Virus record (IMG/VR): IMGVR_UViG_3300013947_000019
Coordinates: 64,001-128,000 of that record
DNA from: a virus
Lineage: Duplodnaviria; Caudoviricetes
Reading direction: 5' to 3' (one strand)
Length of the DNA stretch: 64,000 nt
The notes under the pieces are model-generated. The model did no database searches. It was not told where the DNA came from and saw only the letters and a list, made by a program, of their open reading frames with translations. Position 1 is the first letter of the stretch. Every line of letters starts with the position of its first letter. Below, in pieces: positions 1 to 64,000 of the stretch. Position numbers and translations under genes: made by a program.

Positions 1-7
1 CCATATA

Positions 8-418
8 TTAATAATCGCTCAGATCATAATCTGCGTAGTAACCGGAAATCTCATAATATTTCTTACGTTCTTTATCATCCATCTTCTCTAAGACAATTTT
101 CTCGTAATCATATAACCAATCCCAGAGTTGATCTAAAGCTTCTGCATCTCTGGTAAATCCGTGACTTTCCAGATCGCGCTTGATATGCATAATACGACCT
201 TGAATGGCTTTCATTTTCAGATCAGGATTCTTAGATTTCCAGGGAATATCTCTGGCTCCACCTCCAGGATATTTGGTGTCTTCATCTTTACGGAATCGAT
301 CAGTATTAATCTTACCTTTTACTTTTTCAGCTACTTTGCTATACTTCTTAGGTTTAGGTGCATTATTATCCACCAGTGGATTAAACACAACATCTTCGAA
401 TAAACTAAATAAACCCAT
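8..418 (-). CDS. hypothetical protein (possible virion protein)
   Basis: ORF 8..454; GGAGG upstream of ATG at 418 (MGLFSLFED...) favours this start. Confidence 0.6.
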   Translation of the reverse strand: MGLFSLFEDVVFNPLVDNNAPKPKKYSKVAEKVKGKINTDRFRKDEDTKYPGGGARDIPWKSKNPDLKMKAIQGRIMHIKRDLESHGFTRDAEALDQLWDWLYDYEKIVLEKMDDKERKKYYEISGYYADYDLSDY

Positions 419-451
419 AATATGATCCTCCACTATCATATAAATTAAAAA

Positions 452-650
452 CACTTTAACACGCTAAAGTGCGCGGGGCGGGGCCGGGGGCAGGTTTCCT
501 GCATTAGACAAGACGTTCGCGCAATATCGCGCTCACTCAAGCCCGCCATTTCTAATGAAATTTTGACCAGGTGAAACATTGATTGGCGGGCGGGCACTTT
601 TCCGGTAACTACGTTGTTGACAAGGAACGCACTTCGTGCTTTACTGAGGG
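452..650. other. GC-rich structured intergenic element (candidate ncRNA or cis element)
   Basis: GC island in AT-rich genome; nested inverted repeats AAAGTGC(466-472)/GCACTTT(594-600) and GCCCGCCA(541-548)/TGGCGGGC(584-591), plus small hairpins. Confidence 0.45.
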
Positions 651-1166
651 TTAGTGATTTAAACATTCAATACTAAGATATCCTAAAACTACTGGATCGT
701 CTGTATTTACTTCAGAGACATTGAGCATAGTTTTGATAGTATTTTTCAGACGATCCATATTTACAATTTTGAGGAACTGGAAAATATCATTGACTACAAT
801 GGGAGATTTATTTTTCTGAAGTTTAACCAGTTCCTCATTAATTTTCTTAGTTACAATTTTATTGATCGATGGATCACAAATTACTAGAATAGTTAATTCA
901 TCAGAGATATCAGATCCATCGATTTTTAGTCTAAGAAATTGAGATAATGATTTAATCTGAGTAGATAAATCAGAACTATCATTTCTCTGAAATTTAAATA
1001 TATTATTTCCAAAATTATTTAGTTCTGATTTTCTTTTATTAGAGAATATATTGAAGATATATTGACTCTGATCCAACATAGGAATTTTTGTTTCTTTATA
1101 AGTTAATACTAGTTCAGGAGTTGGATCAGATAATTTCTTACAATCAGAAGTAATAATCCAAATCAT
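651..1166 (-). CDS. hypothetical protein
   Basis: 171-aa ORF, AAAGGT RBS, late-type motif GACA-N6-TA at 1191-1203. Confidence 0.65.
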   Translation of the reverse strand: MIWIITSDCKKLSDPTPELVLTYKETKIPMLDQSQYIFNIFSNKRKSELNNFGNNIFKFQRNDSSDLSTQIKSLSQFLRLKIDGSDISDELTILVICDPSINKIVTKKINEELVKLQKNKSPIVVNDIFQFLKIVNMDRLKNTIKTMLNVSEVNTDDPVVLGYLSIECLNH

Positions 1167-1460
1167 ATCAGTAAAATACCTTTCTAATAAGTATAAAACT
1201 GTCTAGTAATATAGTAGAAAAATACAAGAAAAATAATGATATATTTCTTCTAATTTTTCTTAATTTTTTGAAAGAATTCGAAAATTTTATTTGAGAATTC
1301 TCATTAAAATGCATTTTCCAACCCGAGAAGGGTTTCGAAAATGCCGAGGGCTAGATAACATCACGTTAGCTAGACCAACATTATTCACTATATCTTCTGT
1401 ATATATAAATAGTAATACATAGAATCTATTTAAAATTGTTAGTAAAAAGAGATTAAATTT

Positions 1461-1482
1461 GAGATATATATTATAGAAATAG
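1461..1482 (+). promoter_or_regulatory. putative early (virion RNAP) promoter
   Basis: GAGATATATATTATAGAAATAG, matches motif recurring at 7 sites upstream of genes. Confidence 0.6.
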
Positions 1483-1505
1483 TACATAGAAAGGAGGTAT
1501 TTATT

Positions 1506-2216
1506 ATGCAGAAAAATCATTGGTATCATTCGACAAAAGATAAAGTTGAGTTAGATCTTACTCAACACGAAATTATTAAGTTACATGAACTTTGTGATTA
1601 TATCATTGAAGTTTGTGATGAGTATATAAAGTATCTTTATAAAAATTATACTGATTATATTCATATGGGTGAAATAGCTGAAACGACATATGTAGATACT
1701 ACACCAGGATGGAAGCCATACTATAAATATCATATTAAAAAACATGAGGATTTATTACGTATATATCTATATGAAATTGCTAATGAGTTTCCTCATGCTT
1801 TTGAAGCTTCTAAATATAATGGTTTTAGTTATACCAATTTTTATGATGCGATGAATAAGTATTGTAAAAAGCTTTACTTGCTGCGTATTCATAAAAAGTC
1901 AAGTGATCGATTACTAGTTATAACTCCAGCACATCATGTATCATTATCCAGAATCAATGATCGTGGTTCAATCACAATACCTGGATTTAAGAAAAATATA
2001 AAACTGCGGAGTAAATTTAAGAATGTGCTTGGTGATGATCGTGTAATGCATTATTTTATCAATATCACAAAACCATCAAGTTCAAAGCTTATGAAAGCTT
2101 CATTGAATCTTGGTTTTGGTACAAAAAATAAACCATATTTTGATATCGATGGATTTATTAATTTACGAAAGAAAAAGAAAGGAGAGAAATCCAATGGCTG
2201 GAAAAAAGAACGATAA
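1506..2216 (+). CDS. hypothetical early protein
   Basis: 236-aa ORF with AAGGAGG RBS. Confidence 0.75.
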   Translation: MQKNHWYHSTKDKVELDLTQHEIIKLHELCDYIIEVCDEYIKYLYKNYTDYIHMGEIAETTYVDTTPGWKPYYKYHIKKHEDLLRIYLYEIANEFPHAFEASKYNGFSYTNFYDAMNKYCKKLYLLRIHKKSSDRLLVITPAHHVSLSRINDRGSITIPGFKKNIKLRSKFKNVLGDDRVMHYFINITKPSSSKLMKASLNLGFGTKNKPYFDIDGFINLRKKKKGEKSNGWKKER

Positions 2217-2898
2217 TAAACTTCGTGGTAAACGAGATGAAGAAGGTTTCATTCAGCTGATTCCGAAGAGTGAAAATAAAACTGAAAAAGTTAAATCAGT
2301 AAAAAAGAGTGATGGGAACCCCTTTAAAATGGGGTCTTACAAATATCGATTGTTCAAATCTCTTCAAAAACACCGTACCCCAAAGTGGGTACTCGGGTTC
2401 CACCATGAAAAGGCAGAAAACGTCATTTTAGGGGTAGATAAGAAAGATAAACCTAAGACGATTATTACTTCTTATCCGGTTGGTAAGAAAGAGCTGAATG
2501 ATGCTGGAATTCAGAAGTCAGAAGGTCTTTCTGTATTGATTAATTGTGGTATGGGAACGTATCAAAAGATCCCATATTCAGTCTATAAGAAGTTCAAGAA
2601 AATCGAAAAGATGATCATTACAGTTAGATTAGAAACCTGGTCGGATGGAGATGATGAAGGAGAAGAAGTTTATGCCCATCAGTACTTCATTGATTCTATT
2701 GGAGAGCTGATGAGATTCTATCTATATCTGAGACATTTAGATGAGTATGTAAATGAACTTACTTCTTCTTTGTTATGGTATAATCGAATCAAGTTTAAGA
2801 TCGATACGATGGTAGATAAAGGAAAAGATAAACCAGAATATTTTAAAGGCAACTTTAATGAGTTTCTGGAAAAGTATGGATTTAAGGAGTTAATTTAA
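2194..2898 (+). CDS. hypothetical protein carrying N-terminal RDEEGFIQLIPK tag
   Basis: AAGGAGA RBS before ATG 2194 (MAGKKND...) within ORF 2110..2898. Confidence 0.75.
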   Translation: MAGKKNDNKLRGKRDEEGFIQLIPKSENKTEKVKSVKKSDGNPFKMGSYKYRLFKSLQKHRTPKWVLGFHHEKAENVILGVDKKDKPKTIITSYPVGKKELNDAGIQKSEGLSVLINCGMGTYQKIPYSVYKKFKKIEKMIITVRLETWSDGDDEGEEVYAHQYFIDSIGELMRFYLYLRHLDEYVNELTSSLLWYNRIKFKIDTMVDKGKDKPEYFKGNFNEFLEKYGFKELI

Positions 2899-2900
2899 AT

Positions 2901-3068
2901 ATGACAAAAGATAGACTTTTTGAGATCCTGGATGATCTCACCAATAAGATGGTGGAAGATACAGATGTAAATACAGTCATAACGATCTTAGTGGATCAAT
3001 GTGACTGTACATATGATGAGTTGGAAGAACTCGGTTTCAATGAAGATGATATCGATGATGTACTGTGA
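2901..3068 (+). CDS. small very acidic protein (55 aa, absent from the ORF track)
   Basis: AAGGAG RBS, ATG 2901, TGA 3066-3068; MTKDRLFEILDDLTNKMVEDTDVNTVITILVDQCDCTYDELEELGFNEDDIDDVL. Confidence 0.7.
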   Translation: MTKDRLFEILDDLTNKMVEDTDVNTVITILVDQCDCTYDELEELGFNEDDIDDVL

Positions 3069-3387
3069 TAATAAGAAAGTTGTTTCTACCAAAAATCCAG
3101 AACCGGATGAGTACGGATACTATAGAGCAACGGATATATCTACATTCTCTGATAAAGTTGAAGAGCTTATGAATGAAAGAGATGGTGTATCTACAATAGA
3201 TCATCCATATACAATGGATGATGTAAGAGCTGTAATCAGAATGCAATCTTATCAGAACTCTCCTAATGAGAGATGGAATGGTACTATGAAGTATCGCGGT
3301 CCAGATAAAATTGAATCTAATCATAAGGCTAAGAAGAAAAAGAAATTCAAATTAGTCAAGAAGTCAAAACAAAGAAATCGGAAGTAA
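3055..3387 (+). CDS. hypothetical protein with basic C-terminus
   Basis: ORF 3001..3387; likely start overlaps end of upstream small gene. Confidence 0.6.
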   Translation: MMYCDNKKVVSTKNPEPDEYGYYRATDISTFSDKVEELMNERDGVSTIDHPYTMDDVRAVIRMQSYQNSPNERWNGTMKYRGPDKIESNHKAKKKKKFKLVKKSKQRNRK

Positions 3388-3412
3388 ATAAGCTTCCGAT
3401 TTTGGCTCATCT

Positions 3413-3436
3413 TTCAAATATATATTATATAAGTGA
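3413..3436 (+). promoter_or_regulatory. putative early promoter
   Basis: TTCAAATATATATTATATAAGTGA. Confidence 0.65.
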
Positions 3437-3508
3437 TAGAGAGTTAGATGATATGCTGAGATCATAACTAACTCACAAATAATTTAAATTCAAAAGGAGA
3501 TATCTACA

Positions 3509-4141
3509 ATGAGCAGATCTGAGGCAAACAAGAAGAGAGCAAAGGCAATCGATACCAAGTATGAAACTACTGTCAAGGAACCCGAAACTGAAGTGAAGGA
3601 AGAGACCAAGAAGGAAAAGAAACCTTTCTTCAAGTTCAAGAGTACTCCTGCCGAGCGTATGACCAAGTTGGCAACGCTCAATGCACGCACCTATATCTTC
3701 CTGAAGGGTATGGGTATCGTGAACAAGAAGTTGAGCGCCAAGGTCAATGGCGAAGTTCAGCCGAATGGAAAGCCCTGGTTCAATGACAACAAGGTCACTG
3801 AAATCAAGGAAGAAGAGAAGGCCTCTCCGATCCTGAATACGGTTCCTACTACCACTGAGGTGGTCAAGAAGGATACCCAGAAGAAGGATCAGGATGAGAA
3901 GAAAGAAACCAAGAAGACAGAGACTACTCAGCAGGACTCTGTTAAGTCTAAGGAGCAGCCCGCCAAGGAAGAGAAGAAGGATAAGGAACCCAAGGTCGTT
4001 GAGGTGAAGGAAGATGAGATCGATTATCTCGTCGAACCTGAGACCGAGATGGAGAAGGTTCTGAAGCCCAAGAAGAATTACCGCAAGAATGGTAAGAAGG
4101 CCAGAAAGGCCGCAATGGAGGCTGCGAAGAAGTCTGCCTGA
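3509..4141 (+). CDS. highly charged low-complexity early protein
   Basis: 210-aa K/E-rich ORF, AAGGAG RBS, strong AAG/GAG codon bias. Confidence 0.8.
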   Translation: MSRSEANKKRAKAIDTKYETTVKEPETEVKEETKKEKKPFFKFKSTPAERMTKLATLNARTYIFLKGMGIVNKKLSAKVNGEVQPNGKPWFNDNKVTEIKEEEKASPILNTVPTTTEVVKKDTQKKDQDEKKETKKTETTQQDSVKSKEQPAKEEKKDKEPKVVEVKEDEIDYLVEPETEMEKVLKPKKNYRKNGKKARKAAMEAAKKSA

Positions 4142-4168
4142 TTGGGAGAGACAGGTAGACAAAAGAGT

Positions 4169-4193
4169 TGGGAGGGTCGCAATGACCCTCCCA
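4169..4193. terminator. bidirectional intrinsic terminator
   Basis: TGGGAGGGTC-GCAAT-GACCCTCCCA hairpin between convergent genes. Confidence 0.75.
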
Positions 4194-4214
4194 TTCTCTC
4201 TCATTATTTATTTT

Positions 4215-4447
4215 TTATTTATTAAGTTCCTTTTCAATTAGTGGTAAGTATTTATTTGCAAGCTGTCGTTTCTTTTCAATAACAATCTTGTTCATACCAC
4301 CAACTTTAATAATATCTAAGCACATACGCTTATAGATACCAATAGCTGATAGACAAGCGTCAATCTTATATACATGATCAGTATCTTTCGTGTATGGTGC
4401 AAGATCCGAAGGAATCACATTAGATACAATACCTTTTAATGCACTAA
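4215..4447 (-). CDS. rpoB: virion-type RNA polymerase beta subunit (N-part), exon 2
   Basis: After splicing reads ...GDKISY-F-SALKGIVSNVIP...APY...IDACLSAIGIYKRM, equivalent to beta GDK..NKGV..PY..DIVLNPLGVPSRM. Confidence 0.85.
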
Positions 4448-4573
4448 CTAATATCTTCAGATAGGGTCGCTAATCCTATCCCGCAGCATTACCTGCAGCT
4501 TACGGTTTTCCCGTAATGTAGAGACTATATTTTCAAGATATATCTTGTCTGGTCTTTCGGAATCGCTTGATTC

Positions 4574-5359
4574 CTAATGCTTATGAACTAAAATAATGAA
4601 ACCATTTTCATCTCTTGGTTCATATGCAATAGTCGTTGAACCTTTAACTTCTTCTAGTATAGGACGATATAGTTTTCCTTGGCGCATCTTTTTAATGACT
4701 TGTATTAATTTCTTCTCATCGTATTTTGGAAAATATTTAGCAATTTCCCGGGATGTGAAAACACCATATTGAATTAAACTTGCAATTGATAATAAGTCTT
4801 TTCGCTTATATGTTTTCATTCGAATTTCATCCACATCCCATTTATAATCCTTGCTTATATTATTCCATGTTTTTCTGTAAAATATTCTATCAAGAATACT
4901 ATCAATATTTTTAATATCATAAAGATCAAGTTTCTTTTCAATTTTTCGTATATTGTATCCCTGTTCAAATAACTCACATACTTTACGTACTTGATCATTT
5001 GTTAGTATTGAAAATTGATGATCTTCGCCAGTTCTATACAAATCATTAATAGATGCACGACATTTATTTTCATCACCAGTAACATACTCAAGATTATACA
5101 AAGCAGGGTTTAGTTTATTACAGTCTATATGATCCACTTCTAGATCAGAGTCATATGTAAAAGCTGCTAAAACTAAACGATGTAATGCATATTTTTTAAG
5201 TTTTCCAGATTTAGATACTAGAGTGACTCGAATATAACCTTTTTCATTTTTAGGATTACATCCATTTAATATTCGTCCATTTACAAGAGCAATTTTTCCT
5301 TCATCTGATATTAAATATCTTGTAGGATCAATGTCTCTATATACTAAGGGTATCCACAT
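4574..5359 (-). CDS. intron-encoded HNH homing endonuclease (NUMOD4-like N-terminus)
   Basis: W..RYLISDEG; HRLVLAAF..EVDHIDCNKLNPALYNLEYVT..N; AAGGAGG RBS. Confidence 0.9.
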   Translation of the reverse strand: MWIPLVYRDIDPTRYLISDEGKIALVNGRILNGCNPKNEKGYIRVTLVSKSGKLKKYALHRLVLAAFTYDSDLEVDHIDCNKLNPALYNLEYVTGDENKCRASINDLYRTGEDHQFSILTNDQVRKVCELFEQGYNIRKIEKKLDLYDIKNIDSILDRIFYRKTWNNISKDYKWDVDEIRMKTYKRKDLLSIASLIQYGVFTSREIAKYFPKYDEKKLIQVIKKMRQGKLYRPILEEVKGSTTIAYEPRDENGFIILVHKH

Positions 5360-5407
5360 GATTAAACTGCCTCCTTAAAATATTTAATCATATGTTATCC
5401 CCTTAGT
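5343..5407 (-). promoter_or_regulatory. hairpin sequestering HNH start codon, with embedded late promoter
   Basis: ACTAAGGG..ATGATTAAA / TTTAATCAT..CCCTTAGT; AACA-TATGAT-TA in the 5' arm. Confidence 0.55.
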
Positions 5408-5623
5408 TTATTAAAAGAAGTTACTTGGCTGCGGGTTAACCATATATCTCAATATTTTTTACGATACATCCAGACTCTCTCTGGATCCACTAACTATGTC
5501 ACCATGCTAGTTTCGTATATTGAGCTTTAGGTATCCAAGAATTAATTCTCAGATTGGTCTTATTTTAGCCCAGACCATTATTCCCGTCAATTAACCAGAT
5601 TACGTACCTAGGGCTTTATTTTC

Positions 5624-8600
5624 AGTACGAGATTTTGTCGCCCGGGGCAATAACGTCCTCATACTCAATATAGAAGTCGATCATTACGCCATCGGGTAGT
5701 TTAACACCCTTCACTTTGCCCTGTCCATCGGGTTCAAGTCTCTCAGCAGGTTTTGTAATCGTATTCGCATCATAGAGATTCTCATACTTTTCAATAACCT
5801 TTTCGCGCTTTCTATTTGCACTTGAGAAACCTTCAACAATCTTGCGAAGAGTGGGAGTCATTTCATTTGGATCAGCTGTATAATAAATACGAATATCTGC
5901 AATCTTTCCACTATACTTACTGACCACTGGTGCTGTTCCTGCAATCACTTCATCTTCATCTCCGGCTTCAGCAGCCATTGTCTGAAGCATCATAGAAGTG
6001 AATTCATCTTGTGTATCATCAAAGCTGATTAAAATGCTGTTTGTTGCAACATTATCACCAACTTTAACCATAGATTTAATATTAGCATACTTAGACAAGA
6101 TTACTCGTTTCTGCATAGTAATCTTGGTAGCCATTCTATGAGCCAGATCATCAGTGATATAACAAGAGTCTTCAAAAACACCACCATTGGTTTCTACTGC
6201 AATACGAGCCATAGTACCCATAGATGCCAAGTAATCACCAAACATATCGTTTGTATTGATATATTTAGGATCGTATGCTAATAATGTAGAGGCTTTAAAT
6301 TCAGAACCAATCTGCAGATCATTAGCAACGAACATCTGATTCATTACATAGAAACCACCATCCGTATTCTTTGCAGGTCTCTTAGAAAGATCAATATCAT
6401 CATATGTACCATCTACATATTGTACAATCATGATATCATCTTTAATATCAATAACCTTACCATCCTTCTTAGCACTACGTGCATAATCAGAGGAAAGATA
6501 AGGCATCAGACGTTCAGCATCATAAGAGACAGGGCAAGAACAACTGGATGCAACAGGGACCACATGCTTAGATTGAGATAGAGACATGGCAACACGCTCA
6601 ATATCAGCAGACTCAGGACCAAAAGCTTGCATTAACTCACCAGGAGTAGCAAGCTCGGTTGCTGTATAGTCTTCTTTATCGACAGTGATAAAACCACGTG
6701 CATCATCGATATTTGCATTGGTAGACATATGACGACCAATACCAACTTTACCAGAAGGAGTAGAGTTCATACCGACAACGCCCTTCATCGAAGGATGATA
6801 TGCACGTTTCTCAATCGTGAAAGAGTGCTCTTCATTCATACCAGAAGGACCCTTCAGTTTAATCAGTCGATCATTCTCCATCTCAAGTACAATATTTAAT
6901 TCAGAATGAGGGTCAACGATATCGGAAGTCAGTAAGTACTTGATAATAGCATTCTCGGGGATAGAGAACTTATCAGTCTTACCAAGTCGATATTTACCCC
7001 AAGCTTCAGCCAGTTCACAATATAACTGTGCCATAATGATTTCATTACTACGAATACGTGCATTATGATAATCAGAGTCAATCTGATAATGGTTATCAGC
7101 TAAGACACCATTACAATACAACATCAGTCGAGTGAAATCAGTTGGCATCTTCAGTCTGACCAGAACTTCCATTGTAATAGGATCAATGAAGCAGTAATAG
7201 AAGTTTCTCAGTGCATCAGCAAGAGTCTTACTATTAAACATGGAATCAAAGATTTGTACATATGCATCATATGTATCCATATCATAGAAGGAATAGTTCT
7301 TAGTCGGGAAAGTACTTAAACCATTCAGAAGCAACGAGTTTTCAAAAGGATATCGATCATAGATTAAATATCCATCATCAAACTGAACTAATCCCTGATT
7401 GTTAGGATCATAATCAGTAGGTTTCTTCTGTAAGAAATCAAACTTGATCTTAGCCTTCTGAAGAACTGCAGTTAAACCACCAGGATCAGCAGCAGCACAA
7501 ACAAGTACCAGAGGAACATCCATCTTCATAACTCGAGAACGAGAATAGATAAACTTAGAACTGCTGGAAAGAGAATCAAGTTCTTTCTTTAAACCAGAAT
7601 CATACCACCCAATTACCTCAGTAATGAATTCAGAGAGCTCACCATAATCATTACCCTTTTCATCATACACTTTATTAGTACGACCAGATAAGCAGAATTT
7701 AGTTCCTCCAGAAGCAGGACCCTTATTACCGGATCGTACTGCTAAAGGAATTAGAGATTCGGGATCTTCTTTATGCTTTGTATAAACAGGCTTAAACTCC
7801 TTCATATCGATGACCATATTAGCATCATCTACTATGAAGAAAATCTTCGTATGATCCTTACCTGTACCAATTGTAGCCTTCGTTACGGCTGTACCAATTT
7901 CATCATACTCCATAGTAGTCAGGTAATTCTTATTTGGAATCGTACAGTCACCTTTGGTTACAATAATACCAGGAGGACAACTGGGACCACCAAGAAGTTT
8001 CTTGATACGAGTAATACGAGGAGACAGATTAGAACCATATCGAGAAGAAATGATCTTCTTATAAGAAGTAACTGCCTGACAAGAATCTGGAGAGATCTTA
8101 GTAACAGGATAAGGAAGCTTCTGATGAGAGATATTCATCTTCTGATCATTCAGATAGAGATACCGATCCTCATACATCTTAGGAAGCAGGAATGAGAACT
8201 TATGTCTCTTACGAGTCTCATCTTCAAAAGAGACAGTATATCGAATCATACGATCAGTAGCCGTAGATACATCTTCTACTTCAATATCTTTATTAATATA
8301 CATAGCCGGATGCACATGGCTAAAATGCATCAGAATATTAACCAGATCATTCATCATTAAGTTTTCATTATATGCAGCTTCAAACTCTTGAGAACGAACA
8401 GTTTTCATATCATCATTGATTGTATGAATAGGAGGTTTTGTAACTGGAATAGCAGTCTTCTTTTCGGCTTCCAGAATTGTACGGAGAGGCACATTACCGA
8501 TATTAGTTTCTTTATACTTCTCCTTCATAATCTGGTCACGTTTATAAGAAGCTACCGTTTTACCAGTTGCTTTAGCTCCCAGGATTACATCGACATCTTC

Positions 8601-9779
8601 GGGATCTTCAATCACAACATCAGGCATTTCAAATTCACCCATGTCGACATCCATCTCGAATTCATCATCAATAATATCTTCACCAGAAGGTTCATCGATT
8701 TCTTCTACTTCTCTTTCTTCATCGAAATCATCAATCTTCTCTTTCTTTTGACCAAGTAAAGTTGGCTCTTCTTCAACCTTAGTCGGCTTTTCTGTCTTAG
8801 TGATATTTTTACGAACCACTTTCTTGACTTCAGCTTTCTTTTCAGGAGCCACAGTATCAGGATCCGTATTCATATCAGTTAAGATCTTTTCAGTAGCCAG
8901 ATCTTCCTTAGACTCCTCTTCGGCCTTCTTCATCTTTTGATCAATGATCTTATCGGCTTTGAGTTCTTCTGGAGTGGAAGTCTCCTTTGTTCTCTTAGCT
9001 CGCATCATAAACTCATGAAGAGTTTTAGTCATATCAAAATCTTCTGAAAGTTTGGTAGTATCAATAGGTAATACATATACACCATGTACGAAATATAGTT
9101 TATGAAATCTCGTATATACAGCAGGATCACATAATTGACGAGCCAATTGCTGACCAAACTGAGTAGCGTTTGGTCTAAAAATCAAATTGATATTATTATA
9201 GGAAGCTGTAGTAAAATACAGATCCATAGGAACAATCACATGACATTCATAATCGCCAAGATAGTTTTCCACACTACCAACCTGAGCAGATTTATAAACT
9301 CTCGTATATTCAGAGATAACCTCTCTTGTCTTAACAGACATCAACCTGGTATCTCTTGGATTATTCAGAATTGCTTGTGAAGCATAATTCGTTTCAACTA
9401 ATACATTGAAATTCTTCAGAGGTCTCATCTTAGCATTTGCTAAATAAGATGTGATACCATCGATATTCTTAAGGTTCTTCGTTTTATTATTATTGAGTAA
9501 TGCAGTTACAGACCCATCTTCATCCGGATGAATGATCTGAAGTCCAGCCCCTCTGAAATTATGACTCCACTTTTTATCAATAAAATATTTCCATAAGTTA
9601 CGGAAAAGAAGTGTTGGATTTTTATCCAACCATTTTAATTCATCTTCAATAGAAGGAGCAAGTACCATAAAGGCCATGTTCTTCTTTCGAGCTTTCGGGT
9701 TTTCGGGCATAATGACCGGTGGTCTGGTCTTATATGTGATGAAAGGCTCAAGTGCCTGGAGCTTAATCATCTTGATCAC
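5624..9779 (-). CDS. rpoB: virion-type RNA polymerase beta subunit (N-part; phiKZ gp178-like), exon 1
   Basis: Motifs STPSGKVGIGRH, DIERVAMSLSQSKHVVP, GGVFEDSCYI, PGDK; spliced length ~1460 aa; next to tape measure gene. Confidence 0.85.
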
Positions 9780-9867
9780 CGTTCCTTTCTATTTAAATTC
9801 TACATATTTACCAACGTGATAATAATAGAACCCATAATATAATAGGGTTAAGCGCTATGTCTGTATA

Positions 9868-9880
9868 TTATATCAGTGTT
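9868..9880 (-). promoter_or_regulatory. putative late promoter
   Basis: AACA-CTGATA-TAA upstream of vRNAP beta gene. Confidence 0.55.
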
Positions 9881-9921
9881 CAGATCATGAAAAGAGACTA
9901 TTTATTTTCTACACTTTTACA

Positions 9922-9934
9922 GACATTACAATAA
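9922..9934 (+). promoter_or_regulatory. putative late promoter
   Basis: GACA-TTACAA-TAA. Confidence 0.5.
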
Positions 9935-9964
9935 TTTATCATGCAGATAAAAGGAGTTTTTGAT

Positions 9965-10267
9965 ATGAGTGTCGATATTAAAGCGATGATTATGAAGAAG
10001 CAAAATGACAAGTTGAAGTCTTCAAAACTTGTTATGAAGGATATCAATCGAGAGTTGATTACAGCATTGATTGCATTACCGGTTTATGGTAAAGAAGTGC
10101 GTGATGAGGAGATTTTAACCATTATTATTAATGGCGGTATCGAACCTCCTCGTATGGATAAAATTCGTTCTGACTTCAGTAAGAGGTTGGATAAACAGGA
10201 AGTTAAGAAGGTCAAAGGTGAATATAGAGATAATGACGGCTTCCTGGTTCTCGTTCCCCGAGCATAA
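9965..10267 (+). CDS. small protein with C-terminal RDNDGFLVLVPRA tag
   Basis: AAGGAG RBS before ATG 9965. Confidence 0.75.
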   Translation: MSVDIKAMIMKKQNDKLKSSKLVMKDINRELITALIALPVYGKEVRDEEILTIIINGGIEPPRMDKIRSDFSKRLDKQEVKKVKGEYRDNDGFLVLVPRA

Positions 10268-10300
10268 TTAATATTATACTTTAGAAGGAGTGTGTACGTA

Positions 10301-10792
10301 ATGGCTAATAAGGTTGAGGCGAATGTCGCCAAGATGGTGGAGGAGCTGAAGAAGAATCCCTCTGCTCGTTTCAGTAAGTCCGACTTCCAGGCTCTGGTGT
10401 ATGCGGTCCTGGCTGATAAGGATTTCGATACCAAGAAGTATGTGATTAAGAATGATGAGATCATCGAGCAGCATACTTCTCTGAATGATGCTATGAAGAA
10501 GTTTATGGATAAGCTTCTGAAGCATGCGCAGATGTCTGATTCTGCTGAACGTGCTGCAGTGATCGACAGCTTTGAGTTTGGTCCTCGTGATGTTGAGTGG
10601 ATTACTGATGCTGTTGATGAGGCTATGTATCAGTACAGCGAATGCGGCAAGAATATGCGTATGTTCCGTGATAAGATGCTGCAGCTGTCTGTGAAGAAGA
10701 TGGTTCGCTCCGGCAAGTCTGCTGGTAAGATTACATATAAGAAGTCTGTTGTAGACAGAGCTGTTGCTCTGAAGAAGAGAACGGACAAGTAA
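10301..10792 (+). CDS. probably abundant small protein, possibly DNA-binding (HU-like?)
   Basis: AAGGAG RBS; strong codon bias; basic C-terminus; HU resemblance is weak. Confidence 0.7.
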   Translation: MANKVEANVAKMVEELKKNPSARFSKSDFQALVYAVLADKDFDTKKYVIKNDEIIEQHTSLNDAMKKFMDKLLKHAQMSDSAERAAVIDSFEFGPRDVEWITDAVDEAMYQYSECGKNMRMFRDKMLQLSVKKMVRSGKSAGKITYKKSVVDRAVALKKRTDK

Positions 10793-10882
10793 ATTTGCTA
10801 TTCAGGAAACCAAAATGGTTTGCGCTTCCCATTTTGGTGGATTTGTTGCTGTTCATATCGAACCCTCCGGTTAGAGAAGATT

Positions 10883-10902
10883 AGGTACCCTTCGGGGTAC
10901 CT
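10883..10902 (+). terminator. intrinsic terminator
   Basis: AGGTACCC-TTCG-GGGTACCT followed by T-rich tract. Confidence 0.75.
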
Positions 10903-10943
10903 TTTCTTCCCTCTCTTTTTCTCACACCTATTTAAATAGGGTC

Positions 10944-10956
10944 AACATCCATATAA
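10944..10956 (+). promoter_or_regulatory. putative late promoter
   Basis: AACA-TCCATA-TAA upstream of tape measure gene. Confidence 0.6.
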
Positions 10957-10983
10957 TCTAACACCCGGAAAGGCGGTGAGAAA

Positions 10984-13900
10984 ATGGCTAAAGTGGATAG
11001 AAGTACTCGTGAAATTAATCAGCGAGTAAAACGTGCAGTGGGCAATACTTCTAAGAGAGCTAGCAATGCTGGCAAAATGTTTTTACATGTAGGAGGAGAG
11101 TTCTTAAAGACGAACTTTCCTACCCCTTTTGCTTTTGTGGAAACCAATAAAGATGTATTGGACTCTACTGCAAAATTCTTACGTAATCCTGTAGATAATG
11201 TAAACAGACAGATCAACCGGGCGTTAGCTACTGATGATTTCAAAGCCTTATCTAAACTGGCTAAGAATACATTAGCAGACCTCAAGAGCGGTAACTATTA
11301 TGATCCTGAGAGGCATCGTGATGCTGCATCGGAACAGATGGATGCTGCTATGGCTGAACTTGATAATTTTGATTTCGATTTCGGCGGCTTTGATCTTAGC
11401 GATTTCGATGAGAATGGTGACTGGGTAGATAGTTCTGATGATGCTGCTAAGGCTGATGTAAATACACAGCTTAAAGTTGCATATCTACAAAATGCAAAAG
11501 ATGATGCACGTACAACAGCAACTGTCAATGCAATTGTAGGTGGAACTCAAGCTCAGATTCAGAATGATAATGCCAATGCTCAGGTTAATATTCGTATGAT
11601 GCTCAAGCAACACTCTGAAATGATGCAAACTCAAGAGAGTTTGATTCAGGGTCAGCAAGCTACATTCGAATTAATTTCTAAATCTTCTGAAGCTCATGCC
11701 AATCTCTTCCGAGAAGCTCATAATCAGGTAATGGGTAAATTTGATACTACAATCGAATTACTTAAGAAGATTGAAGTTAATACCCAGAAGCCTGTTAAGA
11801 CTGAGAAGAAGAGAAAAGAAACTGAAGATATCTTTGGTACTAATGGTGAGCTGAATCTGAAAGCTTATGCAAAAGCTGTCAAGAAGAATATCAGTGATAA
11901 GATGTTCAGTCTACCGATTGGTGTCGGTGGTGTTATGGGCTTACCATTTAGTCAGATTATTGAAACTTTTGGTGATAACCCGATTGACAGCCTACTGCAG
12001 TTAGCTCTTAGTGCAGCTATTCCAAAGGGTACGAGATATCAGATGGAACGTACCAATAAGAATATGCAAGGATTCTTACCTGCTCTTATGCAGAAGATGA
12101 CTGAACGTGGTCGTCTCTATGAAACTGGTAAGAGTAATAAGAAATTTGATATGCTTATGGGTCTTCTTGCTCCAAGTCAGGAATCCAAGACCGGTATCAG
12201 TACCAGAAATAGTGATTATCTGAAGGCTGCACAGATTACCAATAAGACGGTACGAGCTATTGAGGAAGTCATCCCTATGTGGCTTTCTCGTATTGACTCA
12301 CATCTTACTGGCGGTCCAATGATGGTTTATGACTATGAACGTGGACAGTTAGTAAATGCTGGTAAAGTTATTGCTGAGAATGAACGTTATAATCGTAATA
12401 TCGCCAAGAATATTGATGGGTATTATGAAGTAGCCAGCAGAGCTAAGAATTATAAGTTTAAGAATGAAGGAGATCAGAAAGCTTTCTTAGACTTTGTATA
12501 TAGATTCTTCCAGAATGCTGGTGAAAATGATAAGTTCATCAATCCTTGGGGAGATATGAAGAATCTGATGAGGGATATGGATGTCCCTGAAGGGTCCAAT
12601 TATGATAATATGCTTATGGCTATTCTTCGTAACTTGAATCCTGATCAGAGTAAAGTAAAGGGTGCCAATAAAGCTGCTATTCTTCAAATGAATAGTAGTA
12701 TTGCTAATGCTCGCAGAAGACGTAATGATACGAACTTTAGAGTAAATCGAGATCTTGCTGAAAGTGGGCTAATTGGTGCTTGGTCCTTTATGGATGAGAC
12801 CAGTAGAAATGCTATCATTGGTAAAGCTATGAGTCAACATGATGAGCTTTCTGATGAAGATATTGAGAAGATCAGTGAACAAAGAAGAAAAGCTCTGTTA
12901 AAGAATGGTGGAGTTAACGCCTCCAATGTTCTTCTTGCTGATATTCTGAAAACACTTCGTTCTGGTATTATTACTTATAGCACTTCACTAAAGGGTTCAC
13001 CTGAATCTATTCCGGATTATGTGAAGGAAAAGATTAAGGTTAAGAGATCTCGTACAATTACTCCTGGTACAGTTGGTGGACGTGCAACTTCTATCAATGA
13101 TCCTGCAACACAGGCTGTTGATGAACTATACGCGAATACGATGTCTCTGGAAGAGCTTATGACTCAGCAGGGAAATCTGTCATATGATAAAGATGAGGAT
13201 GCGCGTCAGAGAGAAATTGAACGTCTTCGCAAGGAAGGTAAGGATCCTACAAACCGTTATAATGATACTCTCCGAGATAAGAGTAAGTATTATAAGAAAG
13301 CTTTCGAAGAATCCAATTTTGGTAAGCTTGTCGCTACGGTCAAAGCAACTGCAGAGAATCCTTTTAAGTTAGTTAATAGTGCTCTTCAGATGGTAGATGA
13401 CATGATGTACAAAACTCTGTTCGGTACAGATGCTCTTAAGGATGGAGAAGAAGATGGTCCTATCGATCCTAAAGATTCTCCTTCCATTCTGAAGACTACT
13501 ATGAATATCATTGCTAAACAATTCAATCAACTCTCTGGATTTGTCAATAGTACATTTAAGAGGATTGATGATTATCTGTTTGCTCCTGAACATGGCCTGT
13601 TTTCTAAAGCTATGAAATCTCTTGGCGAAATGCTTGGATTTGGTGAGCTGAAAGATAAGGCTATGGACAAGGCTAAGAATGTTCGTGACAAGATCAAGAA
13701 CAAAGTTGTTGGTACCAAGGGTGAAGATGGTAAGTATTCCGGAGGTTGGGCTTCTAATCTTGTAAATAACTACAAGGAAGGTAAAGATGATCTGGAAGGT
13801 ACCATTAAGGGTGCTATCAACAAGATGCTCTATGGTGACTATGCTGCCAGTAAGGGTAAGTTTGAAGGCTTTGTTGTTGATGAACAAGGTAATGCTACTC

Positions 13901-16900
13901 AGAAGAAGGATTATGGCGGAGTTATTGGTAAGATTCGTAAGTCTTTTGATGGCCTGAATGATTTCCTCTTCGGAGAAGGCACTGCTGATGATAAGGATCG
14001 TTCCAAAGCTAAGTGGAAGAAAGTTAAGGGTGCTTTTAAAGAAGCTGCTCCTAAGATGACTGCTGGTGCTGGCATCGGTGCTATTACTGGTCTCTTCCTT
14101 CCTGGTGGACCTATCCTTGGTGCAATTCTTGGTTCCATGACTGGATTAGTTTCTGGTTCTTCTGAACTGAAGAAATATCTCTTTGGTGAGTATAGCGATG
14201 AAATGGAAGACGTTATTGATCCAGAAACCGGAAAGGTTGCCACTGATTGGAAGGGTAATAAGAAACAGAGAAGAAAGCAAACTAAATCTGGTATCTTTAG
14301 TAGAGAACTCCAGGATGGTGTGAAGAAGATAGTTCCCGCCAGTATCCTTGGCGGTATTGGTGGTAAACTTGCTGGTGGTAGCATTGTATCTCTCGGTGCT
14401 AAGATGGGTATTCTTCCCGCAACTACCAGTTTACTTCCATTCACTATCCTTGGTGTTGGCGCTGGACTGCTCTCTACTTCTGATGAGTTTAAGAAGATGA
14501 TCTTTGGTGATTCTGAAGATCCTAAGTCTGGATTAATTTCTAAGGATTTTAGAGAAAAAGCATTAAAGACAGTTAAGAAGGTTGCACCTTCTGCTTTAGG
14601 TGGTGCAGCTATTGGTAAGGGCATGGCTCTTGCTATGGGACATCTTGGTATCTTCCCTGGTTTGATGCTTGGTCCTGGCGGTCCTATCATGGCTACGCTT
14701 GGTGCTATTACTATGGGTAGTCAGGCTGATAAGATTAACAAGTTCTTATTCGGTGAAGAGACTGAATCTGAAGTTGATGAGAAAGATAGTGAAGGTAATG
14801 TAATCGGTAAGAAGAAAGTGAAGAAACGCGAAGGTGGTGTCTTCGGTAAGGCTTATGATTACATGAAGGATAAGGTTATGGAACCGATTGCCAAGGGTAT
14901 GAACAATGTAGTTAAAGGTATTGGTAATTGGTTTAAGGAAGATATCCTCGGCCCTCTTGGTAGATCTATCGAACCTCTGAAGGATAAGTTGAAAGAGGCT
15001 GGCGCTTCTATCAAGGAATCTCTATCTAATATTGGTAATAGTATTGCTACTGGTATTACCAGAGCTCTTGGTATTGTTCCTGAAGATCAGGATATGAAAA
15101 CCTTCTGGGAGAAGAATGTTAAAGGTAAGTTGAAGCAGACTTTTAACAATCTTTTCAGTGGTCTTGGTAAACTGATCGGTAAGATCTTATCTGCTCCGTT
15201 TAAGGCTCTTGAATCTATTGTTCGTGGATCCACTCAACCTGGTGAAGAGGATGATGGTTTAGGAGATGGAACTGGAGCTCCCAAGAAGAAAGGTCTTTTT
15301 GGAAGATTCAATGACAGTTTCAATAAGTGGAGAGATAAGAGTAGAAAGAGGCGATTCCAGAGAGCTGGTGAGAATCTTGGTAATGCTTTTAAAGATTCTG
15401 GTTCTCATTTAGAAGATATCGGATACCGCTTTGCTGACTATGCCGATACTGCAGCGACTGGTGCTGCTGTTGGTATGAATAAAGTTGGCGGAGCGCTGTC
15501 TCGTATCTTTGGTGGTAAGAATAATCCTGTGCAAGCTGCTACTACGAGTACTGCTGCAGCAACTGGATTTACTATGGCTCAGTTACAAGCTATGCCTGTG
15601 GCTGATGCTATTCAGAATATTCAGAAGAAACAGTCCCAGGGTATTCCTTTAACTCCTGCAGAGCAGTCCTTTATGTCTGCAAACTGGAGAAAGGTAAAAG
15701 GTAATACTACAGTTACTCAGAATCGTACAATCAATCAAACGATTAAAGATTCTGCAGATAACAAAGAATCTGAGACTGATTCTGAAGATACTAAGATGTC
15801 TAGAGCAGATCGCAGAGCTGCTAAGGCTGAAGCTAAGGAAGAGCGAAGAGCTAAGAAGAAATCTGCTTCCTGGGCTAAAGATAACCATGATAACATCAAG
15901 AAGATGTCCAAAAATACTGCTAAGATCTATGACGAGATCAGAGGTCAACTCGGTGGTCTTGGATGGAATGTAGCTTACATTAAGACACTTCTTGAGTTAC
16001 AGTATGGTCCTTTAAATAATGACCAATTACCCGAGGAGATGGAAGGTTCTACTAAGTCTGTACGTAAGAAGCGCGACTTCTTCGGTAAGATGAGAGATAA
16101 AGCTTCTGATATCTTCCATGGTATTGGTGATAAGCTCGGAGATCTCAAAGATGCTATCTTTGGTGATCGTGATAAATCTGGTAAGGGTAAAGGTGGTGGA
16201 GGTCGAGGAGGTATTAAAGCCATTCTTCGATTAGTATTTACACCTTTCCGAATCCTTGGTAAGGCTGCTGGATTTATTGGTGATCGTATTAGTGATCTAT
16301 TCGATGTTCTTGGTGTAGCTGTTAAGAGTGGCGTACAATTAATTGGTGATGCACTTCATACTGGTGCGCAGCTAATTGTTGGTGCTGCTAAGGGTATTGG
16401 TTCTGCTCTTGGTGATGCTGCTGCTCTGTTCATTGGTACTATTAAAGATATCGGATTAAGTCTCACTGCGATGATCCGAGGTACACTACAATTCTTATCC
16501 GATACGATTCCTGCACTGGCTGCTGATGTAATTCATGCTGGTGTTGGATTAGCTAAGGGTATTGGTAAGGGTGTAATCAAGGGTGCTAAATGGATTGGCT
16601 CTGGTATCAAGGGTATTGGAACTAAGATCAAGAATCGTCGTGATAAGAAGAAAGGTATTACTACACAGACAAAGATCGAACGAATTGGAACTTTCCAAAT
16701 TGCTGGTGGATACGTCGATGATTCTGGTACTACCTTCCCGATGATCGGTGATAAGTTAGCTCCTCAGCCAGTACCTATTGTTAGCATGTTCAAGGGTAAG
16801 GCGCATGGCTCTATTCCGTATGCTATTCCAGTATATGTTGCAAATGATTCTATTCCTGCAACTATCAAGAATATGATGAAGGGTGATAAGGATGATAATC

Positions 16901-19900
16901 TGGATAAGGATTATACCAACACCTATAAGTCAGTCGATAGACAGGCAGAAGCAAATGCAAATCCTGCAGAAGTATATGATAAAGCCATTGCCAATGCCAA
17001 GACTAAAGAAGAGCGTGATGCTATTCTGCATGCTGCTCAACTGAATGCAGCTAAGCAACAGCTTGCCTTACCAGCACACACTGAAGAGGAAGAAGAATCT
17101 TCTGGTGGATTATTCTCTACACTCATTAGTTCACTTGCTGGCGGATCTGGATCTGGTGGAATATTGAAAGCTCTTGCTGGACTATTTGCTGGAACAAAAC
17201 TCGGTAAACTAGCAGCTAAAGTTATTCCTGCTATTGCGCCAATCACATCTCTTGGATTAAGCACAGTGCTTCCTGGTATGATTGGTGCTATTGATCAGGT
17301 TAAAGAAGGAGATCTTGTCAATGCTGGCATTAGAGGTACACGCACATTTACTCAAACTGGGGTGAATGCACTTAAATTAAGTGGTCGTTATCTCGAGAAA
17401 GCTGCTGGTACAATGCCACTGAGTGCTGAGGAAGGTAAGCTTTTAAAGAAGTCTAATGTTGCACAAAAGATTGGTACTTCAATTGCTAAAACTACACAGA
17501 ATGCTACAAGTAAACTTGTAACTTGGATTAAGAATGCTTTTACTAAACTCTTTGGTGAAAATACTATTAAGAATGCTATAGCCAATGTCGGTGAAGGTAA
17601 AGGCAATCTGAAAGAAAAGTTACTTGCTGGTGTTACAAAGAATCTTGATAAATGGGTTGCAAATGCTGGTAAAGAAACTGCAGAGCAGCTATTAAAGAAA
17701 GCAAATATTGTTTTAATGGTAGCAGGAGCAGTAGTTGATTTCACTAAGGGTTATAGAAGAGCTGATAGATACTTTGATGTCGATCATTCTGATCTTACTT
17801 TTGGTATGAAGCTAACTGCTGGTTTATGTAATGCATTATCTGGTCTGGCATTTGGTTTAATTCCAGAGGCTTGGTTAACTCAGACGCTATATAGTATTCT
17901 TGCTAACGCTGAAGATAAGCAAAATCTTGCTGACAATCAACAGAAGCTAAAAGATAAAGTTGCTACATATAATTCTGAGAATAATACAAGTTATAGTGTT
18001 GAAGAATTCCAAGATAAATTTAAAGAGGATGGATCTAGACGTAGTCCTGGATTATTCAAGGGTGTATGGAATGTACTGACTGGTAAAACTTGGTATGGTG
18101 ATGAACGCTATACTGAGGAAGAAAAACAGGCAAATCTTCAGCGCACAATGAATAATTTGGATAACTTCCATGCACTTGGTGCTGGTCGTTGGGGTCATGG
18201 TCCTGCGCACTATTCGCAGAGAGATTCTCGTTGGAATCATGGTACAAATATGGCTTCTGTTGGTTGTGGTCCTACAGCTGCAGCAATCGTAGGTAGTGCT
18301 TATGGTGATAAGAGAAATCCGTTAGCTGCAAATGCCATGTCTTATGGTCTTGGTATGCGCTCTGCTGATGGTGGTACTGATCCTAGATTCTTCAGTCAGT
18401 ATGCTGCATCTTCTAACTATGGTATGGCACAGGGTCCAAATTCCAGTGCTATGGTTGCATCCAACCTGTCTAAGGGTCAGCCTGTTGTAATGATGGGTAA
18501 GGGTGGAGCATTCGGTTCTGGTATGCACTATATGGTTGCTGATAAGATGATGGGTAGAAATAGAGTTAGCATGATTGATCCATATACTGGAGGTACTAAA
18601 TCTGGTAATCTTGGTTCTATTATGAAAAACACTTCTTCTACTATCTATTCTTATGGTAAGGGTCCTGGTAGTGGTGGTAGAGGTAATGGTTTTGGTGGAA
18701 ATGTCCGTGGTGCACAGCAAGCTCTCTGTAACAAGATGGCCGGTGTAGCCGGAAAGATCAGATATACCACCAGTGGCGCACAAGATCCTGATCAGGGCAC
18801 TGCGTCCTGTGCATCTATGTGTAACTGGGCATATAAGAAGGTCTTCCCAGATGTATTTACCAATGCACCTATGTCTGCTAATGCTTACTATAGTTCTCTG
18901 GATAGTCGATTTGAGACAATCTATGTCAATGATGGTACTCAATCGTTCAATATGAACATGCTTCAGCCCGGCGACTTGTTGTACTTCGATTGGCGAACAA
19001 CAAAGATCATGAATGGTAAGATGTCTCATGTTGATATGTATGCTGGTAATAATATGGTATGGTATCATGGTGGTGATCCAATTATGGGACCCACTAAGAA
19101 GACTATGACTGATTATAGAATTCAGCATCTGATGAAAGTGCGTCGTTATAAGCCATTTATTGATGGTAGTGTTAAAACATATGATGACTCTGAAGTCGAC
19201 TATACTGGTTCTACTACAAGTGATTCTGATAGTACTAGTGATAGTACCTTCTTTGGGCAGATTACGAATCTGTTCCAGTCTGCTGGTGAGAAGTTTGATA
19301 ACTTCTTCGGTGGACTGTATGGAAATAAATCCAGTAATAGTGATGATTCATCTGGTACTACCAGCGGTGGTGCTTCTGGTGTAATTACTTCTACTTCAAA
19401 TATTGGACTGTCTACAAATACCAGAGAAAATGGCAGAAAGATCTGGAAGTTCTTCAAGGATAAGGGATTATCCAATAATCAGATTGCTGGTATTGTGGGT
19501 AATTTGTATCAGGAATCCTTACTCCGTCCTGAGAATGTTAGTGACTATTATAATAAGAGAACTGGCATTACCGATCAGGGTTATACTGATATGGTGAATA
19601 ATGGTACATATAAGACATTTGCTACAGACGGTGAAGGATATGGTCTGCCGATGTGGACTGTCTCTGATAATAAGGGACCGTTACTGGAGTCTGCTAAGAA
19701 GAGTGGTAAGTCTGTTGGTGATCTTGGATTACAGCTCGACTTCTTGTGGAATGATCTGAATACGAAGTATAAGGAAGCCTTAATGGATCCTATTCGTCAG
19801 TCTGATTCCCTGGAAGATATTGCTGTCAAGTTCATGCAGACATATGAGAAGCCTGCTGGTTATAAAACCGAAGCTAAGAAACAGGAGCGCATTAATGCTG

Positions 19901-20328
19901 CTAAGACTGTTCTTTCTCAGTTTGGTACTGGTAGGGGCGATTTAACGAATCTGACTTCTATGAATAACCGTATCCGTGGTATGAACTCCACTATCACTAA
20001 ACTTAACGAGTTTGGTAAGGGTGAATCTACTGCAGTTATGGCTACGAAGCAGATTACTGATGCTATTAAGAGTAGTGAGTTCGGTAAAGGTGAGAGCGAT
20101 GCAACCACGCAGCAGATGCTCCAGCTTATGACCAAAGCTTTTGGTCAAATGATCTCACTGCTGAGTGATATCAAGGATAATACTGGTTCTGGTTCTACTG
20201 TAACGTCCAGCAATAGAAGCAAGAATATGAAGACCGTTCGTGGCGATAATTATAATGCGAATATGGATACTGAAAATAATACTACAGACTATGGTAGAAT
20301 TATTGTAGATAATCTAACTCGCAGATAA
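10984..20328 (+). CDS. tail tape measure / tail-associated lysin with C39-like peptidase, NlpC/P60 and phage-lysozyme-like domains
   Basis: 3114 aa; helical G/A/K-rich body with hydrophobic glycine-rich segments; YSQRD..GCGPTA..HYMV; SCAS..LQPGDLLYF..HVDMY; IAGIVGNLYQES..GYGL..YEKPA. Confidence 0.85.
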   Translation: MAKVDRSTREINQRVKRAVGNTSKRASNAGKMFLHVGGEFLKTNFPTPFAFVETNKDVLDSTAKFLRNPVDNVNRQINRALATDDFKALSKLAKNTLADLKSGNYYDPERHRDAASEQMDAAMAELDNFDFDFGGFDLSDFDENGDWVDSSDDAAKADVNTQLKVAYLQNAKDDARTTATVNAIVGGTQAQIQNDNANAQVNIRMMLKQHSEMMQTQESLIQGQQATFELISKSSEAHANLFREAHNQVMGKFDTTIELLKKIEVNTQKPVKTEKKRKETEDIFGTNGELNLKAYAKAVKKNISDKMFSLPIGVGGVMGLPFSQIIETFGDNPIDSLLQLALSAAIPKGTRYQMERTNKNMQGFLPALMQKMTERGRLYETGKSNKKFDMLMGLLAPSQESKTGISTRNSDYLKAAQITNKTVRAIEEVIPMWLSRIDSHLTGGPMMVYDYERGQLVNAGKVIAENERYNRNIAKNIDGYYEVASRAKNYKFKNEGDQKAFLDFVYRFFQNAGENDKFINPWGDMKNLMRDMDVPEGSNYDNMLMAILRNLNPDQSKVKGANKAAILQMNSSIANARRRRNDTNFRVNRDLAESGLIGAWSFMDETSRNAIIGKAMSQHDELSDEDIEKISEQRRKALLKNGGVNASNVLLADILKTLRSGIITYSTSLKGSPESIPDYVKEKIKVKRSRTITPGTVGGRATSINDPATQAVDELYANTMSLEELMTQQGNLSYDKDEDARQREIERLRKEGKDPTNRYNDTLRDKSKYYKKAFEESNFGKLVATVKATAENPFKLVNSALQMVDDMMYKTLFGTDALKDGEEDGPIDPKDSPSILKTTMNIIAKQFNQLSGFVNSTFKRIDDYLFAPEHGLFSKAMKSLGEMLGFGELKDKAMDKAKNVRDKIKNKVVGTKGEDGKYSGGWASNLVNNYKEGKDDLEGTIKGAINKMLYGDYAASKGKFEGFVVDEQGNATQKKDYGGVIGKIRKSFDGLNDFLFGEGTADDKDRSKAKWKKVKGAFKEAAPKMTAGAGIGAITGLFLPGGPILGAILGSMTGLVSGSSELKKYLFGEYSDEMEDVIDPETGKVATDWKGNKKQRRKQTKSGIFSRELQDGVKKIVPASILGGIGGKLAGGSIVSLGAKMGILPATTSLLPFTILGVGAGLLSTSDEFKKMIFGDSEDPKSGLISKDFREKALKTVKKVAPSALGGAAIGKGMALAMGHLGIFPGLMLGPGGPIMATLGAITMGSQADKINKFLFGEETESEVDEKDSEGNVIGKKKVKKREGGVFGKAYDYMKDKVMEPIAKGMNNVVKGIGNWFKEDILGPLGRSIEPLKDKLKEAGASIKESLSNIGNSIATGITRALGIVPEDQDMKTFWEKNVKGKLKQTFNNLFSGLGKLIGKILSAPFKALESIVRGSTQPGEEDDGLGDGTGAPKKKGLFGRFNDSFNKWRDKSRKRRFQRAGENLGNAFKDSGSHLEDIGYRFADYADTAATGAAVGMNKVGGALSRIFGGKNNPVQAATTSTAAATGFTMAQLQAMPVADAIQNIQKKQSQGIPLTPAEQSFMSANWRKVKGNTTVTQNRTINQTIKDSADNKESETDSEDTKMSRADRRAAKAEAKEERRAKKKSASWAKDNHDNIKKMSKNTAKIYDEIRGQLGGLGWNVAYIKTLLELQYGPLNNDQLPEEMEGSTKSVRKKRDFFGKMRDKASDIFHGIGDKLGDLKDAIFGDRDKSGKGKGGGGRGGIKAILRLVFTPFRILGKAAGFIGDRISDLFDVLGVAVKSGVQLIGDALHTGAQLIVGAAKGIGSALGDAAALFIGTIKDIGLSLTAMIRGTLQFLSDTIPALAADVIHAGVGLAKGIGKGVIKGAKWIGSGIKGIGTKIKNRRDKKKGITTQTKIERIGTFQIAGGYVDDSGTTFPMIGDKLAPQPVPIVSMFKGKAHGSIPYAIPVYVANDSIPATIKNMMKGDKDDNLDKDYTNTYKSVDRQAEANANPAEVYDKAIANAKTKEERDAILHAAQLNAAKQQLALPAHTEEEEESSGGLFSTLISSLAGGSGSGGILKALAGLFAGTKLGKLAAKVIPAIAPITSLGLSTVLPGMIGAIDQVKEGDLVNAGIRGTRTFTQTGVNALKLSGRYLEKAAGTMPLSAEEGKLLKKSNVAQKIGTSIAKTTQNATSKLVTWIKNAFTKLFGENTIKNAIANVGEGKGNLKEKLLAGVTKNLDKWVANAGKETAEQLLKKANIVLMVAGAVVDFTKGYRRADRYFDVDHSDLTFGMKLTAGLCNALSGLAFGLIPEAWLTQTLYSILANAEDKQNLADNQQKLKDKVATYNSENNTSYSVEEFQDKFKEDGSRRSPGLFKGVWNVLTGKTWYGDERYTEEEKQANLQRTMNNLDNFHALGAGRWGHGPAHYSQRDSRWNHGTNMASVGCGPTAAAIVGSAYGDKRNPLAANAMSYGLGMRSADGGTDPRFFSQYAASSNYGMAQGPNSSAMVASNLSKGQPVVMMGKGGAFGSGMHYMVADKMMGRNRVSMIDPYTGGTKSGNLGSIMKNTSSTIYSYGKGPGSGGRGNGFGGNVRGAQQALCNKMAGVAGKIRYTTSGAQDPDQGTASCASMCNWAYKKVFPDVFTNAPMSANAYYSSLDSRFETIYVNDGTQSFNMNMLQPGDLLYFDWRTTKIMNGKMSHVDMYAGNNMVWYHGGDPIMGPTKKTMTDYRIQHLMKVRRYKPFIDGSVKTYDDSEVDYTGSTTSDSDSTSDSTFFGQITNLFQSAGEKFDNFFGGLYGNKSSNSDDSSGTTSGGASGVITSTSNIGLSTNTRENGRKIWKFFKDKGLSNNQIAGIVGNLYQESLLRPENVSDYYNKRTGITDQGYTDMVNNGTYKTFATDGEGYGLPMWTVSDNKGPLLESAKKSGKSVGDLGLQLDFLWNDLNTKYKEALMDPIRQSDSLEDIAVKFMQTYEKPAGYKTEAKKQERINAAKTVLSQFGTGRGDLTNLTSMNNRIRGMNSTITKLNEFGKGESTAVMATKQITDAIKSSEFGKGESDATTQQMLQLMTKAFGQMISLLSDIKDNTGSGSTVTSSNRSKNMKTVRGDNYNANMDTENNTTDYGRIIVDNLTRR

Positions 20329-20345
20329 TTTAAAGTGTTGTCCTT

Positions 20346-20358
20346 GACAATACAATAA
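20346..20358 (+). promoter_or_regulatory. putative late promoter
   Basis: GACA-ATACAA-TAA. Confidence 0.45.
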
Positions 20359-20373
20359 TGTATGAATCAAAAG

Positions 20374-20403
20374 AGTGGATGCCGGTTCATACTGGCATCC
20401 ACT
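20374..20403 (+). terminator. hairpin (terminator or processing site)
   Basis: AGTGGATGCC..GGCATCCACT. Confidence 0.5.
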
Positions 20404-20437
20404 TCTAATTATCTTGTAAGAAAGTGAGGCGAACGAA

Positions 20438-22897
20438 ATGGCTTACGAGATTTTAAATAATGCATATCTTTGTCGTACTCTCAGATCGACTAAGCTATAT
20501 GCTCGTCCGAATGATATTAAGCCATCTAATGTAATCATTCCTGAAGATATTACATTGACAACTGATGAAGAATGTCAGATTAATGGAATTAAGTTTTTTA
20601 AGATTTCTTCTATCATAAAAGGTGAAGATGATCAATATATTGGAATGTGGATTTCCAGTCAGGAAATCGAATATTCTAAGATTTTATTGGAAGAGAAAGA
20701 ACCACAAGAAATACAACCAGATGATTCTGAGGATGTTGAGGAGTGGTTAGTCACAAATGTACCAAAAGTAACATTCTATGAAAAGAGCACGTCGGGAACT
20801 GGCCTCCCTATGGAGTTGCCAGTGGGTTCTTCGATCGCTGCAGATAAAAAGGTAAATGTTACAATTAATGGTTTTACGCAAACCCGTTATCATGTGGCAG
20901 ATTGTATTGATCCAGAAGGAATGCCTTTATTCCTTGTGATTGATATGTGGGTTCGATATGGTACTGAGGTTCGTATCAAAGATGATACAGATATTGTACC
21001 TGTGCCAGATGTACCAACTCTTCAATCCGCAAATAGAGATCGTGCAGAAGCCAGAGGTACATATAATAAGAATAAAAATAAAGAACCTAAAAATGAAAGA
21101 GAACGTCAGCGCCAAGCTAGATTAGCAGCTCAAAAGAAAGCCAAAGAGACAATGGCCAAAAATGAGCAGAAAGCTATGGAATCTAATTTTACCAGTGCTG
21201 CTGTTCCAAGACAAACACAGAATCGTAATAATAATGCTACAACACCATCCGCTGTGTATGAGAATCAAACTATCTTTAACGATGTTGATGTGGATTATGG
21301 CGATGTGAATAACATCGTTGCCGGATATACCCAAGGTTATTTTTCAAATGGTCAATCTATTATGGGTACTCCAATTGGACGTATGCTATTTGTGCATGGT
21401 ATGCCATTCCAGTTTACACACTATACTGATAGACGAACTGGTAGTACAAAACAGTACGGTAATGCAAATGAATACTACGATTTGACTCGTATGGGAACTT
21501 CTATCAAAAGTGGAGGATCCAAAGCTGCTGGTGCTGATTTCTATGGCAGATCATATGAGCAGGAAATTGCTTGTAATATTCCTATTATGTCAGTAGTTCC
21601 AGGAGAACCTCAGTATATGTCCCTTGTAACTGGTAGTTTTGTATTCCCCACTTATACTAAAGCGAAACGTCAAGGTCAAGATTTCAGTGCATTATTTAAT
21701 GTATTAACTGATAAAGAAACACAATCTGTTATAAATGATATCAATGCAGGTGCAAGTGATAGCAACTTATATCAGTACTATACGATGTCTGTTAATACTG
21801 ATGAATATTTCGCTTATGTAAATACATTGTGCAAAATGAGTGCCATCTTAATGGGTCTTAGTGATTTCCAATATTATGGTACTAAATGTACATTAGTTGA
21901 CTGGGGTAATTATAATTCAACTAATTCTGGCGGTCAGGATTATAATATGCTTGAAGAAATTATTGGTATTGATGGTGGTGTATCTTTTGCATATGATCCA
22001 GGATCTTCTGTAACAGATAGCCTCAGTAATACCATTGAAGATTCTCAGTTTACTGGATTACTGAAAGGTATTTCACAGAAAGCCAGAGAAGCTGGATTCT
22101 TATTTGGCAACTGGGCAAACGATATTGATTATTTATCTGCTGTCGATGATACTGACTATGATTCGTCTATAACTGGTATTACCAGTTCTACTTTAGGTAA
22201 AGTATTTGGTGGTCAGGGTATTCTTGGTCGAGCTTCGACATTTATTAAGAACTCTGGTAAGGGTATGAATATCCGATTCCCAAAAGTTTGGCAAGACTCT
22301 AGCTCTAGTAAAGATTATAGTATTGAGATGCATTTTATTGCACCGTATGCTACTAACTTCTGTAAGTGGAGATATGTGCTTGTACCATTTTTCCATTGCT
22401 TTGCTTTAACCGCGCCACGAATGAAAACATCTCTGAATATGTATTCTACGCCATTTTTAATTCGTGCATATTCTAAAGGATATTTTAACGTTGAGATGGG
22501 TATGATCAATAGCTTATCTTGGAGACGTTTTGGTGATGGTGGAGATATGGTATCTGATGATGGAATCCCTACTCAGATTGATGTTACTATGGATTTCCAA
22601 GATATGTATCAAACTATCGGTATGAGTAAGATCGATGGTGCATGGGATCCTCTCAATATCACTGGTAAAGGAATTACAGCACAGCTTGGTCTATTTTTCA
22701 ATAATACTGGATTAATGGATATGCTTGGTACTATGTCTGGTGTTAATATGAATAGAATGAATATTGGTGAACGCATTGCATTATATTGGAATGCTGCTGC
22801 TACCATTGGTGCTGCCGGTCTTCCTGGTAACTTTAAGAGAGCTATCACAGATCGTATACGTAACCTATATGAGAGCTGGATTACTAAGGGTATGTAA
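20438..22897 (+). CDS. virion structural protein, probable baseplate hub/tail-tube initiator (phiKZ gp182-like position)
   Basis: Follows tape measure; FPKVWQDS...PFLIRAYSKG...GMINSL...G.PTQIDVTMDFQD pattern typical of tube-fold baseplate proteins. Confidence 0.55.
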   Translation: MAYEILNNAYLCRTLRSTKLYARPNDIKPSNVIIPEDITLTTDEECQINGIKFFKISSIIKGEDDQYIGMWISSQEIEYSKILLEEKEPQEIQPDDSEDVEEWLVTNVPKVTFYEKSTSGTGLPMELPVGSSIAADKKVNVTINGFTQTRYHVADCIDPEGMPLFLVIDMWVRYGTEVRIKDDTDIVPVPDVPTLQSANRDRAEARGTYNKNKNKEPKNERERQRQARLAAQKKAKETMAKNEQKAMESNFTSAAVPRQTQNRNNNATTPSAVYENQTIFNDVDVDYGDVNNIVAGYTQGYFSNGQSIMGTPIGRMLFVHGMPFQFTHYTDRRTGSTKQYGNANEYYDLTRMGTSIKSGGSKAAGADFYGRSYEQEIACNIPIMSVVPGEPQYMSLVTGSFVFPTYTKAKRQGQDFSALFNVLTDKETQSVINDINAGASDSNLYQYYTMSVNTDEYFAYVNTLCKMSAILMGLSDFQYYGTKCTLVDWGNYNSTNSGGQDYNMLEEIIGIDGGVSFAYDPGSSVTDSLSNTIEDSQFTGLLKGISQKAREAGFLFGNWANDIDYLSAVDDTDYDSSITGITSSTLGKVFGGQGILGRASTFIKNSGKGMNIRFPKVWQDSSSSKDYSIEMHFIAPYATNFCKWRYVLVPFFHCFALTAPRMKTSLNMYSTPFLIRAYSKGYFNVEMGMINSLSWRRFGDGGDMVSDDGIPTQIDVTMDFQDMYQTIGMSKIDGAWDPLNITGKGITAQLGLFFNNTGLMDMLGTMSGVNMNRMNIGERIALYWNAAATIGAAGLPGNFKRAITDRIRNLYESWITKGM

Positions 22898-22911
22898 TTT
22901 TTAATTCATAT

Positions 22912-22995
22912 AACATTTTTATAGAGTGTAATAAGTATCATTGAGCCCTCCGTTGTGTAGAGATCCCCTCCTGTATTGGAGGGGATTCTACTATT
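22912..22995 (+). ncRNA. candidate small RNA (late promoter, anti-RBS sequence, terminator)
   Basis: AACA-TTTTTA-TAG at 22912; CATTGAGCCCTCCG at 22939-22952; hairpin 22962-22987. Confidence 0.3.
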
Positions 22996-23015
22996 TAATA
23001 TTTTTCTACATTTTT

Positions 23016-23028
23016 AACAACGAAATAA
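23016..23028 (+). promoter_or_regulatory. putative late promoter
   Basis: AACA-ACGAAA-TAA. Confidence 0.55.
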
Positions 23029-23061
23029 TAATGGAATGCATTAAAAGGAGTTTGATGCAAT

Positions 23062-23736
23062 GTGAAGATAAAATCGCGTAAACAAAAAATAGATGAATAT
23101 AATACAAAATATCCGAATCGTTATTACGATCCGGAAATTTCACTGCGAAATTACTTTCTATCCAGAGGATGGAATTTTGATAAAGCTTTGAAAAAAGCAA
23201 AGAAGAAAGCAGATAACATTGAGATAAATAGAAAATATGAAACTATTCGGGTTGTGATGTATGAACAACCAGTAAAGACAGATCGACCCAGAGCATTCAA
23301 TTCCCATATTTATTCTCCCAATGCTGCAGCGAATCATTCATATTTTGAAAAAGCAGTTAAAGGTATCTGTAAAGATATTAAATTAATTAATACTCCTGCA
23401 GAAATTACTATTAATGCTTATATCGAAATGCCTTCACGAGTTCCACCTGATGAAGTGATACTTTTTGAGGGAAAAGTATTAGATATCATTGATATGCCAG
23501 ACTATGATAATATTGGAAAAGCATATACTGATATGCTTAAGAATGTATTAATCATAGATGATGATATATTTCATCGTGGTGAAATTAATAAATATTATTC
23601 AGTAATGCCGAGAGTAGAAATCATTATTCGATATCAGAAATCACATGATTCAGATTACGTCTATAAAAAGATTAAATCTAGAAAATCGGTGAAGGCTGCC
23701 ATTGAAACCGGTCAATTAGAATTGATGAGGATTTAA
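23062..23736 (+). CDS. rusA: RusA-like Holliday junction resolvase
   Basis: RPR..; PDYDNIGKAYTDML..IIDDD..KYYS..PRVEI matches RusA PDxDNxxK..D..DD. Confidence 0.8.
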   Translation: MKIKSRKQKIDEYNTKYPNRYYDPEISLRNYFLSRGWNFDKALKKAKKKADNIEINRKYETIRVVMYEQPVKTDRPRAFNSHIYSPNAAANHSYFEKAVKGICKDIKLINTPAEITINAYIEMPSRVPPDEVILFEGKVLDIIDMPDYDNIGKAYTDMLKNVLIIDDDIFHRGEINKYYSVMPRVEIIIRYQKSHDSDYVYKKIKSRKSVKAAIETGQLELMRI

Positions 23737-23738
23737 TT

Positions 23739-24218
23739 ATGTATAATATTAAGGAAACAAACTATACTGCATATGAAGTAGATGGGTTTATTTTTAATAC
23801 AGAAAAAGAAGCCGAACAACATATCAGAAAGCTTTTACACGCGAAGCTTATGATGATGGTACAGGCTGGACAAATACAAGTATCTGAAGATATTCATGAT
23901 TTCATGCCATCTTATGATTACTTAGTAAAAGAATTTTCTTGTATTAAACTTCTAGATGGTAGTAAAGAAGTTCGTGATAATTTAAGAGATATCATCTATG
24001 ATCTGAAAAGAATTGATGATATTGATGCAACAAATGATCCATTCAAAAATGGTTCAGTTGGTAAAACGTATGCAATACTTCCTGACTCAGAGGCGTATTT
24101 ATACTTTAATGTAGTAAGCGTAGAAGATCGTATTGCTTGTTTACAAGAAATTTTAGATGATATGAAAACATTTAATGACTCCATGGAAGGGAGTGAGAAT
24201 CAGAATGAAGAAAAGTGA
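23739..24218 (+). CDS. hypothetical protein
   Basis: 159-aa ORF, GAGG RBS. Confidence 0.7.
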   Translation: MYNIKETNYTAYEVDGFIFNTEKEAEQHIRKLLHAKLMMMVQAGQIQVSEDIHDFMPSYDYLVKEFSCIKLLDGSKEVRDNLRDIIYDLKRIDDIDATNDPFKNGSVGKTYAILPDSEAYLYFNVVSVEDRIACLQEILDDMKTFNDSMEGSENQNEEK

Positions 24219-24576
24219 TAAGTATATGCAGACCAGTATTATCAATGAGATTATGAAGCAGTATAACATGCGGACGATTGCTGAAGAGCTTTGTAATCAG
24301 TTGAAGAAATCTGGTTCTGTTTCTGTATATGAAGTAAATGAGGATGGTTTTGTTCTTCGTCGTAATACGGATGGAATCATTAGTCCAGATACCATTATTG
24401 ATGGGTTAGTAAAAACTTTCCGTTCTATTGTCTCTGACGATGATGAACTCCAGGAGATTATTCAAGATACATATGATTTTGAATATGATAAGAAGTCTAT
24501 TAACGATGAACTTCTGTCTGAAGATGTTAACGTAAAATTATCTGGAAGATTAATTTCTATTGAAATTGATTTTTAA
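24205..24576 (+). CDS. hypothetical protein
   Basis: ORF 24175..24576, likely ATG 24205. Confidence 0.65.
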   Translation: MKKSDKYMQTSIINEIMKQYNMRTIAEELCNQLKKSGSVSVYEVNEDGFVLRRNTDGIISPDTIIDGLVKTFRSIVSDDDELQEIIQDTYDFEYDKKSINDELLSEDVNVKLSGRLISIEIDF

Positions 24577-24581
24577 AATAG

Positions 24582-24611
24582 ATATGGGGAGGCTTAATTG
24601 CCTCCCCATAT
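24582..24611. terminator. bidirectional terminator
   Basis: ATATGGGGAGGC..GCCTCCCCATAT between convergent genes. Confidence 0.8.
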
Positions 24612-24619
24612 TTTATTTC

Positions 24620-25408
24620 TTACTTACCGTAATAAATACGCTTAGCCTCTTCTTCGACTTCACGAGCAGTATACTTATGAATACCAAAAACATTGGCACT
24701 CTCATACAGACAATACAGCATTACAGCACGCTCGCGGATCTTATCAGCATTCTCAGACAGAACCTTATCAACACTGACAGTACCGGAAGCATTTTCATTG
24801 ACATCCTTCACAGCCAGACCAGCAGTAGCATTCATGATTGCATTCATCAGAGAAGTAGGACCAACGGCATTCAAACGATTGATTGTCTCATTGACAGTCT
24901 TAGGATCCTCGCCAGCGGCAACCTTAGAATTAGCCATATTCAGAGCATCCTTAATAGCGCGGGCCTTCTTATCTTCAGCAAGCAGAGAAGCAACAGCACT
25001 ATCACGAATTGTCTGGATCTGAACAGTAGGGGCCTTAGCATCAAACAGTCGATCGATGATAGCCTGATCTTCTTCAGAGAGCTCAACCTTATCACGACCA
25101 GAGCATTCCAGATCAGCATCCTCTGCATCGCAGCACTTAGACTCAGAAATAGCTTCAGCAACCTCTACGCAGTCCTTGATAAAGGTGCAGGATTCCTCCA
25201 GAGTCTTCTTAACTTCCTTAATCGTATGATCATTCAGCTTCAGCATATCAGTATAGAAAGCCTCAGCCATCTTAGTAGCACGAGCTGCATTTACCGGCTC
25301 CTTAGAAGGGTCAATCTCACAGCAGCATAACTGTACACGACCCAGGCACTCTAACAGTGCAGCATTAAAAGCGGCATGTTTATAATTCATCTTCTGAATA
25401 GCATTCAT
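24620..25408 (-). CDS. putative virion protein
   Basis: 262 aa, GGAGG RBS, xxE|S/N sites, in structural operon. Confidence 0.55.
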   Translation of the reverse strand: MNAIQKMNYKHAAFNAALLECLGRVQLCCCEIDPSKEPVNAARATKMAEAFYTDMLKLNDHTIKEVKKTLEESCTFIKDCVEVAEAISESKCCDAEDADLECSGRDKVELSEEDQAIIDRLFDAKAPTVQIQTIRDSAVASLLAEDKKARAIKDALNMANSKVAAGEDPKTVNETINRLNAVGPTSLMNAIMNATAGLAVKDVNENASGTVSVDKVLSENADKIRERAVMLYCLYESANVFGIHKYTAREVEEEAKRIYYGK

Positions 25409-25420
25409 ACTAATTCCTCC

Positions 25421-28039
25421 TTATACTTCATCCAGATCAATCTGGATATCAGTGACATTAAGTTGCTCAGGTACGAAACGATAGATAATATCTTTATTCG
25501 TAAACTCAGGTACAGTATATGTAAACTCCTGATAAGAAGCATCGAATTTATTTACGCCCATATATTTGATAGATTTCACTGAAGAATATTGTTCCTCAAT
25601 CAATGTACAGATATTGGACATATAGATGCTTGTATCAGTAATATATGTATCTCTGAGGTATTCATAAATAAACTGACGAATTTCATCAATATCGACATTC
25701 TTACCATAAATCTTAAAGTAGAATGTGGGATTCAGATCATTCAGATCTGCAGTGACTTCTTCGCCATCAATACTACGACCACCAGTGATGGTAATATATT
25801 TTGATCTACCATAGGTAGCTGTAAATTTCAAAGAAATATCAAAGTCTGTTGTTAATTTCAAAAGTGCACCATAAACTTCTCTGAAGTTCTCGAATGTATC
25901 ATACATATTACTGATATTTTTGATACCATATTCGTACTCAATCAGAGGAACTTCTGAAATATAGAAATTAACAACTCCTGATTCTTTCTTAGCAGTTACT
26001 GAAGAACTGGAGAACTTATTATATTCCAGTAAGAGATCATAAGGATATTCCGGTTTATTATAGAATCCACACATTAAAGCATAACCTTCAGTTGCAGATT
26101 TAGGAAGATAGGAAAATACTTGATCTGTTCTTTCATATTCTTCCCAAAGGTCATACTTATACATAAAGAATACTTCTAATGTAGCATCCTTAAAATCAAT
26201 TACACTACCATAATTCTTCTCAGTGCCATTCTGGTATAAACCGGTGGTGATATGAAGATAATCATCCTCAGTAACAAAATCGTTTGTCTTCATCTGCCCA
26301 CTAAAAGTAAAGGTACGAGATTCTTTATTATAAGAATCAATTGGCATCTTCATATAAGCTGCTGGAGCATTACCTTTACGGAAGATGATATAGCACATAA
26401 TAGCTTCTTTGTCTTTGATAGTACCATCTTTCTCAACAAGCTCATCATCGTTTGCAGTATTCATATTACCCTCAATGCTGAACTTATATACATTAGACTC
26501 AGTAGATGAATGTGCATTACGGAAAATATTTACTTCACGTGTAATAATCTGAAATGGAAAAATCGTATTCAGTAGTTTACCAGATAATAGAATATAATCA
26601 TTCACTGAAGTATAATAATAAGATGCAATATTATACTTATTCAGGAGAATCATGAAAGGTGAAGTAAAATAGAAAGTGTCTTCTTCATTTTCATCATGAG
26701 GAACTTTTACAATAAGATCTTCTGCTCCCTTTGTACCAGGGATCAACTTCCATTTATTGTAAGCATTGATAACTTTTCTGTCAAGTGTTTGATCATAATA
26801 GTCAAAGTCACCGATATTCCCAATATTACGAATACCAGTAATTTTAGCACGGACAGTATTTGCTGGTACAATCTCACTATTATAACGAAGAAGTGTATAC
26901 AGATAATATCTGCGATCCTCAATATCATTACGTTTCTTGATAATTTGCACATTGGCATCAATATCATTAATATATGTAATAATATCATGCTCTGTGGTAA
27001 TATTATCTCTTCGTGTCTTAGCATCAATTAATCGTGCTTTAATATCTTCGATAGAATCACCATCAGCAGCATCAACCGTGTCACTAAGCATAGTGATAAT
27101 TACATTGACACCAGAATAATTATAATTGCCATCTCGATAAAGACTAAATGTAGTATTATCATTTCCGATAGTGATCATACCATCTGAACCAAGAGTTTCA
27201 CGAATTTCACATTTGATCATCGTATTTGCACCGAGGTTCAGTTTTTGATTATTCATAATAAAAAGAATATTGGAATTATCATCATTATAATAAATATCAT
27301 TTGTAGTAGCATCACTTAAATAATGAGTTGTTCCAACTCTCGTATATGCATCACTTGTAGACTTTTTGTAGTATATATCAAATCCAGCAAGTTTGTTATC
27401 ATAATCAAATTCAATACCATCATACATGAACTGAATTTCATCTGTAACAATCTTCTCTTGAATATTATAAGAGAACTGATAGATCTGTACAACGAGCGTA
27501 ACCATTTCTTGTCCACGGTCATTCTCTTGCTCATACATTTGAATATATGAATCATAGGATGCATATTCTCCGCTATATGCAGCAGAGTATACAATACCAG
27601 TAGATCTTTGGGTTGCTCGAATAATGATATCATCCTCTAATGAGAAAGGAATACCATTATGCATAATGGTAGAACGTCGATCGACTGTAAATCGAATCTC
27701 ATTCTTACCATTACGTTCACCCTTATTCAAGATATCAGATTTTAGTATACCAATAATGGCGAATGCTCTACCAGGAGTAGCATAATCTACACCAATAGAA
27801 CGGATCTTTGCAGTCTGTCTAACACGAACTTCAGAGGTAGAAAGTTCTGGACAGTAATCTGCTGCACGCCGTTGTTCCAGCGTAACTGTATCTTCAATAG
27901 ATACCGCCATTGTCTCCGTAAGATAACCCAGAATAGATACACGGTTAGTATCTAATGTTTCTTCAGGGAAATATTTGGGGAGAATAACACCCACCAGATC
28001 ATTGAGGATGTCTTTGCGGTTGATTAATTTTCTGGCCAA
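25421..28039 (-). CDS. putative baseplate wedge protein
   Basis: 872 aa; ETLGSDG and GDSIEDIKARL..RDNITTEHDI resemble baseplate wedge (T4 gp6/J-like) signatures. Confidence 0.6.
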   Translation of the reverse strand: MARKLINRKDILNDLVGVILPKYFPEETLDTNRVSILGYLTETMAVSIEDTVTLEQRRAADYCPELSTSEVRVRQTAKIRSIGVDYATPGRAFAIIGILKSDILNKGERNGKNEIRFTVDRRSTIMHNGIPFSLEDDIIIRATQRSTGIVYSAAYSGEYASYDSYIQMYEQENDRGQEMVTLVVQIYQFSYNIQEKIVTDEIQFMYDGIEFDYDNKLAGFDIYYKKSTSDAYTRVGTTHYLSDATTNDIYYNDDNSNILFIMNNQKLNLGANTMIKCEIRETLGSDGMITIGNDNTTFSLYRDGNYNYSGVNVIITMLSDTVDAADGDSIEDIKARLIDAKTRRDNITTEHDIITYINDIDANVQIIKKRNDIEDRRYYLYTLLRYNSEIVPANTVRAKITGIRNIGNIGDFDYYDQTLDRKVINAYNKWKLIPGTKGAEDLIVKVPHDENEEDTFYFTSPFMILLNKYNIASYYYTSVNDYILLSGKLLNTIFPFQIITREVNIFRNAHSSTESNVYKFSIEGNMNTANDDELVEKDGTIKDKEAIMCYIIFRKGNAPAAYMKMPIDSYNKESRTFTFSGQMKTNDFVTEDDYLHITTGLYQNGTEKNYGSVIDFKDATLEVFFMYKYDLWEEYERTDQVFSYLPKSATEGYALMCGFYNKPEYPYDLLLEYNKFSSSSVTAKKESGVVNFYISEVPLIEYEYGIKNISNMYDTFENFREVYGALLKLTTDFDISLKFTATYGRSKYITITGGRSIDGEEVTADLNDLNPTFYFKIYGKNVDIDEIRQFIYEYLRDTYITDTSIYMSNICTLIEEQYSSVKSIKYMGVNKFDASYQEFTYTVPEFTNKDIIYRFVPEQLNVTDIQIDLDEV

Positions 28040-28057
28040 TTGTTTCTCACCTCTTTA

Positions 28058-29329
28058 TCACGTTCTACTAACGGTATTTGTTAATCTCTTTAATGGGTCC
28101 ATAACACCAGCAAGAGTTCCCTTAAATGCATTACTAAGGCTCTTTTGAATTTGATCAGGATCCATACCAAGATTTCTCATAGCATTGGCAGCTTGAATAT
28201 AATTATCAGAATAATTGATATTGGGATTCGTTTTATTCTCCCAAGTTAGATAATATTTTAAGCAACCTGTATTATCTCTATTCATAACGATATACGGATT
28301 CGTTGCCCATACATCACCTTTTACAAATGGTGTTTCTTTATTATTTTGCCAAACCTCATTACTTAATAGTGAAGGATGAGTCCACCCATTTGCCATCTTT
28401 TGTTGTATTGTATCATACGAATCACCTGACAATACGTTAATATCATTTAATACAGAAGGATCACAAGGATCAGATCGAATTGAATAAGCAAAATCAATAG
28501 ATACATTATCCTCAACGATCATCTGATCAGTAGTACTAAACATAGACCAGGGAACTCGAGTAGGAAATACGCCTGTTAGTTTTTCCCAATAAACAAGTTC
28601 TCTACCATCTCTACGTGTAACGAGATAGTAAAGAGAACCACAATAATCCAGAATAGCATTTCGTTGATAGTTCTCATCAGGAACAATCCAATCATTCTTT
28701 GACACATTGTAGATATAAGATACCCACAATTGCATCATTTTGAGAATACTTAAATATCTATCATTCCGGAACTCAAGTGTAAAAGATCCGGCGATCTTAT
28801 GATCTTCACTATGCTTGCCATAAATAATCTTATGACCAAAGAAAGTAAGACCTTTTTCAATCTGCTTTAATTCAGCGTCATTTACATTGAAGTTCTTTGA
28901 TCTTGTGGTAATCAACGGTAACCAGATATTAGAATTAGCACGACTGAGCTGATATAACATCATCTCACCATATTTATCATTTGCATAAGCTGCTGTCATA
29001 GCCATATTCTTCATTGTTTCCAGGTTTTGTTGGGAAGTATCTGTACCAGTATTCTTTCCCCAGATACCACCAGCGCCACTAGTTACATTTAAGTCAGGTC
29101 GAGACATAAGGATATATGCAATATATGGTTCAGTTGCATTATCCACATCGGGCAGTCTGCTGATATTGAAATACTGAATATTTTTATTTATATCAGCATA
29201 ACTATAACCGATACGTTCTCTATGAGCTTTTAAATCCGACATAAAAGTCGGATATGTAAAGGTAGATGTTGTCTTCTGCTCAGCAGGAATAGGGCCATCT
29301 TTGGGTTTTACCGGGTTCATTATTTTCAC
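28058..29329 (-). CDS. putative baseplate/tail-tube-fold structural protein
   Basis: SRPDLN..FTLEFRND..DYCGSLYY..KLTGVFP..SIDF pattern of tube-like proteins; late promoter. Confidence 0.5.
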   Translation of the reverse strand: MKIMNPVKPKDGPIPAEQKTTSTFTYPTFMSDLKAHRERIGYSYADINKNIQYFNISRLPDVDNATEPYIAYILMSRPDLNVTSGAGGIWGKNTGTDTSQQNLETMKNMAMTAAYANDKYGEMMLYQLSRANSNIWLPLITTRSKNFNVNDAELKQIEKGLTFFGHKIIYGKHSEDHKIAGSFTLEFRNDRYLSILKMMQLWVSYIYNVSKNDWIVPDENYQRNAILDYCGSLYYLVTRRDGRELVYWEKLTGVFPTRVPWSMFSTTDQMIVEDNVSIDFAYSIRSDPCDPSVLNDINVLSGDSYDTIQQKMANGWTHPSLLSNEVWQNNKETPFVKGDVWATNPYIVMNRDNTGCLKYYLTWENKTNPNINYSDNYIQAANAMRNLGMDPDQIQKSLSNAFKGTLAGVMDPLKRLTNTVSRT

Positions 29330-29368
29330 CTACTTTCCATAAGGGAGTAGCCTGTTGTTTATATTACA

Positions 29369-29381
29369 TTATAGTGATGTT
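29369..29381 (-). promoter_or_regulatory. putative late promoter
   Basis: AACA-TCACTA-TAA. Confidence 0.55.
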
Positions 29382-29423
29382 TCTCATATATTTTCCTGCT
29401 ATTTATATTTTAATATGTATATA

Positions 29424-29436
29424 GACAGCTATATAA
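29424..29436 (+). promoter_or_regulatory. putative late promoter
   Basis: GACA-GCTATA-TAA. Confidence 0.5.
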
Positions 29437-29458
29437 TAAGTTTGAGGAGGTGTATCCA

Positions 29459-30115
29459 ATGAGTTATGATATAGATCCTAAGTTTGGTAAATTGTATGAG
29501 CCTGTTATGAATCCATTTAATAATCCGAGTCCACCAATTCATTCTTTTATGGGTGGATTTTTAACAGGTGCCGCTATCGATGAAGATGTGAAAAACGGGC
29601 TTATTTCAATCGAACCATATGATCCTGCCAATCTGAATCCGAATTCATATAATCTTTCTATTGGAGATGTCATGCTTGAATGTGTGGGTAATGATTATCT
29701 TCATAATAGATATGATGAAAATAATCTTGACTATATGATCGATCTTAAGAATCCTATTAAATATCAGGAAGTGAAGATTCCAGAAGATGGTATTATTCTT
29801 AAACCTGGTAAGCTATATCTGATTGCTACAAAAGAGTATATTGGTTCAGATCACTATATTCCTATGATTACTGGCAGGTCTTCTCTTGGCAGAGCTGGAG
29901 TATCAGTGCATCAAGAAGCTGGGTTTGGTGATATTGGCTATCATGGCAAATGGACATTACAGGTAACAGTTACTCTTCCTACCAAGATCTATCCTAATAT
30001 GAAGATGGCACAGATGTATATGGTAGTTCCTTCTGGTAATACCAGTATTACCTATAACGGTAAATATCAGAATTCTACTGAAGCAAAAGGATCAGAAATA
30101 TCAAAGGACTTTTGA
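29459..30115 (+). CDS. dcd: dCTP deaminase
   Basis: NPNSYNL, GRSSLGRAG, AGFGDIGYHGKWTL, IYPNMKMAQ, YNGKYQ. Confidence 0.9.
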   Translation: MSYDIDPKFGKLYEPVMNPFNNPSPPIHSFMGGFLTGAAIDEDVKNGLISIEPYDPANLNPNSYNLSIGDVMLECVGNDYLHNRYDENNLDYMIDLKNPIKYQEVKIPEDGIILKPGKLYLIATKEYIGSDHYIPMITGRSSLGRAGVSVHQEAGFGDIGYHGKWTLQVTVTLPTKIYPNMKMAQMYMVVPSGNTSITYNGKYQNSTEAKGSEISKDF

Positions 30116-30127
30116 GCAAAATATTTT

Positions 30128-30151
30128 GAGATATATACTATATAAGTGAAA
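30128..30151 (+). promoter_or_regulatory. putative early promoter
   Basis: GAGATATATACTATATAAGTGAAA, identical 24-mer on minus strand at 53216-53239. Confidence 0.7.
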
Positions 30152-30235
30152 GCAGGGTTCATCACCTTGTAAAATTCGCCTACTCAACAAATGATAATTA
30201 CCGTAGGAATGAATTTTATTAAGGAGGTATACATT

Positions 30236-30661
30236 ATGTCTAATGTACACTACGATGAGCTTCCGACGGAGTTGATCTATCGGAAGAAGCCTGTTCTTAC
30301 TGTTGAAGAACAGCGAGAGAAACTTATGAGAAAAGTCAAGAAGGCCGATGTTGATCTGGTAGATCAAGTCAATCGACGGAATCGTTATGCACATGAGCTG
30401 CGTGATTTTAACAAAGCTTATGGATTCAAACCTGACCCCGAGAGTTCTATTGTAAGTTCTATTAAAAGAGAGAAAGTTGAGAAGAAAAGCATTCTAAAGA
30501 GTTTGCAGCTTCTCGGTCCCGATGGTTCTGATTTGCTTAGTTCATTTCAGAATCGAAGGGAACAATTCAAACAAGTGTTTGATGGTATTTCTCTGAAAGT
30601 GGATCCTTATAATAAAACTCTTAATGTCACTTTGAATACAAAAGACGTTCCTAAAGATTGA
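30236..30661 (+). CDS. hypothetical early protein
   Basis: AAGGAGG RBS before ATG 30236. Confidence 0.7.
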   Translation: MSNVHYDELPTELIYRKKPVLTVEEQREKLMRKVKKADVDLVDQVNRRNRYAHELRDFNKAYGFKPDPESSIVSSIKREKVEKKSILKSLQLLGPDGSDLLSSFQNRREQFKQVFDGISLKVDPYNKTLNVTLNTKDVPKD

Positions 30662-30688
30662 TGCAGTCTTGATTTAAATAAAAGAAAG

Positions 30689-30723
30689 GAAACAGAGGGT
30701 TTTTCGCCCTCTGTTTCTTTTTT
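30689..30723 (+). terminator. intrinsic terminator
   Basis: GAAACAGAGGG..CCCTCTGTTTC then T-run. Confidence 0.75.
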
Positions 30724-30749
30724 ATGTTCAATCATTTTTTTATCATTTC

Positions 30750-30762
30750 AACATTGTAATAA
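30750..30762 (+). promoter_or_regulatory. putative late promoter
   Basis: AACA-TTGTAA-TAA. Confidence 0.6.
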
Positions 30763-30797
30763 TGCAGAATAACTGTAAAATCCTTTAAAGAAAGGAG

Positions 30798-32921
30798 TTG
30801 TTACATGTGTTTAGTGAACTGACCGCTCTCTTATCTGGGCTTGACGTAGCTAAGAGCAGCGGTGGAAATAGTAAGAAGCTTGCAAAGACAATATTAAGGG
30901 GCAGCAATAGTAGAATTGGTTCTATTAGCGCATATAGTTCTAATTCTATTTTTTACTTCCCTACCATTGTTTCTGATCAAATGATGCCGTCTGAGCAGCA
31001 GATGATTATTCGTATGATCGAAAAGAACTATGCATCTTTCGTTATCGCTTGTATCAATCTGATGCCGGTTCATCATGTTAAAGCTGATGATGCTTCAGCT
31101 ATTACTGATTATCTGCGTAAGTTCCATCAGAATATGGGAATGAAGTATGTTGATCCTAATTTCACTGCTAAGCTGAATGTAGAGTTCAACAGAGCTCTTG
31201 GTGAAGCTGCAAATGTTACCGAACAGGATTTCAACGACTTCCAGGATTTCCTGTATGAATGCTGGCAGAAATCTAAGGCTACTAATACTGACTTTATCAA
31301 GATCGTTTCTGAGACTATTTCCATTAACGACATGTTTAACAAAGATCCATTAGATCCTCGTACTAGGATTCTTCAGGAACAGTTCAATCGTCAGCTGGAA
31401 GAGATGGAGGAGTGGGGATTCCTTGGTGAAGCCACTGCTGACATGTTTGATGATGATATGGAACTGACTGATGAAGATTTGGCTGATCTGGATGAAGAAG
31501 ATCCTGATGATGAGGACGAAGATCCTGAACTGTCTAAGATGATTGATCAGATGCTTGGTGAGAATGCTACTATGAATGAAGGCAATGTCCATCAGGCTAT
31601 CAATTCGATCAAGTTTTCGTTGGAATCTGTCTCTGAGAATAAGATTCTTTCTTGCCAATCTCTTACTAAGCTGAATGGTTTGGAAGGTAGACTGAAGAAA
31701 CTGAAGGGGAAGTATGCTAAATATCTGAATAGATATAAGGCTAAGGTTAAAGAGAATAAGGATAATGGGACGAAGAAGTCCCTTGCTATTCGCTTTAATA
31801 ATGCAATGATCTCTAATCCTAAGGCTTTTATGCAGCAGTATGGTGAATATATCAAGATCATTAATCGCAGATTGAAATTGATTGAAAAACGTCGTGCTGA
31901 ACTTCGTAAGCGTAAAGGCCTGTCTGAATCTGTTGGTGAAGTTAATCCTTTAACTGATATCACTAAGATGGATTTCGATGCAGTTGATTATTGCATTCGC
32001 TCTATTGATGAATCATTGAATGCTCCTGATAGTGATATCTTTGTTCTCACTGAAGCTAAAGGTAAGGATGAAGATGATGACGATGCTGTTATCATGACCG
32101 TACGCGATAAGAAGCGTCTTGCTCAGTATGATGCAGATGCTGAAAAGCGTAAGGAAGATGATGATAAGATCAAGAAGTGGAAGAAGGATTCCGAAGATCT
32201 GGAGAATCGTAAGAAGAATCAGAAGAGATCTCCTCTTGCTACTACTCCTTTCTCTGAAAGATCAGTCTTTACTGATATGGATGTAAAGAAAGCCAATGAT
32301 GCTATGCCGATGTTTGCAAAAGCAAGTATCAACTTTGTCATTGACGATACTGGTGAGACGATGCAGAGAGATCTGCTCGTTGGTATCAAGGCTTATATTC
32401 ATTTGGCTCCTGCTGCTGATCTGATCAATGATATTTATAACTGTATCATTAATAAGAGAAAGTTCCTTCGCTTTGTAAAGTTTGTTACTGGTGAAGAGAG
32501 ATCTCTGACTGATCTGTTATTTGGTATCCGTGAGCTGAAGACTGATGCTCTCTCCAATAGATCTGAATCTGGTAAGTGGAGAAGTGCATTCCGTTCTCGT
32601 CGTCGTTGGGCCAAGATCTCTGTGCCTACCCTGATGAAGGAGTATACTCCTAATGGTACCCTGGTAATTACTATGAATGAAGTGAATTATCTGAAGGATC
32701 ATTATGGTATTGATATCATGCGTCCTGATCATGTCAAGATGTTAATGGATGCTGATTTCCTTCTGGGCTTTGTTGTTATCGATCAGGCCAATGAGATGGT
32801 CCATGTTACCTATGATGGGCACGGATATGGATTCCAGCAGTATACGTATGCTATGCTTGAGCGTTCTGCTGAAATGTCTCAGCGAGAAGTAATGCAATTA
32901 TATCGTGCTTTTAAATCATAA
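30798..32921 (+). CDS. putative virion (head) structural protein
   Basis: ~705 aa (GTG 30807 likely start); acidic insert with several LGE|A, MNE|G, LSE|S, LTE|A sites; late promoter. Confidence 0.55.
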   Translation: MLHVFSELTALLSGLDVAKSSGGNSKKLAKTILRGSNSRIGSISAYSSNSIFYFPTIVSDQMMPSEQQMIIRMIEKNYASFVIACINLMPVHHVKADDASAITDYLRKFHQNMGMKYVDPNFTAKLNVEFNRALGEAANVTEQDFNDFQDFLYECWQKSKATNTDFIKIVSETISINDMFNKDPLDPRTRILQEQFNRQLEEMEEWGFLGEATADMFDDDMELTDEDLADLDEEDPDDEDEDPELSKMIDQMLGENATMNEGNVHQAINSIKFSLESVSENKILSCQSLTKLNGLEGRLKKLKGKYAKYLNRYKAKVKENKDNGTKKSLAIRFNNAMISNPKAFMQQYGEYIKIINRRLKLIEKRRAELRKRKGLSESVGEVNPLTDITKMDFDAVDYCIRSIDESLNAPDSDIFVLTEAKGKDEDDDDAVIMTVRDKKRLAQYDADAEKRKEDDDKIKKWKKDSEDLENRKKNQKRSPLATTPFSERSVFTDMDVKKANDAMPMFAKASINFVIDDTGETMQRDLLVGIKAYIHLAPAADLINDIYNCIINKRKFLRFVKFVTGEERSLTDLLFGIRELKTDALSNRSESGKWRSAFRSRRRWAKISVPTLMKEYTPNGTLVITMNEVNYLKDHYGIDIMRPDHVKMLMDADFLLGFVVIDQANEMVHVTYDGHGYGFQQYTYAMLERSAEMSQREVMQLYRAFKS

Positions 32922-32927
32922 TGATTG

Positions 32928-32997
32928 AATACCCTAACATGATAATATGATAGAGTAATTATATATCTTTGTCATATTATCATGAAAATGGGGTATT
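32928..32997 (+). promoter_or_regulatory. RBS-sequestering hairpin with embedded late promoter
   Basis: CATGATAATATGA(32938-50)/TCATATTATCATG(32972-84) plus AATACCC/GGGTATT; AACA-TGATAA-TA in 5' arm. Confidence 0.6.
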
Positions 32998-33003
32998 TAA
33001 ATT

Positions 33004-34047
33004 ATGGGTAACAATACGGATTTAACTGGACAGACATTTGATAAGTTAAAAGTAATTAGTTTCTATAAATCAATTAAAGGGTCTAAATATTGGTTGTGCC
33101 AATGCGATTGCGGAAATACTAAAATCGTAAGCACTTCTAGCTTAAGATCTAAATATGTTAGATCTTGTGGGTGTTTAGTAAAAGATAGTCACCCATATGA
33201 AGATTTAACGGGAAAAACTTTCAATATGTTAACAGTTAAACAATATGATCATACTGATAATAATGGTCATATTTATTGGTTGTGCCAATGCGATTGCGGA
33301 AACTATACAATTGTCCCATCTGGTAGATTAAAATATGGATATACTAAATCTTGTGGTTGTTTAAGACGTATTATTAGTAAACATCCGAGAATGCAATATG
33401 GTATTTATACTAAATATGGTAGATTTATAAAACAGTCGCCAATTGTAGAAACATATAGAAGCATGGTTGATCGATGTTATAACCCTAATAATGACTCATA
33501 TGAGCGTTATAAAAATATAGGAATTGACACAAGATGGTATGATAATAATAAAAAACATAATCCATGGTATTATGATTTAACCGGCTTAGTTAATTTTATC
33601 AATGATATGTATCCAAGCTATGAAGAACATATTGCTAAGTATGGACAGCATAATACATCATTAGATAGAATTAATGGAAAAAATAGGTATTCTAAAGAAA
33701 ATTGTAGATGGGCAACTTCTATTGTTCAAAATAATAATTTATCTTCAAATCGTCATGTGTTTGACGGTGAAGAAATACTCACTTTTTCCGAATGTGTTAG
33801 AAAATATATACCGATGAATTTATTATCTGAAGCATACCAAAAAGCCCCTGGAAATGTGTTCACTGTAAAATTAAATCGTGGATGGTCTGTTAATCAAATT
33901 TTAGCAATGTTTAAACATGCTAAAACTGATAATAGACTTTTGAAAAAATCTGAATTAAAAAATATTATGATTTGGAAAATTGATCAAAAATTAGTATATG
34001 AAAAATATCCAGATGAAGTTAGATTGCCTGGATATGAAAATTCATAA
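33004..34047 (+). CDS. free-standing HNH-type homing endonuclease
   Basis: Two DLTG.TF..L.V..WLCQCDCG..SCGCL repeats; SMVDRCYN; SLDRIN..YSKENCRWAT; more AT-rich than neighbours. Confidence 0.85.
   Translation: MGNNTDLTGQTFDKLKVISFYKSIKGSKYWLCQCDCGNTKIVSTSSLRSKYVRSCGCLVKDSHPYEDLTGKTFNMLTVKQYDHTDNNGHIYWLCQCDCGNYTIVPSGRLKYGYTKSCGCLRRIISKHPRMQYGIYTKYGRFIKQSPIVETYRSMVDRCYNPNNDSYERYKNIGIDTRWYDNNKKHNPWYYDLTGLVNFINDMYPSYEEHIAKYGQHNTSLDRINGKNRYSKENCRWATSIVQNNNLSSNRHVFDGEEILTFSECVRKYIPMNLLSEAYQKAPGNVFTVKLNRGWSVNQILAMFKHAKTDNRLLKKSELKNIMIWKIDQKLVYEKYPDEVRLPGYENS
33088..33302 (+). repeat. 29-nt exact direct repeat (33088-33116; 33274-33302)
   Basis: TATTGGTTGTGCCAATGCGATTGCGGAAA twice, encoding YWLCQCDCG. 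Confidence 0.85.
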
Positions 34048-34070
34048 TAGAAAGTGGGGTGAAACCCATT

Positions 34071-35084
34071 ATGGCTAATTCTACATATGCTAATTTCTTA
34101 GTCGAATGTGGCTTTGAAGTCAATAAACCTGACTTCATCTTCTTAGATGAAGCTAATCAGGTACAGATTACTGATGAAGCACTCACTGGTATGATGAAGT
34201 TCATTACTGATAAATACAATAGTATTGATTTCAGTGAAATTGAGAAATCTGCTGGTGATTATAGTCGCTTTAAGTATAACAAGATGCTTGATGCTAATAT
34301 CAGAACTCTGAGAGATATTTATGAAGTAGCAGCTGAGACCGATAAGGGTGCTGCAAAGTATCTGGAAGTTATTGAAACCTGCTATGGTGTCATTAACTTA
34401 TTGACTGGATATCGCTCTGAGTTTACTACTCTGTACAAGGCTGGTAATGGTATCGTTCAGCTCCTCTATACATCATTGGTTGCAGGCCTGATTTATTGTA
34501 TCGGTATTTTGGTCAGTAATACAATTCGATTTGTTACTACCGAGAAAGATACAGATTGTGAAGTCCTGTTTGATGAGATTCCTGGCACGATTCGCAATTG
34601 TCATATTAAGAATATTCAGTTTGCAGCTAAGTCTGCTCCTGATTTCAGAAAATATTTGGATGACTGTATGATGAGATTGGAAAAGAGATCCAATATGTCT
34701 GAGAGTATTACTCTTGGTGCCACTCTTATTGGCATTGGTATCGGATTATATATGCTTCCCAAGGTGATCGTATTAATCCGTGAGATTATCTATTCGATCT
34801 ATTGTACTCGTACCAAGATCTCTGATATGCTTGCCGTTCAGCAGGATCTGATTAAGACGAATATTGAGTCTTTGGAAGCAGGTCGTGGTGATAAGAAGGT
34901 TATTGCTCGTCAGCGTAAGTGGGCAGAGTGGTTAGAGAAGTGGAAGAACCGTTTTGCTATGAAGGCTGATACTGTTGATAACTTAAAGCGAGCTCAGATG
35001 AAGAAAGAGAATGCTGCTCTTCGGATTGATAAGAATAGTCCGCTTATGAATCCGGATGAGTCCACCTCTGGAATTCTGCTGTAA
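34071..35084 (+). CDS. putative virion structural protein
   Basis: ORF 34059..35084; hydrophobic segments, MSE|S site. Confidence 0.6.
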   Translation: MANSTYANFLVECGFEVNKPDFIFLDEANQVQITDEALTGMMKFITDKYNSIDFSEIEKSAGDYSRFKYNKMLDANIRTLRDIYEVAAETDKGAAKYLEVIETCYGVINLLTGYRSEFTTLYKAGNGIVQLLYTSLVAGLIYCIGILVSNTIRFVTTEKDTDCEVLFDEIPGTIRNCHIKNIQFAAKSAPDFRKYLDDCMMRLEKRSNMSESITLGATLIGIGIGLYMLPKVIVLIREIIYSIYCTRTKISDMLAVQQDLIKTNIESLEAGRGDKKVIARQRKWAEWLEKWKNRFAMKADTVDNLKRAQMKKENAALRIDKNSPLMNPDESTSGILL

Positions 35085-35101
35085 GAAAGGGGTAATGAAA
35101 G

Positions 35102-36136
35102 ATGTTTGATAACTTCACTCTCTGCCCCGGTGGAGCATTCATGCTTCATGAATCCGTAGCAGAGTTCGATGCTAATGTTGCTCAGGCTCCTGTTGAAGCT
35201 AGTCCAGCTGATACACAGGTAGTTGAGAATATAAAGACTGAGCTTGCCAAAGCTCCTCAGGATTATTGTCCAGTTGGAGCTTTAGTTGAAAAGCTTCGTC
35301 CTACGTATCAGATGATTATGAATATTCGTCGTGAATATCTTGATCCTGATACTTCTGAGGAACAGATTGCTTTGTTAAATAAGATCTCCAATGCTGCTAC
35401 TGAAATTGCAGATTTAATGAGATGTATTTTGGTTAAGCAGAGTTCATTTGTTAATTTCGCTGATAGAGATTATACATGGAGGTTTGAACCTCTTCACAAT
35501 CATTTAGGTTGGTTCATCAAGAACTATAGTAGGATCCTTGGCGCAGGATATGGAACATATACACGCAGTATGATCTATGTCCCTGGCCTGAGTCCATATG
35601 AAGTTAACAGAGCATGTTCCATGTATATTGCGAGTTGTGACTCTTTACAGTCTACTACATTTGATATCAATACGCTGTATAAGATCACGAACTATAATAA
35701 GAATGATCAAGTCTTTGAGTCTACTGAAGATCTGTTCAATGTCTTATTCAATGATCCTGAGCGTATGGGTAGATTAACTCGCACTACTACTGATTCATAT
35801 GATCTGGAAGGTATTATTAATTCCACTGCTAATACTTGCCCAATCGCAAGATGTGAAGGTGATGGAAATATGTATCATGCAGATCTGATAAGATGGATCA
35901 GTAAAACTTTACGTATGGTTAAATGTGGATGCTATGACTGCCAGTGTGATATTATGGATAACAACCTTGATGGTTCTTTCATGAGTCACGTTCGTCCCCT
36001 GGTGGCTGGAGTACTCAACATTTTCTACATCAGTGCGATTACATTATTCGCCGATGCATATACCATTAAGTCTATTATGGATAATCGTAAGTCTCTTGAG
36101 GCTTATGTGAATGAAGTAATAACGAATGTTAAGTAA
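35102..36136 (+). CDS. putative virion protein
   Basis: 344 aa in structural cluster; LHE|S site. Confidence 0.55.
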   Translation: MFDNFTLCPGGAFMLHESVAEFDANVAQAPVEASPADTQVVENIKTELAKAPQDYCPVGALVEKLRPTYQMIMNIRREYLDPDTSEEQIALLNKISNAATEIADLMRCILVKQSSFVNFADRDYTWRFEPLHNHLGWFIKNYSRILGAGYGTYTRSMIYVPGLSPYEVNRACSMYIASCDSLQSTTFDINTLYKITNYNKNDQVFESTEDLFNVLFNDPERMGRLTRTTTDSYDLEGIINSTANTCPIARCEGDGNMYHADLIRWISKTLRMVKCGCYDCQCDIMDNNLDGSFMSHVRPLVAGVLNIFYISAITLFADAYTIKSIMDNRKSLEAYVNEVITNVK

Positions 36137-36163
36137 TATCCGATGTAAATCGTGATATAAATA

Positions 36164-36176
36164 AACAATGATATAA
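36164..36176 (+). promoter_or_regulatory. putative late promoter
   Basis: AACA-ATGATA-TAA. Confidence 0.6.
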
Positions 36177-36267
36177 TACCCTTTATGCTGGATAATACCC
36201 TAAAATATCCTGTAAATTGAAATATCTGTTTTCATGAAAACTTTCTATGTAAGGAGGTACTTCCAAG

Positions 36268-37332
36268 ATGGTTGATTTTTCTAAGATCATGGCACTGTCT
36301 GAGGCCACCAATGGCTTCAATGGCGGTTCTTTTGTGGATGAAATGCCCAACTATACTTTGGATGAGGCCGTTTGCTATCTGCCCATGATGATCATGGAAT
36401 CTCAGATGGAGCAGTATGATACCGTTGCTGCTCAGAATGAGCTGATTGTTGAGGCTGTTGTGTCCAGTGTTCAGACTGGTGATAACTCCAATTTTGAGTC
36501 CATCACTGAGGCTGGTATTAAGAGCCTGTGGGAGAAGGCTAAGGCAACTTTCGAGAAGATCGGTAAGTTCCTGTCTACGATCATTGCTAAGATTAAGGCT
36601 TTTATCGTTGCACGTAAGGCTAAGTCTGAAGAGTTTTATAAGAAGTATGCTGAGAAGATCGATCCTTCTAAGTGTGAGGGTAAGACTTTTACTGGTTATA
36701 GCTTCGATAAGGATATCAAGCTGAATGCTGATATCGATAAGATTCTGAGTGATGTATATGGCTCTGCCTATGCTCACTTTGATGCCAATAAGACTTCTGG
36801 TGTTGAGGCTCTGACCGATGATCATGCTGGTCGTATGCGTCAGGTTGCTTCCAAGGCTACTGGTATTGAGCTCGCTAACCAGGATTGGAGCAATGAGCTG
36901 ACTGGTAAGCTGTATGATGATAATAAGAAATCTGAGATGAAGTATGGTGAGAAGTGCTTCAAGCTCGAGGAGATCAAGAAGACTCTGACTGATATGGGTC
37001 CTGTCAATGAGCTCTCCAAGGGCTATGAGAAGATGCTGACCGATGTTAAGTCCAAGCTCAATCAGGTTGGTACGTATGAGCGTGCTGAGGAGAATGAGAA
37101 GGATTCCGATCGCTATAAGTATCTGAATAACTACATCACTGCTTACTCTGAGGTTCATAATGCTCTGGCTAGTGTTCAGGCTATTGCTAAGAAGTATTAT
37201 GATGCTAAGTGGACTCAGGCTACCCAGATGCTGATGGTTCTGGCTGGTAGTGCTAAGAAGGCCAAGGAAGAGAAGCCTGCTGAGGAAAAGCCCGAGGATA
37301 ATAAGCCTGAAGAGAAGAAGGAGGAGAAGTAA
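36268..37332 (+). CDS. internal head (ejection) protein, paralog 1
   Basis: Acidic propeptide then ITE|AG and amphipathic helix IKSLWEKAKATFEKIGKFL; strong codon bias. Confidence 0.65.
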   Translation: MVDFSKIMALSEATNGFNGGSFVDEMPNYTLDEAVCYLPMMIMESQMEQYDTVAAQNELIVEAVVSSVQTGDNSNFESITEAGIKSLWEKAKATFEKIGKFLSTIIAKIKAFIVARKAKSEEFYKKYAEKIDPSKCEGKTFTGYSFDKDIKLNADIDKILSDVYGSAYAHFDANKTSGVEALTDDHAGRMRQVASKATGIELANQDWSNELTGKLYDDNKKSEMKYGEKCFKLEEIKKTLTDMGPVNELSKGYEKMLTDVKSKLNQVGTYERAEENEKDSDRYKYLNNYITAYSEVHNALASVQAIAKKYYDAKWTQATQMLMVLAGSAKKAKEEKPAEEKPEDNKPEEKKEEK

Positions 37333-37334
37333 TC

Positions 37335-38630
37335 ATGCTTAACGTATTTACTCTTTCCGCCTCTATCAATGAGTCTATCAACACTGCTCCTAAGGCTGTT
37401 GAGGAGCCTATCGTTGAAGAGGCTCTGCCCTGCTATGATTTTGCTGGTACTATCGATGAGGCTACTCAGAACCTGGATTATATGGTTATGATGGAATCTC
37501 TGGAAGCCAAGGCTTATTCTGTTGGTGCTGACGAGATTATGGTTGAGTGCGCTATCTCTCATCCTGAGAATTTTGATGCTCTGTGTGAGGCTGCTGGTGA
37601 AAGCTTCATTAAGAAGATTGGTGCTGCCATTCAGAAGGCTATTGCTTTTGTTGGTGGTTTGATGAAGAAGCTGGCTGATTGGATTGTTTCTATTACCACT
37701 AAGACTGGTGCTTATAAGAAGCAGATGAAGGCCGCTATTAGCAAGTGCCATGCCGATAGCAGAGTTGAGTTAGATGCATATGATTATGATCTGTCCAAGC
37801 TGAATGTCATTGATGATGCCACTAAGACTCTCGTTGAGAAGTATGTTGGTAAGCTGAATGATGACTGTGATGGTCTGGCTGATGCCGCTGAGTATTGCTA
37901 CATTGCTAGCAAGTATAATCGTGAAGTTGATATCGGTGGTTCTTTCGATCATACTAAGGTCGAGGATATCAATAAGGTTCTCGATTCTCGTCTGGAAGAT
38001 GCTAAGAAGGCTATTGATGAGGACTCTCCCATCTATAAGGAGTTCCAGGAGCTGCTTAAGGTCTCTGGTGACTATGATAATGTGAAGGGTGTTCTGTCTG
38101 GTCTGGCTGATGCTGTTCGCGGCGAGAAGACCAAGGTTAAGATCGAGACCAATTCTGATGCTTTTACTATTGTCGAAGGTATGGATGAGGCTCATAAATC
38201 CATGAGTGGTTTCATCGATGCTCTGAAGGGTTATCAGAAGGCTCTTAATGGTGCTCTGAAGCAGCTGAATCGCATCAAGGTTGATGATAAGGATGCCTTC
38301 ACGAAGGGTACTGCTAGTGCTGCATCTAAGGTTGCTGAGGATAAGGCTGGCGAAGAGGGTGCATCTAAGGCTGATGCCAAGAAGGCTGCTTCTGCTATTC
38401 TTACTAAGGCTAGCCAGCTGTATGGTGCACTGTATTCTCGTTATGTTGGTGTTATTAATCAGATGACGATGATGATCAATGCATCTCAGACGACGATTCG
38501 TACTCTGGTGAATGAGAAGATTGCTGCTGATGTCTCTCTGCTGAATGCTTATATTCGTGCAGATAAGTCTGCTAAGAAGAATAGCACTGCTCTTAAGGGC
38601 GAAGTTCTTCCCGCAGGTAAGACTGAGTAA
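37335..38630 (+). CDS. internal head protein, paralog 2
   Basis: Same architecture: LCE|AAGESFIKKIGAAIQKAIAFV. Confidence 0.65.
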   Translation: MLNVFTLSASINESINTAPKAVEEPIVEEALPCYDFAGTIDEATQNLDYMVMMESLEAKAYSVGADEIMVECAISHPENFDALCEAAGESFIKKIGAAIQKAIAFVGGLMKKLADWIVSITTKTGAYKKQMKAAISKCHADSRVELDAYDYDLSKLNVIDDATKTLVEKYVGKLNDDCDGLADAAEYCYIASKYNREVDIGGSFDHTKVEDINKVLDSRLEDAKKAIDEDSPIYKEFQELLKVSGDYDNVKGVLSGLADAVRGEKTKVKIETNSDAFTIVEGMDEAHKSMSGFIDALKGYQKALNGALKQLNRIKVDDKDAFTKGTASAASKVAEDKAGEEGASKADAKKAASAILTKASQLYGALYSRYVGVINQMTMMINASQTTIRTLVNEKIAADVSLLNAYIRADKSAKKNSTALKGEVLPAGKTE

Positions 38631-38659
38631 TTTCTCATATAACCGCACTAAATAAAATA

Positions 38660-38698
38660 GGGGGGGGGGGCAAAATGCCCTCCTCCCTTTTATTTTTT
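38660..38698 (+). terminator. intrinsic terminator
   Basis: G11-C..GCCCTCCTCCC stem then T-run. Confidence 0.65.
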
Positions 38699-38801
38699 CA
38701 TATAACATTTTTGCTGTAATTTTACCCATATAATAAAATACCCTATTTGATACAATTTTGTGATAATATAAATAAAATAAAAAAGAAAAGGGGTTAAATA
38801 T

Positions 38802-40073
38802 ATGATTGATATTAGCAAATTGATTTCAATCAGTGAATCTGCTGGTGCAGCTGTTCAGTTACAGGAACCTATTATTGAGTGTCCTGAAGAGTATAAAAAT
38901 TTATCTATGACTGAATCTTCTCTGTATTTTGAGAATCAGATGCTTAAGTGTGAACTTGAGTATAGAGATATCATGGATGAATCTGTGAATACTATGATTC
39001 AGGATATGCTGGATCGCCAGAATGGTATTGTGAATGAGGCTGCTGGTAGCTTTAAAGATAAAATTAAGAAAATAAAAGATTATATTGTTAAATTCTTTAC
39101 TACAATTTTTAATGCTATCAAAAACTTTATAGTAAAAGTTGGAGAAAAATTAAAAATTATTAATAAGACATTAGATGTATCAGTTCTGGATAATGCTTCT
39201 ATTATGAAGCCAAAAACTTTTATTCTTGACGATGATGATAAAACGTATAGCTTTATTATTAAGCTTAGACCATTCAGTATCACTGATCCAAATTGTTCTA
39301 ATGAAATTTCGGATAAAATTAATACAACATTTGATAAATTATATGATATAATTGAAAAAGTTGTATTAGATAAGCAAACGTTGGATAGGGATAATGTCAA
39401 AGAAGTACTTAATAATATAAAAGATAATAGACTTGATTTCGATGATGATGTTGTTGATATATTTGATAATTGTAGTAAAGATGGTCAATATAAAAATCAT
39501 AGCAAATATGGTAGTGCAAGTAAAAGCGGTGAAGTTAAATCCCGTTTTGATGTATCAGAAGACTCAGTCGAAATAACTTTTAAATTATCGGATTATATGA
39601 AAATCGATGATTCCAAATCTGATGATTTCTTTATTGATCTTGTTAAGAAATCAACAGGAGTAGATTATCAGAATATACTGCCCGGCATTAATAAATATCT
39701 GAAAGATATGGAAACATTATCTAAAAAGTTACTTGTGAATAAAGAAAAACTTGAGCAACTTGTAGATAAAATTAATTTCACAGATAATAATAAGGATGCT
39801 GGTAAGGTTGATGCAAAAACGAATTTAATGTTTGAAATTGCAAGAGCAACTTATCACTTATATGACTATACTACTGGTTTATGTATTAGTAATATTTATA
39901 GCATCCTGGCTAATAAGGCAGCTTTTACAAAAGCTTTTATTGCAGCTAAGCATGACTATATCATGTGGAGCAATAATAATGGCAAGAAGAAAAGATATAC
40001 TAATAAAAATGAAGAAGAAGATGCAAAATCTCGTAAGAAGAATAGCGATGATTTTGATGCTGACGATGATTAA
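38802..40073 (+). CDS. internal head protein, paralog 3
   Basis: VNE|AAGSFKDKIKKIKDYIVKFF; AT-rich C-terminal part. Confidence 0.65.
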   Translation: MIDISKLISISESAGAAVQLQEPIIECPEEYKNLSMTESSLYFENQMLKCELEYRDIMDESVNTMIQDMLDRQNGIVNEAAGSFKDKIKKIKDYIVKFFTTIFNAIKNFIVKVGEKLKIINKTLDVSVLDNASIMKPKTFILDDDDKTYSFIIKLRPFSITDPNCSNEISDKINTTFDKLYDIIEKVVLDKQTLDRDNVKEVLNNIKDNRLDFDDDVVDIFDNCSKDGQYKNHSKYGSASKSGEVKSRFDVSEDSVEITFKLSDYMKIDDSKSDDFFIDLVKKSTGVDYQNILPGINKYLKDMETLSKKLLVNKEKLEQLVDKINFTDNNKDAGKVDAKTNLMFEIARATYHLYDYTTGLCISNIYSILANKAAFTKAFIAAKHDYIMWSNNNGKKKRYTNKNEEEDAKSRKKNSDDFDADDD

Positions 40074-40076
40074 TAT

Positions 40077-40106
40077 AAAAGTCCTCCATTTATTTGGAGG
40101 ACTTTT
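40077..40106 (+). terminator. intrinsic terminator
   Basis: AAAAGTCCTCCA..TGGAGGACTTTT. Confidence 0.75.
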
Positions 40107-40117
40107 TCTATTTCCAG

Positions 40118-40130
40118 AACATATTAATAA
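40118..40130 (+). promoter_or_regulatory. putative late promoter
   Basis: AACA-TATTAA-TAA. Confidence 0.6.
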
Positions 40131-40152
40131 TCTGAAGAAAGGTGGGATATCT

Positions 40153-41172
40153 ATGATTAAATCCCCTTCTGAATTTCTGATCGAACAGGTATCCTCACCA
40201 GAGGATTTAAATACGTTGCAGATTATTGATTCTTGCTATACTGCCCTCTCTGAGGGTGTGAATGATAGTTTTGTGATCAATACAACTAAATCTTCTACAT
40301 ATAAGTTCTTAGATGAACTTCTTGATCGAGTCTATAAATTTCTTACTGATCTGTATGTACAAGTATTGAATTACATGAATAATTATTTTATGAATAGTGC
40401 ACGGTTATTAGATAAGTATCGAAATATTATCATGGCTCGATATGTAAAAGATAAGACAAATCTTATCTATAAAACTCATACTTATCCAGGATTATATGAT
40501 AAGAATTATCCTAATATAGTAAGCCCTTCTGACATTCAAGATTCACTTGAAGCGTTTCAGAATAAGATTACAGATGAGTTTGTGACATCTGATACTGTAG
40601 CAGAACAAACTGCTATCTATGTATCTAATTTTGCAGTAGATACTATTGGTGCTCGTATCGATCCTTATGATTTAAAACCTCAAGTAGAAAAGATTGTTCG
40701 TAAAAAGTGTCAGGGTATGGAAGTTGTTAAGAGTCTTAATGCTTCTGACTTAGATACAATGATCAATGAGATTGTTAAATATAAACCAATGAAAGATGCA
40801 ATTCTTGCTACCAAGAAATCTATGGAAGCTGAATATAAAGCATTGAAATCTGCTATGTTGGTACAGATGAGACAGAAGACTGCAGAAAAAGTTGGTATTA
40901 ATAATATTTCAAATCCAGATGCTGCAGATTTGAAGAATGCTGAATATAATCGATTTGCTGCAATTAATATGTCTTTAACGCAGATGTATAACTCTTTCAT
41001 TATGATTTATAATGTAGCTTATACAACTAAGTTAAAAGTCTTAGCTGAAAAGATTGATGAGAATAGACAAGTAATCAATGATCTCTTAGTCAAGACTTCT
41101 GTATTCGCTGCAGCTAATCCTTCTAAACCAAGAGCATATAGAGCTCCACAGAAGTTTGAAGCAAAAATTTAA
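40153..41172 (+). CDS. internal head protein-like, paralog 4
   Basis: True start likely ATG 40153 after terminator, promoter and RBS; LSE|G site; helical. Confidence 0.55.
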   Translation: MIKSPSEFLIEQVSSPEDLNTLQIIDSCYTALSEGVNDSFVINTTKSSTYKFLDELLDRVYKFLTDLYVQVLNYMNNYFMNSARLLDKYRNIIMARYVKDKTNLIYKTHTYPGLYDKNYPNIVSPSDIQDSLEAFQNKITDEFVTSDTVAEQTAIYVSNFAVDTIGARIDPYDLKPQVEKIVRKKCQGMEVVKSLNASDLDTMINEIVKYKPMKDAILATKKSMEAEYKALKSAMLVQMRQKTAEKVGINNISNPDAADLKNAEYNRFAAINMSLTQMYNSFIMIYNVAYTTKLKVLAEKIDENRQVINDLLVKTSVFAAANPSKPRAYRAPQKFEAKI

Positions 41173-41184
41173 TAAAAAGAAAAT

Positions 41185-41208
41185 ACCCCAGGGGATATCC
41201 CCTGGGGT
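41185..41208. terminator. bidirectional terminator
   Basis: ACCCCAGGGG-ATAT-CCCCTGGGGT. Confidence 0.8.
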
Positions 41209-41213
41209 TTCTT

Positions 41214-42440
41214 TTATCCAATTTGTTGTAATTGGAAAGATGTACTATGTATATAAGAAGTATCTTGGCCAGTACCCTGTCGATATATTTCAGTAGTCCA
41301 TCTCATTAATCGATATGTATCACCACTATCCAAACCAAGATCAGTAAACATGGATCCGCACTGGAATGTGATAGTTTTAAAAGGTTTAATAAAACTTAAA
41401 GCTGTATTATTAACGCTCACTGTTACGCATCGATTGTATATTGACTCATTTATATATTGTGCACTAGTCTGCTCATTTTCATTATATACATAAATTGAAC
41501 TTGTAGACTTTGTATCAAATGTTTCTTTAGTAACAGAACCATCTTTATTTACAGTAGTTACTGTACCAAATTTTTGTGTACTACTTTCAGGACGTAAATC
41601 ACTAATAGTAGGTTGTTGATCAAAATTGATATAGTGTGTTTTAGTATTAGGGTCACTACAGCTACCATTCAGATCTCTGTCAGGTATATTTAAGTTTTGA
41701 TAAATAAATGTGATATTACCAAAATCTTTCGCTCGTTGTAATGTAACATTTGGGTTATATCTATCAATTAAATATACTTTATCGAAATCATAGAATAGCA
41801 ATGGATCACTACTATATAAGCCGTATCGTTTATTCAATTCTTTTATATTATCAGATAATGTACCAAAACTTAATACACAACTAGTCATAATATAATCTTG
41901 AACAGGAGGAGTAGCGATAATATTTTGACTTGGGAAGTTTCTCATCTGGAATAATGCATGAAGAACTGCAGCTTTAGATACGTTACTGTAGATAGCTGTA
42001 TTCTTTTGAGTAAATTTCTTAATTACTTCCATATCAACCAGATACAGTTCAACTTCCTGTAAACTTTTCATCGGGTCAGTATTACTTTGAGTAATAGTGT
42101 CTTGACTCGTAATGAAGTTTGCCATATCTTTTGCTGGTATTGCTCTGAATGAATGCTGGAACCATAAACTAGTACCAACAACTCGATCTTTTAAATCATA
42201 TTGATATTCGTACATATCAAATTTGATCATAGCTGTTTCTTGGTATTCATAAAACTTCTGTATCATTTTCGATGGCATTTCCATCTTAATGTTGATCATA
42301 GGATGGAATCGACTCATATAATCAGTTTCCATCTGCATGTAAGTGATACATCCATTTCTAAAATGATAATTAGCATCTAATGTCATAACAACATTCCTGA
42401 TACTATATCGATATTTATATAATTGAATCATTCTGTTCAC
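41214..42440 (-). CDS. putative tail/baseplate hub protein
   Basis: 408 aa beta-rich; function assignment tentative. Confidence 0.4.
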   Translation of the reverse strand: MNRMIQLYKYRYSIRNVVMTLDANYHFRNGCITYMQMETDYMSRFHPMINIKMEMPSKMIQKFYEYQETAMIKFDMYEYQYDLKDRVVGTSLWFQHSFRAIPAKDMANFITSQDTITQSNTDPMKSLQEVELYLVDMEVIKKFTQKNTAIYSNVSKAAVLHALFQMRNFPSQNIIATPPVQDYIMTSCVLSFGTLSDNIKELNKRYGLYSSDPLLFYDFDKVYLIDRYNPNVTLQRAKDFGNITFIYQNLNIPDRDLNGSCSDPNTKTHYINFDQQPTISDLRPESSTQKFGTVTTVNKDGSVTKETFDTKSTSSIYVYNENEQTSAQYINESIYNRCVTVSVNNTALSFIKPFKTITFQCGSMFTDLGLDSGDTYRLMRWTTEIYRQGTGQDTSYIHSTSFQLQQIG

Positions 42441-42448
42441 TCCTTTAC

Positions 42449-43654
42449 TCAGAATGAATAGTTGAAGAAACCGCCAAAACCATCAGTATAGTCATTACTC
42501 ATAGATCCCCACGGAGTATCCCAATTATTATATGGTTCTGACATATTTAGATTTGTGATATCCAGTAGTTGTTCACTTGCATTAATATCTGATAATTTAT
42601 CGTTGATTTCTTCTAACCCAGTTTGATCATATAAATCAATATGACTCTTCCATAGATTAATTTTCTGTGCATCAGTCATAGCCGCCTCACAGAGATCTAA
42701 ATTTAAAATACGATAACGATTAATCATATTTTCGGGGAGCATCTTTAATTCAGCACTACTACCTTTCTTGATATACTTACCAAACTCTTTTAAGAAAGAC
42801 TGAATACTTACTTGCCCAGAAAAGAACCCACTATCAGCCATCGGGTTGATAAGTTTAACTGCATCTACTATTCCATTGGCAAATTTTGACGCTTTTAAAT
42901 CAATATCCGAGCATCCACCCACACACCATATAAATGGAAGATTCTGCGCATGTAAATTTTCACTAGCCCCCGTTTTACGGCCTTTCAGAATACCATTTTT
43001 GAAAACTGTACCATTTGAGATTAAATATGAATCATCTCTTTTATTATATAACACAGAGCAATTCGGATCTATTAATTGTGTAGTCAGTAAGTTTCTACTA
43101 AAAATCAAATGATAACAATCCCGATATTTATTACTTTTCATGACATGGGTCATTGCAGTATAATCATCTACTCCATCACTTGAGATTAAATAGATCCCAT
43201 CAAAGTATGGTACTAATCCGGCAATAAAATTCATTGCATCCATAATTAAATGATTTATTCCATCAAATGCTGGATTTTTACCTTTTAGTAAATTATACCA
43301 ACTTTTGCGATAATCTTCAAATATCATAGTTTGGTATGCTGGTTGTGAATGATTAAAATAAATCATAATACTATTACCCATACCAAGACGAGTAATAAAA
43401 TACCTCCGATAATGTCCAATTGTGTTCATAAAAGAGATTACCAAATCTTTTACAGCTACATCATATGGGACATTTTGGATTACATCAAGATCTTTTTCTC
43501 GATACAATCTATATAATATAGAACTGGCATCCACGTGAAATACCAGATGATTTTCTCTTGGGATATAAACAGAATGGAATATCTCATCTAGGACAGTATA
43601 TTTAATACGAGATCTTCCAATTAAATAATGAATCATTGAGAATACAGTATCCAT
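42449..43654 (-). CDS. 5'-3' exonuclease / T4 RNase H-like (PIN/FEN fold) protein
   Basis: VFHVDASSILYR, EDYRKSW, GVDDY, GGCSD resemble FEN-family motifs, several degenerate. Confidence 0.45.
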   Translation of the reverse strand: MDTVFSMIHYLIGRSRIKYTVLDEIFHSVYIPRENHLVFHVDASSILYRLYREKDLDVIQNVPYDVAVKDLVISFMNTIGHYRRYFITRLGMGNSIMIYFNHSQPAYQTMIFEDYRKSWYNLLKGKNPAFDGINHLIMDAMNFIAGLVPYFDGIYLISSDGVDDYTAMTHVMKSNKYRDCYHLIFSRNLLTTQLIDPNCSVLYNKRDDSYLISNGTVFKNGILKGRKTGASENLHAQNLPFIWCVGGCSDIDLKASKFANGIVDAVKLINPMADSGFFSGQVSIQSFLKEFGKYIKKGSSAELKMLPENMINRYRILNLDLCEAAMTDAQKINLWKSHIDLYDQTGLEEINDKLSDINASEQLLDITNLNMSEPYNNWDTPWGSMSNDYTDGFGGFFNYSF

Positions 43655-43753
43655 ATAATAAGATATTCCTCCTTTCTAAACAGTGTCTATATAGTGTTGT
43701 CGACAAAAATGGAGAAAAAGAAAAGCCCAGGGAAACCCCTGGGCGATTCCTAT

Positions 43754-44032
43754 TTAGCCAAGATCTTCCAAGCGCTCCAACAGAAGCTTCGTGTGAATGA
43801 TCTTAGCAACCTGGAAAGTATTATACTCTCCAGAAAACTGCTTCTTGATAGACTCCTTATAGGTATTCATCCAAGCAGCCAGCTTATCGTACGTATCGAA
43901 ATGTTGGCACTTGTTAATATCAGAAGTCATAACCAGCTCAGCATTATATTCATCGAATGCCAGATAGCTGGGAGTATTGGTAGTAATGCTGATTGCCTCA
44001 ATCACATAAAATTCCTGCATGTTGCTTACCAT
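43754..44032 (-). CDS. hypothetical protein
   Basis: 92 aa, GGGAGAG RBS. Confidence 0.65.
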   Translation of the reverse strand: MVSNMQEFYVIEAISITTNTPSYLAFDEYNAELVMTSDINKCQHFDTYDKLAAWMNTYKESIKKQFSGEYNTFQVAKIIHTKLLLERLEDLG

Positions 44033-44055
44033 ATTTATTCTCTCCCTTCAGATAT

Positions 44056-44328
44056 TTACTGGATTAATTGTTTTACTGTTTCAGTTGTTCTGACTTTAAT
44101 GATAGCAAAATCAGTATAGCTTTCCTGATTAGCTAGAAAAGATTTAACTGATTCCCAATTACGTTGTGCAGATTCAAGATCTACATAACAATATCCTTGA
44201 GATCTATAAGGAACCCATTTAGGTTCATCAATATCTCCACCAACATAGTACTTACAATGATCCAGTGTGTTAGTTGCAATGATCATCCAGTATATATTAT
44301 CGAATATAACATCACTTTCTCTGATCAT
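44056..44328 (-). CDS. hypothetical protein
   Basis: 90 aa, AAGGAG RBS. Confidence 0.65.
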   Translation of the reverse strand: MIRESDVIFDNIYWMIIATNTLDHCKYYVGGDIDEPKWVPYRSQGYCYVDLESAQRNWESVKSFLANQESYTDFAIIKVRTTETVKQLIQ

Positions 44329-44654
44329 ATGAAACTCCTTGTCTTAAATGGGTCCAGAACTCCAGATTCCATCCCTGCTTCATCCACTACTACAAGACTG
44401 TAATTAATACAAGCCTTGTTGCTGGGTTGCTTAACAGGAATAGCCAGAATCCAGTATCCATCCTTAACTATTATATCTGTGTCCTGTCCAGAATGGATCT
44501 TAATCTTATTATTGATATACATAACAGTAGCATCAGGATATACCTTATGTACAATACCTTTTGTGAAATCCACAATACCAAGAGTAGGGCTAACCTGCAC
44601 ACCTCTGGTTGCTCGAGGGAGCTTATACTTTCTGATGATATCATTAATACTCAT
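44325..44654 (-). CDS. hypothetical protein
   Basis: 109 aa, GGAGAGG RBS. Confidence 0.65.
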   Translation of the reverse strand: MSINDIIRKYKLPRATRGVQVSPTLGIVDFTKGIVHKVYPDATVMYINNKIKIHSGQDTDIIVKDGYWILAIPVKQPSNKACINYSLVVVDEAGMESGVLDPFKTRSFI

Positions 44655-44721
44655 CTTTATACCTCTCCTTCTTTAGGTTTAATTAAAGAAAGGGAGAGGT
44701 ATAAGTCCTCTCCCAATCTTT

Positions 44722-45195
44722 TTACTTCTTGTCTTTCTTGTTCTTCTTTTTCTCCAGTTCATCAACAGGTGCACAGTTTTGATCAATCCAATCAAGATAT
44801 TTTGATACACTGTCCTTAGGAAGATTGAAGATCTTACGGATCCTATCAACCGTATCCTCAAAACCAGTAAAATCTTTCTCATTGAATAGATCACTACGAT
44901 CCTTGATTATTTTCTGGTAAGCTTTGATAAATCTATCGATTGTCTTCTCCTTATAGTTTGCACCATCGATGCCAAGGATGGTTTCAGGAGAAGTCTCTGC
45001 TTCAGGATTAGAAAGATATTGTGCATATATCTTATCAATTTCCCAAGCAGCAGATACTAATGCCGAATACTCACGCTTAAAGCTCATATTCGAATTAAAC
45101 TTACCATTGGCTCTATCAATGAAAGTATAGGTTGGGCACATTGTCATGAACATAGGATGGAACGCTGGATCATTAACCGCCATAAAACTAAGTTG
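44722..45195 (-). CDS. rpoC: RNA polymerase beta' subunit N-part, exon 2
   Basis: Splicing gives ADFDGD-QLSFMAV, equivalent to NADFDGDQMAVHV. Confidence 0.85.
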   Translation of the reverse strand, partial: QLSFMAVNDPAFHPMFMTMCPTYTFIDRANGKFNSNMSFKREYSALVSAAWEIDKIYAQYLSNPEAETSPETILGIDGANYKEKTIDRFIKAYQKIIKDRSDLFNEKDFTGFEDTVDRIRKIFNLPKDSVSKYLDWIDQNCAPVDELEKKKNKKDKK

Positions 45196-45623
45196 CAAAA
45201 TCTTAACCTCTATACCATAACATAGAGTAACTCATCAGAGTTCTCTGGGAATTTACCCAGATGTTGAGACTATATCTCCACCCACTTATTTCAGTTGGGG
45301 TGCTGGCCGCTTCGAAACTCATGGATTTCGAGTTTCTACTCTACTCACTTCGTGTATATTTCTATACCTTATTTTCAACCCTGCTAATTTATATTAGCTC
45401 TTATGGATTTATAGCTTTCGATAGTCGTTGAACCTTCCTTAAGAAAATTAAGGCTTGGCTGCTAAGATTATACATTGTTAATGAATACTTAGGATTTAAC
45501 CATATATTCATCCTATCACTTGTTTCTACTTTCGTAACCATATAGGCTGATAGGCATTAGCATTTCCCAGCAATTCAACCAGTTTATACACGCACATTCC
45601 TGTACGCTGAGACCATATTGTTA
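45196..45623 (-). mobile_element. ORF-less group I intron directly after the catalytic DFDGD motif
   Basis: P1 GAGAT/GTCTC with U.G; R element GGTTCAACGACTAT (~45421-45434); S element AGATATAGTCTC (~45266-45277); terminal G 45196; 428 nt. Confidence 0.9.
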
Positions 45624-46889
45624 ATCTCCATCAAAGTCTGCAGCCAATAAAGGTAGAATATCAGGTGGCAGATGCATCGTCATATCATATCCATCATCAT
45701 GAATCTTTCTGACTCGTACGTACAAGATAGAAGATTCACTAATAGTAGGATTTCGATTGATCAGTGCCCAGACACCATGTCCATCCTTTAAAATTTGATT
45801 AATGATCTTGGCAAATTTCTCATTTCGTTGAACAGCATTCTCTTGCACAAGAGAGATTGCTTTAGAAATGGGAATATTATCTAACATCGATAACCGCTTT
45901 GCGATCTTTTCCTCATACAGAACCATCATGGTTTGATAAGGAATATCAACTTCATGAGGCATCAGATCTGTGCCAAGAGAGATAACCATTCGAGAGGTAT
46001 AATCGATTCGACCAGATGCCAAACTTTTGCGATATACGCCACCCTTACCATTCACCTGTTCTTCAACAAAGGCAGTAATATCATTCCAGTCTTTCTGGAT
46101 CTGGTTCAAAGTACGCTGTACCTCAGTGATACGTTTCTTGGCAAAGATTGGTCCAGTAATCAACGCATTGCGATTATTAACGATAGACAGATACTTTTTA
46201 TTCACATCCAGAATTGTCATATTCATACCAAACGTCATCAGCGGACGAAGTCTGGCAGAATAGACAGGAATCTTAGACATGAATGCATACTTCTTTGGTA
46301 ATCCAGTCAGAGGTTCATATTTCTCCTCATATTCCTCATATACTGTTTCGATAGTAGGCTTACCATCATCGATAATTTTACCAGAAGTATTGATACGTTT
46401 CACAGAGTTGACAAGATCATTCATCACATCCTTCTTCAGGACACGATACAATGCATTCCATCCGTGATACGTAAGAATATGATAAGGAGCAATGTCAATA
46501 TAACCAGTAGTCCGAAGATCTCCATCGGTCACAGCGACAACCTTCTTACCGCACACTGGGCAGATCTCACCAAGATGAGCACCACCCACAAGAGATTGAC
46601 ACTCACAAGAATAATACGGACGATCCTGTGTAGTATCAGAACCAAATCGAGAGGAAAAGATACCATCGATCGGTTTCTGTGTACCATTTACAAAAATCTC
46701 CGGATTAGAGATATCAATCTGCTGTCCACGTTTTCTCTGTTTCTCGTACTCAGCATCATGATCCACCATAACAAGTCGTACTGCATTGATTCTCTTCTTT
46801 GTTTTATATTCAAACAAAGGAGAAGGCTTGAATGTAGTAAACTTATCACGGTTCACGATATTGAGTCTTCCAGGAGTAGACTTAGCCAT
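45624..46889 (-). CDS. rpoC: non-virion RNA polymerase beta' subunit N-part (phiKZ gp55-56.1 / AR9 gp270-like), exon 1
   Basis: Zn finger CEC..CPVC, GRIDYTSRMVI, INRNPT, ADFDGD; spliced length 579 aa. Confidence 0.9.
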
Positions 46890-46901
46890 ATCCTATCCTC
46901 C

Positions 46902-47444
46902 TTAGTGTTCAATAACTGTAATAGGAAATACTCCAGGTACATCCATGTTCAGTTCCTTTGCAGATTTTACCTTCATGAACTCCAGGTATCTCTTCTGTGC
47001 TTCAGGAGTCAGGTCTTCGTAGTAAATTTCAAAGATCTCAGAATCTTCTTTAGGAATTTCAATATCAGAGATCTTCATAAGAACAATTTCAGTCTCATAG
47101 GGAGGATGCTCTCCAACTCGGACTTCCTGGAACTCATACTCTTCTCCATCACCAAAGTTAATGGAGTCATGAATATCGATACAATGCCCTGCAACCGTTG
47201 CAAGCTTGTTGGTGATCTCACGACCAAGAGGATTCGTTCTAACAAGAACATGTCCCCAGTAATTTACCACGGGTTCCATTCTCTCCAAATCATACGGGTT
47301 ACCATAACCATCCTCACGGATATAGAATACAGTATATCCGATAGGGGCAGTTCGGATACGATCTCCCGCGCAGATCAGACATTCCATACCAAGGATAGAC
47401 CCCTTGGTATATTTGCACTTCTTAAAATCTACATGCTCGCTCAT
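46902..47444 (-). CDS. hypothetical protein
   Basis: AAGGAGG RBS before ATG 47444. Confidence 0.7.
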   Translation of the reverse strand: MSEHVDFKKCKYTKGSILGMECLICAGDRIRTAPIGYTVFYIREDGYGNPYDLERMEPVVNYWGHVLVRTNPLGREITNKLATVAGHCIDIHDSINFGDGEEYEFQEVRVGEHPPYETEIVLMKISDIEIPKEDSEIFEIYYEDLTPEAQKRYLEFMKVKSAKELNMDVPGVFPITVIEH

Positions 47445-47460
47445 TTGTAATATCCTCCTT

Positions 47461-47763
47461 TCAAATCTCCACCTCACTGATTTTTGCAAACCAGTGATTA
47501 TACAGGTCAGGATCTTTTCGATTCTCGACAATACAGAATGCAGTATTATGATCGAAATACGTAGATCCCATACCCGTTAAAACAGACGTACTGGAAATTG
47601 CGCCAGTTTTATGCGCAGATTTAATTTTTTCTCTATTTTCAGGACCGAGTTTTGATGCAAGTTTTTGCACCATGTATTCTTTTGCTGCAATGTGATTGTC
47701 GAAAACAATCGGATCAAAGATCCTATCTCTAATAGCCTCCATGTAAATATATTTCTTACCCAT
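47461..47763 (-). CDS. hypothetical protein
   Basis: 100 aa, AAGGAGG RBS, directly after early promoter. Confidence 0.7.
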   Translation of the reverse strand: MGKKYIYMEAIRDRIFDPIVFDNHIAAKEYMVQKLASKLGPENREKIKSAHKTGAISSTSVLTGMGSTYFDHNTAFCIVENRKDPDLYNHWFAKISEVEI

Positions 47764-47785
47764 ATAAATAACCTCCTTTAATATA

Positions 47786-47810
47786 CTACATGTATAGTAT
47801 ATATCTGAAA
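47786..47810 (-). promoter_or_regulatory. putative early promoter
   Basis: TTTCAGATATATACTATACATGTAG. Confidence 0.65.
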
Positions 47811-47815
47811 TTGAG

Positions 47816-47840
47816 TTCCCCGGCAGTGGTAGCCGGGGAA
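47816..47840 (-). terminator. terminator hairpin
   Basis: TTCCCCGGC..GCCGGGGAA after sbcC. Confidence 0.65.
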
Positions 47841-47853
47841 TCTCTTTTTCATT

Positions 47854-50625
47854 TTAGGATACTTCCAGAATATCATTTGTTTTGGTATTAAGTCCAGTAT
47901 GCTTATATCCAGGAAATCCGATAAAGCTTACGTTCTCTAAGCTTTCATAAAATTCTACACTATGTGTAATAATAAAAGCTTGACTAATACCAATCAGCGA
48001 CATCTGTTTAGAAAGGATATCTACAAATAATGCTTTATTAGCTGGAGATAAAGTTTGATCACTTTCATCGAATGTTACAATAGAATATCGATCAATTAAC
48101 TTACTGATAATTGCTAGACTGATAGCAGTAGCAATAGTAGCTCTCTGAGAAGAAGAAGCAAAAGCTACATCACTACCAACTTCACCTGCATACTCAAATG
48201 GAATTGTGAACTCTTTATCCGTAATGATAAATTCATGAAGTCGGAGTTTACCATCAAACGTATTCAATAACAATTCATTTGCAGTCTGATAAATATCATA
48301 AAAATAGATATTCAGTAACTCTTTACGAATACCCTTACCAGGCTGTACCAAACTTCTCATGATATCTACAATCAAGAAGTCTTGATCGATTTGAGTCTTT
48401 TCTGCTTTCAGTTTTAACAACTCAGCAAGTTCAATTTCAATCTCTCTTTTCATTGGAGATAACTCATTGATCATGCTATCCAGTCGAATCAGATCAGCAT
48501 CCAGATCCTTGCACTTGGTCACCAAATCTCTAATAGAAGTAATCTCTTTCTCTTGAGCTGATGCTTTTGTTGTCAAATCTGTATTCTTTGTGATAATCTC
48601 TCGATACTTCTCAAGACCAGAGTTAATCTCATTCCAATATCCAAGTTTAGCTTTATATATACCAAGAATGCTACTAGTTGAAATTAAACTCATACTGATA
48701 CGATCTCGTTCTTCTACTAGCTGATTACGAGATTCCATAAGTCGTTCAATATGATTCTTCATCATCTCACGATTGGAACCATATACTTTTGCAATCTCGA
48801 GTGCTCGATCAATATCTGGTATCAATTGAGTAGTAATTCGAATATACAGATCTTTTTCGGACAGAATAGCTGCTAATTGCTTCAACTTTAAAACATCAAG
48901 AAGATTACCCCATGTACCATTCGCAATACTCTTATAAATATCATTTAAGGTAATCCCCAGATATTTCTTCAGACCATCTTCATGCTCATGGAGATATGTA
49001 ATTAAATTCTGTGCACTCTCCATAAGTTTCATACGATCTTTCCAACTATTTAAATCTTTCTCAGAAGTTTCAATCTCTAAACAGATCTTACTATACTCTT
49101 CTTTTAATTCAGCAATCTCTGCAGAGATATGACTCCATTTAAGAGCATTCGCAATAAATGGACAAGTATCAATTCGGCAATCAGTAGGCCTCTGTGTCAG
49201 TATATCTTGGAACTTCCGATATTGTTCTTTCTCGATAATCTGTCGATATAAAACATCTTTATTTCGTTCATCATCCTCAATCTTAATAGATAACCATTCT
49301 GCACTAGCAATATATTGATCTGATAATACTTTTTGATCTTGATTAATTTGTGCAAAATATTCGCTGACCAGATTGTTATACTCATCATATAAACTCTGGA
49401 TCATGAAGTTCATAGTAGAAACTGCTTTAATCAATGCTACACATGCATCATATGACATGGACTCATACTTCTCTTTATCTTTTGTATAGCGAAGTTCTTT
49501 GAGCTGCATCTCATAACTAATCTTAGTTTCTTCTAATTCCTTTGCATCCTGTGTTTGAATACTGAATAATACTGATTCAGATTCAGAGATTTCATTTTCT
49601 GCTTTAGCTATACTATTCTTCAGATTATCAAGTCTGGAACTAGCTGATTGAATATTAGATTCTGCAGTAGCTACTTTGCGCTCCAGTCTGGATATCATTC
49701 TAGGAGCAGGATCTGCACCAGTATATAAAATATCATTATCAGGATCAATCCCAAGACTCAGTTTATCGTATAGTCTATGAAGGTTTCGTTTTATCTGTGT
49801 GATTTGATTATCATTCTGTGCAATATCCATAACCATTTGGTTATAATTATCCACCAGAACTTTGATATCTTTACCATGAGATAATTCACGAACCCGGCCT
49901 TCGATTTTACTAAGTTTCTTCAAAGTTTCATCTCGATCAATCTGTGCATCAGTTAATGCTTTTGCTACACGCTTATAATCGCTATCTAAAGAATCTTCAT
50001 CTCTGATACTCATAATCTTCTGAGAAATATTACGCATCAAATTTCGAAGTTCTTTATACTTATCATTGATTGTATTATAAGCCAGTTCAAATCGACCTGT
50101 ATTTGGAATCAATGAAGCTACATTTGCTTTGCGTTCACCATCTGTCATACTGACAATACCAGCTACAGCATCACTATAGGAAGCAAAGTTTACATAGTCT
50201 TTTGTGATACCAAAATATGTCATCAGTAATGCATTATATGAGGTTACATTACCATTAGGGTTTAATTCAATCGCATCTTCATCTGGATGTTTCTGTAATG
50301 CAAGATAACATTTGGCCAGATGACTTCCATCTGGCCTTGGCATATAAACACACTTACTGATCAAAAATGATCCGTCATCCCCCTTATATGACCGGATGAG
50401 AGAACCTTCCTTTCCAGGAACAACGAATTTGGTCCTACCATCGGATGGTGTATGGAGGGGATGAATTAAAGACAAAAATGTGGATTTACCACTTGCATTA
50501 TCGCCACATACGACTAAGATACTTTTATCTTGCATATCGGATAGATCTATGGTTAAATTCTTTTTACCAAGACCTGACATAAATCCGATAATATTTGTTG
50601 CTTGAAAACGGATAAGCCTGTACAT
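47854..50625 (-). CDS. sbcC: SbcC/Rad50-like SMC ATPase
   Basis: Walker A GDNASGKS, long coiled coils, Zn hook CRIDTCPF, signature ASSSQR, Walker B VTFDE, IITH. Confidence 0.9.
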   Translation of the reverse strand: MYRLIRFQATNIIGFMSGLGKKNLTIDLSDMQDKSILVVCGDNASGKSTFLSLIHPLHTPSDGRTKFVVPGKEGSLIRSYKGDDGSFLISKCVYMPRPDGSHLAKCYLALQKHPDEDAIELNPNGNVTSYNALLMTYFGITKDYVNFASYSDAVAGIVSMTDGERKANVASLIPNTGRFELAYNTINDKYKELRNLMRNISQKIMSIRDEDSLDSDYKRVAKALTDAQIDRDETLKKLSKIEGRVRELSHGKDIKVLVDNYNQMVMDIAQNDNQITQIKRNLHRLYDKLSLGIDPDNDILYTGADPAPRMISRLERKVATAESNIQSASSRLDNLKNSIAKAENEISESESVLFSIQTQDAKELEETKISYEMQLKELRYTKDKEKYESMSYDACVALIKAVSTMNFMIQSLYDEYNNLVSEYFAQINQDQKVLSDQYIASAEWLSIKIEDDERNKDVLYRQIIEKEQYRKFQDILTQRPTDCRIDTCPFIANALKWSHISAEIAELKEEYSKICLEIETSEKDLNSWKDRMKLMESAQNLITYLHEHEDGLKKYLGITLNDIYKSIANGTWGNLLDVLKLKQLAAILSEKDLYIRITTQLIPDIDRALEIAKVYGSNREMMKNHIERLMESRNQLVEERDRISMSLISTSSILGIYKAKLGYWNEINSGLEKYREIITKNTDLTTKASAQEKEITSIRDLVTKCKDLDADLIRLDSMINELSPMKREIEIELAELLKLKAEKTQIDQDFLIVDIMRSLVQPGKGIRKELLNIYFYDIYQTANELLLNTFDGKLRLHEFIITDKEFTIPFEYAGEVGSDVAFASSSQRATIATAISLAIISKLIDRYSIVTFDESDQTLSPANKALFVDILSKQMSLIGISQAFIITHSVEFYESLENVSFIGFPGYKHTGLNTKTNDILEVS

Positions 50626-50690
50626 ATACTCACCTCATAGAGATGTCGTGTGATATGGTAAAAAAGAAAGGGCCCGAAGGCCCCATCTTT

Positions 50691-51356
50691 TTACACAAGA
50701 GTCGGTACAGACTTATTCGTAAACAAGTCTGCAGCTCTTTCAGAGAGGTGTGTAAGGTTCTTCATATTCAGTTCCTCACGCACCTGCTTCAGTTTATTAT
50801 CTTTAGCAACTTCCCAGTTGTGAGAACCCTCAGCCTTCATAACAGTTTTCTGCTCATCAGCCAGAGCGATCATAGCTTCCCGATAATCAGCAAATGCTTT
50901 ATTAAAGTTATCAGATGCAACACCATCCAACTTGTCGATCATCTCTTCAACCAGATTACGAATCTTATTAATATCAGGTTCATCCATAACAGAGAGCATT
51001 GCATTCAACCGATATGGATCCATATCCTTCATAGTAGTCAGATCCATCACAGGAAGATTTGTACGAATAAAGTCCAGAATCAACTGTGCCTCTTCAGGCT
51101 TACTCATACAGAGTTCATATACAAGAGAAAGGAGCATGACAGAATTGTTCATGCTCATCTTTTCATTCACTTTGGCAGTCTGCATACGAGCTGTATTACG
51201 TGCAGTCAGCTTATGAAGCTTATATACACGATTCATCAGATTACCAAGACCAATCATAGTGGTCACAGTAATCAGTACTGCACAAATCACTACGATCAGA
51301 ACTACCAGATAATTATCAGAGATAAAACTCTGCAAAGTTCTCCACATGTCATTCAT
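50691..51356 (-). CDS. hypothetical protein with N-terminal membrane anchor
   Basis: YLVVLIVVICAVLITVTTMIGL hydrophobic helix. Confidence 0.65.
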   Translation of the reverse strand: MNDMWRTLQSFISDNYLVVLIVVICAVLITVTTMIGLGNLMNRVYKLHKLTARNTARMQTAKVNEKMSMNNSVMLLSLVYELCMSKPEEAQLILDFIRTNLPVMDLTTMKDMDPYRLNAMLSVMDEPDINKIRNLVEEMIDKLDGVASDNFNKAFADYREAMIALADEQKTVMKAEGSHNWEVAKDNKLKQVREELNMKNLTHLSERAADLFTNKSVPTLV

Positions 51357-52185
51357 CGTTCATATCCTCCTCATTATTGTTAGAGTTTTTATTAGTTTCG
51401 AGAATCGCTTCATTGATCATATCTTCTGCATCAATCAATTTGTCAGGATCAATATCATAAGGTTCACCATTTGGATAGATAACCAACATTGATCCATCTT
51501 CAAACATCGGATTAGATACACCAGGTTTATCACGAATAATAAGAGCCATTTCCATTTCCCATGTGTCTGTACAAGCCATAGCTCGAGAAGGACTCATAGC
51601 CTTATTAATAAGAATACCACGTTTGATGTTATTCATCATATTGGTACCCTCAATACCACTTGCTTTATTCATTGCAAGAGCTTTCAATCTCTTACCATAA
51701 GGAGCAAATGGAGCATCCTTCAAACGAATTCCCATCTTGACAAGTTTATTCAAGAAATCATCATTCGTTCGCAGAGGAGGCATAAAGCTATCACCTTTAG
51801 ATACATCAACAGTCAGCTCTTTGAACTCATCTGGTTCAATATCATTTCCGATAATTGCGGAGACCATGTTCTTTACTTTATCGGGCTTATAATGCTGCGC
51901 TTCATCCCGACGAGGATAGATCATCTTTACATGCCACCTGTTATATTCATCACGCTTCAGATAAATACCAGGTTTACGATGACCCCATGGTTCTCCTTTC
52001 TTAATCACGCCTCGATATGGAAAGATACCTTTTGTCATATCGGTATTGATTCGATATGCCATATTTAACCGGAATAGATCCGGCCCATCCTCTTCAATAT
52101 CTACCAAGTCAGGCATATCTGCTACAGTATACATTGTAGAGTCAATAAAGATGGCATCAAAATCAAGTTTTGATTTGCTGCTCAT
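51349..52185 (-). CDS. hypothetical protein
   Basis: 278-aa ORF, AAGGAG RBS, overlapping operon arrangement. Confidence 0.7.
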   Translation of the reverse strand: MSSKSKLDFDAIFIDSTMYTVADMPDLVDIEEDGPDLFRLNMAYRINTDMTKGIFPYRGVIKKGEPWGHRKPGIYLKRDEYNRWHVKMIYPRRDEAQHYKPDKVKNMVSAIIGNDIEPDEFKELTVDVSKGDSFMPPLRTNDDFLNKLVKMGIRLKDAPFAPYGKRLKALAMNKASGIEGTNMMNNIKRGILINKAMSPSRAMACTDTWEMEMALIIRDKPGVSNPMFEDGSMLVIYPNGEPYDIDPDKLIDAEDMINEAILETNKNSNNNEEDMNDE

Positions 52186-52955
52186 ATAATTACTCCTTGA
52201 TTATTCATTGGTAAGTTATTCCATTGAAACTGTTGTGTTACTGGAGGTTGTTGATTGATTTCATTCTGCTGACTAGTAAACTTATTGATATCTTTCCCAG
52301 TTAATATAGTTAAGAAGTTACGGATATCTCTGATATCTTCACTCACTCGATCAAGTTTATTGTTGATATCGAAATTTTGTTCAACGATATTCAATAATAA
52401 ACTATACACTTGAATGTCCAAATGATGAATGATCTCACAAAATTCCCGTACTTCTTTATGGGTCATACTACCAACAAATATTCCTTTATGCACAATTGTA
52501 ACACCAAATGATTCTGTAGAACCAAAAGCAAATACTGCAGGACTAACCACGATATCACCACTATAGAGTTTCATTTTACGACTGCACTCTTTAGCTACAT
52601 TTTTGTCCATCATGATATATCCATTTGGATCCTTTGTAAATAGCTTTGGGTTCGATAGTTCTTTATAAACTTTCTCTAGTAGATTTATAAAGATATATAT
52701 ACTATCGATTGGTATTGGAAGGAATCCACGTTCCTTCTTTTCTCGGTTATACTGTGGATATGTCATCCCTTTATGAATAACCATACTTGGAATCACTGAT
52801 ATCTTTGGTGCATAGATTAGAACTTTGGCATTTTCTCCAGGAGGAGCCCATTGTCTAAATATATCTAACTCTTCTTTATTTGTATTTGTTTTTGGCGATA
52901 CGACAACAGACCATTCCAGATCAAACCCCTGAAACACCGATGACTTCAGTCTCAT
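52182..52955 (-). CDS. hypothetical protein
   Basis: 257-aa ORF, Q/N-rich tail. Confidence 0.65.
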   Translation of the reverse strand: MRLKSSVFQGFDLEWSVVVSPKTNTNKEELDIFRQWAPPGENAKVLIYAPKISVIPSMVIHKGMTYPQYNREKKERGFLPIPIDSIYIFINLLEKVYKELSNPKLFTKDPNGYIMMDKNVAKECSRKMKLYSGDIVVSPAVFAFGSTESFGVTIVHKGIFVGSMTHKEVREFCEIIHHLDIQVYSLLLNIVEQNFDINNKLDRVSEDIRDIRNFLTILTGKDINKFTSQQNEINQQPPVTQQFQWNNLPMNNQGVII

Positions 52956-53193
52956 CTTCTGTATCCTCTACTTCCTCATCCAACTCTTCTGTTTCTTCAA
53001 CATTATCTGTTACTTCATCATCAACAGCTTCAGGAATAGTTGGAACAGGAGTAAATTCACTCTTATAAATCATACGGATGATATTATCATCTACTTTACC
53101 GATCATACGAATAAAGGTAGTGATTACCAATGCCCATACGACCAGGAATACGATACCTACAACAATGCAGGTAATAATTGTTGATGTGTTCAT
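52921..53193 (-). CDS. small membrane protein with acidic tail
   Basis: N-terminal TM helix, E/D-rich C-terminus, GGAGG RBS after early promoter. Confidence 0.7.
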   Translation of the reverse strand: MNTSTIITCIVVGIVFLVVWALVITTFIRMIGKVDDNIIRMIYKSEFTPVPTIPEAVDDEVTDNVEETEELDEEVEDTEDETEVIGVSGV

Positions 53194-53215
53194 TTGTATA
53201 ATTCCTCCTTATTAG

Positions 53216-53239
53216 TTTCACTTATATAGTATATATCTC
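53216..53239 (-). promoter_or_regulatory. putative early promoter
   Basis: GAGATATATACTATATAAGTGAAA. Confidence 0.7.
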
Positions 53240-54828
53240 TAATCAACGAAGAATAATTTACCTGTTTTGCTTCTATTGATTAGTTCAGCTTTACGCTTAT
53301 CAAACTGCCTCATGGTTTTCATATAACCAGTATTTAATAGTTCGATATATACTACTTGTGATCCATCTTTGAGTTCACGAAGACGACCAGAGATTTGTCT
53401 TGCTGTCAACCAATTACTATATGTACTACAGTAAATGAGCACTTGCAAATTTGGTATATTTGCACCAGTACCAAGACTACTATCCGTAGCAACAATGATA
53501 CGTTTCTCCAGTGCAGCTTCTTTATCAGCTTTCTTCATTCCTCCATAATACACTGATGTTTCTCCAGGAAATACTTCTTCAGCGAGTTTCTGAATATAAT
53601 AAAGAGTATCAATCGACTGAGCCATAAGCATTAGTCGTTTATCTTTACCCATAATCCCTTTAGCCCACTTTAAAAGTACCATAATAGCATCATTATAACT
53701 TTGCCTTTGCCATTCAGGAGAGTTGATCAATTCGCGCTCATACGACTTAGTATTTAATCCAGTCTTATTATTAACCATAGCTCTGATCTGTTGAGGAGTA
53801 GGAGTCCATCGGAACTTCTTAATCATTATTGTAATATGTCTCTCTTCTTTGGTATTAAAGTCTCCACCAAAATGAGGAACATTCTTAAATAATGTTTTAA
53901 AGATCCAGTTCTCTTTCTGCTCTGCTCGACCAGGACTAGCTGACATATAGTAATTGGTATGAAAATTACTGAGTGCTTCGATCATAGATACGGCTCGAAT
54001 ATCACGATGAATTTCATCTATGATTTTGATATATGCACCAGTAGCTCTGAGCATCTCAATTGTTTGAATATTGCCATATCGTTTCTGATAACTTGCAATA
54101 GTATCAGTACTACAGATAAAGACTTGAATATCTTTACATTTTCCTTCTAAGATTTTATTGCAAGCATCAGAACCTTGGATGATCATAATATCATCTTTAT
54201 TAAGTGAAGTAAAGCTTGTAAAAGCATCTAACCATTCACCTAATAGTTTACTAAATGGAACAAAGACAATAACTTTCTTTTTCCAATAAGCTGTTGTAGC
54301 TACACCACAATACGTTTTCCCGAAACCTGTGGGGATATCAATTAGTTGCTGGGACTGTTTAATTGTTGCATACATGCCTTGCCGAGTCATAAACGTTAAT
54401 GCAACCTTTTGAATATCACTCCGAGGAGGAGCATATAATTCAATAGTAGATTCCTGACCAACAAAGGCATCATTCATAACTCGCATTGGATGATTAGGAA
54501 AGAAATTTTTAAGGCGATATAGATCATATCCACGATTGATACGAAACTCTTTATATTCAGGAACATAATACCCTCCGATAAGTTCATATCGGAAGGTCAT
54601 CTTATTCCAAATACTCAGAGATTTTTCGAACTCTCTATTATCGCCCATCTTATAGTCACAAATACTAATGTGGCCATGATGCAAAACAATTTCTTTTGTT
54701 CCTGTATGAATAAATCGATTTTGAATATCGACAGTTTTTCCTATGGGATGTTTGGGTATCAGTCGGATAAACCCATCCTCATCCCGGGGCATGTCTTTGA
54801 GTCTGGGATATGACTCCTGATAATCCAT
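53239..54828 (-). CDS. SF2 (DExH) helicase, UvsW / phiKZ gp75-like, with N-terminal RDEDGFIRLIPK tag
   Basis: PTGFGKT, IIDEIH, MSASP, LGTGANIP, QISGRLR. Confidence 0.9.
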   Translation of the reverse strand: MDYQESYPRLKDMPRDEDGFIRLIPKHPIGKTVDIQNRFIHTGTKEIVLHHGHISICDYKMGDNREFEKSLSIWNKMTFRYELIGGYYVPEYKEFRINRGYDLYRLKNFFPNHPMRVMNDAFVGQESTIELYAPPRSDIQKVALTFMTRQGMYATIKQSQQLIDIPTGFGKTYCGVATTAYWKKKVIVFVPFSKLLGEWLDAFTSFTSLNKDDIMIIQGSDACNKILEGKCKDIQVFICSTDTIASYQKRYGNIQTIEMLRATGAYIKIIDEIHRDIRAVSMIEALSNFHTNYYMSASPGRAEQKENWIFKTLFKNVPHFGGDFNTKEERHITIMIKKFRWTPTPQQIRAMVNNKTGLNTKSYERELINSPEWQRQSYNDAIMVLLKWAKGIMGKDKRLMLMAQSIDTLYYIQKLAEEVFPGETSVYYGGMKKADKEAALEKRIIVATDSSLGTGANIPNLQVLIYCSTYSNWLTARQISGRLRELKDGSQVVYIELLNTGYMKTMRQFDKRKAELINRSKTGKLFFVD

Positions 54829-54839
54829 TTGTATTCACC

Positions 54840-55049
54840 TCATTTGTTTAATTCCGTATGATCGCTATATCTTAATTCACTCTGTTCTTCCAAATATGGA
54901 TATCGAATTGTGCATCTTCTTTGACAAAAGAAATTAGTACAATTATACACATTAGATGAAACATTCTCACGCATACCACAACTTACTGCATAACAACTAT
55001 TGCTTGTATTATATGTACTATAAGTTTGAGAATAATTAGGCGTGTTCAT
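54840..55049 (-). CDS. small Cys-containing hypothetical protein
   Basis: GGAGGTG RBS, 69 aa. Confidence 0.45.
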   Translation of the reverse strand: MNTPNYSQTYSTYNTSNSCYAVSCGMRENVSSNVYNCTNFFCQRRCTIRYPYLEEQSELRYSDHTELNK

Positions 55050-55101
55050 TCACGTCACCTCCTGTTGTATAATGTAGTTAATGAAATTGTAGAAAAAGAA
55101 G

Positions 55102-55125
55102 AGGGAGGAGCCGAAGCCCCTCCCT
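55102..55125 (-). terminator. intrinsic terminator
   Basis: Hairpin with UUCG loop on minus strand followed by T-rich tract. Confidence 0.7.
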
Positions 55126-55134
55126 AATCTTCTA

Positions 55135-55626
55135 TTACTCAACAGAGCTAGACTCCGACTCCACAGTTTCAGTAGGCTCCTCAACCGTAGCCTTGATGTT
55201 CTGGGTCCAGGTATTACGACCAATGGGACCCTTGTCACCCATAGGAGTCACAGAGATGCGACCACCCTTCAGGGACAGATAAGCATTGATGAAATACGCG
55301 GGAGTATTGGTCTCCGTATTCAGGACCACGATAGAAGCAGTAGCACGAATCAGATCATGAGTCTCACGATCAGTACGCACAAAACGCTCCACAGTATACA
55401 GGTCCAGATTGGGATAGTCCTCGCCAGCATGCAGAGGATAGGAGCCCAGCTGGAACAGCTGATTCTCCAGCTCACGACGATCGTTAGCAGTAGCATAATT
55501 GTCCAGGTAGTTACGGGCCTGGACCTCCAGATCAGCAGCGATCTCCTTCTGGAAAGCATCGTACACGGGCTCGGGCTTGGTCTTGTTGTTCCCCTTCTTG
55601 AAATTCTTCTTCTTGTTCAGTTCCAT
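55135..55626 (-). CDS. probably highly expressed hypothetical protein
   Basis: AAGGAGA RBS before ATG 55626; strong codon bias. Confidence 0.75.
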   Translation of the reverse strand: MELNKKKNFKKGNNKTKPEPVYDAFQKEIAADLEVQARNYLDNYATANDRRELENQLFQLGSYPLHAGEDYPNLDLYTVERFVRTDRETHDLIRATASIVVLNTETNTPAYFINAYLSLKGGRISVTPMGDKGPIGRNTWTQNIKATVEEPTETVESESSSVE

Positions 55627-55662
55627 CAGTTTCGTCTCCTTCATGTCAGTAAAGATTTTTAT

Positions 55663-57798
55663 TTAGCAGATAAACCAGTCATATTGACTGGTACCGCACT
55701 TGAGATAGGTACCATATTTACCAGATAACTGTCCACTGGATTCATGGTACAGAATAGATGTGATCGGAGAATGATTTGCAAAGATTGCAGTATCTACCGT
55801 CATAAATTTATATTCAGGTTTTTCCAAACTCCAATCAACAGGTTTACCCTTCGGGTTACAGATCAATTGAGATACCAGCAATTCCTGCTGGAACTCAGGA
55901 AGATGAATACCACCAGCAACAAACAGAGGAATCAGTGTATTCAGAAGATCATCATAATTGGTGAACTCATTAATACGACTAGTACCTTTTAGTATATCCT
56001 GCATAGTATTCAGAGGTTTCGCAATACCGTTGTTCATATACTGATATTCAAACAGAATCTCAGGTTCAGAAATTCCATTATTAATAATATCAGTAAATTT
56101 GATGAGTACAGGTTCATCCGGATTATGATGTGCAATTGCCGGAAGAAATACTTTTAATACGAAGTCAGGAGACAAACAGATAGGAACACCATTCTCCTCA
56201 TGAATAGATACACGAGTATCAGCATTCTTATCATATACAATGATTTCAGAGGTGGATCGGTCGAAGTGTCTACCTTCACCATCCAGTACTTTCTTCATAG
56301 TTGTCAGATGGAACTCAAGATACAGATCATTAATATGCTCTTCTCCATTTAACGAAGCTTCAAGAAGTGCATCATTGAAACGGATCTGTCCAGCTGCCTT
56401 TGTGAAATAAGCATCGAACAGATCATTGAACTCGATATCATTCGTATTAGTATTCAGTGCATGCTTTGCAGACAACAATTTCTGTTCAATCTCGTCAGCA
56501 GAATTCAATCCAGCCAATCTGCCGATATGAATATCTCGATTCAAATTGGCCATCAGTTTTCCATAACAAGCTGAACAAATATACCCTTCATTTCTACGAG
56601 GATGCGTACAAGTAATTGGCGTCTTTATATATAAACGTTTACCAATTAAATTTGTATCATCTGGAGAAATAATAAAGTACTCATCTTCTTTTGGATCCAG
56701 AGTTGCAACTCGTCCTTCCAGTTTTTCAAGCATATCCAAACCAGCAATATCACGAATACGGAAATGCTTAGAATCACACTCCCAATCAGGATCTACATAT
56801 CGAACACCAGATAGAAGCATGGTCAAAGAACGTTCAAATGCACCTGCATCAGAAACGTTCAGTTTCAACACTTCAGCCTTTCGTCCACCATAAGCATCTA
56901 CCATAAATGCTACAGGATGTTTCAATCCTTTAATGATATTAGTATGGTGTGTCATGGGAATCGTATGATCATTTAGGTCAGGTTTATATCCTTGTAAGAC
57001 AAAGAACTCACCAGCTTGACCAGGATTAAACAAACCATTACGAGCATACACAGAAATAGGAAGGTCAGTCTGTTCACCCATGATATTCAGAAGTTTTGCA
57101 GTTTCTTTCTTCTTCAGTTGCTCCAACTCACTCGGTTCGATATCATCAGGGATATCAAAATCACAGTCCATCAGTTTACGAGCATGTTCAGAACGATTTG
57201 CAACTTCCAAGAAATCGTTATTAGAAATAGATAAAGATAACCGATCTCCTGCTTCTGCACACCACAAATTGGTCAGATACTTAGCCCACTCGATCAGTTC
57301 ACTCAGATAACGCATATTACAATTACCACGAGCTTTTGTAATATAGACATTCATCTGCTTATCCCAACCAGAGGCAGTCCACTTCTCAGGAACCCAAGGA
57401 GTCCAGTTCTTCATATCGCACTGCGTCAGGATTGGAATAATGAGCATTGTGTAATTGATAAAGAACTGGAATAAAGGAAGATCAATAGGAACTTGACCAG
57501 GATATACACGAAAACGAATACATTGGCCAAGACCAATATGAGAGATATCACTTCCATACATATTCCGGAAGTGTTTAATCATAGCTCTGGCATTAAATTC
57601 AAAATCTTCCAGAGAATGTTCATAGACATTGACAACTTGATACAGTTGATCAAACATCTCCTGATCCAATTTATCTTCCGTAGAATAGATAAAGATTGGA
57701 TGTGTAAATTTCTTTTTTCTTACTTTCTTTGGGATTAAGTCTTCGACGTGATACCCGAGATAGTCAGCGCTTAATTCCTTTCTCGGTTCTTTGGACAT
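55663..57798 (-). CDS. rpoC: non-virion RNA polymerase beta' subunit C-part (phiKZ gp74-like)
   Basis: GGRKAEVLK..VSDAG (bridge helix), C..KTPITC..ICSACYG (Zn), IGRLAG..EIEQKLLSAKH (trigger loop). Confidence 0.85.
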   Translation of the reverse strand: MSKEPRKELSADYLGYHVEDLIPKKVRKKKFTHPIFIYSTEDKLDQEMFDQLYQVVNVYEHSLEDFEFNARAMIKHFRNMYGSDISHIGLGQCIRFRVYPGQVPIDLPLFQFFINYTMLIIPILTQCDMKNWTPWVPEKWTASGWDKQMNVYITKARGNCNMRYLSELIEWAKYLTNLWCAEAGDRLSLSISNNDFLEVANRSEHARKLMDCDFDIPDDIEPSELEQLKKKETAKLLNIMGEQTDLPISVYARNGLFNPGQAGEFFVLQGYKPDLNDHTIPMTHHTNIIKGLKHPVAFMVDAYGGRKAEVLKLNVSDAGAFERSLTMLLSGVRYVDPDWECDSKHFRIRDIAGLDMLEKLEGRVATLDPKEDEYFIISPDDTNLIGKRLYIKTPITCTHPRRNEGYICSACYGKLMANLNRDIHIGRLAGLNSADEIEQKLLSAKHALNTNTNDIEFNDLFDAYFTKAAGQIRFNDALLEASLNGEEHINDLYLEFHLTTMKKVLDGEGRHFDRSTSEIIVYDKNADTRVSIHEENGVPICLSPDFVLKVFLPAIAHHNPDEPVLIKFTDIINNGISEPEILFEYQYMNNGIAKPLNTMQDILKGTSRINEFTNYDDLLNTLIPLFVAGGIHLPEFQQELLVSQLICNPKGKPVDWSLEKPEYKFMTVDTAIFANHSPITSILYHESSGQLSGKYGTYLKCGTSQYDWFIC

Positions 57799-57827
57799 AT
57801 CGAATTTCCTCCAATACAATAGTATAC

Positions 57828-57850
57828 TTCACATCTATAGTATATAGATG
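57828..57850 (-). promoter_or_regulatory. putative early promoter
   Basis: CATCTATATACTATAGATGTGAA. Confidence 0.6.
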
Positions 57851-57917
57851 TAAACTGTTTATTCAAAATTAAAGTAGCCAGGGAGTGTTTATATGCTCCC
57901 CAGCTACTCTATTTGAA

Positions 57918-59738
57918 TTACAGTTCGCACATGAATCTACACCATTCATCGATTAGAGATAAGTCAGTAGGACGAATCGATAAACCATTCATCTCACTGT
58001 CATACTCTACAACGATAATAGGACAAGATAATGCATTATTCAGTTCTCCATAGAACTTACTCATATTAATCTGATTAATTGTATCTTTAAACTGATCCAC
58101 CCAGTCTTTATAGAGAGGATTATTCTCAAAAGTCTTCGCAACGGCCTTAGGGTTCTTCTTATGCATCTGAGATATCTTGATGGTTCCAGAAATATAATAA
58201 GGAAGATAGTTATAATTACGACGACGTAAGTCACGTTTCATGATCATAATGATCTTAATAATATCTTCAAATTCCATCATCTTGACATCTTCAGATGTTC
58301 CCAAGCTATTACTACAATACAAAGATATCAGATAAAGCTGCGTATCAAACAAGGGCTTCTTGATATTCTTCTGATAAAATTCAAATTCAGCCTGAGTTTC
58401 TTTATCAGGAGAAACTTTATTTGCATCAATAGGATCAGGAACTCGATAGAAGTCCAGACCCACATCTTGTCCTAACATCCAGATCATATGTTTGATAGAA
58501 GCATATGCCCTCAATCGGTCACGCTCTGAATGTTGAGTGCGATCCATCTGCCATCGATCAAATCGACTGATCGATTCATTGACACTATCAGAAGGTTCCA
58601 TCTTCATGTCAGACATCTCATATTTATCAGGTTGAATCAATTCATTTCGAATCGATTTATCAAAACAAACATGAATAAAGATAATAGCTGACTGATTAAA
58701 TACAACCTTCTGAACAATATCATTCATATAATCTCGCATCAGCGTATAGGTAAAGTTTGTTGTTCCTTTACCAAAACGTTCACGACGTTTCCACATCAGA
58801 ACCTCACGATTCTCAGTCTTACTGATACGAGTGGTAGCAGTATGATACAGCTTCTCATAGAGATTAATATCATAATGCTTATCGAACAAATCAGTGAATG
58901 TCTGGAATACCTGGAAATAGAGATCCTTATCAGACATACCAGCCTCTTCTACTTCTTTTCTTCTAATTGCATAATAATGAGATGCAATCGGGATTACAAA
59001 ACGAGTAAAGATACTGGTACCCATGATAGCCTTCAAATGTTCTACTGTTAACTGAATAGATTCATCATACTGACGATCTGTTTTCTTAATCAATGTCTCA
59101 TCAGTATTATACTCCACCATTGCAATTACCTTCTGAACCATTGATTTACTTGCTAAAGTTGCATAGATAGAATCAATGAATTCAGTAACGGGTAATTCGA
59201 CAGACTGTAAGTGGAGTTGAATCATAAACTTAAAATACGCCTGCATAAGCTCATCATCGTCATCAAAATATTCAATGAAATAGTTTATGTAGCGTATGGT
59301 CAGATTCATATTATTGATGAACGATTTTTTGCTAATTTCTGCATAAGATAGTTTACGAATAGTAGGATTCTCTCCATTGTCATCGGTATACATGCGATAA
59401 CCATCCAACATCTCTCCAAAGTTGAATTTCACATATTTACCTGCATTCACTGATTTGATATATTCTCCAACTCTACAATGTTCATAGAATCGCTGCAAAG
59501 CTTCTGGACTTAAGTCATTCTTCTTAAACCCATCATCCACAAGAGGAATTGTCCTCTCCTTTAATCGCCTCGCAATAATATCGGGAGGTAGTTTGCCGCT
59601 AGTAGTTAACTCGATCTTCTCAATCGAACTCTTCTTATCATCTCCTGGTACAATAATTTTCTTTTTTGGTGATACATCAACTGTATCATCATTTTGCGCA
59701 AAGAGGGTTTGGGCAAGGTTCTTTATTTTCTTTGCCAT
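57918..59738 (-). CDS. probable nvRNAP promoter-specificity (sigma-like) subunit, phiKZ gp68 / AR9 gp226-like
   Basis: 606-aa helical protein, early promoter, upstream of beta'-C and helicase; assignment mainly by size and synteny. Confidence 0.5.
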   Translation of the reverse strand: MAKKIKNLAQTLFAQNDDTVDVSPKKKIIVPGDDKKSSIEKIELTTSGKLPPDIIARRLKERTIPLVDDGFKKNDLSPEALQRFYEHCRVGEYIKSVNAGKYVKFNFGEMLDGYRMYTDDNGENPTIRKLSYAEISKKSFINNMNLTIRYINYFIEYFDDDDELMQAYFKFMIQLHLQSVELPVTEFIDSIYATLASKSMVQKVIAMVEYNTDETLIKKTDRQYDESIQLTVEHLKAIMGTSIFTRFVIPIASHYYAIRRKEVEEAGMSDKDLYFQVFQTFTDLFDKHYDINLYEKLYHTATTRISKTENREVLMWKRRERFGKGTTNFTYTLMRDYMNDIVQKVVFNQSAIIFIHVCFDKSIRNELIQPDKYEMSDMKMEPSDSVNESISRFDRWQMDRTQHSERDRLRAYASIKHMIWMLGQDVGLDFYRVPDPIDANKVSPDKETQAEFEFYQKNIKKPLFDTQLYLISLYCSNSLGTSEDVKMMEFEDIIKIIMIMKRDLRRRNYNYLPYYISGTIKISQMHKKNPKAVAKTFENNPLYKDWVDQFKDTINQINMSKFYGELNNALSCPIIVVEYDSEMNGLSIRPTDLSLIDEWCRFMCEL

Positions 59739-59762
59739 AGTATCTTACTCCTCCTATTTAAT

Positions 59763-59787
59763 TCATATCTATAATATATAGATAAAA
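59763..59787 (-). promoter_or_regulatory. putative early promoter
   Basis: TTTTATCTATATATTATAGATATGA. Confidence 0.6.
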
Positions 59788-59812
59788 AGTTGTCGCCAAA
59801 AGTTAGTACATG

Positions 59813-60661
59813 TTATTTTCCAGTAGATCTCGGTTTCCTCATACCACTGGGTTTACGTGCACTAATCGGGGCTTTTGGTTTCAACACATTTCGCGTATTA
59901 TTCAAACGACGAAGCTTAGTTTCATGCTCTTTGAAAATAGCTTGCTCTTTTGCTTTTTCGCGCTTCTTTTTATCTGCTTCTTTTCGAGCAATCTTTTTCC
60001 GTTCTTCCATGAGTTTATCGAACTCAGGAATAGAAGTCATCAACTGATTCTCAGTAATTCTTTTAGCTTGTCTCTGTAACTGAGGAAGGGTAGTGACATC
60101 TTCCAGATAAATAATTGCCAGATAGATAGATGAATCAAATAAAGGTAAGTTATGTGGGTTACGAACAACAGGAGGATTTTTAAGTACTTCATCTCCAAGC
60201 TTCTTTTCAGCAGCTGGAATGAGGAGCCGATCTGCAGGGATCTTCCCCTGCAGTTTATTAATAAGTAAACCAGGACCTTTTCTGGATTTCTTAGGATCGA
60301 TTGTCTGTCCTTCTGGATCTAAGTGATAGAATACATATGCGTATGAATATACAAAAGATGGACTATCACTAAAGATCTTAACATGACAATCTCTGATAGT
60401 AACTGCATTCTTCAAAGGTTCTAATTCGAGCAGTACATCATAATAGAATTTTGTAGCCAAGCTACGAGAGGGAACTTTCACATGAACAATCATTCGATCT
60501 CCAGGAGTAACAGTATATACTGCATGTAAAAAAGGTTTCACATTATTCTTAGACATCTCATCATATCGCTCACGCATTTCTTCGATAAAACCTTTCATAG
60601 GGATCTTAATAGATCCTTTCCCCACTGAAACATTATCGAGCATGAATTCTTTCAGTAACAT
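59813..60661 (-). CDS. hypothetical protein (possible degenerate SWIM-like family), basic C-terminus
   Basis: VKVPS..YDVLLE..VKIFSDSPSFVYSYAY..PPVVRNP. Confidence 0.6.
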   Translation of the reverse strand: MLLKEFMLDNVSVGKGSIKIPMKGFIEEMRERYDEMSKNNVKPFLHAVYTVTPGDRMIVHVKVPSRSLATKFYYDVLLELEPLKNAVTIRDCHVKIFSDSPSFVYSYAYVFYHLDPEGQTIDPKKSRKGPGLLINKLQGKIPADRLLIPAAEKKLGDEVLKNPPVVRNPHNLPLFDSSIYLAIIYLEDVTTLPQLQRQAKRITENQLMTSIPEFDKLMEERKKIARKEADKKKREKAKEQAIFKEHETKLRRLNNTRNVLKPKAPISARKPSGMRKPRSTGK

Positions 60662-60720
60662 CCTCTACCCTCCTTCTCCGATAACAAAAAGAACCGTACT
60701 ATTAAGACATAATAGTACTG

Positions 60721-60733
60721 TTATTAATCTGTT
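60721..60733 (-). promoter_or_regulatory. putative late promoter
   Basis: AACA-GATTAA-TAA. Confidence 0.5.
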
Positions 60734-60763
60734 AGTTACATTTTCAAAAAATAATGGAAACAT

Positions 60764-60795
60764 ATAAGGGGTACCCAATGAAGGGTACCCCTTAT
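60764..60795 (-). terminator. terminator hairpin
   Basis: ATAAGGGGTACCC..GGGTACCCCTTAT. Confidence 0.7.
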
Positions 60796-60799
60796 TTTA

Positions 60800-62068
60800 T
60801 TATTCATCTTCTTTGAATGATTTCCTTACCATCATTTCACGCTTGATGATTTTATCAATTGTATTTGCACACTGTACAAAATTATGCTCATTCCACCCTC
60901 TGGTAGTCATAGCAGGTGTACCAATCCGAACACCAGAACACTGAGAAGGAGAAAGAGTATCATTAGGAATCATATTCTTATTCAATGTAATACCCTTCTT
61001 ATCAAGAAGTTCTTGTACTTCTTTACCAGTCAACCCAGTAGTAGAATATACATCCAGCAAGAACATATGGTTATCCGTTCCATCAGTGATTACATGATAT
61101 CCCAACTGACTAAACCAATCAGCCATTACTCTTGCATTAGCTCGGACTTCTTGAACATACTCTCGATACTCTTTCGTTAACATTTCATTTGCACAGACAG
61201 CTTTGGCCGCAATCATATTCTCAAGAGGACCACCCTGAATACCAGGAAACAATGCAGAGTTAACCTTTTTAGTCCACTCGGGCTTAGTAAAGATAATACC
61301 ACCACGAGGACCACGAGCTAACTTCTGAGAAGTCATGGTAATAATATCAGCATACCCGAAAGGAGACTCTAACAGATCGGTTGAGATTAGACCAGATACA
61401 TGTGCAATATCCGCCAGTACAGGGATATCATATCCCTCAGGAGAATACTCTTTTACAAGATTACACATTCTGATATAATGAATCTGACGACTATAAGCAG
61501 AAGCTCCAATAATGACAAGTTTGATCTTATCACTATATTTGCGAAGCTGCTGCTCAAAGTCATTCATATCAATATATCCTTCGGTGTCCAAACCATATTC
61601 AATGATATTATACAGTTTACCACTGAAAGATACTTTAGCACCATGAGAAAGATGACCACCAGAATTCAGACTCATAGAGAGAATAGTATCACCAGGATTA
61701 CAAGTAGCCATAATAGCTGCCATGTTAGCCTGTGTACCAGAATGAGGCTGTACATTCACATCATAGGTATCTTCGCAATTGAATACCTTCTGCCAACGCT
61801 GCTGGCAATATGTTTCCAGTGCATCAGTAGGACCACAACCTCCATAGTAACGCTTACCAGGATATCCTTCTGCATATTTACTGGTAAGGCTACAAGCCAT
61901 AGCAGCTCTTACTGCAGATGAAGGATAGTTTTCAGATGCGATCAATTCAATATTTTTGAACTGACGATCATCCTCCATTTTAATAATCTTAGCTAATTCT
62001 GCCATACCATTGCCGTTACCATCTTTAAGCATTACCTGGATATATTTATTCAGTTCAAAATAATCCAT
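60800..62068 (-). CDS. glyA: serine hydroxymethyltransferase
   Basis: IELIASEN, KYAEGYPGKRYYGGC, NVQPHSG, GGHLSHG, DIAH, K..RGPRGG, FPGIQGGP, GVRIGTPA. Confidence 0.95.
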   Translation of the reverse strand: MDYFELNKYIQVMLKDGNGNGMAELAKIIKMEDDRQFKNIELIASENYPSSAVRAAMACSLTSKYAEGYPGKRYYGGCGPTDALETYCQQRWQKVFNCEDTYDVNVQPHSGTQANMAAIMATCNPGDTILSMSLNSGGHLSHGAKVSFSGKLYNIIEYGLDTEGYIDMNDFEQQLRKYSDKIKLVIIGASAYSRQIHYIRMCNLVKEYSPEGYDIPVLADIAHVSGLISTDLLESPFGYADIITMTSQKLARGPRGGIIFTKPEWTKKVNSALFPGIQGGPLENMIAAKAVCANEMLTKEYREYVQEVRANARVMADWFSQLGYHVITDGTDNHMFLLDVYSTTGLTGKEVQELLDKKGITLNKNMIPNDTLSPSQCSGVRIGTPAMTTRGWNEHNFVQCANTIDKIIKREMMVRKSFKEDE

Positions 62069-62072
62069 TTTA

Positions 62073-63407
62073 TTAATTCTCCTCTTTAATAATTTTTTCA
62101 GCACGATTAAGAATATTTACTGTATTAGTAGGATTTGTAATAGGAGTCGATACACAAGCCAGACTCTTATTAGAGAATTGAGAAATATTTGTGATATCAT
62201 ATGAGATACCTTTAATAACTTTAATCGGGTCTATTTCGATATTCTGTTTGCGAAGTAAATTAACAATATCACGAGAATTAATAATAGTCATTATACTTGG
62301 ATCATGATATTCGATTTCCATAATATCACAATCCCATTTATCATATGGTTCAGTGAAATAATGATCAATAGAAATCGTATATCTTTCAGTATTCTCTGCA
62401 CCCACTATAAAGTTAGTTCTTAATTTTCTAATAATACGACTACCAGGAATTCGCCAAGCTTTTAAGGTAATGTACGTTTCCTCAGAGATTTCAATTTCAT
62501 TCTCTTCTCTTACACCTCGATCAACAGCAGGACTTTTCTGTGTAAGATAATACTTAACAGAATCTTCTAAAATTGAAGACACTGCTGGAGAAGTAATCTT
62601 TCGTATACGAGTTGTCTTTTTCTTATCAGGATAAGATAAATAAATCTGCTCAATATTCTCTACTGTTTTATATACATTTGTAGCAGAATGTACAATACAG
62701 TTAGATAAATAACCGCAGAACCAGGATCTGACTAAATACCGATTTTCACCTTCCATTGTAGTAGAGTATTCAATGGGTAATCCAATATTCTTTGCTTCAC
62801 TGATGACATTTTGAAGTCTGGCCCAATTATGGCTTGTTTTATCATAATCATAATTATCCAGATCAATATACAATTTACAACAATGACACATTGCCGTTTT
62901 AATCTTTTCCATATCAGCAAATTGAGAACCATTATGTGTGCTTAATACCATATATTTAGCAGACATCTCAATTCTCTTATTGAAAATCTGTTCACTGTTG
63001 TTATTTGCTACATGAAGCATAAGGATGTTGCTGGGAGTTTCTTCTATTAATGGTAGTGATGAAGTTGGTATAAATTTATCAGCGGGATATACCATACGAA
63101 CAAATTCAATATGATATTTATCTTTTGCGTATTCTCTCAGCTTTGTATCTCTCATATTTTGAGAAAGTGTATTTTGATAAATATCATTACATATATAAAC
63201 GATTTTATCCACACATATACCACCAGTAGCATCATTTAAATGATCAAATTCACCCTGAATGATATATTCTTTTTTATCATATGCAGATTTTAGCTGCACA
63301 TAGGTAATTATAAAACTATTAGATGGGTCATCGTAATAACCACCCATAAAGACTAGACCAAGCATACTGACACCAGTATAGTAAGTCATATCATCATTCA
63401 TTGACAT
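62073..63407 (-). CDS. protein with C-terminal CYTH (triphosphate tunnel metalloenzyme) domain
   Basis: EGENRYLV (ExE), IEQIYL, RIRK, YYLTQK, REENEIEIS, RKLR, ISIDHY, IMEIEY. Confidence 0.7.
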   Translation of the reverse strand: MSMNDDMTYYTGVSMLGLVFMGGYYDDPSNSFIITYVQLKSAYDKKEYIIQGEFDHLNDATGGICVDKIVYICNDIYQNTLSQNMRDTKLREYAKDKYHIEFVRMVYPADKFIPTSSLPLIEETPSNILMLHVANNNSEQIFNKRIEMSAKYMVLSTHNGSQFADMEKIKTAMCHCCKLYIDLDNYDYDKTSHNWARLQNVISEAKNIGLPIEYSTTMEGENRYLVRSWFCGYLSNCIVHSATNVYKTVENIEQIYLSYPDKKKTTRIRKITSPAVSSILEDSVKYYLTQKSPAVDRGVREENEIEISEETYITLKAWRIPGSRIIRKLRTNFIVGAENTERYTISIDHYFTEPYDKWDCDIMEIEYHDPSIMTIINSRDIVNLLRKQNIEIDPIKVIKGISYDITNISQFSNKSLACVSTPITNPTNTVNILNRAEKIIKEEN

Positions 63408-63446
63408 AAATATTTCCTCCACCAAAAAATATTTTTATGAAAAGAG

Positions 63447-63472
63447 AGGGAGCGAGATTTCTCCCGCTCCCT
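63447..63472 (-). terminator. terminator hairpin
   Basis: AGGGAGCG..CGCTCCCT. Confidence 0.6.
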
Positions 63473-63481
63473 TTATCTTTA

Positions 63482-63880
63482 TCATCGCGTTACATAAGCA
63501 GCATAAGGAGATTTAACCTTTTGTTGTGCTTTTATATAACGCTTATAATTAGTTCCATTATACCGGAACCCTGTATGACCTTTGAACCAAATGTGACGAG
63601 TTTTATTTCTAAAAACGTCCCATTGGTCACCAAGGTCTTTTTCAAGAAAAGGATAATACATACCATAGTTGTTATTATCCCATTTAATAAACTCTTCAAT
63701 TGAATTGAAGGTTTTCTTGAAATGATAATACTCAGGATACTCATCATATTTTTCCTGAGTAATTCGACCAGCCGATAAAGACATATTTCTGTCAAACTGA
63801 TCTCTTGCTTTTCTATCCACTGGCCTAGCTATTAAACCGCGCTTGTGACGATGTGTTCTTACGCACCTTACAGTAAACAT
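63482..63880 (-). CDS. hypothetical basic protein
   Basis: 132 aa, AAGGAG RBS. Confidence 0.7.
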   Translation of the reverse strand: MFTVRCVRTHRHKRGLIARPVDRKARDQFDRNMSLSAGRITQEKYDEYPEYYHFKKTFNSIEEFIKWDNNNYGMYYPFLEKDLGDQWDVFRNKTRHIWFKGHTGFRYNGTNYKRYIKAQQKVKSPYAAYVTR

Positions 63881-64000
63881 TGACTTTCTCCTTTCGTATT
63901 TATTATTTAATCAGAACTAAGCCTACACGATGCCCACTATGGTATAAGCCCATGTGACACCCATTCGAGACAATTCATTAAGTCTCATCCAACCAATCCA

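Follow-up and report, generated by a model that had tools for sequence, protein, structure and literature searches.

In phages T4 and RB69, the sliding clamp gp45 is bound by the tails of a set of client proteins, comprising the gp43 polymerase, a peptide of the ligase, RNase H and the late transcription proteins gp33 and gp55; among clamp clients, the tail of the polymerase is the textbook case. PCNA and the beta-clamp likewise act as single hubs that recruit dozens of unrelated DNA enzymes through one short, often terminal, motif (the PIP box or APIM, and QL[SD]LF, respectively), and, to our knowledge, no protein class other than the clamps is known to act as a short-peptide hub for many DNA enzymes. 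The peptides of clamp clients occupy a hydrophobic pocket beneath the interdomain connector. The proteins of mobile elements also adopt clamp motifs, as one study describes for Tn3-family transposases and the beta-clamp (PMC11417375). The chimallivirus protein Rhc (gp155 of phiKZ and gp190 of Goslar) combines RNase H with a clamp-derived domain in one fusion; it is a binding partner of the polymerase and aids late transcription (PMC13648687; doi 10.64898/2026.10.01.755736), functioning as a monomer rather than a ring (PMC13648687). Import in the chimalliviruses, which involves PicA/Imp1, reportedly relies on patches of the folded surface rather than on signals at the termini (PMC13282480).

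A terminal peptide tag that invites comparison with each of these systems is present in an uncultured gut phage of around 260 kb. It was noticed in a 64,000 nt window of the genome, in which the first-pass annotation described four strong copies, a figure that proves to be a small part of the total. A scan of the whole genome (259,863 bp), using a position matrix derived from the tag copies it contains and trained on 18 of the matches found, detected about 22 strong copies (21-22 matches of at least 15 bits) on 19 proteins, including four matches of more than 20 bits beyond the training copies; no match reached 15 bits in ten shuffled proteomes. The distance to a protein end is 50 residues or less for 20 of the 22 copies, compared with the 7.9 expected from random placement (simulated p < 1e-5). 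The consensus of the 12-residue peptide is [RY]-D-x-[DEN]-G-F-[ILM]-x-L-x-[PKR]-[KR], and the aligned copies are exposed and terminal, with a hydrophobic core between charged flanks. All of them fall outside Pfam domains, and the carriers have no Pfam domain in common, in keeping with their original description as unrelated proteins. Five arginine codons, all four glycine codons and all six leucine codons are used at the conserved positions; therefore the copies do not represent a DNA repeat or mobile cassette, and their conservation is at the level of the protein, as had been proposed. A literature search found no published description of a phage-wide tag or localisation signal of this kind, which agrees with the initial remark that the motif was not recognised as a described one.

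Within the window, a 236 aa protein without Pfam or PHROG family (1506-2216, forward strand) has a tag at 2133-2174, 13 residues from its C terminus; its core, DIDGFINL (2142-2165), had been listed as a weaker variant, yet its translation was confirmed and, at 30.7 bits, it belongs with the true copies. The forward strand gene at 2194-2898, which has a ribosome-binding site of its own and encodes a 234 aa protein without family, has a copy at 2227-2268, corresponding to residues 12-25 (38.0 bits), and the N terminus of the orthologue is also tagged in a relative whose equivalent of the candidate partner described below is just 39% identical. An HNH endonuclease (4574-5359, reverse strand; 261 aa; PF13392) carries the tag at its extreme C terminus (4580-4621; 34.6 bits), distant from the HNH_3 domain at residues 57-98; it had been labelled an intron nuclease, but no intron family was found at the Rfam gathering score in positions 1-12000 of the window. 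Also tagged at the extreme C terminus (10220-10261, forward strand; 34.0 bits) is a 108 aa protein without family encoded at 9941-10267, the orthologue of which has the same ending in the relative G001. The highest score of these, 40.8 bits, belongs to the copy at residues 13-26 (54751-54792, reverse strand) of a 529 aa protein identified by Pfam as an SF2 (ResIII/DEAD) helicase (53239-54828, reverse strand). Direct translation recovered the four strong 12-residue peptides of the first-pass annotation, at 2233-2268 and 10226-10264 on the forward strand and 4577-4615 and 54751-54786 on the reverse strand, at the residues given there. The NEDGFVL sequence at 24337-24357 (forward strand), also put forward as a variant, does occur, but away from the protein ends, at residues 55-61 of 133, and with a weak score of 10.2 bits; hence it was not counted. 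A nucleotide search with one gene of the window found no match in cultured phages.

Where a carrier can be assigned to a family, it acts on nucleic acids, which widens the original remark that the recognisable carriers act on DNA. These proteins include the DnaB-like and SF2 helicases, the ligase LigA, the nvRNAP (non-virion RNA polymerase) beta-N piece, which has three copies of the tag, the reverse transcriptase and Avd protein of a diversity-generating retroelement (DGR), a PC4-like protein, Bro/ANT, and four HNH nucleases; HTH proteins are also found amongst the carriers. When the comparison is restricted to the 45 proteins with a family label, a strong copy is present in 12 of the 33 nucleic-acid proteins, as against none of the 12 that are virion proteins, chaperonins or proteins of nucleotide metabolism (Fisher p = 0.012). 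Targeting to the virion, one of the functions originally suggested, can be rejected because the triple-tagged protein is orthologous to the beta-N subunit of the AR9 non-virion RNA polymerase; nor is there a tag on any of the six proteins assigned to virion-structural PHROGs, so a packaging signal similar to the T4 capsid targeting sequence is also excluded.

The tags are carried on extensions that are missing from AR9-type orthologues. That of the SF2 helicase lies within a 45-residue N-terminal extension, which is lacking from the orthologues in AR9 and Staphylococcus phage PALS_2; an absence of this type, from helicase homologues elsewhere, had been suggested as a check on the motif. Nearly all of 120 orthologues of this helicase, having 43-97% identity, retain the tag in the same position in full or shortened form. 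Similarly, the match of beta-N to PDB chain 7S00_c stops at residue 503 of 630, with the tag extension absent from the AR9-type orthologue, and the tag is kept at the same place in all the orthologues listed (54-97% identity). Thirteen copies are found at orthologous ends in the relative with the 39% identical candidate partner. In some lineages, the phenylalanine has changed to tyrosine in all three copies of beta-N, in a neighbouring protein and at the N terminus of the ligase; such a joint change is expected if a single reader constrains all of the copies.

A candidate for this reader is an unannotated 244 aa protein encoded directly after the exonuclease piece of the polymerase (genome positions 141273-142007; L005:13273-14004, forward strand). 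Its structure was modelled with high confidence (pLDDT 91.8, pTM 0.87), and the best 50 matches in the PDB are all sliding clamps (PCNA, 9-1-1, T4 gp45 and beta), with fold matches having Z scores of 10.3-11.8 across approximately 200 residues and including T4 gp45 structures, one of them with a ligase peptide. Viral matches to the fold include T4-type sliding clamps, viral PCNAs and a 508 aa 'ribonuclease H'. The order of secondary structure elements and full-length alignments to PCNA and 9-1-1 indicate two similar beta-alpha-beta-beta-beta domains in the clamp topology. As modelled, the protein is a PCNA-type clamp in fold, and it is at the fold level only that a clamp is present in the same system as the tag. 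Pfam and PHROG scans of the protein were empty, and the beta-clamp, PCNA and gp45 families (PF02767, PF00705 and PF09116) had no usable match in the genome and none at this gene. No match to it was found in cultured phages by tblastn, and hhalign probabilities were near 0 against both the phiKZ Rhc and a 238 aa Goe21 protein encoded downstream of a polymerase piece; a feature search of the Atlas gave just a weak PCNA_N lead at rank 30. A complex prediction of three copies of the clamp-fold protein with the 45-residue helicase N terminus, using alignments for both and run without controls, returned a score of 0.01 and a mark of 0.32, values that speak neither for binding nor against it.

The explanation that we tentatively prefer, as one with a reasonable prospect of being correct, is that the tag docks its carriers onto a single common partner, probably this clamp-fold protein. 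The peptide would be joined through flexible terminal extensions to around 20 otherwise unrelated DNA- or RNA-acting proteins, and one putative partner would read every copy, recruiting the enzymes to phage DNA that is undergoing replication and transcription. The outcome would be a phage-private sliding-clamp 'toolbelt', comparable to T4 gp45 with the tails of the polymerase, ligase and late transcription proteins. The proposal in the first-pass annotation of a linear motif for a common phage hub is strengthened by the terminal location of the additions, their restriction to nucleic-acid enzymes, their conservation and their concerted change; its analogy with clamp binding has gained a candidate, the partner remaining a putative one. 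As in clamp clients, the tag is a short peptide on the flexible end or linker of DNA-acting proteins, and the clamp-fold protein, the best-placed candidate, belongs to the class of proteins known to gather many DNA enzymes by way of such peptides.

The resemblance to T4 and RB69 extends to a phage-encoded PCNA-fold protein adjoining replication genes and the predicted docking of short hydrophobic terminal peptides. However, in contrast to gp45, there is no sequence similarity at PF09116, the motif is distinct and far more uniform, and there are many more types of putative client (DGR reverse transcriptase, Avd, HNH nucleases, Bro/ANT, DnaB-like and PC4-like proteins). The acidic start of the consensus, followed by G-F, an aliphatic residue, any residue, L and then proline or a basic residue, fits none of the established clamp motifs: neither the PIP box Q-x-x-[LIM]-x-x-[FY]-[FY] nor QL[SD]LF is matched, with the 22 aligned copies having no conserved glutamine or paired aromatics, and only with APIM is there what we take to be a loose resemblance in the aromatic-aliphatic-basic pattern. 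The phage belongs to the same supergroup as those with Rhc, having a split PolB and two multisubunit RNA polymerases, and Rhc too has a clamp-fold module, which works with the split polymerase. Yet the covalent fusion of Rhc is replaced here by a standalone clamp-fold protein and a separate RNase H, and no shared client peptide has been described for Rhc. The C terminus of this RNase H is tag-like, which under the clamp reading might represent a non-covalent version of the Rhc pairing.

Several features sit less comfortably with a clamp. A sliding clamp is typically a closed ring (a trimer) put in place by an AAA+ clamp loader; searches of the genome with PF13177 and PF00004 revealed neither a loader nor any other AAA+ gene. 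The related chimallivirus domain works as a monomer, and comparison of the clamp-fold protein with phiKZ Rhc gave no link between their sequences. The recognisable PolB pieces (721, 335 and 291 aa) have no clear tag at their ends. Strong copies are also missing from SbcC, from three HNH nucleases and from a number of RNA polymerase pieces. Avd, Bro/ANT, the DnaB-like helicase, the PC4-like protein, HTH proteins and transcription factors would be atypical clients. These last points, together with the untagged polymerase, would be more readily accommodated by a tag that docks onto some other reader, whether from the host (its beta-clamp, for instance) or from the phage itself (a further part of the replisome, or an abundant protein that binds DNA or acts as a scaffold). 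Nothing in the evidence for a common reader says which protein it is, and most of the approximately 290 predicted genes have no known function; nevertheless, no alternative is placed as well as the clamp-fold protein, and a host reader would make the lineage-specific changes in the tag hard to explain, so that we consider a different reader somewhat unlikely.

It is also conceivable, if rather doubtful, that the tag is an address resembling a nuclear localisation signal, which admits proteins to, or retains them in, a phage-built replication compartment not made of chimallin. The carriers would then constitute everything that must reach the phage DNA, including selfish genes (the four HNH nucleases, the DGR reverse transcriptase with Avd, and Bro/ANT), much as chimallivirus import selects DNA- and RNA-handling proteins that include an intron homing endonuclease; moreover, the phage encodes a tubulin and is distantly related to the nucleus-forming phages. 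However, AR9-type phages are described as lying outside the nucleus-forming family, chimallivirus import relies on surface patches and not on terminal peptides (PMC13282480), and tandem copies suit avidity on a multivalent hub at least equally well. Chimallin was not found by single-sequence, six-sequence-profile or profile-profile searches: phiKZ gp54 had no match, and the best E value of the six-sequence profile against all ORFs was 0.047. A 606 aa protein encoded upstream of an RNA polymerase gene, pursued as a synteny lead to chimallin, has no profile similarity to it, being an AR9 gp226-like nvRNAP subunit (profile match to 7S01_A, E value 2.6e-67), of which a model was also made. At a similarly low level of likelihood, the tag could be an access code for the phage DNA, required throughout the clade of every genome-acting protein, including newly arrived homing endonucleases, diversity-generating retroelements and antirepressors, and read by the boundary of a chimallin-free compartment or a DNA-bound gatekeeper; if so, it would be without precedent among bacterial viruses as a linear localisation signal. 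Least probable, and in our view very unlikely, is that the tag is a degron, or is recognised by a chaperone or unfoldase, and thereby times the removal or folding of early and middle proteins. The exposed terminal position, hydrophobic core and charged flanks would suit such a signal, and a GroEL-like protein is encoded in the genome, but no phage protease or unfoldase was identified, and a degron would explain neither the restriction to nucleic-acid proteins nor the three copies retained in all orthologues of the late-acting non-virion RNA polymerase.

Should a single reader serve some 20 clients, as the docking explanation proposes, this clade would possess a compact natural toolbelt in which a 12-residue handle links replication, repair, late transcription, a diversity-generating retroelement and homing endonucleases. 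It would explain the organisation of the replisome in AR9-type phages, for which we know of no recognised sliding clamp, and tie in with the clamp-derived Rhc subunit of the nucleus-forming phages. Foreign genes would be predicted to need the tag in order to function in the phage, and the peptide and its receptor would form a portable pair with which proteins could be brought to DNA. The tag may also aid annotation: seven tagged proteins of unknown function in this phage are probably associated with DNA or RNA. A tagged protein of 282 aa has only a PHROG of unknown function.

Two stretches of the window, recognised by eye, may be degenerate tags, both on the reverse strand and at the N termini of RNA polymerase pieces. 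One, RDKF-T-F-KP (46821-46850), is in the protein encoded at 45621-46889, the PHROG of which is an RNA polymerase subunit. The other, with the core LIPKK (57724-57750) and below the matrix threshold, lies in an extension at the N terminus of the nvRNAP piece encoded at 55663-57819, which matches the AR9 nvRNAP chain 7S00_D from residue 197 onward.

Translation placed the four 12-mers that make up the original description of the tag at the positions and residue numbers claimed in the first-pass annotation (2233-2268, 4577-4615, 10226-10264 and 54751-54786 of the window), and also recovered the weaker variant DIDGFINL (2142-2165). The segment NEDGFVL (24337-24357), listed there as another weak variant, is internal and scores 10.2 bits, and was dropped. 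Searching the six-frame translation with a regular expression turned up one further strict copy, the fifth, and some ten near copies in other parts of the genome, whilst a position matrix built from tag copies gave 21-22 matches of at least 15 bits, compared to none in ten shuffled proteomes; 18 of these matches are training data for the matrix, and four others, all above 20 bits, are not. Once gene starts are corrected, the strong copies number 22, spread over 19 proteins, with the consensus [RY]-D-x-[DEN]-G-F-[ILM]-x-L-x-[PKR]-[KR]. Twenty copies lie within 50 residues of a protein end, against an expectation of 7.9 (p < 1e-5). At the conserved positions, R is encoded by five different codons, G by four and L by six, showing, as initially proposed, that the peptide is what is under selection. 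Topoisomerase II, a Dda-like helicase and two RNA polymerase pieces have weaker N-terminal versions, and an RNase H has a weaker C-terminal one, all of these recognised by eye only. At 1506-2898 (+) of the window, two adjoining genes with no family assignment, overlapping by 23 nt, have tags around 70 nt apart on their facing ends, these being the C-terminus of the first and the N-terminus of the second; because the second comes with a ribosome-binding site of its own, and its orthologue in a distant relative is tagged, the two are separate genes.

The window corresponds to bases 64001-128000 of its source contig, a single viral sequence of 259,863 bp, with a G+C content of 36.9%, graded as complete by CheckV. 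A tubulin-family gene (PF00091) is split over both ends (25-372 and 259659-259859 (-) of genome stretch G000:C1, outside the window), indicating that the record is circularly permuted. Relatives of the SF2 helicase at 25-28% identity occur in Bacillus phages AR9 and PBS1, Staphylococcus jumbo phages and phiKZ-like phages, and three proteins match solved chains of the AR9 non-virion RNA polymerase (nvRNAP): the promoter subunit (PDB 7S01_A; profile E 2.6e-67), beta-N (7S00_c) and a beta-prime piece (7S00_D). Judged by these matches, this is an uncultured AR9-like jumbo phage; it has a tubulin and lacks a detectable chimallin. Metagenomic orthologues are held by many contigs of 220-260 kb, with two orthologue-bearing contigs labelled in GenBank as genomes of Muribaculaceae and Ruminococcus.

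Strong tags are found at the C-termini of a DnaB-like helicase, a PC4-like single-strand-binding protein, a Bro-N/ANT protein, four HNH endonucleases (one having HTH motifs) and Avd, the partner protein of a diversity-generating retroelement (DGR), and at the N-termini of the SF2 helicase and an NAD-dependent ligase. The DGR-type reverse transcriptase (RT) has two, and the nvRNAP beta-N has three within a 125-residue tail; seven further carriers have no family assignment. Among 45 labelled proteins, a strong copy is present in 12 of the 33 associated with nucleic acids and in none of the 12 others (Fisher p = 0.012), the latter comprising virion structural proteins, a dCMP deaminase, a thymidylate synthase-like protein, NrdD, an SHMT/methyltransferase-like protein, a dNMP kinase and a GroEL-like protein. 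No strong copy is present on SbcC, an exonuclease, three HNH nucleases or the three PolB pieces. All copies fall outside Pfam domains: the beta-N tail lies past the last residue aligned to the AR9 subunit, and the check proposed for the helicase, that of its extension in other phages, found the tag within a 45-residue extension absent from AR9 and PALS_2.

The tag is retained at the start of nearly all of 120 helicase orthologues (43-97% identity), although in distant ones it is reduced to two hydrophobic residues, x, L, x, P, K directly after the start codon. All three copies are kept in every beta-N orthologue listed (54-97% identity), and a 230,855-bp relative, the clamp-fold protein of which (described below) is 39% identical, has 13 D-G-F-x-x-L copies at orthologous protein ends. 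In several lineages G-Y replaces G-F in all three beta-N copies; in two such contigs an adjoining unrelated protein also has G-Y, and in one of these the ligase N-terminus likewise has Y for F. Also kept in all beta-N orthologues (P0292-P0411) is an element N-P-W-x-Y-G-L-Y, followed by L-x-L-x-P-K, between the first and second tags (residues about 545-580 of the protein encoded at 4010-5899 (-) of genome stretch L011). Many helicase orthologues are 650-890 aa long, some having intein and homing-endonuclease Pfam domains; in a 97%-identical relative (3001-5022 of contig L013) an intein lies within the Walker A motif (G-x-G-K | T), whilst the helicase of the window has none.

Pfam models detected no beta, PCNA or gp45 clamp in the genome. 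Directly after the gene for the exonuclease piece of the polymerase (721 aa; PHROG 'DNA polymerase') is one encoding a 244-residue protein (13273-14004 (+) of genome stretch L005; genome 141273-142007) that has no Pfam or PHROG match. Its model, built with 17 homologues, is confident (pLDDT 91.8, pTM 0.87), and every one of its 50 best PDB matches is a sliding clamp, with Z 10.3-11.8 across some 200 residues; matches in a viral structure library are uncharacterised Myoviridae proteins, T4-type sliding clamps, viral PCNAs and a 508-aa 'ribonuclease H'. The homologues share invariant Lys and Arg residues in and immediately following the first two predicted helices, a placement that would suit a DNA-facing surface.

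Sliding clamps are the only protein class known to collect many unrelated DNA enzymes via a short peptide, and that of T4 additionally switches on late transcription by way of the gp33 and gp55 tails. The tagged set of this phage includes the classic clients, namely ligase, helicases, nucleases and, with its tag-like peptide, RNase H, in addition to the late RNA polymerase. Nucleus-forming relatives have Rhc, in which an RNase H is joined to a domain derived from a clamp; it binds and boosts the split polymerase and has a supporting role in late transcription (PMC13648687; doi 10.64898/2026.10.01.755736; October 2026 preprints). Here the RNase H is instead a stand-alone protein of 210 aa (2281-2910 (-) of genome stretch L004, outside the window), weakly resembling the Rhc RNase H domain (E 0.002), with the tag-like peptide at its end. 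Based on the client pattern and the Rhc comparison, we tentatively propose, as the likeliest of the readings, that the tag docks on the clamp-fold protein, which would thereby gather many of the DNA enzymes of this phage; the contact would replace the covalent RNase H-clamp link of Rhc.

Several observations speak against such docking: the search for a clamp loader found none, the polymerase pieces bear no tag, several carriers are odd as clamp clients and the clamp-fold protein has no sequence link to Rhc. The joint change from F to Y in separate proteins is the pattern one shared reader would impose; that this reader is some other hub seems rather unlikely, and that the peptide marks its carriers for degradation or for a chaperone very improbable. 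It is also improbable, though less so, that the tag is an address signal for a compartment. Neither a single-sequence search, nor a profile of six sequences, nor a profile-profile comparison for a syntenic candidate found chimallin, and a 2026 review places AR9 outside the nucleus-forming family and reports that terminal signals play no part in chimallivirus import (PMC13282480). Import into the virion, a role suggested in the first-pass annotation, is excluded because the triple-tagged beta-N is part of the non-virion polymerase.

Full-text searches of the literature found no description of a phage-wide tag of this sort. Systems in which many proteins reach one hub by a common linear motif are a familiar kind; what is new is the motif of the tag, a clamp-fold protein that had stayed hidden, and a client range wide enough to take in the nvRNAP, the DGR RT and Avd, homing endonucleases and antirepressor-like proteins.

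The nvRNAP promoter subunit is encoded at 57918-59738 (-) of the window as a 606-aa protein lacking annotation, homologous to the promoter-specificity subunit gp226 of AR9, with around 130 extra N-terminal residues and a model pLDDT of 86; it is this protein that had been the syntenic chimallin candidate. As AR9 gp226 reads uracil-containing promoters on the template strand, the DNA of this phage may, by analogy, be unusual too. At 60800-63425 (-) of the window, an SHMT-like/methyltransferase-like gene (Pfam SHMT; PHROG methyltransferase, E 5e-135) adjoins a gene with a CYTH domain; taken with the genes elsewhere for the dCMP deaminase and the thymidylate synthase-like protein, this is a possible hint of modified nucleotides in the DNA of the phage. 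A protein of 642 aa encoded outside the window (1567-3492 (-) of L005) partially matches phage GroEL-like chaperonins (PHROG 5725, residues 25-287).
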